Assembly (NCBI GenBank): GCA_036785375.1
Contig: JAWMAR010000193.1
Span: forward strand, 2,232,001 to 2,296,000
Reading direction: 5' to 3'
DNA from: Leucoraja ocellata
Taxonomy: Eukaryota
Length of the DNA: 64,000 bases
In this document: positions 1 to 64,000 of the stretch, piece after piece
Position numbering within the stretch: the stretch's first letter is position 1
Layout of the letters: the number at the start of each line of letters is the position of its first letter
Notes under the pieces: model-generated
Seen by the model: only the letters and a program-made list of their open reading frames with translations
Databases searched by the model: none
What the model was told of the DNA's origin: nothing
Program-made: the position numbers and the translations under genes

Positions 1-1019
1 TACTTCAAGGGTTCTTCAATTTGGCTTAAATATTTGAGAAAAAAATTGAACAAATAGACGGAGTATTCAAAGTAAGAACTTTCATTTTTAACATTATTCT
101 ATGCAGACCAAAGCTCTAATTATGGTCTTTCATGTTCCAAAGGGATGCCATTTCCTTTTGTTGATCTATATAGGCCAAATTTAAATTTACTTCGGTTCTC
201 ATAAACACAATAGACATTGGAATCCACAAACATTAAGCATTTTAAACACAATTTTCATGCACATTGCCACGCAGTAACACTACCAAAATAGGCCTCAATC
301 CTTTGACTGACCTTGCCAAACCTATTAAGAAAAAGTTAGCAGAGCACTTTTAATAATATACTTCTTTGAAAGCACTTTAAATACACTTCTTATTTTTAGT
401 ATTTGTCTAAAGTTATCAAAACTGTCTTTGCACTTAATCCAACCATTGCATCTTAAAGTCACCCGATTCTAAACACATTATCCTACTTATGATAACTCAC
501 AATAAAATGTTTGTATAAATAGTCAGTAGATGGCTCTGCAGCTTTGAACTAAATACTTTCTAATCCACTTTGCTGCTGAGTAGTTTTAATTTCACAGTTC
601 CATGTTAAATTCTGTTGCCCCTAATCTTTCTTCCATTTATACTATTCCTTAAAATTCAAACTCTAAATAGAATGGGCTTGTTCAAAGGTAGCTCAGAGTT
701 TTAGTTTGCAACTTCATAAATGTTTTCTTAAGTTCATTATTAAAGTATTTCAACACAGCCCATGACTGACCTATTTACATTTGCCTGCTTGACCATTCAG
801 TAGTGTAGATCGAGCATCTTAGCAATCAATATGTTTACTTTCCTCAAAATAGTGTTACCTATCATAGTTAAAAATAAAAGTCATTGAGACACGAAGTCAT
901 AAAGCGCCCAAAAAACATAACGTTTGTCCCACTGAGACAATCCTGACCATCAAACACCCAATTACACTCAAAACAAATAAAACATCAAATGCTGTTTTAT
1001 TCTCTACACATTCCCATCA

Positions 1020-1170
1020 ATTCACCTGAAATTCTGCCCTTCATCTAGACACAATGTGGCAATTTACAATAGGCAATTAACCTGCCAACCTATGTGACTT
1101 TGGAAGAGGAAGAGAAATCGAGGACCTAAAGAAAACCATGGGGGTCACAGGCAGAACATGCAAACTCCAC
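1020..1170 (-). mobile_element. Degraded HE1/V-SINE fragment
   Basis: Diverged match to the SINE body seen elsewhere in the window (aatttacaat...caattaacct...gtcacaggcagaacatgcaaactccac). Confidence 0.65.
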
Positions 1171-1312
1171 GCTGGTTGCATATCTGGGTAGGTGAAGGTG
1201 TGGGCAAAAAACTCTGCAAAATGTTCCACCGTGTTAACTATTCCATTCAAAAGAAACAAAGATTGTTAAGTATTAACCATTACATTTAAAGAATAAAGGG
1301 GAAAAATATGTT

Positions 1313-1558
1313 TTTGTTTAGTTTAGAGATACAGCAAGGAAACAGGCCCTTCGGCCCACCAAGTCTGCACTGATCAGCAATCCTGCACATTAACACTATC
1401 CTACACACGATAGGGATAATTTACACTTATACCAAGCCAATTAACCTACAAACCTGTATGTCTTTGGAATGTGGGAGGAAACAGAAGATCTCGGATAAAA
1501 CCCACGCGGTCACGGGGAGAGTGTACAAACTCCGTACAGACAGCACCCTTAGTCAGGA
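1313..1558 (-). mobile_element. HE1-type tRNA-derived V-SINE, 5'-truncated
   Basis: (TTTAG)n tail, CR1-like 3' segment gatacagc..gaaacaggcccttcggccc, and body ...caaactccgtacagacagcaccc. Confidence 0.85.
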
Positions 1559-2531
1559 ATTACATTCCAATATAATGGAATTACATTCCAGATGGAAGCT
1601 CTTACTGTTCGTAAAATCTAAAACAGGTGATAAAGCAAATGAACAAGATGACTGGAGGTATATATTTAATGGAAGTAAAGGAAAACAACTGAACAACTGA
1701 AAATAACAGTACCTCAGAAGTGAATTGAAAATCTTGTTGCTGTGAATGTAAATAGATCTGTGGAAGTCAAATGCCTATGAGTTTTAATATGCCTTAAAGG
1801 ATGTGCTGGGATGGCATAGCTACGGTGGGATGTCCCAATGAATCAAAATTATTTTGCATTTGAGGGATTGAGGGGACAGAAGCTGGAGCATTGGTTTGTG
1901 AGAGTGGAGGTGGGGGAAGCTCCATAAAGATAAGGTGAGCAAAGGATTAGGGGGCGGGAGATGGAGGATAGTGTGGATGCAGATCAGTTTTATTAATGAA
2001 GGGGAATAGGTAGGTGTTCTACTTACCTTGCTGGCCACCCAGATCCCAGGAGTGTTCAATGACAGGTGCTCCCAGGACATGGTAGGTCAGGTTCCTCAGC
2101 AAAGCTGCAAATGATGCATTGCATTGTGAATATCATCATCCCATGAACATCAGATAGGGGTTGCAAAGGTGATCCATTATAAGAAGCTGCAGCATTTAAA
2201 CGCACAGCATTTAAATCATGATATAATCGCAAGCAATATTTGACAACTGGAAATGATGCATCAATGTAAATAATATAATTCTTGTCTTTGCACTTAATCT
2301 TTTGTCCTACATTTAGAAAAACCATTTGTGAAAAACCATTTGTCAGTGTTGACATGTTTATCAAATATATCTATTGTAGGTTGCACAATGATTTAAAGAG
2401 TAGTTCACAAATAGCATGAGTAATCTATTCGTTCATCAACACAGTTTATAAACATTTGGACAAAAATATCAAGATCGGTGAAATTTAAATTGCCTTTATA
2501 AGGAACTGTCATTTAATGCTGTTTTCCTTAG

Positions 2532-2680
2532 GGGTTCTGATGGTTTAATTCTGTCGAGCAAAATACCCTGCAAAATGCGGCGAGATTCCTAACACTACAG
2601 AGACGTGCAAATGTCTTACATCAGTGGTTCAACCAAAAACAGATCTTCGGATATGCTGTGTTTCCAATGGATTGACACGG
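2532..2680 (+). other. Candidate spliced exon (149 nt), probably 5'UTR, first coding or non-coding
   Basis: Pyrimidine tract plus AG (gttttccttag) and a consensus donor CGG|GTAAGT. It is CpG-retaining unique sequence, but all three frames contain a stop. Confidence 0.4.
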
Positions 2681-3252
2681 GTAAGTGATCGCTTGCTAAA
2701 AGCTGATAAGAAGCACGTTAAAATCAATTTTAAAATTATGCAAAAAATATTTTAAATCAAGCTGCTATGTGCAGACAGGGAAAATAAAAAACAGTGAAGT
2801 TTCTACATGGAGGGTGCGTTACTTACAGATGATAAAATAGCAATTTAATTACGTAGATCTCCTTCACGAATGAAACTAATATTGTTTTCCCCATTTTCAT
2901 ACAGATCATTGCCTTTATGTCTTGCAGGTTTTCATTTTTGCTTATGTGCCTGGAGATTTAAAAATAAACTCATTCTTCGGTGGTGGCCAAATAGCGCAGT
3001 TGGTCGAGCATCAGGATTTTGTATGGCAGGCTTTTGCTTTTTAACCACATTAAGATTTCTCAACTCACTTCACAGAGCTGGGAAGTGGAGTTGACTTTCA
3101 TCTCATCAGTGTCAGTTGTTTGAACCAAAGTTCCAAACATGAAAGGCAGTCTCTCAAATACAGCACCTCACTGTATGAAAACGGTTGCGATACAAAGAAC
3201 AAATAGCAAAAATCTGAGATAAAATGGTAGGATATTAAATATAGATCTAGAG

Positions 3253-3434
3253 CAGGGGTTCCCAACCTTTTTGTTCCGTTTACCCCTGGCAACTTTAATA
3301 GCACATAATTATGTTATTTCACTTATTTATGAACAACTAATGATGAACAGATACTGAACAGAACCAGAACCAAACACAGTCAGTCAATGAGAAAAAATAT
3401 GTAAAAATCCAGAATCAACAAATTTACCCCCTTA
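3253..3434. mobile_element. hAT/Charlie-like non-autonomous DNA transposon remnant
   Basis: Starts CAGGGGTTCCCAACC after atctagag, with acctagag at 3435-3442 as an 8-bp NTCTAGAN-like TSD. The right TIR is degenerate. Confidence 0.45.
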
Positions 3435-3974
3435 ACCTAGAGCCATCCACGAAGTGAAAAGATGTTAAGGTAATTGTAAAACCTCCACTTGCACAGACGT
3501 TCGAACAATCAAAGGCAAGTTCAGACCCTTTGCATGCAAATCTAGTGTTTATGTATAATACGTATTAATGGAGATGGAGATTGCTTCTAACTTTTGTTGT
3601 TGCTTTCTGATTATGTGGCTCTGATTAGATTGTTGATTCTTGTGTGTGGTATAAATGTCAAAACTGGCTCTCTTCTGTTACATTGGAATTACTGTTATAG
3701 TCGCTGACCAAGAAAGTATCCTGTATGAACTGAAAGAACTGTATGTTCATCGCATTCACTAGAACTTGATCTACACCTTTCAATGTTTCTGTGATTCAAA
3801 TGGTCGGCTAAAATAATGTGTAAATGTTTGTAGAGTACTTGTCTCCAACATCAACTCATGCAGAGCATTGCAGATTCCAAACTTCCGCTGGTTAACAAAG
3901 TTCTTCCTCAGTTCTCCACTATATCACTTGCCCCTTACTATAAAGGTTTGAAACCTCTTCTCTAAATATATGAA

Positions 3975-4550
3975 TATAGAAGCAGCAGTACATAATTCAG
4001 TGCCTCAAAACCTGTTCCATCATGCAATAAGATTATGATAGATCTACCCTGGACCTTGTCCCCTCTTGGGTCAAATTTATATTGTCGCCACATCCAAAAT
4101 CTTTCAAAAATATCTTTGTTCTGATTTACATACCTTTAATAATCTAGCCTCTGCAACTTGCTGAGGTACAGAGCTCCAGAGGAGCACCATCATCTGCGAG
4201 AAAAAATCCTAACACACCTCAGTTTTGAATAACTGCTCCCTTAACAATATCTCCTCATTTGAGATTCTTCCACCAGTTGAAATATCTTGACATCCATCCT
4301 TTCACGCCTCTTTAGGATCATATATATCAAGAAGATCACCACACATTCTTCTAAATTCCAAAGAATATAGATTTAATTTATTTGGATGCCCATAACTGTT
4401 TTGAATCAGTATATCTTCTCATAAATAAAAAAATTAAAACCTTGCACTTTACTCCAAGTGCGGGCTTATCAAAACCCTGAACAATTGTAACAATAGATTC
4501 CTATTTCTAAAATTCAACTCATTTGCAAGAAAGGCCAATATACCATGTTT
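3975..4550 (-). mobile_element. Old CR1/HER1 LINE 3' fragment
   Basis: Diverged colinear similarity to the CR1 3' end at 52137-52800. Confidence 0.6.
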
Positions 4551-6773
4551 TGAATTAAATGCTCTAAAATCAGCAACACCTGATAACACTTGGGATGACA
4601 CTTTGGTTAGTTCCTGGACAACTTAACCCTGAATTGAATTTGGTCTTTTCAGCGAGTTCACACAGCAACTGAACTCACAGTTTAAAATTGAATGAAATAA
4701 GCAATTTACAACATCAAGATAATTAAATTCTTAATTGTAAGCAAGCAGCATAAATTATATGACGAGAGGCGAGAAATATATTGATAAGCTCGAACAAAGT
4801 TTACAAGAAGCACAACTGCAGGCAGAGACTTATTGGTCTCTAAAATGGTTTAAAGACTCGTGAAGAGTCTGTTTGTCAAGAAGATGCTTTCTAGGAATAG
4901 CAGTTTATAGACAGTTGCTCTGCCTGTGGGTGTTTATCAATTGAGCCACCCTAACCAACCATTTGTTTGGAAAAGAAGAAAGATGCTGAGAGCAGCTGAG
5001 AACTTCCAGGTCAGCAAATTAACCAAATATCCATGCTAAATTGCCGCAATAAAATGGCCACCCAATTCTAATGCTCACTGTAGCCAGTCCTAATTTGAAA
5101 AGTTAATGACGCTGAGATCAGCATGCTAGTTGGCTAAAATTACACTCACTATTGATGCTGGCTGTAAGAAAATCTGGTCCATTCACTTTATTGCATGCAG
5201 TTGGCGTAATGATGAACAATCAGTACGGTGCTCACCATAAATCCGGCCTTTCCATAGTAGCTTGACATTAGTTAATTAATCAGGCAAAACTAATAAAAAC
5301 ACTTTTGGCAAGAACAGTTTTAGAATAAGAGAAACAAATAACTTACTCTGCTGTTTACGATCATGGGTGATTTTGTAGCATCTGCATGTGTAATGTTATG
5401 AAAGTGTAGCAAGTATCTAGCCTGGGTATCGTTGTTTATGAAGTAAGTTAAATTGTTCACACGGCAGCACTTTTATCTGCTATCTGAAAAAGGGCAGTAA
5501 CGCAGTTAGGTTAAAGTAAACCGATTAACAACGTTGCTTCAATCAGACACATAATAAAATGGTGAATATATTTATTCTCCAAATGTCTGCATAACTGGCA
5601 GGTTTGTGTTCACTTGTAAAATGATTGTCATGGTAAGATGATGGTTGTCCTTCAATCTTAATAGTTATGGTTTTGACAATTAAACCGCCTGATAGAGCTC
5701 TTCAAAATGTAATAAGGGTCTACTACACCAGTAAATACTTTAATTATTTATGTTCTGACTGCAATTTCAGGCAATGTAGTAGGTTATTTAGCTATCTGCT
5801 GCTAATTGTGGCAACCCCACATGAATATCACATAGGCATTTAATAAGCCACATTTTTAACAAGCTGTTATAATTTAAATTGGAAAGATAGATGCATCAGA
5901 ATGCCTGATTTTGAATGTTAAATATTAGTTATGATTGTGCGTTACAAATTTTCTGTCAAAGTGATATCTTGGTTATGCAAAATATATGTCACAACATTTC
6001 AACTTTAATATTGCACCTTTTAAAAAATTAAAAACAAACGCACTAAACAAAACAAAAATAAAATTGTAATAAAAATAGCATATTTGTGTTTCAGTGGAGA
6101 GGTAGCATAACATATTAAATATAACTACCATTTGGACATTGATGACCATGTTTCTGTCATATTCGTGAGCAATTTTGTGCAGTGCTGTGTCAGACTGATG
6201 AGAGTTACAGACAGGTGATTGCATCATATTGTGCTGTTGTTTTCAAGTTTCTTTAAAGGAGTTACTAACCTGAAAATGGTAAATACAGCATAAAAGTAAC
6301 AGTATCCTGACTTTTGTGAATTTCCGATACTGTAAGCTTTGCAAAACAGGAAATTAGATCATCAGTCCTGATTAATAACAGGTTCTGGCTCTTTAACCTG
6401 CAATTTGTTATGTATTGATGGTTTGGAGTGATTAAAATCTAACCACAGAAGCTGAACCCTGACTATTAAATACCTGGCCTTGGTGGGATGACTTGGTAAA
6501 GTTGTAATGATTGAAGTAACAGTAAAATATCATAATGTGTGATTTCTTAACAGCTCTGAACTAATGAACTTAACAAAAAATGTAAATGGTGCCTTGTTAT
6601 AAACTACACTTCAAAAGGATAATTTTCTGCTAATGTTGGTAATTTTACTATTTAAGTAATCTATCTTAAAGATATACTTTTTTGGCCTACACCTCATTGG
6701 TCAAGCTTACATATTCCCTGGTGGAGTTGCTACACCTCACTCATTCAGTTTACTGGCCTCGGTTAAGGGCATA

Positions 6774-7073
6774 GGGCGGCATGGTGGCGCAGCAGTAGAG
6801 TTGCTGCCTTACAGCGCCAGAGACCCAGGTTCGATCCTGACTGCGGATACTGTCTGTACGGAGTTTGTACATTCTCCCTGCGACCGGGTGAGTGTTTTCT
6901 CCGGCTGCCTCATCCCCAAAACGTGCGGATGGTAGGTTGATTGTCTTCAGTAGAAATTGTAAATTGTCTCTAGTGTGTAGGATTGTGTATGGGTGATCAT
7001 TGGTTGGCATGGACTCAGTGGGACAAAGGGCCGGTTTCTGCATTGTACAATATCTCTAAAGTCTAAAGTCTAA
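6774..7073 (+). mobile_element. HE1-type V-SINE, full length
   Basis: tRNA-like head with A box (tggcgcagcagtag) and B box (ggttcgatcc), V-domain-like body, and (ctaaagt)n tail. Confidence 0.9.
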
Positions 7074-7113
7074 GGTTACATTTTGTGTTCAGACAATACA
7101 AATTGAGCAAGAA

Positions 7114-7424
7114 TTAGTTTAGTTTAGTTTAATTTAGTGATACAGTACGGAAACAGGCCCTTCAGCCCACCGAGTGCCAGCAATTCCCGCACACTAACAC
7201 GATCCTACACACACTAGGGACAATTTACATTTATAGCAAGCCAATTAACCTACAAACCTGTGCATCTTTGGAGTGTGAGAGGAAACCGAACATCTTGGAC
7301 AAAACCCACGCAGGTCACGGGGAGAATGTAAAAACTCTGTACAGACAGCACCTGTAGTCGGTATCGAACCCAGGTCTCCGGCGCTGCAAGTGCTGTAAGG
7401 CAGCAGCTCTACCACTGCGCCATC
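7114..7424 (-). mobile_element. HE1-type V-SINE, near full length
   Basis: Reverse complement of the same head, body and tail, with (TTTAG)n at 7114-7137. Confidence 0.9.
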
Positions 7425-7979
7425 AAAATTAATTTTGAGATTCTATGCTCTTGGCTGCGATTAGCCTCCATAAATTTTGAAGAGGCAAGAGGGAGGTTCT
7501 CATTCAATGTATTGAAGGGGACATTGAAACTGAGAAATTATAACCAGAGACTGTTAAAACTCCTCAAGTCTTTCATTTACATTGCTGTACCTGTTACTTT
7601 ATTTTTGCCCCAGCCTGATTCTGCTCACATTTGCAGATGTTAATATGCAACAGTGGCTTTAATGTAATCATCAGCAATTTGTAGAGCGGAACCACCAAAG
7701 CAGTTGCTAATGTCGGCATGTTAAGGGGCCTTACAATTCTGGAAATGTCTCCAATAGTTATATGTCCATCATTATTACTCACTTTTTTTTTTTCCATTTT
7801 GGCATTCTCACGAAATTGCTTCAGATAAAATACCTTTCACTTCATTCATGCAGTTTTGTCCTGCTGGAACATCTCTTTTTCTGATGATGACCCTTTCTAA
7901 ACTAGAGCTTCAGACATAGCCTTCTTTCCCCTTTGGTGTAGCTACCCCTCTGCCAGAACTGGCTAAGCTCTTATTTGTG

Positions 7980-8475
7980 TGTGTTCCATTTCAAGAACAT
8001 TTCCTCTCATTTTTCCCTCCATCCCTTCTCCTTCCATCCAGATCAGATTCTTCATGTTGTCAAATTCGGCGCCTTCTGCCACCACATTTTCTGTCACCTT
8101 AAATTAGATATCATCGCCAATCACATCTTCCCCACTTGTTTCAGCTTTCTAAAGGTACCATGTCTTCCTCAGGTACCTAGCTCTATTTCCGCTAATGCCC
8201 CCTTCCATTAAAGTACTCCTCATAGTACTTTCCCATGCAACTTGATTAGTACGGGGGTCAGATGTTATGAGGTGAGAGCAGGAGAATGGGGTTTATTAGG
8301 AAGAGATAGATCAGCAATCATTGAATGGTGGAGTAGACTTGATGGGCTGAATGGCCTAATTCTGCTCCTATCACTTATGATCTTATGTTCCAATGAACTG
8401 CAGGAGGTAACATATCTACCCTTCTACCTTTTTCTTTCTCACCATCCAGGATCCAACGCACTTCTTCCAGATGGC
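7980..8475 (+). mobile_element. Degraded Penelope-like fragment interrupted by a CR1 tail
   Basis: Diverged similarity to 22260-22690 on both sides of the 8241-8387 insert. Confidence 0.5.
8241..8387 (+). mobile_element. CR1/HER1 3' tail
   Basis: gcaggagaatgggg...gacttgatgggctgaatggcctaattctgctcct followed by an (atgatctt)-type tail. Confidence 0.8.
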
Positions 8476-8513
8476 AGGTTAAGAAGCATCTTTAGTGAAC
8501 ATGGATAGATTTT

Positions 8514-8597
8514 GGGTCTGAAGAAGGATCCTGACCCAAAATGCCACCTATCTCCAGAGAAGTTGCTTGACCCACTGAGTTACTCCAGCACTTTGTG
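8514..8597 (+). repeat. Penelope terminal-repeat segment with decayed hammerhead core
   Basis: gggtCTGAAGAaggatcctgacccAAAAtgcc...ctgagttactccagcactttgtg. Confidence 0.7.
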
Positions 8598-8609
8598 ATT
8601 TTTGGTGAA

Positions 8610-9366
8610 TTCATTCCTAAACTCCTGGTCCTTGCCCTGAGGGCCTGCATCTGCAATTTACTTCTCGACTTCCTCAAAATAGACCAGTTGGTTAGAATTT
8701 ATCATAACATTCTTTCCACCCAGACCCTCAACATTGGTTTTCCTCAGGGGTTACATGGTCACTTCCCTGCACACCTATGTCCGTGTGACCAAGTACAATG
8801 CTAACAAAAACGATGAGAGGGAGTTCACAAAGGGACCGGAACCCTGTGTCATGGTGTCAGGACATCAACCTATCCCTTAACATTAACAAGATGAAAGAGT
8901 TTGTTTTAGACCTAAGGAACACAGACATGTTCTCATTAATGGAGCTGCTATAACAAGTTCAAGTTCCTTGGGATCCATATCACCAGCAACCTAACCTGGT
9001 CCCTTCAAACTGAAGCAGTGACCAAGAAAGCACATCAGCGTATCTACTTTCTTAGGCATGTAAAACGCTAAAGCATGTCCACAAGGATTCGGTCGAAGCT
9101 TTACAGATGCAGTACAGAAAGTATCCTAATGGAATGCATCTCAGTCTAAAATGGCAACTGCTCTGCTCTTGACCACCCAAACCTGCACAGAATGGCGAAC
9201 ACAGCCCAGTTCATCATAGGCTCGTCACTTTCTTTCATTCCAGCATTATTAAGGCTGGAATTATCATCAAGGATGCCAGCCACCCTAGCCTCTACCTTTT
9301 CTCTCTACTTTCTTGTAGAAGAAATAGGAGCTTGAAAACCCAGGCATCCAAACTTAAGAACAGCTT
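8610..9366 (+). mobile_element. Rex1/Babar-like LINE RT/3' fragment (decayed)
   Basis: Translates to ICNLLLDFL..LVRI..STQTLNIGFPQG. Downstream are fkflgihi-like and 3' motifs matching 59323-59480. Confidence 0.7.
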
Positions 9367-10373
9367 AGTCCAAGGGCTGGAGTCTAGTCCAAGGGCTAGG
9401 CAGTAAATCCCAAACACTTCTTCATTCCCTCTTCTTTCCCACCTTTCCTGATTTACTCATCCCCCGCCTTCTTCTCTTTGTTCCATCCTTTGTTCTATTT
9501 TTATCTTCCCTCATCTTTACTCCTTTTCTCTGTCCTCAATTTTTAATTATTACACATCTCCTTTCTTGTCAGCCATTTTCTTTCCATCCCCATGGAGATT
9601 AATGCCTGTGTCAGGATACAAATTTTTCTACTGCAAACATTTTAAGGATGCCCTCAAAACAAACATTAAAGAGCATGGCACACAACCAAATGGGGGTAGA
9701 TTTAAACCCAGGACAAGGTTAGTATGGAATCTTCTTATCGAGTCCACATCACAAGATTAGAAATTGTACAGCCAGAGCTGAACACACTTCTCGTCATCTG
9801 CATACAATGGCGTCTTGCGCTTCTTGTGTTTCTTGTGCTTCTTGTGCGTAGTGGTGGAAAGATTGGTGGAAACAGAACCGAGACATGAATGCTCTTTCCT
9901 TGACCCCAGCATGGAATTATTTTATTAGATAGGTAAATTCCCATTTTAAGCATAACCATCTCTCCTTGGATATGCACAAGTAGAAGACAAGAAAGGGAAG
10001 GGAAATGACCCAGTCACCTGCAGCCTGAAAATCCCATCAACCACTGTTCATGTCTACCAGAAAGTCTATGAATGGAGCATTGGACTTTCCAGCTATGATG
10101 TACACACCTACAACCCTTTCTCTTATCCATAGCAGATATTTTCTCTGAGCAAGAGAGATCGCCACCAGCAACACCCGATAACTGTTTATTAGAGCTTGAC
10201 TGTTCACTTTCTCCAACTTATAATAGCACCTACAGTTCAGTTAAAATACTAAATGCTTTGGAGTTTCCTTTCATGATATATTTGTTTAATGCACAACATA
10301 CTTGCAGCTATTTTTTTAAGTTCATGCATGGAATGGTACATAGAATGCATGCTTGCTTTGGACTTAAGGTAAA

Positions 10374-10600
10374 GTCAAGTCAAGTTTATTTGTCACATAC
10401 ACGTGAGATGTGCAGTGAAATGAAAAGTGGCAATGCTCGCGGACTTTGTGCAAAAAGACAAACAAACAAACAACCAAACAAACTACAAACAGAATGGAAC
10501 AGAATCACATATTCTTTTACATATTAAATATTGTGGGCGGAAGGAAAAAGGGAAAAAAACAGCAATTTAAAAAAAAAAAGCAGTAGAGTGGTACAGTAAA
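10374..10600 (-). mobile_element. LINE 3' tail (Rex/Babar-type)
   Basis: (tcaag)n tail followed by tttatttgtcacatac...cagtgaaatg. Confidence 0.55.
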
Positions 10601-12997
10601 AGTTACAATCTTTAAATTTGAAGGTACTCATTTTTTTTTGGTGATCTAAACAAACACTAAATAGAGTGCGCGGAAAGAGTGTCTCTTTTATTTTAACAAA
10701 TGCATAGATCAATAATGCTTAAATTGTAATAGATCCCTCAAAATTATGTTATGCACCATCAATTCTTTCCAGGCTTCTTCTGAAATGTATTTTTCCTTTG
10801 AAATATCAGCAAATGAAGTCAATCATGACCAAAGATAACATTTAGTGTCCTCTAAGGACGACACAGCATTTCCTAATAAGACATCACTTGCAAATCACAT
10901 CATTGTGATAACAAAGTAATAATTGGAAGGAGCAGCTTTTGCGAGAACTAAAATAAAAGCCCTTTGAACATAAAATGTTTTGAAGAGTGGCTGTGACAGA
11001 AAAGTTTTGGAAGATGCAGACACTTAATGACTTAATGGCCATATACTGTCATCGTCACCCCAGCTCATTTTGTGCATTGGTGAAAAATTGTTCCAATAAA
11101 AGCTAAAATCTACATCTAGAATGTGGCATTTTTCTTCTGTCTGATTTAAATATATCATAGAAAATAATGACTGCATTTGGCCAATCATTTCAAAGTTGAC
11201 TGTCTCAACAATTGAGGCCTTTATTTTGATTTGAAGTCATGTTGTGCAAACATTAACAAATTCACACAAATATCCTTGTCTTCTTGCTTATACTCTTCCA
11301 CTGAAATAAAAATGAACATTATGTATTCATATGTTAATATTGAAGTATAATTTCTTGTATAAAGTGGTAAATATTCTCAGTTAATAGTGGGTTTTTTTTA
11401 CATTCTAAATTTATGTAACTACTCTGCTAAAATCTAGATTGCTGAGAGAGAGTAAATAAAAGTCACAAGCCACAATACATTACTGGATGCATCGTTTCGA
11501 GTTACACATCTGAGCAACTTATTAAGGAGCAGATTGACTGAAAAGCTGAGAATGGTGCCAATTTTAACATATTTGTTGTGCTGCTTTTGCTGCTATGAAG
11601 ATCTTTTGCCCTTTGAATTCTGCTTGCTGATCCAACAATTGGTGCATAAGGAGAAATTGTTCTCATGTGGGATATCATCTATTCCACTCCAACTGCTAAA
11701 GGTGGAGAAATCCAGTCCCTGACACGATCAATCTGCTCGTAAAACCAACTTTCCCCTTGTAACATTTCAAATGTCTTTTATGAGGGTTTTACTGAACTGT
11801 TAACGATTAAGGAGGCATCAATAGAGTGAAAAAAATCATTTGAACTGCTTTGCTACTTTCTGAAGCTAGTTGAATGACCACCCAAAATGGGACAAATGAG
11901 ATGAAATTAGAATTTAGTACTTGGCTCTGCAGATTTTGACCCATATGGCAAAATCACTTCAATAAACAGAACTTAGTTAGGCTTATGCTTCTTAACTAAT
12001 AGCACATCCATCTTTTTGCACTCTATAAATCTTAAGAACATTTCTATTACTGTGCAATTTGTCGAGCCAATGCTATTTATTACCCATTTTATTCTGCTGC
12101 TTTAAGAAGTAATCTGACAGTCATTTTATTACTTGTTCAATAAATTGTTAATTATAACATACTGATTGCTACTGACGTGATTTAAAAGCTGCAAAAGCAT
12201 TGTAGCATTATGCTTAAACCATTTCCAGCTACAAGTTCCACTTGTAAATTGAGGGAACTAACCTGGAACACATTGGCAATGCAGAACAGAAAAAAGGCAA
12301 AAATGGCTTATTGTTATTGAGGAATCACTGCCCGATGCAAAGGAATAAAAAACAATCTGGGTATTTTATCGAAGCTCTCCGAAGATTGTTTTTGTGACAA
12401 ACAAATAGTGGTCCTGCTGTTCCCAGCATTGAGTCCATAGTTTGGAATGTGCTGAAGGAGCCATTCATTTCAGGGCATGGATGAACTTACTTAACCCCTC
12501 CGTAGCGATATATATATATGCTTAAAGCCCCTCAGGATTGCCTGAAGCTGTTTTCAAAGGTTTTATGTTTTCATTTTGTTTTAAATCTTTTATAACAGAG
12601 GTAGAGAGGAGAAGGGACGGGAATTATTAGACAGTATTAGTAAGAAAACATGAAGTGATTCTATTTTGTAGAAAAAAGAAAGATGGACAGTTTGCCTCAA
12701 TCAGGAGACCCAAAAACCTAAGACTGTATTACGGTCCTTCAATTGTCTTAGCTTCCAATTTTTGGTTCATGAAAGTTTTAAAAATATTTCATGAAACTCA
12801 GATCGCCACATGTTAAAAGATTTGTGACAACAAAAAAAACATGATATCAGTCACGTGAAATTTGGAGAAGATTTTCCTTCATTGAACATGACCTCAGAAT
12901 GTTGGATGGAAAATAAATTCTGGCTTTTAAATCATATTTCACTTTCCCTGTCTCCCAACAACATTCTGGGTCTGCTTAAATCCAATTCTTTAAGCTC

Positions 12998-13275
12998 AGA
13001 GTCACAGTCATAGAGTCATACAGCATGGAAACAGGCACTTCGGCCCAACTTGCCCACGTCAGCCATCCCTTATCCCTCTAAACCTGCCCGATATATGCAC
13101 CTGTCTAAATGTTTCTTAAATGTTGCAGTAGTCCCTGCCTCAACTACCTCCTCTGGCAGCTTGTTCCATACACCACCCATTGCGCGAATACAAGTTACCC
13201 CCTCAGATTCCTATTAAATCTTTTCCCCTTCACCTTAAACCCATGTCCACTGGTCCTTGATTCACCTACTCTTCT
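12998..13275 (-). mobile_element. CR1/HER1 3' end
   Basis: (agtcat)n tail and gaaacaggc..ttcggcccaacttgccc; reverse complement of 60535-60897. Confidence 0.8.
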
Positions 13276-14470
13276 CCTAAAGGTATATGGAAATATGGTT
13301 ATAAATTTAATCAGTTGGATTGGTATATTTTGGCCAATATCTAACTTCTGCTGACTGGATAAATGTGCTTAAACCAAATAATGAACACTGTGTAAAATGT
13401 AATGGCTGTAAATCAAGGTATGGCCTTATGTTTAGTTATGCACTCATTAAATGGAACTCATCATAAAGCATTGTTATTGATCTAAAAAATGTTAGTTACT
13501 TAACAGTCATACTTTATGATACATTTGTATTTTATATGCCCAGTATAAATAAAGTCATTTTTTTAATGTTTATACTCAATTTCATGTAGTATTGCATCCA
13601 TTTGCATCTTATAATATTATAACATTATGATTTACCACAAAACACTGAAAAATATAAGTGTAATTAATCTCCCAAATATTTGCAAACAACCTTATTTCAC
13701 TGTGCAATCAATAGGGGGAAGATCTAAAATGTGGCTCTCATGATATTTATTGCAATGCCATCACCAACCTTGATACCTTCAAAATATTAAAACTGTAATA
13801 TTGCACTTCAGATGTTCTGCAGTTGTAAATAGTTGGTATGTCCTGGTGTTGTAAGGGCAAAGTAAAAATGGAAGTCCTCCTTTCTTTCCTTGGGGAATGT
13901 CATCAACCAGAAATTCAACTAGACCAGCCATATAAATATTATAACCATGAAAGCAAGTCAAAAGGTAGGTGATTTGTTGTGAATGTCTGACCTATGGAAT
14001 CGAAAAAATTTCCAAAGCAAATAAGAAGTGTGATGGATTTGCTTTCAACTTCTCTGAATACATGGTGTTGCAATAACAGTCAGGGTGATTAGCATGATCC
14101 ATGATACGGCTATTTGCTTGATCAGGGCCCCATCCTTAATCTTAAAATTCCACTCCATCCAAATTCGCCTCCCAGGCTGGGTCTGCAGTCTATCTTATCG
14201 TCAGGACATAATGCAATAAGTTATCTTAAGCTTCAAACCCCAAACTCAAGTCCTCTGCAATGCAGCAGACAAGTACATCAGATGCATAGGACAGCCATCA
14301 CAACTATGTTCCGTTTTAGGCCGTGTATCATTCAAGATTAGACATCTGTCAGCATCCTTGCATTGCTGTGGGTCAAAATCCTGGTGCTCCCTTTCTAATA
14401 CACCAGTGGGTGCCCCTGCACCTTGTAGACTACAGCATTTCAGGAACATGGTTCAACATGTTTCAAAATA

Positions 14471-14739
14471 GGGGCAGCACAGTGGCACAGCGGTAGAGTT
14501 GCAGTCTTACAGCGCCAGACACCCAGGTTCGATCCTGACAATGGGTGCTGTTTCGATATTCTTCCTGTGACCACGTAGATTTTCTCCGGGTGCTCCGGTT
14601 TCCTCGCACATTCCAAAGTCCGCAAATTCTAATTGTCCCTAGTGTGTATGATAAAATTAATGTATGGGGTGATTGCTGGTCAGCATGGACACGGTTGGCT
14701 GAAGGGCCTGTTTCCACGCTGTAATTCTTAAACTAAACA
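14471..14739 (+). mobile_element. HE1-type V-SINE
   Basis: ggggcagcacagtggcacagcggtagagttg...ggttcgatcctg...gaagggcctgtttcc...aaactaaac. Confidence 0.9.
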
Positions 14740-14741
14740 AT

Positions 14742-15501
14742 CACAATAATACTGTATTAGCCAAGTATGTTTTGCAACATACGAGGAATTTCATTTGCCA
14801 AGTCAGTCACACAATAAACAGCAACGGAACACATAAAACACATTTTACCATGAACATCCACCACAGTGACTCCTCCACATTCCTCACTGTGATGGAAGGT
14901 GAAAAAAAATTAAATCTCTTCCCTTAGCTCTCCTGCGGTCGGGGGCCACGAGCCCTCTGTTGACCGGACGATCCTGACTTCCGTAGCCGGCGGTGTTTGG
15001 GCCCTCCGTGTCGGGGCGATCAGCTCCTGCATCAGGGGGATGTCAGCTCCTCTGCGCCACCGATCGAACCCCGCGTCAGTGTTGATCGAACCTCCCGCGA
15101 CGTTGTAGCTTCCCGACTCGGCCTCTCCCAAGACTGCTAGCTCCCGATGTAAAGTCCGCAGGCGGCGGTTGGACCGATCCCAGGGAAGGGATCGACTCCG
15201 ATGTTAAGTCCACACCCCATGGGGGCACTCAAGGTCAGTCCGAGGAGGCCTCCAGCTTCATCGGTGGTAGGCCGCAAAGCGACCGGAGACACGATCCGAA
15301 ATGTAATCGCCTCTCCAGCAAGGTAAGATCTGAAAAAAAAAACTTTCCCCCGGCCTCACCCCCTCCCCCCACATAAAACAAACCGGAGAACATTTACACA
15401 ATCTTTTAACATATTAACACAAATTAAAAATTAAAAAAAGATGAAAAAACAGACAGACTGTAGGGGGGGCTGCCAATCGCGCTTGCCCCTGGTGGTGGAC
15501 C
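14742..15501 (-). mobile_element. Non-coding retroposon with CpG-rich body and LINE-like 3' tail
   Basis: GC/CpG-rich core at 14925-15320 and a hairpin at 14857-14896 shared with 50840-50874. Flanked by aaactaaaca at 14730 and 15502 (TSD-like). Confidence 0.6.
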
Positions 15502-15650
15502 AAACTAAACATCGTCTACCAGACAGCAAGTTTGGTGGACCAAACTAAACATCATCTACCAGACAGCAAGTTTGGTGGACCAAACTAAACATCGTCTACC
15601 AGACAGCAAGTTTGGTGGACCAAACTAAACATCATCTACCAGACAGCAAG
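15494..15650. repeat. 40-bp tandem minisatellite, ~3.9 copies
   Basis: Unit ggtggaccaaactaaacatc[g/a]tctaccagacagcaagttt, with variants alternating g,a,g,a. Confidence 0.95.
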
Positions 15651-15734
15651 GATTAGTCACTATGCAAAATTTGCTAGATGAGACCAAATCCCAGGACTAC
15701 ATTTTAAAATTATTGGATAATCCAGATATCTTAA

Positions 15735-15976
15735 AACCCCTGTCCCACTGTACCAGTTCATTCAAGAGCTCTCCCAAGTTGAAATGTTGAAAAATCTTCA
15801 CGAGTCTTCCCGAGCTTACCATGTTTCCCGAGTACCTGCCGTTAGCGTTACGAGCCACTAAGAGACGTCCCCGAGCTCCAACATACCCGCTACGTACATT
15901 CTATGTGCTTCCACGAGTGTTTTTTTTTAAAACTCGGGAGAGCCCTTGAATGAACTCGTACAGTGGGACAGGGCTT
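15735..15976. mobile_element. PIF/Harbinger-like MITE
   Basis: ~46-bp TIRs (aacccctgtcccactgtac... / ...gtacagtgggacagggctt) with TAA on both sides. Confidence 0.8.
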
Positions 15977-16550
15977 TAAGGTTAAGTATTTTTTTTAACA
16001 GAAGGGACATCAATCAAATGTGTATGTATTTCATTGCTTTAGCGCACATTACATCAACTCTCATGAATAGATACGATTTAGTTAATAGGAATTATGTACA
16101 GCTTTCAATAAACTATAGATTGAACATTGTAACAATACATTGATATTGATGTAGAAGGTCTGAAAACTAATCTCCATCTGAATTATCACACATCCAGTTT
16201 CTCCAAAGATGCTGCCTGACCTACTGAGCTTTACTCCAGCAATTTGTGTCTTTTTAGATACAATGCACTACAATACAGGTAACTATATTTTGCACCCTAT
16301 GTATATCCTCCCCTTTGCTCTATCATGAGTTTGGCTTGATTATAGTTATGTACGGTGTATCTGAGCTGTTGGATAGCATGCAAAACAAAGCCTTTCACTA
16401 GCCTGACCTAAAAATATTTTGACGTGACAATAACAAACCTAAACTTAAACCTAAACCAAAAACCTAAACTAGATACCTAATTAGCAGATTTCAGGAATAT
16501 TTGAAATGAAGACAAGACAAATTGCATAAAAATAATAAAAAACACTATTA

Positions 16551-16682
16551 AGGGGTGTCGGGGGTTATGGGGAGAAGGCAGGAGAATGGGGTTAGGAGGG
16601 AGAGATAGATGAATGGCGAAGTAGACTTGATGGGCTGAATGGCCTACTTCTGCTCTTATTAGTTATGACCTTATGACCTTAC
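16551..16682 (+). mobile_element. CR1/HER1 3' tail
   Basis: ggggttatggggagaaggcaggagaatgggg...ggctgaatggcct with a (tatgacct)n tail. Confidence 0.8.
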
Positions 16683-17722
16683 TGTGAAAGCTGCGATGAT
16701 TCAATAATTCACTGCCAACCAAGTCTGGTGACCATAAGACTGAGACTAATTTTATGGAGATTTTATTTGCAACTACATCCTACTGACTGCATGGTCCGGG
16801 ATAAATTACAGTGGTTCTGTTGGGAGAAATGTCTGTAAATGTTGCCATCAGTTTTTGTTTCCTCAGCTTTTGGAACAGAAATTAGTTTTGCTTGCTATAT
16901 AATGGACAATTTACTCTAAGACCAGTTGCAAGCCCCACTCTGCATCCAGCTCACTGGCCCATACAGTTTTGAAAAGGCACAGATAACTTTAATTTGCAGG
17001 ATGCACCCCATCAGTCCCAATAGCCACCAAAAGCAAACAAAACACGTCAGCAGAACCCTTCAGATATATTGCCTGAAACATTATCTCCCATGTCCTGTGC
17101 CCCATGGCCTCAAAATTTAATCAGCACAGGAGTCTTTTATTGCCTTGTACATTGGGTAAATGTAAATTATTGCTGGTGTGATCTAACATGGATTGGCACA
17201 GTCAAAATTTACACTGTGAGCAGCGCAAATTAAGTAGTTTTAAAATGCACTTATGACTGACTGCGGCTACCATACCATCATTTAGCATTGTAGTGCATTC
17301 ACTGAAAATGTGAATAGAGAGGCAAAGTGAGATTAAGCATAGCCTGCGGCTGTGAAATAACAAAAGACCCATAGATGTGATTTGTTTTTTTTAGTAACAT
17401 TTCAAGTAGCAGCTCTTCAAAAGCACAAGCTTCATCACAAACCAAAAGTATACTGCAAGCAGACACAAAATGCTTGAATCCAGCATCTGCAGTTCCTGGT
17501 GTCAAACAAACTCATATGTTGTGGTAGAGGCAAGTGCAGTATCAGTATAAACTTTGCTGTCTGTTTGGTCATTTTCGGCAACAAATGTATTTCATTTGTC
17601 CACATGCCTATTTTAGCCTTGTTGTATTTAAAATGTTAATTAAAAGATAAACATAAAAGGGGATGGTTTACCAATTAAATATAAATTCCCTTTTCTCTCT
17701 GTCTAATAAATAGATATTAAAA

Positions 17723-17758
17723 GGGTCTGAAGAAGGGTTTTGACCCGAAACGTTGCCT
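17723..17758 (+). ncRNA. Minimal type I hammerhead ribozyme motif (Penelope-associated)
   Basis: gggt-CTGAAGA-a-GGGT tttg ACCC-GAAA-CGTT-gcct: complete core, helix II, palindromic ACGT helix III, and a 4-bp helix I with wobbles. Confidence 0.65.
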
Positions 17759-18799
17759 ATTTCCTTCGCTCCATAGATGCTGAGTTTCTCCAGCATTTTT
17801 GTCTAAGTAGATATTAAAGTTGTGAAAGTAGATTGTCCCAATTGAGCTACAATTTTAATTGTAAAATAACTGATGCTTAAATTTATCCAAATAAATCCCA
17901 TAGAATAATTGAAAGTTTTAGCCTTCTGAGATTGTTAAAAACATATATGTTTCAGATTGAATGATGGGATGTACCATGTTATTCCAAGTTCACTGACAAG
18001 ATGTACAGATAGCAGAATTTTGGTGTGATTAGAAAAAAAGACCCAAGGAAGAGAAAATACTGCCTGGGACATATCTGGGACATATGACTATAATCTATCT
18101 GGGATATATGACATTAAAACACTCTTGATGAGTGATCAGTCTCAATGGGTGGGAAACTGAAAGGTGAATGGGTGGAGAGGAGAGGCTGTGTGGCAGTGGA
18201 AGTTGCACAGTTATCTGGAGAACTCGTCAATAAATGCTAACAACTGCGGGATTGAACAGATATGTCGATAGGCAGTGCCAGCCTGCAGAAGTGTGCATGA
18301 TCACTCATTATATTGAATAACAAGGAGTGTGTTTTGGTTGTTTTAAAAAAATGTTGGCCAGGAAGTCTGGACTCTAGTCAATTCTAGACTAGGAGCCTTC
18401 TTGAATGTGGTCCAAAACTGAGGCTTCTGACCAGGTGTTGAGCACCTGCTACATAGGAGGCTACAAGTGTCATAACGTGGAAATTAGGAAAGATAGTAGA
18501 CCAAAGATGAGAAGATAGGAATCAGTCTTCACATCCTTGTGATAAATGACTGCCCTTGATTTCATTAACTGCAAATGGATGCGTAAATTTGACAAATGTT
18601 TAGAGCTTGCAACCAAAACACATTCCTTCCATACATCTTTTCCTTTTAAGGGATATTGGAAGGATTCAATACCAATCCCTAATTTCCCTTAGGTAGATTG
18701 TGGTTAGGTGAATTAGTGTTATTAAAACCCCTGTTGTGAAAGAGAAACTGCAGGATTTTCAGGAAAGGAATTCCAGGATTTTGGGCCAGTAAGAATTCA

Positions 18800-19900
18800 A
18801 GGGTCAAGAGTGTCAAGGGTGCTTAATTGTCATATGTACTGGGAATGGAACAATGGAATTCTTACTCGCTTCAAGTTAACAGGCCTGTAACCTCAATACC
18901 CGCAGGTAAATATATAATAATGAAATAAATTGATAACAATAGTAGGTAACCATAATAGTGCAAAATTAAAGTCCATAGTACAACCAAAGACACAGTCCAT
19001 AGAAGATCATAGATGCTGAGATTACTGTTCTATCGTGTGCAAGTGCCTGATGATTGCCAAGAAGACGCTGTCCTTGAACTTGGTGGTCAGAATTTTCAGG
19101 CTCTTGTATCATCTTCCCAATGGAATAGCAAAATAAGAGCGTGGCCAGGGTGATGTGATGATATTGGGTGCCATTTTGAGGCATTGTCTCTTATGGATTC
19201 CTTTCAATGTGGGGAGATTAGAACCTGTGATGGGCCAGACAATGTCTACCACTGTCTGTAGTCTCCTTCATTCCTGGATGTCCAACTTACCAAACCAGGT
19301 CATGGTGCAACCAATCAGGATGCTCTCTATTGTATGCCTGTAGAGGTTCAATAGAGTATTTGTCGACTAATCTAATTGCTATTGGTTTAATATTATCATG
19401 CGTACCAAGATATGGCGAAAAGCTTTCTTTTGCATGCTATCCATACAAGAGTACATCATATCATGAAAAAAAGAAAATAAACAGAGTGCATAATATATTG
19501 TTACACCCACTGAGAAAGTGCAGATTAGAAAAGTTCAAGTAACAGCGGGAAAGAAGATGTTCTTGAATCTGGTGAAATGTACTTTCAAGGTTTTTTAATT
19601 TCTACCTGATGGGAGAGTGGAGAAGAGAGAATGACTGGGGTGTGAGTTGCCATTGATTGTATTGGCTGTTTTTCAAAGGCAATGTGAAGTGTAGATAGAA
19701 TTGATGGTGGGGAGGCTGGTTGCATGATGGACTGGGCTACATTCACAGACAGAGCTATTGCCATACCAAGCTATAATGCATTTTTATAGCATGTTTTCTT
19801 TGGTGCATCTGTAGAAATTGGTAAGAGTCATTGGAGACATGCCAAATTTCTTTAGCCTTCTGAGGAGGTGGAGGCATGATATATTTTCTAGGCTGAAATG
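18800..19900 (-). mobile_element. Cluster of Rex1/Babar-like LINE 3' fragments
   Basis: (tcaagag)n tail plus ttgtcatatg, and ttcaggctcttgtatcatcttccc, the antisense of the LPSGRRYRSL motif. A second fragment starts near 19380. Confidence 0.65.
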
Positions 19901-20224
19901 TGAATGTTGTTGGACCAATGGTGAAAGTGACATAATTTTCCCCGGTCAACAGGGGATTTCTCAGGTAACGAAATTCTCGTTTGCTTTCTCCCGTATCACC
20001 AATATTCCATTTCATGTTCTCCTCCTCTCCCTCTTTCTCTGCATCTTACCACCAATTAGAAGGACATTAACCTGAAATGTTTGTTCTAACTTTCTTCATA
20101 GATGTTGTGTGACCTGTTGAGTCCTCCCAGTATTGACCTACTTCATTACAATGTCTTTTTACTCCCATGTGGGTACATTGCAGGCCCACTTTTCCCCGGT
20201 GTTTGTGGGTACTGCTAAGTCATT

Positions 20225-20520
20225 ATATAAAGACGTTTGAGAGTCAAACACATCACTGTGAATCTGGAGTCACAGATAGAACTGGCTCAAAAACGAGGGC
20301 AGATTTCTGTCCCCGCAGGACATTAGTAAACCAGATGTTTTTTTATGACAATCTAGCATTTTCATTACTGATATTAGCTTTTTATTGCAGGTTCTTTAAT
20401 TAACTACATTTAAATCCCCCAGCTGCTGTGGTGGGATTTGAACTCCTGTCTCCAGATCATTAGTCTCGGCCACTGCATTGCTAAAGCAGGTAAAATTATT
20501 ATTACACTACAGTGCCGCAT
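20225..20520 (-). mobile_element. tRNA-derived SINE (second, older family)
   Basis: gcagatttc..ggacattagtaaaccagatg..gtggtgggatttgaactc; homologous to 24300-24612 and 62885-63195. Confidence 0.6.
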
Positions 20521-21159
20521 CAGTACCACCATAGAAGTGCTATTCCACCTGATCCCGTTTTCTGCTTCTTGACTCATCGTCTTGTAAATGATGACAATTC
20601 AGGTCCATATCCAAATGTTTCTTAGGTGTACTGAAAGTTTGTGCCTCCCCTATGCTTTTGAGAAAAGAGTTCTTGATCTTCACTTTCTTCTGAATGAAAA
20701 AAAAAAATCTTCCCTGTTTGATCTGTTAATCACTTTAAATCAACCCAACGGTATGAATGCTGACAACATGAAGGTATGATCATTGAATTCTCTAATTGTA
20801 GATAACAACACACCCCCAATCTCCTCAAATTATTTCCCCTTTCTTTCCTGTGCCCTACCCAGATGCGCATCCATTTAGTTTAGTTTAGTTTATTGTCACG
20901 TCACGTGCAGCGAGGCACGGTGAAAAGATTTGGTTGTGTGCTCATCAGTCAGTGGAACGACAACACAGGATTACAATTGAGCCATTCATAGTGTACAGAT
21001 ACATGATAAGGGAATAACATCCATTTCTCCCACTATATTGCCCCCACGCCCCTCTCCCCTCTCCCCTTGCCCCTGTCTCTTTCCACCTATATCTCTTCCT
21101 CTGGCTTCCCATTTCACTTCTCTTCTTTCTTTACCTCACATCCTTCTCTCTCCTTTTAT

Positions 21160-21592
21160 GTTCATAAATTTGTAAGTGATAGAAGCAGGTGGGCCATTTG
21201 GCCCATCGAGTCTACTCCGCCATTTCATCATGGCTGATTTATCTTTTCCTCTCAACCCCATTCTCCAGCCTCCTCCCCATTACCCTTGACACCCGTACTA
21301 ACCAAGAATCTATCAATCTCCACCTTAAAAATACCCAATGACTTAACCCCCACAGCTGTCTGTGGCGATGAATTCCACAGATTCACCACCGTCTGACTAA
21401 AGAAATTCCTCTTCATCTCTATTCTTAAGGTCGTCCTTTTATCCTGAGGCTGTGCCCTCTGGTCCTAGACTCTCCCACTAGTGTAAACATCCTCTCCACA
21501 TCCACTCTGGTCAGGCCTTACACTATTCGGTAAGTTTCAATGAGATGCCCTCTCATCCTTCTAAACTCCAACGAGTAGAGGCCCAGTGCTTG
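21160..21592 (-). mobile_element. CR1/HER1 ORF2 3' end
   Basis: Antisense GLYSLEFRRMRGHLIETYRI and a CR1 3' UTR. Confidence 0.85.
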
Positions 21593-21944
21593 TTTCAGAT
21601 CATTCAGGTCGGGGGGGGTGGGGGAGTTCCCCCCGCCACGGGTGCCATGTAATCCCATGCTACCTGCTCCATGGTCGGATAGTGGGTGACTAAACCGTCT
21701 TCCCCACCTGGTTTGCAGGTGAGGAGGGGGCTGTGGACCCCCAGCAGGACCAAAGAAAAGACCTGTTAAGGAGCGGATGAGCTCCTTGCGAGTCAACGGC
21801 CATCCACACTTCAGTAGAAGTTGCAATCGTTGTCATACATAGTATTGTATGGCACCGTGCCCGTTGATGTTTTCAATGATGATAATGGTGCTTGTTTATG
21901 GTTTCATGCCTGTACTTTGCCCACTAAAACCCTGTTCACCTGTT

Positions 21945-23070
21945 TCAACATCCTTGGTGCTACCTCCTGCACCCACACACAACTCACTAACTTCATTAAC
22001 TTCGCCACTACCTTCCATCTGGCACTCAAATACACCTGGGCCATTTCCGACATTTCCCTACCATTTCTTGACCTCACTATGTCCATCGCAGGTGATAGAC
22101 TTTTGACCGACATCCACCATAAACCCACTGACTCCCATGGCTATCTAGACTACACTTCTTCACACCCTGCTTCCTGTAAGGACTCCATCCCCAACTCCCA
22201 ATTCCTCCGTCTAAGCCGCATCTGCTCCCAGGATGAGGTGTTCCACACCAGGGCATCGGAAATGTCCTCATTTCTTCAGAGAACGGGGGTTCCCCTCCCC
22301 TAACATAGATGAGGATCTCACCAGGGTCTCTTCAAAACCCTGCAACACTGCTCTCTCTCTCCATCCCCCCACTTGGAACAAGAGCAGAGTCCCTCTAGTC
22401 CTCACCGTCCACCCCACTAGCCGCCAAATACAACAAATAATCCTCCGTCATTTTCACCACCTCCAACATGATGCCACCGCTCGCCACATCTTCCCATCTC
22501 CCCCCCCATCTGCTTTCTGCAAAGACCACTCCCTCCATAACTCCCTGGTCAATTCTTCCCTTCCCACCCTTCACACCCCCTCCCCAGGCACTTTCCCTTG
22601 CAACCGCAGGAGATGCTACTACACGTGTTGCATTACCTCCTCCTTCGACTCCATTCAAGGACCCAAGCAGTCCTTCCAGGTGTGACAGAGGTTCACCTGC
22701 ACCTCCTCCAACCTCATCTATTGCATCCGCTGCTCTAAGTTTCAGCTGATCTACATCGGTGAGACCAAGCGTAGCCTTGGCCATCGTTTCGCTGAACACC
22801 TACGCTCGGTCCGCATTAACCAACCTGATCGCCATGTGGCTCAGCACTTCAACTCCCCCTCCCATTCCGAATCCAACCTTTCTGTCCTGGGCCTCCTCCA
22901 TGGCCAGAGTGAGCACCACCGGAAATTGGAGGAGCAGCACCTCATATTCTTGGGCAGTCTGCACCCCAGCGGCTTGAACATTGACTTCTCCAATTTCCGG
23001 TAGTCCTTTCTGTCTCCTCCCTTTCTCAGCTTTCCCTCAGCCCTCTGGCTCCTCCACTTCCTTTCTTCAG
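21945..23070 (+). mobile_element. Penelope-like element: RT C-terminus and GIY-YIG endonuclease (pseudogenised)
   Basis: LPFLDL..KPTDSHGYLDYTSSHP..SIPNSQFLRLSRICS, then NLIYCIRC..IYIGETKRSL..RFAEHLR, with frameshifts and stops. Confidence 0.9.
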
Positions 23071-24299
23071 CACAAGTCGATAGAAGTTTCGTGGGATCCC
23101 GTACATTATCGTGAAGTTTTTTTTTCAATGGGAAAAGCGAGTTTCCAGCTGAAAAAGCACAAATTCCATCATTAAAAAATTCCAAGCTTTTGTGTCTCTC
23201 AGCTCAGGCTAACCCAATCTGCATTAGCTCAGGTTTCTGGCCTGCGTTTGCACTTATCTATAATGTTAAGACCACCTCTAAATGGAAAAAATGACAGTGC
23301 TGGCCCCACATTGATGTTGAGCGGTCAGTACACTTTGCAAGAAACCCCTATGGATTACAAAGTAAAATAACTTTGCATAAAACATTTGTCAATCTGACAT
23401 TAAGAGCAAACTCACCAATTGCATTCCGTGTCAGCAAAGTTGCAACGAAAGGGGTGTTTTACTGAAGCCGATTGCTGATTTCTTTATGTTTTTGCTCTTT
23501 ATGATTCCAAGCAGATGTTAAGGTTACAGGTAGTATTTTAAACAAACGGAGAGGCTTCCTGTGTCTCCAAAAATATATTTGTGTAATATCTAGGGACTAC
23601 CTTCCTCGGTTTAAAGCACTCACTGGAGGATCAGTGCTTACGCAACAGTTTCAACTGTGTTTTTGCCAACAGATTTCTTTGCCAACCCTCAAATCACCAG
23701 AGACTAGCTAATCAACATTGTTTTCAAATGGAAAACAGATTTCTACCAGTTTAAAATGGAGTGCTTTGATTTGATAATGGGGGAACTGAAATGAACAATG
23801 ACTGGTGGAGTTCATATCCAAAATCTTTTTTCAGTTGTTTGTGTGTGGAGAAAGAAATGAGAGCCTTTATACTCCCACGTTCTTCACTTTAACTGAGTTA
23901 TTGTTTTGCTTGCGTTGATTGAGATGTCCTTCCAAACTGTTTCAGTTCAATCACGTAAAGGAGACATCCTCGTCTTCAGATATAAATGGATTACCTTTGG
24001 CATTCTCAATTACAAACCTAAAGCACTTTTGTTTTGATTCCAGAGGAATAAATGCTTTACTAGCTTTCCCACACCTCTCCACCATTTTCATTTCAATCCC
24101 CATTCTGTTCTCTGTCAGGCACCAGGGGGAAATTTTTAACCACAAAATGCAGCTTAAGCCTTTCATGACTCCCACATGTACTTCACAAAGTGCAACTGAT
24201 TATTTTATGACAGCAATATTTTATGACAGCTGCTCTTACTTTACAACATTGATTGCACTTCAAAAAGTACTGTACTTTATTGGTTTCAAAATGTTTGGT

Positions 24300-24612
24300 G
24301 AACTGGTTATTATTTTACTTGTTCAGCCGCAGGTTCCAGACATCATTAGCAAGGCCAGTGCTCATTCCTACTTGCTCTTGAATTGAGTGTCTTAGCCATT
24401 TCAGTTAACCCCTGGGTCACATGTCGTTCAGGCCAGGTAATGAAGGCCGATTCCTTTCACTGGAGGACTTCAGCGAAACATATGTGTTTCTTTGTGAGCT
24501 GTGTGGTCATCGATACTTGTACTTTTTTTTAAATATTCCTGATTTATTTAATCCCTCCAATTTAAATTCCCCAGCTGCAGTGGCAGGATTCAGATCCATT
24601 TCTCCAAATCAA
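24300..24612 (-). mobile_element. tRNA-derived SINE (second family)
   Basis: Homologous to 20225-20520 (aaattccccagctgcagtggcaggattc). Confidence 0.6.
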
Positions 24613-25106
24613 TACGTCAAGTCAAGTCAAGTCGAGTGGATCTTAACCCAGCAATTTTGACAAACAATACCTTATGTAAGGCTGAAAAAAGCAAGCACTT
24701 AGAGTATGCAGCAGAAATTTTGGAGAATTTGGTTTCCAACGTTGTACAACTGAGATGCTCTTTATAAGCTCTTACCCTGGCCAAGATTTGGCCAGTCCAC
24801 CTAAATTCTATCATTTTAGTTGAACAATTATTTACCAATTCTTCAAAGTGTATTGGGACGACTAACTATTTAAACATTTCTACTCAAATGAAAGTTGTTC
24901 TTTGGGTTCTTCTTCCAGTTTGCCACTGTAAATCCAGAGTGTTTGGGTTTCCTTATCTTAAAAATGATCCATGGACAAAACTGAAGGCTAAAATGCCAAA
25001 TCAGATTATCATTCTGGTCCAATGAAGATTGGAAATAGACAGCAATGTCTTGTTGGTAGGGGGTTGAGGGAGACCTGCTAGAAGTATAAAAATGTATATA
25101 AAATCA

Positions 25107-25417
25107 GGGAGGCATGGTGACGCAGTGGTAGAGTTGCTGCCTTACAGCACCAGAGATGCGGGTTTCATCCTGTCTATGGGTGCTGTCTGTACGGAGTTTG
25201 TATGTTCTCCCCATGACCCTGTGGGTTTTCCCTGAGGTGCTCCAGTTTCCTCCCATATTCATAAGGTGTGCAGGTTTGTAGCTTAACTGTCATCGTAAAA
25301 GTTTGTAAAGTGTGTAGGATAATGCTAGTGTATGGGGATCGCTTGTTGGCGTGGACTCCGTGGGTCGAAGTGCCTGTTTCCGCACTGTATCTCTAAACTA
25401 AACTAAATTAAACTAAA
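25107..25417 (+). mobile_element. HE1-type V-SINE nested in a CR1 fragment (~25060-25550)
   Basis: Full head and (aaact)n tail. CR1 ttgagggagacctg lies before it and ggcatagatagg...ttttacacag after. Confidence 0.85.
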
Positions 25418-25711
25418 GGAAAGGCATAGATAGGCATTTCCAGGGATGAAAATGTCAAAGACCGGAGGACATATCTTGAAGGTGAGAGAGACAAATTTAA
25501 AGATGTACAGGGCAGATTTTTTTACACAGGGAGTGCAAAGTGCTGCTTCAATCATTCACCAGCTGATGGAACTTTTTTTTTAAATATGCGGGGAATATTG
25601 TAAAAGGATGTGTATGGATAGTGTTTGAGGCTTAAACACATATCCTGACATCCACCTCCAACAATGGCCATGCACTGGAGTTTCAAATAACATGCAGTAG
25701 ATTTGCTTAGT

Positions 25712-25780
25712 CCCCCCCCCCCCTCCCCTCCCCCTCCCCTCCCCCCTTCCCCCCCCCCTCCCCCCCCCTCCCCCCACCCC
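25712..25780. repeat. Poly-C/G low-complexity tract (G-quadruplex potential on the - strand)
   Basis: Runs of C separated by single T or A. Confidence 0.9.
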
Positions 25781-26563
25781 ACTGACCCACAGTAGAGGGC
25801 ATCTTCAGTGACGGAGGGCACAGAATGCACAATTGCAGTGTAATTGTTGGGCCATGCCATTTGTTCTTTTATTAACCTCTATGTGTGTGTGTGCAGAGAG
25901 CGTTGCGGGTTTTGTGTTAAAGTAATAAAAACCTGCTTCAAAAACCTGCTTTGATACGAAGGCCCACTGAGATTTTCTGAACTTTGGCCATTGCCATTAC
26001 CAGCAGAATAGCTGCTTTATAACATCCCTTTTTAAACGTCACTGCATTGATACAAATCCAACCGATTTGTTGGCTCAGTGTGAAAGTGAATCTACTTTTT
26101 TCATGCCAATGTCCATTTCCACAGGATTGTACACCATTTGACCAAAGTTAGCAATAACCCAGTCTGTTGACCCGCACGTTCTTACAATGTCTGTTTTATC
26201 TGGAAACAATAATTCTTAGTTGCATGTTTATCGCGGGTTGTGAACGTGTCATTATTTTCCCAGCAACACGTGCAAAAACATTAAGAATTGTCAACTGTTA
26301 TCACCCTCAAGGAGTTCATGCTAAAACGGTGTCTTCAACACAACTGGGACTTTGTCAATATTACAATGAGGAGTGGCAGGCTGTTGATATCGAATAAAGA
26401 ACAGTACAGCACAGGAACAGGCCCTTTGGCCTACAATGTCACTCGGAACATGATGCAAAGTTAAACAGCACACAATATTTTTTTCTTTTAACCTGTAGTT
26501 TTTCATTGCATTATTACCTGCTATGGAATCGGTTTGATTCCACCTCATTTTGATTGATTGTTT

Positions 26564-26873
26564 GAAAGATACAGCATGAAAACAGACCCTTCAGCCAACT
26601 GTGTCCACACAGACCATTGATCTCCCTTTCACACTGGCTCTATGCTGTCCCACTTTCCAATCCACTCCATGTACATTAGAGGCAATTTACAGAGACCACT
26701 TAGCCTACACACCCCCACGTCTTTGTGGTTTGAACAGAGCACCTGGAGGAAACCCATGGACTCCCAGGAAGAATGTGCAAATTCCACACAGACAGCACCC
26801 AAGGTCAGGATCGAACACGGGTCTCTGGCTGTGTGAGTCAACAGCTCCACCAGCTGCACCATTCTGCCATCCC
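26564..26873 (-). mobile_element. HE1-type V-SINE, diverged
   Basis: gatacagcatgaaaacagacccttcagcc...caggatcgaacacgggtctctgg. Confidence 0.85.
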
Positions 26874-27512
26874 GGTGTGACTTTAATTTCCCCCAATAAT
26901 TGGAGCGCAAATGTCGGTGGGTGAGCATGCTAACAGTTCGGCTTCTGGGAACTCAGACAAGGGAGGCAATGGATCAGTCCACTGATTCAGGCTAATGGCA
27001 GCAACAATGAAATATGGGTATTAACAGAGCTGAGTGAGAGGCTCGGTGCAAAGCCCAGCAGCATGGAACAGTTTAACTCTAGCCACACACTCTAGCCACT
27101 GTGCAGAATTTAGACCCTTGTCGCATGGAAATGACAGGCAACTCTCATGAGCACTTTGATGAGCCCAAAAAGAAAGCAATGTTTGATGACCAATGATTTA
27201 TTTGCAGCACAAACAAGAAGGTGGAGCAATAGAGGTCCATATTTGTTTTGTGCTGTAACGCAGCCTCAGAATGCTTTCAGTATTGTTGTACGTGCAAGTG
27301 TTCAAGGAGATCGCCGATTGTTAAAAAGGTGGTGACTTCTTGAACCAAATGTTTACTGCCCTCTCTTAGGACAAAGACACTCTTCTTCCCACTCGTATCA
27401 GTCCACACCATGCCCTTGCACTGTTTGTGAGCCTACCCTGCCCAGGCTACTATGCTTGTGTTGTGAAGGTGAAGACTCAAGATTATCCATGTCTAGAACT
27501 CCTCATCCTTGA

Positions 27513-27725
27513 TCCCCCCCCCACCCCCCCACCCCCCCCCACCCCCCCACCCCCCCCCCCCCCCCCCCCCACCCCCGCACAAGCCAAATCTACTAAAAAG
27601 TCTGAAGTCTGAAGAAGGGTCCCGATCAGCAACATCACTTATCCATTTTCTCCGGAGATGCTGCCTGAGACGTTTAGTTACTCCAGCACTTTGCATGTCT
27701 TTTTTCCATCACAAATCTGCAGCTT
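27513..27725 (+). repeat. Poly-C tract followed by a Penelope terminal segment with decayed hammerhead
   Basis: C-tract at 27513-27576, then gtCTGAAGAagggtcccgatcagcaac...ttactccagcactttg. Confidence 0.75.
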
Positions 27726-28127
27726 TTCACCAAACATGCTGCAAACTATTATATAGCAATGCATTGAAATGCCAGGAAAGACAAAGGTGCATAGGGGCAT
27801 CCACTAATGGAAAACACAAGGATAGCCGTTGATGGATCACTGCGGTTTGGCTTGCTATATTTTATTAAATTTGCAATGGAATTTTTATTATGTGCTGCTT
27901 TCTACTTTTGTGCTGTGGCCAAGCAAACTTTGTGCTGACAGAAGACATAAATAATGTCAGACTGTGAGAAAATGGGATCTATTCACTCACAGTCCAACAA
28001 TGGGGAGTTGTCCTTGTTGATGTTGAACCAAGGTTCAGGCACCAGAATCATTCTCTCGTCCTCCCACATTTTCATGCCCCTCTTCTCACAGGATCTTCCG
28101 CTTAGCCTGTACCTATTCCCCAATCGG

Positions 28128-28345
28128 TACGATACAATACGATACGATAAAAATTTATTTACCCCAGGAGGGAAATTGATCAGCCAACAGTCATAAAAAA
28201 AAGCAAAATACATGAAACAAGAAATTAAAGTGACGAGTGGAAAGGCTTGGGGAATGTGCAAAGATTGGGGGGAGTCAGTCTCACTCTACCCCACGGCAGA
28301 AGGGGGAGGAGTTGTAGTTTGATAGCTACAGGGAAGAAGGATCTT
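28128..28345 (-). mobile_element. LINE 3' tail (Rex/Babar-type)
   Basis: (tacga)n tail, tttatttaccccaggagggaaatt, and tttgatagctacagggaagaagg. Confidence 0.55.
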
Positions 28346-28919
28346 CAGTGGCATCCTGTTGCCCTTCAAGTATAATATCCTTTAAAGTCTCATGTCAAGA
28401 AGCAACCGGGTTCGATGTCGAAAAAACTTTCTGCACCTTACATGTTAGTTATTGAAGACTTTAATTTGCAAATTTAATGCTCGGAAATTGGATCTTCCAG
28501 CTTATTGATGTGCTAAATATGTGTTGTAAATAGGTTTGATGCCTGATAGAAACCACTGGAAAAATAAATGAATTAATTAACGCAACACATTGATAGGCCG
28601 CACACACAACATGCCATATGTAAGGATCTATGCCATTCCTGAGATGAGGTGATTGGTGGGATTTCTATTTTGATGCATTGATTACTGAAGAGGCAATCAA
28701 ACCTCAAGGGCATTCAATGTAACGTGCCAATGTAGTAAGGAAAAAGCCCAGAAGAGGAGGAGCATGGTGGTCATCAGTGTGAAACTGACGATTGTACTGT
28801 TCAATGTGAAATGGCGCCAAAACCTGGTGACTATTGTATATAGACTCAGTGGGATGCTTCTATGCATTAGGTGCTTAACCGGGCATTGTACTTATGTGTG
28901 GCAATAGTCTTCAATCTGT

Positions 28920-31664
28920 ATGCACAAAAAAAAAATCTCACTTTACTCTGGTGCACGTGTTGATAAAAGAGCCATTGAATCATTGTGTGCACGTGTTGAT
29001 AAAAGAGCCATTGAATCATTGAAGCAACGAGAAAAGGAAAAAACTATTACAAAAATTAAATCGGACAATGGTGAGTTGCTAACATTGCCTAAGGATATTA
29101 ATAAGAGGTTTGCCCAATTTTATCATAATTTATACACATCCAAAATAAAGACAGATGTAAGTAAAATTACAAATTTTTTAGATAATTGCAAGCTCCCAAA
29201 ATTGGGTAGTTTAGAACAAGAGCAATTAGGAGCACGGATTACTAGTGAAGAAATAAAACAAATAATAAACTCATTGAAAAATGGGAAGACCCCAGGACCA
29301 GATGGCTTTAGTAATGAATTTTATAAAAGATTTCAGGAGTCTATTGTACCAAGATTATTTAATTTATACACGCAGGCTTATACTGAAAATAAACTACCAG
29401 AAACCCTAGCAGAAGCAACAATAACGCTTATACCAAAAAAAGATAAAGATTTAGAAGAGCCTGGTTCTTATAGAGCTATATCACTTCTAAATACGGATCA
29501 GAAAATTTTAGCAAAGATTCTAGCTAGAAGGCTAAATAATTATATTAACAATTTAATAAATACGGATCAAACGGGATTTATACCCAAAAGACAATCATTT
29601 AATAATTTGAGAAGGCTTTTTAATATAATGTACTCTCATAAGAAGGACAATGAAGATATCTCAGTGGTCACGTTGGATGCAGAGAAGGCATTTGATCAAG
29701 TAGAATGGCAGTATTTATACAAGGTACTCCAAAAATTTAATATGGGAGAGAATTTTATCAGATGGATTAAACTACTTTATGACAGACCTACGGCAAGAAT
29801 ATTAACTAACAATACACTATCTCCAAAATTTTACTTATCAAGGGGTAATAGGCAAGGGTGTGCCTTATCACCATTGCTATTTGCCCTTATGATAGAACCG
29901 TTGGCCGAAAGGATTAGAAATCACCCGAATATTCACGGATATAACAGCAAGGACTCAAAGAATAAAATTTCATTATACGCGGATGATATCCTTTTATATA
30001 TTACTAATACACAAACGAGTATACCCACCTTATTAACACTAATTGAGGAATTCGGCTCTTTTTCAGGATACAGAATAAATTGGAATAAAAGCGAAATTAT
30101 GTCTTTAAAACCACAGGATTCGAGACACTTACTAAAATTCCCCTTCAAAATTGCAACAGAAAAATTTAAGTACCTGGGTATTCAAATTACGAGAAGACAC
30201 AAATCATTATTTAGTGCCAATTTTATACCACTATTAAATAAACTGAATGATACGATTAAATTTTGGAAAACGCTTCCACTCTCATTGATAGGCAGAATTA
30301 ACGCTATAAAAATGACTTTCCTACCACAATTAATATATTTGTTTCAAGCAATTCCAATATATATTCCAAAATATTTTTTCAAAAAATTAGATTCCACTAT
30401 CACTAATTTTATATGGGACTACAGAACACATAGAATTCAACGAAAGCATTTGTGCAAATCTAAAGAAGTGGGGGGTTTATCATTACCTAACTTTATATAT
30501 TACTACTGGGCAGTGCATATTAAGAACATAATATACTGGCTAGATAGTTCCACTCAGCAGTTGGAGTGGATAAGAATGGAGAAAGAGGAGTGCTATCCGC
30601 ACGATATAGGAACGATCCTGCTCTCACCGATAAAATTGAATAGTATAATATATAAGAAGAACCCAATTATTCACAATATAATAAGAATTTGGAAACAAAT
30701 AAAAGCATCCTTGAAATTAAATAATTTATCAGTACTAACCCCACTACTGAACAACCCCGCATTCAAACCTTCTCTCATCGACAACACATATCAGCAATGG
30801 GATAGACTGGGGATTAGGAAAGTAGGGGACATGTATGAAGTGGGCAAACTGTTATCATTTCAACAATTAAAATTAAAATTTAAATTGAAGGATAATCAAT
30901 ATTTTAAATATATACAGGTATGTGACTTTATGAAGAAACATACACATAGATTTCAAACTATATTTTTAGATCCTTTAGAAGAAGCAATGAATATTAAGGC
31001 TGATTCACAAAAATTAATATCATACTTTTATAATAATATATTAAATAGAGAATCACCCTCAACAGAAGCATTAAGGGAAGATTGGGAACAAGAGCTAATG
31101 ACAAAGATCTCGAAGGATAGATGGGAAAAATATTTGATGAACACACATAACTGTTCTATTAATGCAAGACACAATTTAATTCAATTCAAATTATTACATA
31201 GACTATATTATTCAAAAACGAGGTTGAACAAATTTTATCCAAACGTCTCTCCCAGATGCGATAAATGTTTGTTTCAAAACGCTAATATAACACACTCATT
31301 TGTTGGATGTACAAAGTTGAATAAATTTTGGAGTGATATATTTGATATATTTACAAAGATTTTCAAGTCAAGAATAGAACCCAAAACGGAATGGATTATA
31401 TTTGGAATAATAGGAGAAGATACCAATTTAAATAAAGATCAAAATGTTTTTTTTAATTATGGGTTAATAATTGGAAAGAAATTGATACTTAAATTTTGGA
31501 AAAGTACAACCACACCAACTGTTAAAATGTGGATTAGGAATATGATGGACATAGCACGCCTTGAAGAAATGAGACTCCGACTAATAGATAAATATGACCA
31601 ATTCTTAAAGAGTTGGTCTCCTTTCATCGACTTTTTGGAATCATGTGATGCAGCGGTGCCGTAA
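28920..31664 (+). CDS. L1-clade ORF2 reverse transcriptase lacking the endonuclease; first ~34 codons come from flanking DNA
   Basis: KTPGPDGF, YRAISLLN, LDAEKAFD, RQGCALSP and LYADD motifs, plus C-terminal CCHC knuckle CDKC-x8-H-x4-C. Confidence 0.9.
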   Translation: MHKKKISLYSGARVDKRAIESLCARVDKRAIESLKQREKEKTITKIKSDNGELLTLPKDINKRFAQFYHNLYTSKIKTDVSKITNFLDNCKLPKLGSLEQEQLGARITSEEIKQIINSLKNGKTPGPDGFSNEFYKRFQESIVPRLFNLYTQAYTENKLPETLAEATITLIPKKDKDLEEPGSYRAISLLNTDQKILAKILARRLNNYINNLINTDQTGFIPKRQSFNNLRRLFNIMYSHKKDNEDISVVTLDAEKAFDQVEWQYLYKVLQKFNMGENFIRWIKLLYDRPTARILTNNTLSPKFYLSRGNRQGCALSPLLFALMIEPLAERIRNHPNIHGYNSKDSKNKISLYADDILLYITNTQTSIPTLLTLIEEFGSFSGYRINWNKSEIMSLKPQDSRHLLKFPFKIATEKFKYLGIQITRRHKSLFSANFIPLLNKLNDTIKFWKTLPLSLIGRINAIKMTFLPQLIYLFQAIPIYIPKYFFKKLDSTITNFIWDYRTHRIQRKHLCKSKEVGGLSLPNFIYYYWAVHIKNIIYWLDSSTQQLEWIRMEKEECYPHDIGTILLSPIKLNSIIYKKNPIIHNIIRIWKQIKASLKLNNLSVLTPLLNNPAFKPSLIDNTYQQWDRLGIRKVGDMYEVGKLLSFQQLKLKFKLKDNQYFKYIQVCDFMKKHTHRFQTIFLDPLEEAMNIKADSQKLISYFYNNILNRESPSTEALREDWEQELMTKISKDRWEKYLMNTHNCSINARHNLIQFKLLHRLYYSKTRLNKFYPNVSPRCDKCLFQNANITHSFVGCTKLNKFWSDIFDIFTKIFKSRIEPKTEWIIFGIIGEDTNLNKDQNVFFNYGLIIGKKLILKFWKSTTTPTVKMWIRNMMDIARLEEMRLRLIDKYDQFLKSWSPFIDFLESCDAAVP

Positions 31665-32004
31665 GGATTGCCGATTTCAGTTCATGACGCGGATAGATCT
31701 ACATCTCCGAATACAGATTTGAAAAATTCCCTTTTAAGGGGCCTTCTCTTCTATTTCTACTCTCCTCTTTCTCTCTTCCTTTTTTATTTTTTATATACAC
31801 ACTTCACGTTTTTCTACTCTCTGCCATCTATTTTTCCACTTTTTCCCCTTTCTATTGCTTTCTTTTTCTTGATCTGCTTACTTTTTTCTTATAACATAAA
31901 ACTAGAGGTTGTACATAGAATGGATTACGGTATTACATAGTTGGCACCTAAAATTAGGCGCCACTGTACTGTTTTGTGCTGTATTAACTTCTAATAAAAT
32001 AAAC

Positions 32005-32053
<49 letters not shown>
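29022..32053 (+). mobile_element. Young 5'-truncated L1-clade LINE
   Basis: Uninterrupted ORF2 segment, 3'UTR, AATAAA at 31993, pure A48 at 32006-32053, and 9-bp TSD gaatcattg (29013-29021, 32054-32062). Confidence 0.95.
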
Positions 32054-32055
<2 letters not shown>

Positions 32056-32061
32056 ATCATT

Positions 32062-32155
32062 GTGTGTGTGTGCGCGTGTGTGTTTGTATGGAAATATGTG
32101 TGCGTGTGTATGTGTGCATGTGGGTGTATGTGTGTGCATGTGTGGGTGTGTGTGC
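32062..32155. repeat. (GT)n-like microsatellite
   Basis: Imperfect tgtgtg array. Confidence 0.9.
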
Positions 32156-32639
32156 AACCTCCCCCATCCACCCCACATGATGACGTGCTCTGATTGAGTG
32201 CCTTGCCCCCAGCACCACCTCGAGTGCAGGATGATCAAAGCAACTCCCGCATGCACAATATATAAATGGTTGCAAACAGTGAAGGATCAGCCAGTGATGC
32301 AATTCCCATTATCCTCACCATTAAAACCGAGGCTAGAGGATGCCATGGCAAGACAATGATGCCACAATGTCCTATTGATTGATAACTCATTGTCAGTATT
32401 AAAACGTTGGGCTTGTAGTTTTATTGATACACACCAAGTTTAGATTAAACTCAGAATGTCCAATTTATGCTGGCATGGGACGAAGCACAAGTTCTGTTGG
32501 GGGTAAAGCAGCTGGAGCCATGGCTAATTTCTCATGGAGATGACCTCATTTAGAAATAATCGGCAGCATGATGCGATCCAGATACCATCACTATTACCAG
32601 TGAATGCACATGTTCAATGGGCATTAATGCATCCAATTT

Positions 32640-33321
32640 CTAGATCCTCTGGAAAGTTTCAAATGCCGCTTGTGAAGTATTGAGGAACAGAAGCGACCTT
32701 GGTATACATGTCCAGGATTCCTGAAGGGAGCTGCACAGGAACATCAGGCAGTTACAAATGCTAACAGGATACCTACCTTCATTAGCCAGAGCACAGAATG
32801 CAGTTAAATAAAACATTTGTTCAGTCATAGCCGGAGTGCGGTGCACAGTTCTGGTAGCCACACCAGGAAGACCTTGAAAGCAGAAGGTGCAAAGGAAATA
32901 CACCAAGATATTGCGCGGGATAGAGAACTCTATCAATGAGGACAAGGTTTTTAGATTGTATCTGTTTTTCTTGGTGTGTAGAAGACTGAGAGGAGACCTG
33001 GTACAAACGTATGCGAGTGATATATGCTGTGTGATATATGATATATGCTATATTAAAAATAAATTGGATAGTTATATGGACGAGAAAGGAATGGAGGGTT
33101 ATGGTCTGAGCGCAGGTATATGGGACTAGGGGAGAATACGTGTTCGGCACGGACTAGAAGGGTCGAGATGGCCTGTTTCCGTGCTGTAATTGTTATATGG
33201 TTATATGGTTATATGGTTATATATAGTGAGAAACTTTTCCCCTGAATAGTAATACGTTTGACTAGAGAGCATGACTTTAAGCTAATGGGTAAGAGATTTA
33301 GAAAGGTTTTGAAGATCAGTT
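32640..33321 (+). mobile_element. Old CR1 fragment with a younger CR1 tail nested at ~33050-33222
   Basis: RRLRGDLV-like remnant. The nested tail ends in (atatggtt)n like the 49150-49309 tail. Confidence 0.75.
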
Positions 33322-33334
33322 TATACCAAGGGCA

Positions 33335-33559
33335 CAAAATGCTGGAGTAAATTAACAGGTCAGGCAGCATCTCAGGAGAAAATGAATGGGTAACGTTTTG
33401 GTTCGAAACACTTCTTCAGCCTCTTACTCTTAGTCTGAAGAAGTGTTTCGGGCCAAAACATCACCTATTCCTTTTCTCCAGATATGCTGCCTGACCCACT
33501 GAGTTATTCCAGCATGTTATGTCTATCTGCGGTGTAAACCAGCATCTGCAGTTCCTTTC
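33335..33559. mobile_element. Palindromic Penelope-derived mini-element with hammerhead-derived cores
   Basis: ~85-bp inverted arms around a 15-nt spacer, tail ccagcatctgcagttcct, and 13-bp TSD tataccaagggca. Confidence 0.85.
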
Positions 33560-34780
33560 TATACCAAGGGCATGTTTGATATCTGGAACATGTTGCCTGT
33601 GATTTTAGTGAATGCAGAAACTCACAGCATTTAAGTATTTAGGCAAGGAGGGGGTAGGCAGTTCCCATGGCACTATTTGTCTGCTCTCCATAATTCCATG
33701 GGGAGAGGAGAGCATGCATTATCAGAGCATGCAGATAATGTATGCATTATCATCATTACTAACATGGTGACCCATGTGACGCAAGTCATGTACAAGAAAT
33801 TGCATTGGACCTTGTTTTGAAAAATGCATGTGACATGGTCAATTTGTAAAACCTATGTATTTTGAAATTATCACTCTAACTTCTGTCGTTGAAGTAGAAG
33901 AAAAAAACAGCATGTGTCTAATATTTGCTGGTGATTTGCGGGCACTTCAAAAAGTACAAGGAGATGATGTACAAGGGATTGGGTGGAGCAGTGGCAAAAA
34001 TAGGTTTATTTGATGTCAAGGCATTAGGATGGTTACAATAAATAATAGGCTGCCGTTTTATGCAAATCGTATGCATTACCTTGGTTAAAGAAATCACATG
34101 CAAGTATCTCTAAATTTATCTCTGAACTGGCCCAACAATACGTTTTAGTATCAGGCCCACAAGGGAAATCCCTACTGTATAAACATATTGTAATTTCCCA
34201 CAGCAACTATTCCAACTGCCACTGAGTAAAATTGCCCCAATTAGTGCCAATTAAAGAATGGCATGTTTGTATTATTGACTCATATCCTTTGGGAATTAGA
34301 TTAAGACTGTTCAAACAATTTAATTTAGGACATTTAAAACATGCCAGGAAAAGGAGTGTAACTTGGTTTATTTGAAACCTTGACTTTAAATATCAGGTAT
34401 GCATTCTGCTGGTGATTCTTACTTTATTCCAAAAGCATGCTCACTCGAGACAATCGTTGGTTATCCATTGAATAGGCTGACCAGCCAAGCAACTTGCACT
34501 CTTCTAGTGAGGCAGTTAGAAATCTGTTTAGAGCTGGAACATAAAACATTTAATGTAACTTCTTTGCTAATATTCCACTTTGCTTGTCTAGTATGCCCTT
34601 AGAGCTTTGTAAATAAGGCTATACAGATTAAGCGTGGCACGATACATTTTTGTCATGTGCAGTATATCATGGAAGGTAGCAAGAACTTTGTAATTGGTTT
34701 AGAATAGTGATATTATATATACTACTTAGTTGATCAACATTGTGCTATTTACACCTAACATTGCTTAAAAATAAGTTTAA

Positions 34781-35031
34781 AACACAAAGTGCTAGAGTAA
34801 CTCAGTAGATCAGACAGTATCTCTGGAGAACATTGATGGGTGACGTGCCGGGTCGGGACTCTTCTTCAGACTGATTGTAGTGGGGGAGAGAGGAAAAAAG
34901 CTGGGAGCGAGGAGAGGCAGGACAAAGCATGCTGGGTAATAGGTGAACACAGGTGAGGGGGATTGTTAGGCAGATCAGAGGCCAGAGATTAAAACAGGTG
35001 TGAGACAAAAGGATTGAAGTGATGCAAATTA
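34781..35031 (-). mobile_element. Penelope 3'/terminal repeat, interrupted by the MITE at 35032
   Basis: Minus strand reads cagtCTGAAGAagagtcccgacccggcacgtcaccc. The sequence resumes after 36096 (tgaagcc..gaggaatgt). Confidence 0.75.
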
Positions 35032-36093
35032 AGGGGCTGTCCCACTGCAGCGACCTAATCTGCGAGTTTAGAAGAGTTTGCCCTCGACTCAAACTTGCAG
35101 CATGGTCGACAGGTGATTCTAGGAGGTCCTATGAGGTCATTGGAACTCTCCTTCATGCTCGAGAGAAGTTCCCGCATGCTCGCAGCCTCAGTTTGGTCGA
35201 GGAAAATATGTCAGCATGTTGAAAAATTTTCCGCGAATAAAAAGTGGTCGGCAAAATCCTTTTGAATCGTAGTGCAGTGGAGTGGGGTTGCTATGTAGTT
35301 ATTGGCAGTCGAGGGCAGCCGTAGGCAAACTCCTTCGCTGACCGGACATTTTAATTGGCTCATTGGAGTTTTCAGGACTAAGGAAAACTGACCGGTAGGT
35401 AAAATGCCCGCTAAACTTTATTAAATGTTGTCTAGCTTCTTAAAAGTGTTTCCACTCCTTCTCCCCCTCCCCCCCTCCTTCTCCCCCCCTCTCCTCCCTT
35501 CTCCCCCTTTCCTCCCCTTCTTTCCCCACCTCTCCCTTCTCTCCCCTTCTCTCCCCTTCTCTCCCCTTCTCTCCTCCCCCCTCCCTGCTCTCTAAAGGAC
35601 TTACCGTACACTGTGCAGCCGTCTTTTACCTTCCTGTTCATCGCGGGTGTGAATTTCAGACGGCGCTCCCCCGCTTTCCCTGNNNNNNNNNNNNNNNNNN
35701 NNNNNNNNNNNNNNNNNNNNNNNNNNNNNNNNNNNNNNNNNNNNNNNNNNNNNNNNNNNNNNNNNNNNNNNNNNNNNNNNNNNNNNNNNNNNNNNNNNNN
35801 NNNNNNNNNNNNNNNNNNNNNNNNNNNNNNNNNNNNNNNNNNNNNNNNNNNNNNNNNNNNNNNNNNNNNNNNNNNNNNNNNNNNNNNNNNNNNNNNNNNN
35901 NNNNNNNNNNNNNNNNNNNNNNNNNNNNNNNNNNNNNNNNNNNNNNNNNNNNNNNNNNNNNNNNNNNNNNNNNNNNNNNNNNNNNNNNNTTCATCGCTGA
36001 CGATCGATCCAGCTCGAGGTTTCTCAGGCGAGTGCCCTCTAGCTTGAAGGTCGAAGAAAGTCACTGAAAAGTCGCGTCAGTGGGACAGGCCCT
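35032..36093. mobile_element. PIF/Harbinger-like non-autonomous DNA transposon spanning an assembly gap
   Basis: TIRs aggggctgtcccactg / cagtgggacaggccct and TTA TSD; colinear with 39426-40024. Confidence 0.85.
35683..35989. other. Assembly gap (307 N)
   Basis: Run of N. Confidence 1.
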
Positions 36094-36884
36094 TTATGAA
36101 GCCACACAGAGGAATGTTTAAACTACTGTGTGGTGATTGTTACTGTGTCAAATAGTTCAATTAAAACCTGTTAGCTGCAGTGATTTGTCATGTTTGGGGG
36201 GAGGACCTGTCACATAACAAGAAATTGTTTGATCGTGTATATTAAAGAAGGAGATTTTGCCATTGATAAAGAGAATGTCTTTGGAATTGAAGATGGAAAT
36301 AGTGTCCAGGATGAAAACTAATAAAACATGTTGTTTTTTGTTGTAGTTGAGGTTTTGCAACGGCAGAAGGGATGTGAGTTTTGTTCAGTTTTCTCCTGAA
36401 ACTGTTTGTTTCTTGGATTGATTGAACAGTGTGTGCCTCAAACTCCACCTCGTCCAATGGTGCCAAGGTCAACCTGTTGCCAGGAACAACATCAATGGAG
36501 AATCTTGCCTTCTACTCCTGATATTCAATGACAAAATTATCAATGGGTCCCAACAATCAGTCATTATTGACCAATATACACTTATTAAACGTTAAAAAAT
36601 AGAATGAGCAATATGGCATTCAGCCCCTCAAGCTTGTTCTGGCCTTGAATTGCTGATTCAACTTTCCTCATCGAATTTCTCTGAATCAAGAATGTGGTTC
36701 TTTTTATTTCTCAAAGAACCATTCCAGCCTGGAAAATACTCAAGGACTCTGCTCCATAGCTTTCTGAGGCAAAGAATTCAGTGGCCAGAGTAACTAATTA
36801 AATCAGTCATCAGTGTTCATACTTTAAACTATTATATATGATTCTATTAACCTATAATAGTAACCCCTGCCCACTCATATGGTG

Positions 36885-37400
36885 TCATGCAGTCATACAG
36901 CACAGAAACAAGCCATTGGGCTGACCATCTCTCTGAACTTGCTCCATGGCTTTCTGTGTTGGTGATTCAAACGTTTGTCTTAAAAAATACTTCTTAAATG
37001 TTATGAGCCTCTGCTCCCAATACCCACTCTGGCAGTGCCTTCCAGATCCCCATCAGCCTCTGAGTGAAAGAATCTTCCTTAGATCCCCACCAAACCTTTA
37101 CCCCTTACCCAACATGTATACCCTTTAGTTTCAGATTCTTATATTATGGGGCAAAGTTTTCCACTATCTAATCTATCTCTGTCCCTTATAATGTTGTGCA
37201 CCTTTATCTGTTCACCCAACACCCTCCGCAGCCTCCTTCACTCCAAGGAAAACAAATCAGCCTCTCCAGTCTCTAAAATGTTCTAATTCAGACAACATCC
37301 TGGTGAATGTCATGTTAACCCTCTCCAGTCCAAACACATCCTTTCTATAAAGTGGTGATCAGATTTGTACATCGGACTCCAGCTGTGGCCCAGTCTTTTG
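36885..37400 (-). mobile_element. Old CR1 3' fragment
   Basis: gtcatacagcacagaaacaagcc...cagcctccttcactccaaggaaaac. Confidence 0.6.
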
Positions 37401-37574
37401 ATTAATGCTCATGCACAAATTCCAGAAAGACCAATTATACTTCTGCTATTTTCAGAACAGCTTCCATTTACTTCAGCCATTGTTACCAGACTCTTCGGCA
37501 CATCTACAGAGAGAATCAATTGTCACTGACAGAGATGTTCAATCTACCAGCGTGTTATCCCTTACTTTGCATGG

Positions 37575-37787
37575 CATCAATTGCCACAGAAGGCTGTGGA
37601 GCCCAAGTTAATGGATATTTTTATGGTGGAGTTTGACAGATACTTGATTAGTAAGGTGTCAGGAGTTGTGGGGCAAAGGCAGGAGAATTGGGTTGAGAGG
37701 GTATGATAGATTAGCCATGATTGAATGGAGGAGTAGACTTGATGGGTCGAATGGCCTAATTCTGCTCCCAGAACTTACAAACATGAA
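37575..37787 (+). mobile_element. CR1/HER1 3' tail
   Basis: ttgccacagaaggctgtggag...gacttgatgggtcgaatggcctaattctgctcc. Confidence 0.8.
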
Positions 37788-39425
37788 AATATTCTACAAT
37801 TAAGGAACAGCGGTCATCAGTAATCAACTTGCCACATATCTTAATAATGAACTAAGAACAACAGTCTGTTCAACTTGCAGGAAAGTAAATGGAAGCAGGA
37901 AACAAATCGGCATTGTGCACATTAATGTGACAACTGCCACATCTGTGCCTCCTTTGAATATGATGAAGTGACAATGATAATGATACAAATGGTGATAAGC
38001 ATGATGAAAGTAGGCACAAAGATTTCATTATTGCTTAGTCAGGTTCAGGGTCACCTTTCGAAGAGGGATAGAAGAAATCATAGTGACAATAGTTTTAATG
38101 CCTTTCCATTTCTGCATCCACCAATGCCTAGGGGCAAAGGAAAATGTTGCCATTATCTAATAGATCCTGAATGACATGGTTGTACTGGGATGAGGTGAAG
38201 TTAAAACACATTTTTACATGCTTCAACTTGCCTCCATGTGGCAGATTTGTTTAAAGCCAAAGCATGATATATGAGGTGTACATTCTTAGGCTAAATAATC
38301 GGAGCCCAAGAGGAAGGGACAATTTTACTGAAAAGAGAAGCAAGTTGCAAAAGCTTGGACAGAATGGGCAGAGAGTTATAACTTACACATTTTTGTGATG
38401 TGATGGCAATGTTTTCCTCCATGGCAGCAGAAGGTTGTGAATCACTTCCACATGTCCATGGTTTACATTTCAAAATGCACATCAAGGTTTGCCAGATTAG
38501 ATTGTGTTACATCAAATGAAATGTTATTGTTCTTCCCGCAGACATCTGAGATTTTGTTCATTCCTGGGGTCCTTTTACCTCTTGTTTCATTCATTCCTGT
38601 TTCTGAATCCACTCACAATCGAACATCCTCCCTTCACAGTTTTATGAGAGGCAATGTTTTTTTCTGAAAGACACGACATGAAGCTATACAGATGGGCCCA
38701 GAAATTCTTAGGTGCTAGCCTTTGGTGTTAAAATCCTGTGTTGTGCATCTCTATGATGTGGCTTTCTAAAAAGGCTAAACTAATTATGATATTTGTTCAT
38801 TAAACAGGATTGCAAACTCCATTGTGTCATGTTGTTTCAAAAGCAATGGGTGTGACAAAAAAGCTCTAATTGAAGTTCTTGCAGCTGCTGGCATTTTAGC
38901 CACACAGCTGTGACCTTAGTAGACAGCTCAGAAATGCATGTGCACGGTACCACCTCCAAAACCCTTCCAGTGAATGGACGGTGAAGTTACTGTGGGCAGA
39001 GAGGGGAGGGGGAAGAGGGGGCAAGGGGGCAAGGGGGCAAGGAAAATGGAGTAAGAAGAGGCAGGGGCAGCTGACACTGGTGAGTGTGTTGCCAACAGGA
39101 ACAGGGATTTACTAAAGAGGATCCTCAAGAGGTTGATAAATCTATGGAAGGGGACTAATATGTGCACGGTGATCTTGCAGACTTTCCAGTTGATGCTGAC
39201 AAGGGATTTGCAGGGAGGTTGGTGTGAGAATCAACATTCCTATAGTGGTGACCAGAATGAAACAAAACATGATGTGACAAGATTTGTCAAGGTGAGTCTT
39301 CACAGATTAAAACTTTTTCATTACATTTATGGCATTTACTTTCGCCCCATTCACGCTTTGTTGGCAACACACTCAATAATGTGAGTTGTTTGTACTTCAT
39401 TTCTCTTCTGACTCAATTTCCTTAA

Positions 39426-40024
39426 ATGGCCTGTCCCGCTGTGGCGACCTAATTCATGAGTTTAGAAGAGTTTGGCCTCGACTCATACTCGCAGCATGGT
39501 CGACAAGGTCCTAGGAGGTCTTTGTAACTCTCCTTCATGCTCGAGAGTAGTCTCCGCGTACTCCAGGCCTCAGCTATGTCACGGTGTTTTTTTCAACATG
39601 CTGAAAAATGTCTGTGAGTAAAAAAAGTCGCCATGAAAAAAATCAATTTTTTTTTACTTGTAGGTTTAGTCGAGGTAGTTCATAGCAGGTCGTAATGCTA
39701 TCGTAAGTAACCGAAGGCAATCAAAGCTAATTGAAGAGAGTCGAAGGTAAAGCTTGTTGAAATAAAAAGGTAAGTAAGCCGACTTGTACTGTTAAATGCC
39801 TGCTAAACTTTATTAAAAGTTGTCTGGCTTCTTAAAAGTGTCTCCACTCCTTTCTCCCCCCTTCTCCCCCCTTCTCTACCCCCCCCCCCCAAAGGACATT
39901 GTTACTGTGCCAGCCGTCTTTTACCTTCCCGTTCATCGCGGGTGTGAATTACTGACAGTGCTCACCCGCTTTCCCTGGCCCCCGCCTTTGTGATGTGTTT
40001 GTGTGTGTGTGTGGGACAGGCCCT
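39426..40024. mobile_element. PIF/Harbinger-like MITE, same family as 35032-36093
   Basis: atggcctgtcccgct...gtgggacaggccct with TAA/TTA flanks and a shared internal sequence. Confidence 0.8.
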
Positions 40025-42305
40025 TTAGTCTTTCCCTCTTTCCGTGGCGCTCTCTCTCTCTGCTTTTCTCCCTTTCTCTGCTCAGTTCGACCCTCCTCTT
40101 CTCTCTCTTCCTCCACTGATATCTCTCTCCTTTCTTATCTCCCTCCTCTCTTGTGTACTATTGTTTCTAACCCATTTCCCATTGTCTGATCTTTTGTTCT
40201 CTCCTTTGCACCTCATATTTTTTACTCTCTCATCCAACAGGACAGAAACAAGCCCTTCAGCTCACAAGGTGCCGAACATAATGCCAAGTTACACTAATCT
40301 CCTCTGCCTGCAGGTGATCCATCTCCTTCAATTCTTACAACCAACAAGCTCAGATTGAAGAGGCCAAATTAATGGTGCCTTCAGATATCAATAAGACATT
40401 GAACTGTTCCTTTAATCAGATGCAGTCAATAACCTGTGGCACACCTAACACTGCGCTGCATTTAAATAAATGAACAAACCAATATAGTGAAAGGTTTGTG
40501 CACCACAGAATGGACCTTCCTTCACTATCTACCACATCACATGAAGGGGACAATACTGCACTCTTGGATCTTCAAAGTGTGCATTCATACATAAACATGT
40601 TTAATGCAGATATCACCACTGCACATGTAGTCAGATAACATGCCCATAAAAATTTCATTTGAGAGTTATCGCTAAGGAATTTTGTGGTGCATCATGGAAA
40701 ACTCAAGGGAATATAACGTCCCCACTTTTTGAGAATTCCTACTTAGACTGCATCGCAGATGTGCCATCAAATCTGGGTGATCACGGACATACTCGGAATC
40801 TCAAATAGTTGTTGATAACTTCAGCTTTTTTGGAAACTCTTGAATCTTGCTAGCATGTCCGGCAATATCAGCCGACCACGAGTCATTGCCGTTGGCACAA
40901 GCTTGTCACTCTGATGCAATTAATAGTTTTTAATATATCCAGCAGTTACTTTTAAAAAAATTAGAACAGCCTCGAATACACTGGAAGTGCTCTCATTGCA
41001 GAAATGAGACATAATTGATGAGATATAATGTTTGTGGTTCAGCCCAAGAGAACCTAATGTGTATTCCTTATCTCTTCTGCACTTCCTCAAAATGGCAGAG
41101 ATAGGAGCCCTGAGTTTGATTCTGAGTTACACATACCTTCTCAGTATTCCCAGGACATGGAAGTCAGAGACTCCTGTCCATCTTTTCAGGAATGGATCTC
41201 CCCTGCAGTTGTGCTCTCTGGGGCACTATCGTCCCCATCTTGCCCAAACCTGATATAACTGTCTGTTAAGAACACTTGTTGGCAGTCCATCCAGCATGTG
41301 GACTAGACTTTGGACTTTTTCTTTGTGTAAATTATGCCAAAATATGATAAATTGTGCATGTGTAAGGTATGCAAAAAGAATTTGACTGTGCAGTGCAATA
41401 ATGAACCATTGAACCAATGAACCAATGAAGCAATGTCCATCACATGGACAGCCTGGTCGGACATTTCCATCTCAGAGATATTCCTGCACATCCAAATGTA
41501 TGGCTTGCTCTGAGACAAATGAACAACTCTGGCCTTGTGATTCTGCAATACCAAAGAATTACCTGTGGAGACCACTGAATGAACGTCTTGACCAGCTGAA
41601 TATTAAATGCTCCAAATAACTTATTGAGTAATCTTGGTACATTGTATAATTCTGGGAGTAAATATCTATTAAATTACTTGACTGCAAATATCCTTTAATG
41701 AGGCATTTGATGAACAACTGCAAGGTTTACAAACAAAGAGGGGTACTTGCCATGAAGGTATTTAGCATTGAAATTAATTCACACTGAAGATTGTATTGGG
41801 TTTGAAATGCAAAAGGTGTGTACAGATGAGAAAATAGCTTTTTTAAATAAAGCTGGATGATGATGACAAATTTAATTTGGTCTGTGGTTCTGAGAAAATC
41901 TTTGTTATATTGTCTTGCTGATGCTGAAAACTGAACTGATAGCTTCAGCCTGCTGCTTTATGGAAGTGAAAGGCTGTGCCCATTTTGAACTCAGTAAGTT
42001 TTAATGGCCGCAGTTTCAAAATGATGGTAATTAATTGTGTCACAATGACTGAAGACTATTCCTAAAATACTCTAAGAGTTTAAATAACCTTGCTACTGAG
42101 CGAGTGATCTGAGACTGAGTGTGCAGAAAGGGGTGATGTTAGAGGGCTTGTAGGGCCCTTTCCTGGATCAAACACAGACAAAGTACATCCAATAATGTTT
42201 TCATGAAAACCTGGCACAGGACTCCAGATGTTGAACATTTGAACTGAATGGCTTCTTATTCTTGTCATCTTCCTTTTATCCCATCTCACACTGATTATCG
42301 TGGTA

Positions 42306-42550
42306 TTAGTTTAGTTTATTATTGTCAGGTGTACTGAGGTACAGTGAAAAGCTTTTGTTTGTGTGCTATCCAGTCAAAGAAAAGACTGTATATGATTACT
42401 GTCAAGCCGTCCACAGTGCACAGTTAGTGTCTGATTAAAGATAGTTCACAGATCTCTAATGAGGTAGATGGGAGATTAGGACTGCATTCTAGCTGATGAG
42501 AGGACCATTCAGTTGCCTGAATTCAGTTGGGAATAAACTGTTTCTGAATA
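42306..42550 (-). mobile_element. Rex/Babar-type LINE 3' tail
   Basis: ttagtttagtttattattgtcaggtgtactgaggtacagtgaaaagc; homologous to 20874-21018. Confidence 0.65.
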
Positions 42551-44690
42551 AACTGTCATTCATATTGGTGTCTTGGTTGCCAGACCAACCCTTGTTCAAC
42601 CTTGAAAGTAAATGGGTGAGTTTGTTGGTTGATTGAATTATGCATTGCGCAGTAGATTGTGAAAATTCCAGAGTACACTGGCTGCTGAGTACCACAGAGA
42701 ACCACATACACCACTGTGTGGTGCATTCAGTAAAACATCATTTTCATCTTGCAGTAGTGCTGCTGTTGCAAGTAATTGAGCAGCTGTTAGAGCAGATTAT
42801 GTCCCTTGTCCTCTCAAATCCACTGTTTAGGTTATTTCGAGACACAGGAGGCTCCAGATGCTGGGATATGAAGCAAAAAGCAAATTGCTGGAGGAATTTA
42901 ATGGATCAAGCAGCATCCATGGAGGCAAACAGATGGTTTATATTTTAGGTCAATCTCAGCAATCATGAGTTTCCCAAGCAGTTTGATTCTTTGCTTCAGG
43001 ATTGCATGTTCTCTGAACAATGAGATGTAACTGTGACTGGCGAAGATTGATTGAGTTGTGCAAGCTGCTAGTGTTCCTGGAATTCTCCTTTGGAAAGGTC
43101 TTTTGCTGGCTGACCACCAACTCGATGTTGATTTCTTATTTTTTAATTTTTGTTATTGGTGGGTGATAAGTACTATCTCTATGTTTAAGAAATGTCTGGA
43201 CAGGTACATGGAGGGTTATGGGACAAACGCTGGCAGATGGAACTAGTATGGATGGGACATGTTGGTCGGTGTGAACAGGTAGGGCCGAAGGGCCTGGTTC
43301 CTCACTGTATGATTATGACTATGATTCTAAGTGGGAGATCTAATGTTCACATGATTGTAGATTTTGAGTACATTAAATTTGGGAGATGCTACAATTGTAG
43401 CAAGTGCTTTGATCTGTTTTGCCTCCTTTGTAGGCTGTGGCTCCTTTTGACTGCATCAGAGATCTCACTTAAATAACAGTGAACTGATAATTGTGATCCG
43501 TAGCTTTTGCCAGCATCAACATACTGGAATGATCCTGTACTGAGGTACAGTGTACTCAGCTTACAGTACAGTGTACTCAGCGTATTGTACAGTCCAGCAT
43601 CAATGGACCGGGTGAAGAAATTAGGTAATGGCAATGGTAATGGTGCTGGTAATCTTGATTTCAACTGCACGAAAAGTCTAACCACATGTGCGTTTGTACT
43701 TGATGTTTTATGGGGCTGCATATTTCATAGGGCTACACACCTACCATAACCTGCATAAGACTTGATTTCTCTGAGTGGTGTAGATAAGAGAATGACTCCT
43801 TGTAAACTTTGGGTAAATTAATTAAATAAAACTTCCTTCTATGCATCCTGTGAAAAAATACTTTGGATGCTGGGGTAGGTGTCTGCTGCAGTCTCATGTC
43901 ATCCGAGGCAGAGGTGTGGTAAATCTCCAATTTAAGTCAGTTGTGCTTCAAATAGTGAAGTTTAGGAAGGCAGAGTCTTCAATGTAAAAAGTGTGTAAAG
44001 TTAGTTGCCTGTTGACAAAGTATTGTGCATTAATTCGCCCATGAAAGCTGGTTGCATTTGCTTAGCCCTTTAAGAAATGTTGTTTCTGATCTTGTTCTTC
44101 TTTGACTGATCGGGAATTGTTCTTTTTCCACTAATGAGGTTGAAAATCTGGCAGATAATGTTTTTTGGAACTTGCACCACTGTAGGTTTCATTTCAATGA
44201 ATTTGCCGTTAGAAAAAAATACTGCTAGATCATACAGAAATGTGACTGAAAATGATGTTTGCGACTGGCATTATGACACTCAGAATTGTGGGCAAAATTG
44301 TTTCACTTGATATTACTTGAGTTTGAACCGCACTTGCACAGATGAATTCTAGCCCACGTTGCCCGGGATCGTTGGAGCGAGTGGAGGAGGGTCAGGGCTT
44401 ACAGAAATCTGTAACGTTCCACACTCCATAGGGAGGGTTCTGGTGGAAGCCGCTGATTGGTGGAAGCAGACTAGAGGAAGCAGCTGATTGGGTGCAACTT
44501 CAGGTTAGCATTTCTGCTTTCTGGTTAAAGGTACAGTGCTTTAGTAAAGGTACAGTGCTTTTTGTTTATATAATAAAGGTGCAGTTTAAAGGTCAAGAGG
44601 GAGCAGCTGTTGTGAGTCAGATACCTGCTGATTTCTCCCAGCAGTTTCTATTGTATTATACTTGTATAGGAACCAGGGTAAGGCGGGAGA

Positions 44691-45626
44691 ATGACAGCCG
44701 GAGCAGTGTACTGTTCGGGATGTCAGATGTGGGAGGTCATGGTGTCGGATGGCCGTCCAGACGTTCACATCTGCACCAGGTGCAGCGAGATGGGGCTCCT
44801 AAGGGACCGTATTAGGATCCTGAAGCAGCAGCTTGATGACCTCTGTCTGGTCAGGGAGAGTGAGGAGGTCATAGAGGGGAGTTATAGGGAGGTGGTCACT
44901 CCAAAACCACGGGAGAGAGACATGTGGGTCACGCTAAGGAAGGGCAAGGGGCAGAGGCAGGGACGAGTGAGTACTCCAATGTCGGTATACCTTGGAAATA
45001 AGTACTCCTGCTTGAGTACGGATGGGGGTGACAGCCTGCCTGGGGGTAGCGAGAGCGGACGGGCCTCCAGCACAGAGACCGGCCCTGTTGCTCCTGAAGG
45101 TAGGGACAAAAAGAAGAGGGCAATAGTAATTCGGGATTCTATTGTTAGGGGGTCGGATAGGCGATTCTGTGGATGCAGTCGGGTGACCAGGATGGTGGTC
45201 TGCCTCCCTGGTGCCAAGGTCTCGGACATGTCTCAATGCGTCCAAGATATCCTGAAATCAGAAGGAGAGGAGCCTGAGGTCGTGGTACATATAGGTACCA
45301 ATGACATAGGTAAAAACAGGGAAGAGGTCCTGAAGGGAGGATTTAGGGAGTTGGGAGGAGAGTTAAAGAAAAGGACCAAAAAGGTAACAATCTCAGGATT
45401 ACTGCCTGTGCCACGTGACAGTGAGAGTAGGAATGGAGCGAGGTGGAGGATAAATGCGTGGCTGAAAGACTGGTGCAGAGGGCAGGGATTCAAGTTTCTG
45501 GATCATTGGGAGTTCTTTTGGGGAAGGTGGGATCTGTACAGAAAGGATGGGTTGCACTTGAACCCGAGGGGGACCAATATCCTGGTGGGGAAATTTGCAA
45601 AGGCTACTGGGGAGACTTTAAACTAG
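44691..45626 (+). CDS. CR1 ORF1 protein: zinc finger, coiled coil and SGNH/GDSL esterase-like domain
   Basis: CSGC...CTRC, heptad segment, xDS (IRDSIVRG), PGA, HIGTND and DGLHL in an intact 311-aa frame. Confidence 0.9.
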   Translation: MTAGAVYCSGCQMWEVMVSDGRPDVHICTRCSEMGLLRDRIRILKQQLDDLCLVRESEEVIEGSYREVVTPKPRERDMWVTLRKGKGQRQGRVSTPMSVYLGNKYSCLSTDGGDSLPGGSESGRASSTETGPVAPEGRDKKKRAIVIRDSIVRGSDRRFCGCSRVTRMVVCLPGAKVSDMSQCVQDILKSEGEEPEVVVHIGTNDIGKNREEVLKGGFRELGGELKKRTKKVTISGLLPVPRDSESRNGARWRINAWLKDWCRGQGFKFLDHWEFFWGRWDLYRKDGLHLNPRGTNILVGKFAKATGETLN

Positions 45627-46400
45627 AATGGTTGGGGCGAGGGACTCAATTAGAGAAAGCTAGTAGACAAAATGGGAGGCAGGAAGCGGAAAAGGGAAGC
45701 ACTTGGGCACAAGAGGAGAAAGAAAAAAAGGAAATAAACAGAGAATAAGAGGCGGGGGGTTTCTTAAATGTGCATATTTTAATGCTAGGAGCATTGTAAG
45801 AAAGGTGGATGAGCTTAGAGACTGGATAGACACCTGGAAGTATGATGTTGTGGCGATCAGTGAAACATGGTTGCAGGAGGGCTGTGATTGGAAACTAAAT
45901 ATTCCAGGATTTCGTTGCTTCAGGTGTGATAGAATTGGAGGGGCAAGAGGTGGAGGTGTTGCATTACTAGTCAGGGAAGATATTACAGCAGTGCTTTGGC
46001 AGGATAGATTGGAGGGCTCATCTAGGGAGGCTATTTGGGTGGAACTGAGAAGTGGGAAAGGGGTAGCAACACTTATAGGGGTGTATTATAGACCGCCAAA
46101 TGGGGATCGAGAATTGGAAGAGCAAATATGTAAGGAGATAGCAGAAATTAGTAGTAAGCACAAAGTGGTGATTGTGGGAGATTTCAACTTTCCACACATA
46201 GACTGGGAAACACATTTGGTAAATGGGCTGGATGGTTTGGAGTTTGTAAAATGTGTGCAGGATAGTTTTTTGCAGCAATACATAGAGGTACCTACTAGAG
46301 GAGGGGCAGTGTTGGACCTCCTGTTAGGAAATGAGACGGGACAGGTGGCGGAGGTATGCGTTGGGGAGCACTTTGGGTCCAGTGATCACAATACCATTAG

Positions 46401-46936
46401 AAACATAGAAACATAGAAATTAGGTGCAGGAGTAGGCCATTCGGCCCTTCGAGCCTGCACCGCCATTCAATATGATCATGGCTGATCATCCAACTCAGTA
46501 TCCCGTACCTGCCTTCTCTCCATACCCCCTGATCCCCTTAGCCACAAGGGCCACATCTAACTCCCTCTTAAATATAGCCAATGAACTGGCCTCAACTACC
46601 CTCTGTGGCAGAGAGTTCCAGAGATTCACCACTCTCTGTGTGAAAAAAGTTCTTCTCATCTCGGTTTTAAAGGATTTCCCCCTTATCCTTAAGCTGTGAC
46701 CCCTTGTCCTGGACTTCCCTAACATCGGGAACAATCTTCCTGCATCTAGCCTGTCCAACCCCTTAAGAATTTTGTAAGTTTCTATAAGATCCCCTCTCAA
46801 TCTCCTAAATTCTAGAGAGTATAAACCAAGTCTATCCAGTCTTTCTTCATAAGACAGTCCTGACATCCCAGGAATCAGTCTGGTGAACCGTCTCTGCACT
46901 CCCTCTATGGCAATAATGTCCATAATGGCAATAATG
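46401..46936 (-). mobile_element. Young CR1 3' fragment nested antisense in the endonuclease-coding region
   Basis: IEGVQRRFTRLIPG...EKAGTGY and a (tagaaaca)n tail. The host reading SDHNTI|SFDIIMER is restored on removal; ttag is duplicated. Confidence 0.92.
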
Positions 46937-47362
46937 TTAGTTTCGATATAATTATGGAGAGGGTCAGAACTGGAACTAGGGTTGAGATTTTTGATTGGAG
47001 AAAGGCTAACTTTGATGAGATGCGAAATGATTTAAAAGGAGTGAACTGGGACATTTTGTTTTATGGGAAGGATGTAGTAGAGAAATGGAGGACATTTAAA
47101 GGGGAAATTTTAAAGTACAGAATCTTTATGTTCCTGTTCGGTTGAAAGGAAACAGTAAAAATTGTAAAGAGCCCTGGTTTTCAAGGGAAATTGGACATCT
47201 TGTTCGGAAAAAGAGGGAGATCTACAATAATTATAGGCAGCATGAAGTAAATGAGGGGCTTGAGGAGTATAAGGAATGTAAAAAGAATCTTAAGAAAGAA
47301 ATTAGAAAAGCAAAAAGAAGACATGAGGTTGCTTTGGCAAGTAAGGTGAAAGTAAATCCAAA

Positions 47363-47469
47363 TAATAATAATAATAATGTTTTGTTTATAGAGACAGTGC
47401 ATATTAATTAACATTTTGCATGTAAATATGCGAGATTGTAGCCAATCAGTAGCTAATTTCCGTCTCTAG
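47363..47469 (-). mobile_element. 107-bp retroposed 3' tail of another LINE family, nested in CR1 ORF2
   Basis: (TTA)n tail and 6-bp TSD tccaaa. The host KVNP|KGFYSY is restored on removal. Confidence 0.8.
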
Positions 47470-49477
47470 TCCAAAGGGTTTCTACAGCTATATTAATAGC
47501 AAAAGGATAACAAGGGATAAAATTGGTCCATTGGAGAGACAGAGGGGACAGCTATCTGCAGAGCCAAAAGAGATGGGGGAGATATTGAACAATTTTATTT
47601 TCCTCGGTATTCACCAAGGAGAAGGATATTGAATTATGTGAGGTAAGGGAAACTAGTAGAGTAGCTATGGATACTATGAGTTTCAAAGTAAAAGAAGTAT
47701 TGACACTTTTGAAAAATGTAAAAGTGGATAAGTCTCCAGGTCCTGACAGGATATTCCCTAGGACATTGAGGGAAGTTAGTGTAGAAATAGCCAGGGCTAT
47801 GACAGAAATATTTCAAATGTCATTAGAAATAGGAATAGTCCCTGAGGATTGGCGTATTGCGCATGTTGTTCCATTGTTTAAAAACGGCTCTAAGAGTAAA
47901 CCTAGCAATTATAGGCCTGTTAGTTTGACTTCAGTGGTGGGCAAATTAATGGAAAAGATACTTAGAGATAATATATATAAGCATCTGGATAAACAGGGTC
48001 TGATTAGGAACAGTCAGCATGGATTTGTGCCTGGAAGGTCATGTTTGACTAATCTTCTTGAATTTTTGAAGAGGTTACTAGGGAAATTGACGAGGGTAAA
48101 GCAATGGATGTTGTCTATATGGACTTTAGTAAGGCCTTTGACAAGGTTCCTCATGGAAGGTTGGTTAAGAAGGTTCAACTGTTGGGTATAAATGCAGGAG
48201 TAGCAAGATGGATTCAACAATGGCTGAATGGGAGAAGCCAGAGGGTAATGGTGGATGGTTGTTTGTCGGGTTGGAGGCAGGTGACTAGTGGGGTGCCTCA
48301 GGGATCGGTGTTGGGTCCTTTGTTGTTTGTCATGTACATCAATGATCTGGATGAAGGTGTGGTAAATTGGATTAGTAAGTATGCAGATGATACCAAGATA
48401 GGGGGTGTTGTGGATAATGAAGAGGATTTCCAAAGTCTACAGAGTGATTTATGCCAGTTGGAAGAGTGGGCTGAAAGATGGCAGATGGAGTTTAATGCTG
48501 ATAAATGTGAGGTGTTACACCTTGGCAGGACAAATCAAAATAGGACGTACATGGTAAATGGTAGGGAATTGAAGAAAACAGTTGAACAGAGGGATCTGGG
48601 AATAACCGTGCATAGTTCCTTGAAGGTGGAACCTCATATAGATAGGGTGGTAAAGAAAGCTTTTGGTATGCTAGCCTTTATAAATCAGAGCATTGAGTAT
48701 AGAAGCTGGGATGTAATGTTAAAATTGTACAAGGCATTGGTGAGACCAAATCTGGAGTATGGTGTACAATTTTGGTCGCCCAATTATAGGAAGGATGTCA
48801 ACAAAATAGAGAGAGTACAGAGGAGATTTACTAGAATGTTGCCTGGGTTTCAACAACTAAGTTACAGAGAAAGGTTGAATAAGTTAGGTCTTTATTTTCT
48901 GGAGCGCAGAAGGTTAAGGGGGGACTTGATAGAGGTCTTTAAAATGATGAGAGGGATAGACAGAGTTGATGTGGATCAGCTTTTCCCTTTGAGAATAGGG
49001 AAGATTCAAACAAGAGGACATGACTTGAGAATTAAGGGACAGAAGTTTAGGGGTAACATGAGGGGGAACTTCTTTACTCAGAGAGTGGTAGCGGTGTGGA
49101 ATGAGCTTACAGTGGAAGTGGTGGAGGCAGGTTCGTTGCTATCGTTTAAAAATAAATTGGATAAGCATATGGGTGACAAGGGAATGAAGGGTTATGGTAT
49201 GAGTGCAGGCATGTGGGACTAAGGGAAAAAAGTTGTTCGGCATGGACTTGTAGGGCCGAGATGGCCTGTTTCCGTGCTGTAATTGTTATATGGTTATATG
49301 GTTATATGGTATAGGAGTCCAAATTTGCCCTTATTGCTGAGGCTATATCACATCCTCAATACAATGACAATTGCAATGTTTAAACTTATCATTAACAAAT
49401 GTTCACTCCTTCCAGGTTTATGTTGTACTTCCCCACTCAATTTTACATGATATGTATCCTATAAGAACTGTTTAGAG

Positions 49478-49960
49478 TATCAAGAGTCGAAGAGCGTTTA
49501 AGTCTTTGTACCGACCATGAAACAATTAAATGTTTTCCTGCAGCCGCATAACAGCCCTGTAAACACAATAAACATGCATAAATATAATATATTTTTTTAA
49601 ATCAATACATTAATAACTAATAACAGAGCAACAAAAAACACAGTCCGTAGAAGTTCATAGATACCAAGGTTAGTTTTGTATTTAAGGGCCTGATGGTTGC
49701 TTGGAAAAATCCATTCTTGAACATCTTGGTCAAGGTTTTCAGGCTCCTGTACCCTTTTCCTGGTGGTAATAGCAAAATGAAAGCATGGCCACAGTTATTT
49801 GAATCTTTGATGATTTGACTGCCTTTTAGAGGCAGTGGTTCCTATAGATCCCTTCAATGGTGGGGATGTCAGTACCTATGATGGACTGGGCAGTGTCTGC
49901 CACTCTCTATACATGATCCTTGGCGTTTATGTAGCCGAACCAGGCCATGAACTGAACAGT
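49478..49960 (-). mobile_element. Rex1/Babar-like 3' fragment
   Basis: Colinear with 18800-19320. Confidence 0.6.
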
Positions 49961-50249
49961 CAATATCACCATCACCGTTGCACATTCTTGGCAGTCAGCT
50001 ATAGCACAATGGTGACATTATATCCTTTGAGTCAGAAGGTCATGGATTGAAGTATACCTACCTCAAGGATGGCACAAAATATTCAGACAATACAAAAGAA
50101 TACCTGGATTTTGCAGGGACATCAGGTGTCAATAACATCATTGTGCACTTTTTGGAGTTGATCTAATATCAATTGAATACCCACAAAGACATGATGCCAT
50201 CTCAGTTAGTAGGAAACATGTGGTGTTTGTTTCCATGTGCTCACAGCCG

Positions 50250-51001
50250 GACAGAGGTGTACCCAACGACAACTTTAAAAAATCTCTTCCCTGCACAGGA
50301 GGTCCGACCTTTTCCCTGTCGGGTCTCTGACGTCGTTGGGGCCTAGCACCGTGGAGCGGCCTCCAGCCGGAACGACCTAGGGGCTCCAGTCGCGGAGCCT
50401 GCGAGGCTGCGGACATACCAGCCTGGGGCTGGTCGGCCTCGGAGCGTGGGGAGCAGGGATGGCTCGCTGCTGCGGCCCGACCCCGGAGCTCGAAGGCTCC
50501 AGCTGCAGCTGCAGCTGCAGGTCCGGTGGACTGGGACATCGGGAGCTCGCGGGTCCGGGTGAGAGACCGCTTTCCAGAGCTCCAGCAACGCAACTTCTCC
50601 AGCCCGTGTCGCGGGGTTGGAACGACCTGGAGCGGGGCCGTGCATTGCACGGCGCGGCTTTAATGGTCTCGGGATATTCCAGTGCCCACCGGGGGCTCCA
50701 CCATTGTGACATTTGGACCTGGAGCGGGGCCGTACATCGCCCGGCGCGGCCTAAAATGTTTGCGGGACTTACCATCGCCTGCCTGGGGCTTCAACATCGG
50801 GAGAAAAATGGAGAGCAGGGGAGAGAAGAGACTTTGCCTTCCATCACAGTGAGGAGGAGATTCACTGTGATGGATGTTTGTGTGAATTAAATTGGTTGTG
50901 TGTCCAGTATGAATCGTTTTTTGTTTGTATGGCTGTAGAAACAGAGTTTCGTTTGAGCCTCACTGAGGTTCAAATGACAATAAATATTGTATTGTATTGT
51001 A
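50250..51001 (+). mobile_element. Non-coding retroposon with CpG-island-like body and LINE-like tail
   Basis: GC-rich at 50290-50800, 13-bp hairpin at 50840-50874, and caaatgacaataaa followed by a (tattg)n tail. Confidence 0.65.
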
Positions 51002-51054
51002 CTTTCCCAAAACAGGGGCCAGCTATTTGAAGTGATGGTTTCTAAAACACAGAG

Positions 51055-51915
51055 TATAGATGGTGACAGCACAGGAACAGGCCCTTCAGTACATTCTGCC
51101 TGTGCCAACCACCACACCAAAATAAAGAAATCCCATCGGCCTACACATAACTCGCCCTCTTGTATTTGACATTTCCACCCCAGGGAAAAAACTGACAGTC
51201 TACTTTATCCAGTCTTCGTAATCTTATGAATTTCAATCAGGTCTTTCACCCTCTGAGGCTCCAGAAAAAAACCAATCCACATTTGTCTGACGTCCCCTTA
51301 TAACTAATCTTGTCTAATACAGGCAGCAATTTGGTGAAATTGCTCTGCAACTTCCGTAAAGTCTCCATATCATTCCTGTACTGTAACCATAACTGCAATC
51401 AGTACTCTAGATGTGACCTAACTAAAGTTTTATATTGCTGCAACATGACTTTACAACTTTATGTTACTCTATGCCCCAAATGATGAAGGCAACCATGCTG
51501 TTGGTCTTCTTTACCGCCCTATCTCATGTGTTGTCACTTTTAGAGAACTATAGATATGCACCCCAAGATCTACCGTATCTATGCATCGATGGTCCTAACT
51601 TTCTCTGCCATTTACTCTGTACATCCACCTTACATTTAACCTCCCAAAGTGCAACATTTCACACTCGCCAGGATTAAACTCAATCTTTGTTTTCTCTGCC
51701 TATGCCTCCAACTGATCTAAAGCCAGATGAATCCTTTGGCAACCTTGTTTGCTATCTCAAATCCAATCAATTTTTGTGTTGTCCACAAACTTAATAATCA
51801 GGCCAGGTACATTGTTGACCGAGTCATTTATATATGCCACAATCAGGACATGGTTCCAACATTGATCTCTGTGGAACATCGCTGGTCACCAATCCCAGTC
51901 ACCCTTGCACCTCTT
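51055..51915 (-). mobile_element. Old CR1 RT/3' fragment
   Basis: acagcacaggaacaggcccttcag tail and diverged antisense RT sequence. Confidence 0.65.
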
Positions 51916-52136
51916 CTATAGTATATTGTCATAGGCATTAAAAAACCTCCACCATGTCAGTGTAAATAAAGTTCGCACTTTTAATTCAACATTCAAGTAA
52001 TGATTAGTCATTGTGCATCAACATATAGGCCCAAGATTTACAAGTCTTACATACACAGTGCACTACAGATAGTGATGCATTACAAATCATGGCCCAGTGA
52101 TGAACTGATTGGTTCCCAATTACAATACTGTTTTAG

Positions 52137-54010
52137 AAACATAGAAATTAGGTGCAGGAGTAGGCCATTCGGCCCTTCGAGCCTGCACCGCCATTCAATA
52201 TGATCATGGCTGATCATCCAACTCAGTATCCCGTACCTGCCTTCTCTCCATACCCCCTGATCCCCTTAGCCACAAGGGCCACATCTAACTCCCTCTTAAA
52301 TATAGCCAATGAACTGGCCTCAACTACCCTCTGTGGCAGAGAGTTCCAGAGATTCACCACTCTCTGCGTGAAAAAAGTTCTTCTCATCTCGGTTTTAAAG
52401 GATTTCCCCTTTATCCTTAAGCTGTGACCCCTTGTCCTGGACTTCCCTAACATCGGGAACAATCTTCCTGCATCTAGCCTGTCCAACCCCTTAAGAATTT
52501 TGTAAGTTTCTATAAGATCCCCTCTCAATCTTCTAAATTCTAGAGAGTATAAACCAAGTCTATCCAGTCTTTCTTCATAAGACAGTCCTGATATCCCAGG
52601 AACCGTCTCTGCACTCCCTCTATGGCAATAATGTCCTTCCTCAGATTTGGAGACCAAAACTGTACGCAATACTCCAGGTGTGGTCTCACCAAGACCCTGT
52701 ACAACTGCAGTAGAACCTCTCTGCTCCTATACTCAAATCTTTTTGCAATGAAAGCTAACATACCATTCGCTTTCTTTACTGCCTGCTGCAACTGCATGCC
52801 TACCTTCAATGACTGGTGTACCATGACACCCAGGTCTCGCTGCATCTCCCCCTTTCCCAATCGGCCACCATTTAGATAATAGTCTGCTTTCCTGTTTTTG
52901 CCACCAAAATGGATAACCTCACATTTATCCACATTATACTGAATCTGCCAAACATTTGCCCACTCACCCAGCCTATCCAAGTCACCCTGAAGTCTCCTAG
53001 CATCCTCCTCACAGCTAACACTGCCCCCCAGCTTAGTGTCATCTGCAAACTTGGAGATATTGCCTTCAATTCCCTCATCCAGATCATTAATATATATTGT
53101 AAATAGCTGGGGTCCCAGTACTGAGCCTTGGGGTACCCCACTAGTCACTGCCTGCCATTGTGAAAAGGACCCGCTTACTCCTACTCTTTGCTTCCTGTTT
53201 GCCAGCCAGTTCTCTATCCACATCAATACTGAACCCCCAATGTCTTGTGCTTTATGTTTGTATACTAATCTCTTATGTGGGACCTTGTCGAAAGCCTTCT
53301 GGAAGTCCAGATACACCACATCCACTGGTTCTCCCCTATCCACGCTACTAGTTACATCCTCGAAAAATTCTATAAGATTCGTCAGACATGATTTACCTTT
53401 CGTAAATCCATGCTGACTTTGTCCAATGATTTCACCACTTTCCAAATGTGCTGCTATCCCATCTTTAATAACTGACTCTAGCAGTTTCCCCACTACCGAT
53501 GTTAGACTAACTGGTCTGTAATTCCCCATTTTCTCTCTCCCTCCCTTCTTAAAAAGTGGGGTTACATTTGCTACCCGCCAATCTTCAGGAACTACTCCAG
53601 AATCTAAAGAGTTTTGAAAGATTATTACTAATGCATCCACTATTTCTGGAGCTACTTCCTTAAGTACTCTGGGATGCAGCCTATCTGGCCCTGGGGATTT
53701 ATCGGCCTTTAATCCATTCAATTTACCCAACACCACTTCCCGGCTAACCTGGATTTCACTCAATTCCTCCAACTCCTTTGACCCGCGGTCCCCTGCTATT
53801 TCCGGCAAATTATTTATGTCTTCCTTAGTGAAGACGGAACCAAAGTAGTTATTCAATTGGTTCGCCATATCCTTGTTCCCCATGATCAACTCACCTGTTT
53901 CTGATTGCAAGGGACCTACATTTGTTTTAACTAATCTCTTTCTTTTCACATATCTATAAAAACTTTTGCAGTCAGTTTTTATGTTCCCTGCCAGTTTTCT
54001 TTCATAATCA
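52137..54010 (-). mobile_element. Young 5'-truncated CR1/HER1 LINE (RT domain)
   Basis: ORF 52540-54060 with KSPGPD, DFQKAFD, PQGSVLGP and FADD, and one 14-bp frameshifting deletion. The 3' 500 bp is nearly identical to 46401-46920. Confidence 0.95.
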
Positions 54011-54029
54011 TTTAGTTTGTGTCTTAACA

Positions 54030-54441
54030 CACGGGTAAACTGCTCCCCCCACCCCCACATCTGACCTGTGCCCCACCTAGACTTGCACCTATTTTCCCAT
54101 CTCCCTCTCCTTCCATCAACATTCCATCCTTTAGCTTCACAATTCGCAACTCTTTATTCCTATTGCCTCACACCTTCTGTGTCTTCATCTCTGGCCTTTG
54201 TCCAACCATCTGGCAACCCTCACCCCCACACCACCAGCTTACTTGTATCAACCCACAACCTACCAGGCTTTATCTTGACCCTCTTCTGGCTTTTCCCCCC
54301 TCCCCCACAATCAGTCTAAAGAAAAGTCCCAAACAGAAAAGTCACCTATCCATGTTCTCCAGACAAGCTATCTGACTGGCTGAGTTACTCCAGCACTTTG
54401 TCTTTTTTGGTATACCAACATCTGCAGTTCTTTGTTTCTAC
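54030..54441 (+). mobile_element. Penelope 3'/terminal repeat with decayed hammerhead
   Basis: Pyrimidine-rich 3' region, then cagtctaaagaaaagtcccaaacagaaaagtcacc...tgagttactccagcactttg...catctgcagttc. Confidence 0.7.
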
Positions 54442-54470
54442 GTAAAACTTTTACGCCAAAGTATCTTCTT

Positions 54471-54782
54471 GCACAGTAGTGCAGCGTTAGTGTTGTTGAC
54501 TTACAGCGCCAGAGAGCCGGGTTTGATCCTGACTATGGCTGCTGTCTTTACGGAGTTTGTAAGTTCTCCCTGTGACCCCATGAGTTTTCCCCAGGTGCTC
54601 TGGTTTCATCCCACACTCCAAAGAGGCACAGGTTTGTAGATTAATTGGCTTTGGCAAAGACTGTAAATTGTCCCTAATGTGCAGGGTAGTACTAAGGTAT
54701 GGGGATTGCTGATCGGCACGGACTCGGTGGTCCGTAGGGCCTGTTTCCATGCATTATCTCTAAACTAAGCTAAATTAAACTG
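54471..54782 (+). mobile_element. HE1-type V-SINE
   Basis: cttacagcgccagagagccgggtttgatcctg...gggcctgtttcc..tctctaaactaa. Confidence 0.88.
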
Positions 54783-56605
54783 ATATTAATTTTCCTTTAA
54801 CAACTAGCATTTTAAAAACAATACTTGATCATAATCACACTATAAATTGTTGGATATAGTTTGACTGCTGCAGTGCTAATTTGCAAGTGCAACTGCACTC
54901 AATATTAGTTAATTTACTTTGAAGCATGTTGAGAAGTCCTGAGGCTGCCCAAGGGAAGTTCAAATTCGGGAAAGATGATAGACATATCACTGAAATCACC
55001 ATGGCTAAAAGAATCCAGCTTTCCCAAAGTGAACACGCAATCCCTTGCCAGGATGAAGAAAGTACGTAACCTGAACTAATATCAGACTGCTGGAGGAACT
55101 CTGCGGTCTGGCAGCATCGTGTTGAGGGAAATGGACAGACGACACTTCAAGTCAAGACCCTTCTTCGGACTCTAAGTGTATCCAAGTACATTACCTGATT
55201 CCAGGCTCACTTATGAAGTTTAGTGTAGCTTCTGCTGATTTTTAATAGTGAACGCACCAGCTTTGATTCTGTTTCTTTGGATCAGATGCAATTAGCAGTG
55301 CTATTTATAGGCGAGATATTTTTCTCCTTGATGGAACAACATGACGATATAGGTTTACCACATCAAATGCAAATACATTGGACAGACAACATAACAAATC
55401 AAACAATCAATCAAATCTGCCTCGTAGATCCCTTTTCCACTTTTAGTTATTAGGAGAAGCCATTTGTAATTGCAGCTTGTATAAATTGGCGTCTATGGTA
55501 ACAGCATATGGAAGAAAGTTTAAAGCACCATTCAGATGAATCATTCCACAGTTTGTAGATCACTTCTGGGCTGTTCCTTCGCAGAAAAAGCTCGTGTAAA
55601 TAGATTCAGCAGTTCTGATTCTGGAGAGAAATGGAGTCAGATAAGTGAGGCTGAAGTCAATCAGAAAGGTGCGAGCTTTGCAGGTCTAATGGCACATTCC
55701 AAAAACTTTTTATGCTCTTATCGTCGTACTTCTCTACATATATTTGCTTGAGTGAGCAATTTTAAATTTCCTCTGAAATCTTAACATACCAAGGGACATT
55801 TGATGATAGCCTTTACCAACACCTTTTATAAAGGTGTGACACAAATGGAGTCTGGTGTTTTTGTAGGTGGCACAGTCCATGTGGAGAAGCTGTGATGGGG
55901 GATGTGCAAGGCTCTGGATTTAGTCCTTTGAGTCTGTATAAACACATTTGACTCTCCAAGCACTTTGATGGTTTAATGCATCTGTTGATAATGTGTTTAA
56001 ATTTGTTGGCAGTCTAAAGAAACTACACCCCACTGGTACACTGGCATTTTGTTTTTTAATAGAACTTGGATTTGTATTCCCGTAATCATTCCAAAAATTA
56101 GAGGGGGAATCTAAACTCTGAATGCATCCAACTGTAGATGCTAATCAACACCAATAACCACAGAAAAAAAGATGTAAGGCTTCAGAGAAGAATTACTGGC
56201 AATCAAGAAATGCAGTAAAGATTTCTTTTTTGTGTTGCCCTATATTCACAAAGACAAAAGGGTGTTCAAAATGTGCTTTTGTTATTAAATGAGTGTTTAT
56301 ATTATCAAATAGCTTATCGTGTGTTTAATATGCCCTTGTTTCTGGCTATGTGTTAAATCACCTTCCTACACAGCTCAATGGATAGTCAATGAAGATTACC
56401 GTGGACTGGCACTGTGTAATGTCACAATGTTGGATAGTGACACAGTTGTTAACGTTGTATATTTTCTGTGGTTCTCGTTGGGTAACTAGAGAAATCCCAT
56501 TGACTGCAGAACGTTACAGACAATGCTGCTTAAAAAGTGAATGTTATGCAGGGACGTATCTGAAGGAAAGCAAGTAGCTAATATGTAGTCTGCTCTGATA
56601 CCATT

Positions 56606-57025
56606 AGAGTCAAGAGTCAAGAGTGTTTTATTGTCATATGTCCCAGATAGAACAATGAAATTCTTACTTGCAGCAGCACAACAGAATATGTAAACATAGT
56701 ACACTGTAAACAATATAATAAACGAGAGAGAAAATAGTTCAGTATGTGTATATATACATATACTCACAAATACACATATACACAGTATAGATCATATATA
56801 TATACACGCACATACGTACACACAAACAAAAACAATGATAGTATAATAATAATAGTCTATGTAGTTCAGAGCTTATTGGTGGTTGTAATGTTTAATAGCC
56901 GAATGGCTGTAGGGAAGATGCTTTTCCTGAACCTGGACGTTACAGTTTTCAGGCTCTTGTACCTTCTTCCCGATGACAGGGGTAAAATGAGTGTGTGGCC
57001 AGGATGGTGTGGGTCTCTGATTATG
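56606..57025 (-). mobile_element. Rex1/Babar-like LINE 3' end
   Basis: (agagtca)n tail, tttattgtcatatgtcccagatag, and the antisense of LPLSSGRRYKSL. Confidence 0.75.
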
Positions 57026-57381
57026 AATAAATACCTTTTTGAGGCGTTTGCAAACTCAGTTCATTGTGGTTGTGTAATATTAAAGAATTTTAAGACCTAC
57101 TGGAATACTTGGAAAAGACCAGGGAAGCTGATTTTTACCAGGAAATTAGCGCTAGCAGGAGAGTGGGAACATCAGGGTGGATTAGTTGCTTCATCGCATT
57201 AATACAAAGACCAGATCTCTGTGCATTCTGCAAGAACTTAGTGGCCAATGAGCCAATCTAAAACACATGTGTTGTTTTGGCTAAGTTGAAGCCCCTTTAC
57301 TCACTGAGGACTTGATGTCAAAAAAATGGATTAAAGTTGGCAACTAGGTGGTAATCTTCTGCAATAGCTAGGATGATAAGA

Positions 57382-57601
57382 TAGACAAAAATGCTGGAGA
57401 AACTCAGCAGATGAGGCAGCATCTATGGAGCGAAGGAAATTGGCAACGTTTCGGGTCGAGACCCTTCTTCAGACTGAAGAAGGGTCTCGACCCGAAACAT
57501 TGCCTATTTTCTTCGCTCTATAGATGCTGCCTCACCCGTTGAGTTTCTCCAGCATTTTTGTATACCTTCGATTTTCCAGCATCTGAAGTTCCTTCTTAAA
57601 C
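57382..57601. mobile_element. Palindromic Penelope-derived mini-element with back-to-back hammerhead cores
   Basis: 91-bp arms (57382-57472, 57474-57564) around a 1-nt centre, a 3' tail, and ataagata at 57376 and 57602. Confidence 0.9.
57442..57476 (-). ncRNA. Minimal hammerhead ribozyme core
   Basis: Minus strand cagt-CTGAAGA-a-GGGTC tc GACCC-GAAA-CGTT-gcc. The core is intact but helix I is weak. Confidence 0.55.
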
Positions 57602-59322
57602 ATAAGATATCTCAACAAAGCACATTGACAAAATCATGGACTAAGTAACACCTATTTTCCATTACGAGATAACGATAAGCACGATTCTCTGTCTCTATTA
57701 ATATGAGAAACCCTTTGCTAAAGTTGCTAGTGTGTGGGAACATGGTAAGATAACCACTCATGGGATCAGACAAATAAATCATTAGCAAACATGCTGCTAT
57801 AATTGTTCGATTTGTTGCCATGAATAATAATGGTCTTCCAACTATGATCGAATGAATTTTCCAGATACTTATAATCTCTAAATACAGGTGTGATCCAGGA
57901 ATAGTTTCATATTTATGATCTATGATAGCCCTTACAGATGCTTCATCTGGTAGCTCATAAAACAGTTCTAATTAACATTAGAGACATAGTTTGTAGTACA
58001 CTGTAGGGAGCCATTTCAGAGTATTAGCGCAGACAGTGCTGTTTGCTTTGTTTAGACAAGATATAGCTACTGTCAAAACAGATCACTCAAAGATGGACAT
58101 ATTTGGTAATAATAGTGAAGTTTACTTTTAGGGATGAGAACTTGTTAATTACCGACCATCAGTGATGTCATTTCTATATACATTATCTTGAAGAATATGC
58201 GTCTTCAGTTGCCAGTAATGTCCTCTGCAGGCTTTCTTATAGTGCTAGGCAACAGATTATGCCTTATAGGGATAATCTAGTTCAGATGACACTTCAGAAG
58301 AAAGGTAACTGGAGCCTCGCTGCATTATAAGAATTGTTATTGCAGTAATTGCATTGCATTATTACTTCTGCATACTAGATTGTTGTATAAAAAATGTGAA
58401 TTGCAGTTCTACAAAAGAATTATAAACACCATAATGCATTAAATGTAACAGAAGGCAATTTTAATTAATTCTCTAGTATGGCTTATGTTTTTGCTTTAAA
58501 CACAATTTCTCCAGGATAGCAGAAACCTGATTTTTTGCTTTACAACTCAGTTTTCCTGCTGCACTGTAATGGATACCATTTGACAGCCTCATTCTGTGAT
58601 TAAAGCTCATTCAGGGAAAATTTCACAAAATGGCATTAAATCAAAGTACTGAAAGTGCTAAATGGTGCCAAATCACAAATGCTTAATGTTGAACAAGCAA
58701 ATTTGCCTTCCTCTGCTAAAATCTGCATTTCCATTAATTGTTTCCAACTATGTGTAACCTCAGTTAATATTATCACCAGCATTCAAACATAATAGTGTGA
58801 TTTTTTTTCTCTCCAGTTTTATTACCGTTCAAAACCCGTTTGAACGGTAATAATCAGTTCAAAAAATATTCTGCTGCATCTTATTTGCTTTTTCAAACTT
58901 TAATGGTACTGATTTAAAATGGAAACCTGGGGCTCTATCAGCTATTGTGTGGCTGAGCCGACACAGACCACAAGGTCTTGGTTTCAATCTGGCCTGAATT
59001 AGTTAATCCCAGTCTTGACTGCAAGGAGTGTTATAATTACCTTGTTCAAAAGGAAGTTGGCTTGAGTTCCTATTTCTAATTTTTAAACAGTTATCCTTGT
59101 CGGAAGTGTGCATTTACAGACTTCAAGTGAAAAGAGACTCATGTATCCTTGAAACCAAATACCCTGCTGGCATGTTAAGGATCCGTGGTGAAGACATAAA
59201 CTTCTGAGGGTCTTGCCTCAAAACCATGAAGACTTAATGACCCAGAGACACTTCAGCACTTGGAGAGATACATGGCACTAATGTGGATAGGTGTGTTTTG
59301 ATTCGGGATTCTTCATCAGACC

Positions 59323-59683
59323 TCAAAAAGGCTGGCAGCATCATCAAGAACCCACATCATCTTGGCCACACACTCATCTCCCCGCTACCTTCAGGTAGAA
59401 GGTACAGGAGCCTGAAGACTGCAACGTCCAGGTTCAGAAACAGCTTCTTCCCCAAAGCCATCAGGCTATTGAACTCAACTCAAACAAAACTCTGAACATT
59501 AATAGCCCGTTATTAGTTTATTTGCACTCTATCTGTTTTATTTATTCATGTGTTTATACAGTGGTATATGGACACTCTGATCTGTTCTGTATTCATGCCT
59601 TCTATATTCTGTTGTGCTGAAGCAAAGCAAGAATTTCATTGTCCTATCTGGGACACATAACAATAATCTCTCTTGAATCTTGA
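59323..59683 (+). mobile_element. Rex1/Babar-like LINE 3' end
   Basis: KAGSIIKNPHH..LPSGRRYRSLKTATSRFRNSFFPKAIRLLN, (tcttgaa)n tail, and 8-bp TSD atcagacc. Confidence 0.88.
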
Positions 59684-59691
59684 ATCAGACC

Positions 59692-60320
59692 GATGGTAGT
59701 GCCGGGTGGTTGGGGGGGTGGAAAACTGGCAAATAGGTGTAAGCAGGACAAAGCCTGGCAACTGATCAGTGGACGCAGGCGAGGAGGGGTATTGATTGAT
59801 ATATATATAGGTGGATAGAGTCTGGAGATTAACAAATGGGTGACAAAAGGAGACCGAAGAAGGCAGAAAGGAGACAAGGAGACAAAAGGATGTCAGATAG
59901 GAAAAGGAGTTGAAGTGGAGTGAAATGTAAAACCAGAGGGAAGAACATAGGTGTAAGGGGATGGGATAGTGGGAGAAATGGAGCGGTGACACAGAAAATA
60001 GTAGGGGAGGAAACAGAAGGCGGATTGTGGAGTGTTACCTAAAATTGGGCGATAAGCTATCCAAGAGGAATATGAGGTGCTGTTCCTCCATTACTTCAGA
60101 GATGTTGCCAAACCCGTTGAATAACACAAGCACTTTGTGTCTATCTTTGGCATAAACCAGCATTTGCAGTTCTTTGTTCCTCCAGTTTACTTGTGGCCTC
60201 ACTTTGGTAATAGAGGAGGCCCAGGACAGAAAGGTCAGTAAGGGAATGGGAAATCGAGTCAAGATTGAACCATTGAGGTGGTTAGTAACTGGGAAATCCA
60301 GCAGGCCTGGGCGGACTGCG
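59692..60320 (-). mobile_element. Penelope GIY-YIG C-terminus and 3' region
   Basis: Antisense match to 22800-23000 (ggaggcccaggacagaaaggtc; atgaggtgctgttcctcca). Confidence 0.75.
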
Positions 60321-60534
60321 CCTTCAAGCAAAGCTAAATAGCTCATCTATTATTTTAGTTTATAGTCCAAATCATCACACTGATATTTGCTGTATTCATT
60401 GAAATTTGTGCCCATACAACAGTTCATCTTATTATTGTCCCACGTTTATCCCCATGGAGTCCTGGTGGCACGGACAATGCAAAGTGGCAACAGTGAAAGA
60501 CAGTTGACTTGTTGCTTGTGGTGTGATGTATGAA

Positions 60535-60897
60535 ATGAGAGATAATAAATCATGAGAGGAATAAATCAGGTAGATGCACAGAATCTCTTGCCCAGAGTGG
60601 GGGAACCGAGGACCAGAGGACTTAGGTTCAAGGCGAAGGGAAAAGATTTAATAGGAATCTGAGGGGTAACTTTTTCACACAAAGGGTGGTGGGTGTATAG
60701 AACAAACTGCCAGTTGGGGCTGGGACTATACCAACATTTAAGAAACAGTTAGACAGGTACATGGATAGGACAAGTTCGGAGGGATAGGGACCAAACGTAG
60801 GCAGGTAGGACTAGTGTAACTGGGAAATGTTGGCCGGGGTGGGCAAGTTGGGCCGAAGGGCCTGTTACCACAATGTATCACACTGACTATGACTATA
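60535..60897 (+). mobile_element. CR1/HER1 3' end
   Basis: gaggggtaactttttcacacaaagggtggtg...gggccgaagggcctgtt and a (tgacta)n tail. Confidence 0.85.
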
Positions 60898-61424
60898 ATT
60901 AAAGATAAGCATCATCTGAATTCATTTTAGAACAAAGGAATTTAGACTCCTCTTCTGCTCGGAAAGATTTAGAGGCGATCTTACACTGCCTTGAGAATGC
61001 TGGGCGCTTCCCTCTGAACTCCATTGCTTCTTCACAGCACTCCAGGATGCAGTCTTACACTGGGAGGCTGGCTTCCAACCATCGCCATGGCAGCAAAGGG
61101 TCTCCCTTAGTGCACGTGCCTGACTGTGCTGACAAAATGGATTTGACAGCCAGTGAGCCCCTGTCCCCAAGCTCACTGACTGTCAAAGCTGTCACTATCA
61201 TGAACATTTTTGAATACCATTGACACTCAAGATCATTCAAGATCTGTTCAAAAATTCAAAATAATGTTTTTTTTAAATTACTGAAGAAGTAGTACAAAGA
61301 CTAAAAAAAAAACACAAGTGCGCAATTAAAAAAAAAATAAACTCGAATTAAATCAAATAAAAAGCTCAATTTACCTTTCCTCCAGAGGCCAATCAACAGA
61401 GGAATTTCTAAACCTAAATCTTAA

Positions 61425-61972
61425 TGCCCCTGTCCCACTTAGGAAAGCTGAACGGAAACCTCTGGAGACATTGTGCCCCACCCAAGGTTTCCGTGCGGTT
61501 CCTGGCGGTTCCCGGAGGTTTTTGCCAGTCTCTCTAATGGTCGAAAGTGGTTTCCGCTTTTTCTATGTTCCGGCGATTATTTCAAAAAATTCAAAACCGG
61601 CCGCAACAAAAAATAGGTTGCCGTTTTAAAAATCGGTAATTTTTTTGTCAAAGCCGGTTTGTGATGCTAGTTGAAGGTGGTTGCCGGAGGTTGCAGATAC
61701 CTCCGGCAACCACCTGCAACCTCCGGCAACCATCTTCAACTAGCATCGCAACCGGCTTCGACTAAAAAATTACCGATTTTTAAAACGGCAACCTATTTTT
61801 ATTCGCGGCCGTTTTTTAATTTTTTGAAATAATCGCCGGAACATAGAAGAAGCGGAAACCACTTTCGACCATTGGGGAGACTGACAAAAACCTCCGGGAA
61901 CCGCATGGAATCCTTGGGTGGGGCGCAAAGTCTCCAGAGGTTTCCGTTCAGGTTTCCTAAGTGGGACGGGCA
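61425..61972. mobile_element. Fold-back PIF/Harbinger-like MITE
   Basis: ~270-bp inverted arms from tgcccctgtcccact to agtgggacgggca, with TAA TSD. Confidence 0.9.
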
Positions 61973-62454
61973 TAAGGAATCTGTAGAAGTTCCTGCCTCA
62001 CAACTGGATTCACGATGAGAGGTCCATGCAAACCCTCTGCTAAGATAAAGACTGCATTTGGTCTGAGCTCACAAATAGGGTAGTCATAAAGTCATCTGCC
62101 ACGCGTCCAAATAAATTTCTTATTTTCCTACAGCAGCAGAAATCCATTCTGTCCATCGAGTCCAAACCTGCTCTTGGACCTATTTCTGTTCCTTACCTAT
62201 TTTCCTGCAACCTATCCTTCCACATGTCTCCATCAACTCCATCCTGAAATAAATTGACAACAGTTAATAGCAATTTGAAAAATAAATTCGAAAATGTTGG
62301 AAACATTGATCAGATCAGGCAACACGTGGAAAGAGAAGCAGATTTAACGTTTCAGATCAAAGTCCCTTTGCTATGTTCTTAAGAAGTCATCAACCTAAAT
62401 TGCTGATTCTTTTTCTCACTCCAACTAGACTCTCCTGCCACCCATCTATTCCAA

Positions 62455-62610
62455 AGGATAATTTTGGTACCAATTAATCTGCCAGTATATCTTCGGTATG
62501 TGGGAGGAAACTAGAGCACCCAGGAAATCCACATAGTCACGGGAATAGAACTGTAAACACCACACAGACAGTTCCTGAGTTCAGGAGTGAACCTGGATAT
62601 GTGAGGCTAT
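62455..62610 (-). mobile_element. Degraded HE1-type SINE
   Basis: caattaatctgcc..tgtgggaggaaactagagcacccagg..cacacagacag. Confidence 0.6.
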
Positions 62611-62884
62611 CACTTGTGAATCTCAACAAAAAATCTGAACCATTACTGATATCTGTCCCAGAACAATGTTATTCTTCTGGTTAGCCAAAATAACTTTAAA
62701 AGAATAAATAGCTCATCTGTTTTTCAGGTTATAAAGAGATGTATATGTAAGCACTGATTAAAAGAGGAACATATTGCCAAAATATGAGCTGTATGGGAGT
62801 ATTTTAAATTACTTTTGGTATGTAACATCGGTCGTAATATTAAATATCCATTTTAAACCATGTTCTATATTAATGCACATCTAA

Positions 62885-63195
62885 TAGCACCGTGGTGAAG
62901 TTATTGCACTAGTTTCCAGTGACCCGAACTATTGCTCTGGTGGCATGAGTTTGAATTCCTACACCCCATGGTATCTGGGAATTTAAATTTGAGCAATTAA
63001 ATTTTGAATTAAAATTGCTAGTTTCAGTAATGGCCATACTAAATCTATTGAATTGTCATAAAGACACCAACAACCTCCAGGGAAGGATACCCCCCCATCT
63101 TTACCTGATTTAGCCACATGAGATTGACACTTAAATATCCAGTGAAATAGCTTACAGTAGGTTCAGAGACTTTTATGAATGGGCAATGACTGCTT
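62885..63195 (+). mobile_element. tRNA-derived SINE (second family)
   Basis: Head with a B-box-like gagtttgaattcc; reverse complement similarity to 20225-20520. Confidence 0.55.
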
Positions 63196-64000
63196 ACATT
63201 GATAGAGATACATGCACCCTGGAATGACCATATTAATAAAAGTTTCCAAACAAAGCAACAATTTCAAAATTAAATCATCTAGAATTGCTGTGTTCTTATG
63301 CATCTTCATTTTTGTACATATCGTTGGAAGCCAAAGGCCATCTGGCTTTTGATATATTGGAAACCCAGGCTTTATTGTCAAAAATATTTGCAAAGAGCAG
63401 CAATCTTTTTTTTTTAAAGCCTCCAAATGTTCTTTTTGATGAAGTGGGAATTAAGAGCAGAATCATTCAGTAAAGGGGCAAGGTGAATGAATGGTTAATG
63501 AGCATGCAAGTATTTCAGGTCAACATGCAAGTATTTCAGGATCATCAACTCGACCAGGCAGAAATAGACTTAAAATAACATGTATGAGAGGATTACCTAT
63601 TCAAGTGGTCAAACCTCGACCACTTTCAGCAACAATACCAAAGGGCTGCTGAAAGTCAATGTTAGCTGACTCTCACTCCTGTCGTGATTTGTAATTTTCT
63701 CCAAAGAATACCCAGGGGCCATATCTTCAGATTTGCACGGAAGTGGTTTGAACTTTACAAACCCATGGGGTTTGAGAATTACTGCAAACAATACCGAAGG
63801 AAAGGGAAAATTAAAGGTTCCTCTTAATGATCTTGTATTAGAGGCCTCTTTGGTGGTCTGAAAAAGAGGATTATAGGTTGTTCTTTCTCCAACTGCAATT
63901 TATGCAGCTGTTTCTCCTGCCTAAATTGATAGCAAATTCGACTCCTTTGTGAATGGTTTGTAAGCAGATATATGAAAAAAAGTTTTTATCTGTCATTTTT

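Follow-up and report, generated by a model that had tools for sequence, protein, structure and literature searches.

The 64-kb stretch of DNA analysed here (the window) contains about a dozen dispersed copies, 85-225 bases long, of one end of a Penelope-like element (PLE), the end that carries a ribozyme. These copies raise the question whether such a short module moves as an element of its own, as a first-pass annotation of this DNA had proposed, or whether it is left behind by a longer element.

Copies of the module in the window

A search profile was built from four copies (57470, 17723, 33430 and 54311), which match by construction. In the 64-kb window it gave 22 matches at E<=10, of which 14 had E<1e-4; the best match in five reversed or shuffled controls reached E=0.049. 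The 14 arms correspond to 12 loci, namely all ten places where the first-pass annotation had located its roughly ten copies, plus 20058 and 42851-42952. Four further matches (8475-8518, 17477, 59280-59322 and 62291-62367) lie at control level, three of which are supported by other evidence. Scans with exact module patterns gave no match in viral contigs, metagenome contigs or prokaryote genomes.

The module is the terminal repeat of a PLE and comprises a minimal type I hammerhead and an optional tail of about 35 nt. The copy at 8514..8604 (+) has its 5' end at a fixed position and a hammerhead core decayed at CpG. At 16157..16254 (+) the 5' position is the same, the hammerhead is destroyed, and there is neither a tail nor a clear target duplication. 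The 86-bp stand-alone monomer at 17722..17807 (+) has an intact minimal hammerhead (core from 17727, predicted cut after 17754), a 12-bp internal deletion and no tail. In the copy at 27599..27735 (+), which has a decayed tail, the first 7 nt are doubled (at 27606), and both repeats begin at the A of the fixed 5' boundary. The stand-alone module at 55083..55171 (-) likewise starts at the fixed 5' base; its core is decayed and no clear target duplication is present. Old diverged modules lie at 20050..20140 (+; E=3e-5) and, with a tail and an unreadable 5' end, at 42851..42952 (-; E=6e-12). Pyrimidine-rich sequence upstream, judged by eye only, suggests that the former is a UTR-attached copy. A possible very old module at 62291..62367 (-) has E=0.018, which is control level, and at 17460..17500 an inverted-arm end joined to a tail is a weak candidate for a collapsed palindrome (6/1000 shuffles; E=0.01).

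Association with Penelope-like elements

Two Penelope 3' fragments end in the module. The fragment at 34779..35030 (-) consists of about 155 nt of pyrimidine-rich UTR and a module without tail; the one at 54141..54443 (+) consists of UTR, module and tail, and related contigs align from about 54065. Neither has coding sequence of its own, and in both (34781 and 54310) the upstream pyrimidine-rich segment matches 59702-59926, which adjoins GIY-YIG-like coding sequence (tblastn E=6e-6). This match confirms the earlier statement that the module terminates Penelope 3' fragments at these two places. A further Penelope 3' fragment, absent from the earlier list, occupies 59280..60325 (-). Here the module lies downstream of a GIY-YIG coding end and the UTR common to 34781 and 54311, and a 361-bp insertion (59323-59683) that has an 8-bp duplication interrupts the hammerhead. 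Antisense inside this fragment sits an 84-bp tailed copy (60091..60174, +), which is truncated downstream of the hammerhead. It had been listed as a hammerhead-bearing copy but contains no hammerhead at all.

A broken Penelope-like body at 21896..23003 (+), recognised by Pfam and tblastn, comprises an RT end, a CX2-5CxxC-type linker and a GIY-YIG endonuclease (Pfam GIY-YIG over cut-off; 78% to a Leucoraja protein). No module lies downstream of it. The CX2-5CxxC linker between RT and endonuclease is a Neptune/Nematis-type feature (PMC8557442); it occurs in this body, where it has an additional residue, and in 112 of the 121 long relatives. By this motif the body is assigned to the Neptune type, and a Poseidon identity was dropped. 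The analysis met with no full-length element carrying the module ahead of its ORF, and translations of the module did not match the N-termini of the 121 PLE relatives.

The hammerhead and its decay

Only 2 of 12 regions (17727+ and 57472-) passed the descriptor for minimal hammerheads, where shuffles average 0.07. Both intact cores have a self-complementary helix III. The other regions are recognisably decayed. The motif sought was CUGANGA / helix II / GAAA / palindromic helix III / UH / helix I. Thus the module does carry a minimal type I hammerhead of PLE origin, as had been proposed, but this is intact in two regions only. In an Rfam search of the window no hammerhead family appeared at E<=1; the five matches obtained were microRNA models far under their cut-offs. 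Helix cells were paired in 75.7% (12/500 shuffles as high), compensatory changes were not above shuffles, and the single-strand monomer folds did not exceed shuffles in stability (z from -0.4 to +0.8).

At CpG positions 32 of 94 cells depart from the majority (27 of them by transition), compared with 86 of 422 other C/G cells (Fisher p=0.006). This excess of change agrees with the CpG decay proposed for old copies, and the change at 8535 is exactly the one described before.

Boundaries of the copies

Exact direct repeats were sought at 17 boundary settings, and repeats of at least 8 bp were found at four: 11 bp (17722-17807), 13 bp (33335-33559), 8 bp (57384-57601) and 10 bp (60091-60174). All four target duplications claimed earlier are therefore present. 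At random positions repeats of at least 8 bp arose in 6/298 cases and of at least 10 bp in 0/298; hence the 8-bp duplication is borderline when taken alone. The sequences between the duplications measure 86, 225, 218 and 84 bp, respectively. A comparison of boundaries within the window revealed no carried-over flank common to several copies. The variable target duplication, the optional 30-40-nt tail and the inverted 5' arm are features of EN+ PLE insertions. Together with the GIY-YIG/UTR association, the target duplications support the proposed insertion by Penelope-type machinery.

A fixed 5' start was found in all six readable stand-alone loci (8514, 16157, 17723, 27606, 33335 and 55083). 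In these the match ends between -4 and -3 before core base C3, i.e. 3 nt before the core. C at -4 occurs in none of the six, and TC at -5/-4 occurs in all three UTR-attached copies (Fisher p=0.012 by locus). Of the 11 loci whose 5' end is readable, 7 fall into the boundary window; the rough binomial p of about 2e-5 allows for 80 windows at an assumed 5% per window, n is small, and the count omits the old copies 20058, 42851 and 62291 and the 17477 remnant, whose 5' ends are unreadable. At none of the 11 readable loci does the 5' end coincide with the hammerhead cleavage site, and no copy begins or finishes there.

The boundary runs through an initiator-like YYANWYY motif, dividing it between -1 and +1. 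The short copies lose the two pyrimidines of this motif, whereas it is complete in all three UTR-attached copies. The motif of 34874 and that of 54311 agree with the initiator consensus of vertebrates and flies (PMC1475891); 59690 has G at +1. A DPE-like sequence is matched in 34874 at 4/5 positions (+28..+32), with G at +24, and in 54311 at 5/5 positions. This initiator/DPE combination, counted with the usual spacing rule, occurs at 0.05% of window positions; the motifs were noticed post hoc, are degenerate and are constrained by the ribozyme core.

The 3' ends lie at two fixed sites. Loose ends accumulate at 54401/54408 and 54441 in three DNA runs, and the flanks beyond are unrelated (agreement 0.36-0.44). 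In three copies the tail ends 117-120 nt from the helix II start. About 21,000 contig records per related DNA run aligned to one 428-bp copy, a diverged reference on which alignments break inside the hammerhead. The module peak was 12-26x the UTR peak, a ratio which is confounded by the divergence of the reference copy and by subfamilies with other UTRs and gives no copy number. One RNA run of a related organism (fragmented polyA library, 6% of the run, diverged reference) had no site where many molecules start or stop. A derived 66-nt head-to-tail joint, which lacks the ribozyme's 5' half, occurs in amplified form in related genomes. The target duplications and boundary positions support a discrete short class in the window, as assumed in the first-pass annotation, over a smooth continuum of truncations; one 5' end and two 3' ends are fixed.

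Palindromic copies

Three loci are palindromic. The 225-bp head-to-head palindrome at 33335..33559 consists of a tail-less left arm (33335-33422, -), a 9-nt filler and a tailed right arm (33432-33559, +). Both arms stop at the same A and have a private helix II variant in common. In the 218-bp head-to-head palindrome at 57384..57601 (centre 57473) the tail-less left arm carries an intact hammerhead (-, core from 57472) and the right arm is tailed; the joint, assigned to 57382, is a symmetric hairpin apex and turns at the same point as the fixed 5' boundary. The third palindrome is degenerate: a decayed inverted arm (8460..8517, -, left end approximate) precedes the 8514 copy. Its local alignment score was reached by 3/1000 shuffles and its fold has z=-2.0, but the profile search (nhmmer) gave only E=0.052. 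Upstream of 16157, 27606 and 55172, candidate inverted arms were equalled by 418-529/1000 shuffles and hence rejected.

In the head-to-head copies the tail is found on one arm only. The arms lie on opposite strands, and the predicted fold is a single hairpin of -108 to -153 kcal/mol in which the ribozyme is buried. Hence monomeric and palindromic forms both exist, as stated before, but the palindrome would be one long hairpin and not a ribozyme dimer. Since the three palindromes, a small number, carry three different central joints, a palindromic master copy is not favoured.

Origin of the short copies

The likeliest interpretation, to which we assign a probability of about one half, is that the copies are run-off cDNAs from the 5' end of a PLE RNA and that the palindromes are made afresh at each insertion. 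What is directly observed is homology to the Penelope 3' end, the target duplications, the fixed 5' boundary, the two 3' boundaries and the tails on one arm. The template would be the front of a longer Penelope RNA. Reverse transcription would begin internally, at a site either about 90 or about 125 nt into the RNA, and run off its putative 5' end three bases before the hammerhead core. The two 3' boundaries would then mark the RT start sites and the fixed 5' boundary the transcription start. To form a palindrome, each of the two nicked strands of the target would prime synthesis, one at each of these sites, and microhomology or filler would then link the resulting pair of run-off cDNAs head to head. 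The short copies would mostly be dead ends, with the hammerhead carried along uncut. In favour of run-off are the shared 5' start, the 33335 arms stopping at the same A, the doubled 7-mer at 27606, the initiator/DPE match, the two 3' sites, the three unlike palindrome joints and the module-to-UTR peak ratio; against it stand the missing pile-up in the RNA run, the failure to see a full-length element with the module ahead of its ORF, and the unmatched N-termini.

In the Poseidon element of Anolis, reverse transcription starts 111-118 nt from the helix II start, and the sequence separating its two start sites is the tail. Cleavage and extension there affect both strands of the target, and mutation of the ribozyme leaves insertion normal (PMC11167929). 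However, this precedent is a Poseidon element whereas the body in the window is Neptune-type, which counts against run-off. In D. virilis, Penelope has its start 46 nt ahead of a 75-nt intron that ends at helix I (PMC4209133), a different geometry that likewise argues against it.

It is possible, although we consider it rather unlikely, that the copies are a separate non-autonomous short element which has kept an internal promoter, is self-transcribed and is re-inserted by Penelope proteins. Discrete size and ends would be expected of such an element. The 90-95% alike copies 17723 and 57382 form a young subfamily with no UTR-attached member in the window, and the amplified 66-nt joint and the helix II variant common to both 33335 arms also point in this direction. 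Moreover, Penelope promoters are internal (PMC2377424), pLTR sequences are reported to be enough for mobilisation in trans in Adineta (PMC3846280), and non-autonomous PLE derivatives are known (PMC8557442; bioRxiv 10.64898/2026.07.22.740005). Yet the joints of all three palindromes differ, palindromic RNA would be a closed hairpin with the ribozyme buried, the two pyrimidines of the initiator-like motif are missing, no flank was carried over, and the copies end where the Anolis template needs about 55 nt more RNA (PMC11167929). The joints, the buried ribozyme and the template requirement make it less likely that the module moves by itself, as originally proposed.

We regard it as doubtful that a self-propagating 'ribozyme SINE' of 90-130 nt is present in great abundance in skates and rays. 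The first 35 bases of such an element would be core promoter plus hammerhead, and it would borrow Neptune-type Penelope proteins. Its amplified 66-nt-repeat derivative would supply its own second half-hammerhead and could self-cut without a partner RNA.

That the copies are simply Penelope 3' ends truncated on their 5' side at a strong hot spot, where the cDNA snaps back at a near-palindrome around helix I and self-primes or drops off, appears improbable. The 60091 copy is indeed a plain truncation, and the symmetric apex at the 57382 joint would suit snap-back, which has been proposed as self-priming at palindromic junctions of Adineta PLEs (PMC3846280). Single and opposite-strand minimal hammerheads have also been read as truncated PLEs (PMC4209133). 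But truncation leaves unexplained the base-exact start of the monomers, the filler between two 33335 arms ending on the same A, and the doubled 7-mer at 27606 and the tail-less inverted arm; besides, an RT stall would be expected 3' of a helix and not past it.

Very little probability remains for a splice acceptor at the boundary, with the short copies derived from spliced RNA. A pyrimidine tract (81-86%) ending in CAG does stand directly before the core in 34874 and 54311, reminiscent of the D. virilis intron ending at helix I (PMC4209133), but the third UTR-attached copy has CGG, the stand-alone copies have no upstream exon in common, and PLEs usually retain introns (PMC8557442). A true retrozyme, i. 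e. RNA cut by paired hammerheads, circularised and reverse-transcribed, is the least credible origin despite the two intact cores with self-complementary helix III and the retrozymes reported in one chondrichthyan genome (bioRxiv 10.64898/2026.07.22.740005): ends at the cut site and head-to-tail tandem units with a whole hammerhead are both lacking in the window, so that the earlier term retrozyme-like does not fit in its defining respects. Of 302 joints, the 15 displayed include none that goes back at the cut site; the one strong joint of the go-back type leaves out the ribozyme's 5' half and is also present in DNA, and the absence of an RNA pile-up, from one polyA run, adds weakly to this.

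The copies bear on the origin of the inverted ends and one-sided tails of Penelope and on the purpose of PLE hammerheads. If run-off from the RNA 5' end is correct, tens of thousands of minimal insertions would record this end at base resolution, together with both RT start sites and the head-to-head joint; therefore twin priming and snap-back could be tested against each other by counting alone. Most dispersed 'solo' PLE hammerheads would then be passengers and not retrozymes. If the copies are self-propagating instead, they would be among the smallest ribozyme-bearing mobile elements.

Comparison with known systems

The minimal type I hammerheads of metazoan PLEs (Cervera and de la Pena 2014, PMC4209133) resemble those in the window in the extra base after position 9, the palindromic 15.2-16.2 and the missing loop 3. 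They too are mostly single and dispersed, with opposite-strand pairs 100-700 bp apart. In that account the singles are read as probably truncated PLEs, apparently without end mapping, whereas here the short copies have a base-exact 5' end and lie between target duplications.

Poseidon PAc of Anolis carolinensis (Frangieh et al. 2024, PMC11167929) shares the RT start about 115-120 nt past the hammerhead, the optional tail between two start sites, nicking of both strands and dispensable cleavage. It is not Neptune-type, and the accessible part of the report describes no run-off or ORF-less palindromic class. The anatomy of EN+ PLEs (Arkhipova et al. 2013, PMC3846280; Craig et al. 2021, PMC8557442) includes an inverted 5'-truncated arm, a tail at one end, 8-10-bp duplications, palindromes at the inverted joint and solo pLTRs, all as here; in contrast to that anatomy, the whole insertion in the window is one or two arms that lack both ORF and UTR. 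Animal non-LTR retrozymes (Cervera and de la Pena 2020, PMC7229834; Li, Clavereau and Pollet 2026, bioRxiv 10.64898/2026.07.22.740005) are likewise non-coding, pLTR-derived and dispersed as monomers with a type I hammerhead, but are defined in these sources by hammerhead-bearing head-to-tail tandems and circular RNA, of which the window has none.

Literature searches found no PLE class with a fixed 5' end or of run-off type. While dispersed single and opposite-strand PLE hammerheads have already been published, the fixed 5' end of the stand-alone copies appears to be new.

Module copies, target duplications and hammerhead

The window consists of repeat-rich animal sequence with a gap at 35683-35989. 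A profile built from four copies of the terminal repeat of Penelope-like elements (PLEs) and searched in the window matched 14 module arms at 12 loci with E<1e-4 (best E in the control, 0.049), among them all ten places named in the first-pass annotation. Insertions of 86, 225, 218 and 84 bp are flanked, as claimed there, by exact direct repeats of 11, 13, 8 and 10 bp, respectively. At random positions, direct repeats of at least 8 bp occurred in 6 of 298 trials and of at least 10 bp in 0 of 298; each of the remaining 13 boundary settings tested gave 7 bp or less. The proposed CpG decay of old copies was also borne out: 32/94 CpG positions were changed versus 86/422 other C/G positions.

At the 5' end of the module, a short strand of helix I leads into the CUGAAGA core, after which come a single additional A, a helix II of 4-5 bp and GAAA. 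A self-complementary ACGU follows, then the cut triplet and the second strand of helix I. Downstream lie a hairpin of 8 bp, a T-rich end and, in some copies, a tail, in which the 3' motif of the hairpin recurs 25-30 nt further on. This is the minimal hammerhead type known from metazoan PLEs, as had been suggested, and agrees with the description in the available text of PMC4209133. Only 2 of 12 hammerhead regions still satisfy the descriptor, an Rfam search of the window detected no hammerheads, and covariation in the helices was no higher than in shuffles. A reading frame from an ATG in the 3' hairpin (e.g. 57521-57601, 33482-33559) runs on in register into the tail of 4/5 tailed copies, three of these four having an in-frame stop; its translations did not match N-termini of Penelope relatives.

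Other repeats share the window. An unbroken 918-aa frame at 28908-31664, matching RVT_1 and, weakly, zf-RVT, is apparently a young 5'-truncated LINE, which we take to be L1-like. Another LINE, presumably CR1-like (44682-49222, plus; 52134-54033, minus), has a GDSL esterase in its first ORF, together with an AP endonuclease and an RT; it is split at 46406-47031 by the 3' end of a LINE with 99% identity over 300 bp to 52134-52433. The long inverted repeat at 61429-61970 (161-nt arms, 92% complementarity), a source of spurious microRNA matches, is probably a MITE or fold-back element. Four to five near-identical 40-nt units stand in tandem at 15493-15690, and two more short dispersed families, SINE-like by look, occupy 1312-1558, 6773-7390, 14471-14748, 25106-25414, 26405-26852 and 54465-54781.

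Link to Penelope-like elements

The module does terminate Penelope 3' fragments, as the annotation had it: a pyrimidine-rich UTR upstream of the module is common to the copies at 34781, 54311 and 59690, and at 59690 runs unbroken into GIY-YIG-like sequence. The hammerhead core at 59690 is interrupted by a later 361-bp insertion (59323-59683) with an 8-bp duplication; segments of it reappear at 56607-57025, 49679-49832 and 19036-19157. The copy at 60091 is itself inserted into this Penelope fragment.

A broken Penelope body at 21896-23003 (to about 23070) comprises an RT end, a linker and a GIY-YIG domain matched by Pfam, and stops soon past its stop codon without a module. A CX2-5CxxC-type linker, present here and in 112/121 long relatives, is a Neptune/Nematis feature in the accessible part of PMC8557442, and thus the sequence points to a Neptune/Nematis body; the linker speaks against Poseidon. 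The top protein match of a Penelope-like fragment in the window carries the species name Leucoraja erinacea (78% identity), and the next three come under Mobula, Amblyraja and Hypanus; the source is therefore probably a skate or ray.

3' ends and palindromic copies

Module 3' ends fall into two classes, tailed and tail-less. In DNA sequencing runs of related organisms, about 21,000 contig records per run align to 54035-54462, and loose ends with unrelated flanks cluster at 54401/54408 and 54441; the 54401 cluster may partly be due to an indel in this reference copy. A direct go-back joint, 54401 to 54336, was found in 20, 15 and 14 contigs of three DNA runs and in 253 of 4,835 aligned RNA reads (public runs X1, X3, X7 and X22), in several sequence variants; in DNA it is multi-copy. 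It represents a head-to-tail repeat of 66 nt whose first base is the G of GAAA and in which the ribozyme 5' half is missing; a search of the window did not find this repeat. Should a complete hammerhead stand in front of it, the repeat could provide the helix III partner strand within one RNA.

In the two clear palindromes the inverted arm is tail-less and the direct arm tailed. Their central joints differ, an overlapped 9-mer at 57382 versus a 9-nt filler at 33335, and a decayed third palindrome (8460-8604) has yet another joint. As RNA, each palindromic copy is predicted to form a single long hairpin with one sense hammerhead, and therefore the palindromic form could not serve as a ribozyme dimer. 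At 17460-17500 an inverted-arm end is fused directly to a tail, like a palindrome without its centre.

A fixed 5' boundary and its origin

In all six stand-alone loci with a readable 5' end, homology breaks between positions -4 and -3 upstream of core base C3, whereas in the three UTR-attached copies it carries on past this boundary (p=0.012). The turning point of the 57382 palindrome coincides with this boundary, both arms of the 33335 palindrome end on the identical boundary A, and in the 27606 copy the first seven bases are doubled, the repeat beginning at boundary A. Seven of 11 readable loci end at the boundary, three extend into the UTR and one (60091) ends further downstream, about 15 nt past the cut site; this count excludes three old copies and a remnant whose ends were unreadable. 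Following the DPE spacing rule, a DPE-like match, noticed after the fact, lies at +28 to +32 in the UTR-attached copies. The boundary also falls inside an initiator-like motif (consensus from PMC1475891).

The most likely reading, with a probability of roughly 0.5, is that the short copies are run-off products from the 5' end of Penelope RNA. This RNA would start three bases upstream of the hammerhead core. The Penelope enzyme would nick the target, and copying would begin at either of two internal sites near the RNA front and run off the 5' end, giving a short copy; when both target strands are primed, two run-off cDNAs would be joined head to head. The copy ends, target duplications and arm pattern are observed; the RNA start, RT start sites and twin priming are inferred from these and from work on Anolis. 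In a polyA RNA run of one related organism, the 4,835 reads ran in both directions with no end pile-up, which is weak evidence.

In the related DNA runs the module peak was 12-26 times the UTR peak, which agrees with a large class of short copies, although divergence and subfamilies confound this comparison. That an independent short element gave rise to the copies is possible but unlikely. We find it more doubtful still that the ends mark a hot spot of snap-back truncation. That the 5' end is a splice boundary, with a possible acceptor at -4/-3 in two of the three copies that follow the UTR, is very improbable. A cleavage-and-circle retrozyme is hardly credible, since none of the 11 readable 5' ends lies at the hammerhead cut site.

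Comparison with known systems

The short module copies are real and a variation on known PLE insertion anatomy. Judging from the available portions of the sources, dispersed single and opposite-strand PLE hammerheads (PMC4209133), solo retrozyme monomers (bioRxiv 10.64898/2026.07.22.740005) and PLE inverted arms with tails (PMC8557442; PMC3846280) are in print. The new point is the base-exact 5' boundary: neither this nor a run-off origin was found in the literature searched, a scope outside which repeat databases, preprint supplements and Lunse et al. 2016 may contain the family. An inverted arm with a one-sided tail is the usual PLE pattern in the parts of PMC3846280 and PMC8557442 at hand; the window palindromes share it but, unlike it, have nothing between the arms. 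The Anolis work behind the run-off reading concerns Poseidon, where, in the available text of PMC11167929, both strands are extended, ribozyme mutants insert, the template requirement extends to +172, and the tail is the segment between two RT start sites. There reverse transcription begins 111-118 nt from the helix II start; measured from the same landmark, the tail of three tailed copies in the window ends at 117-120 nt.
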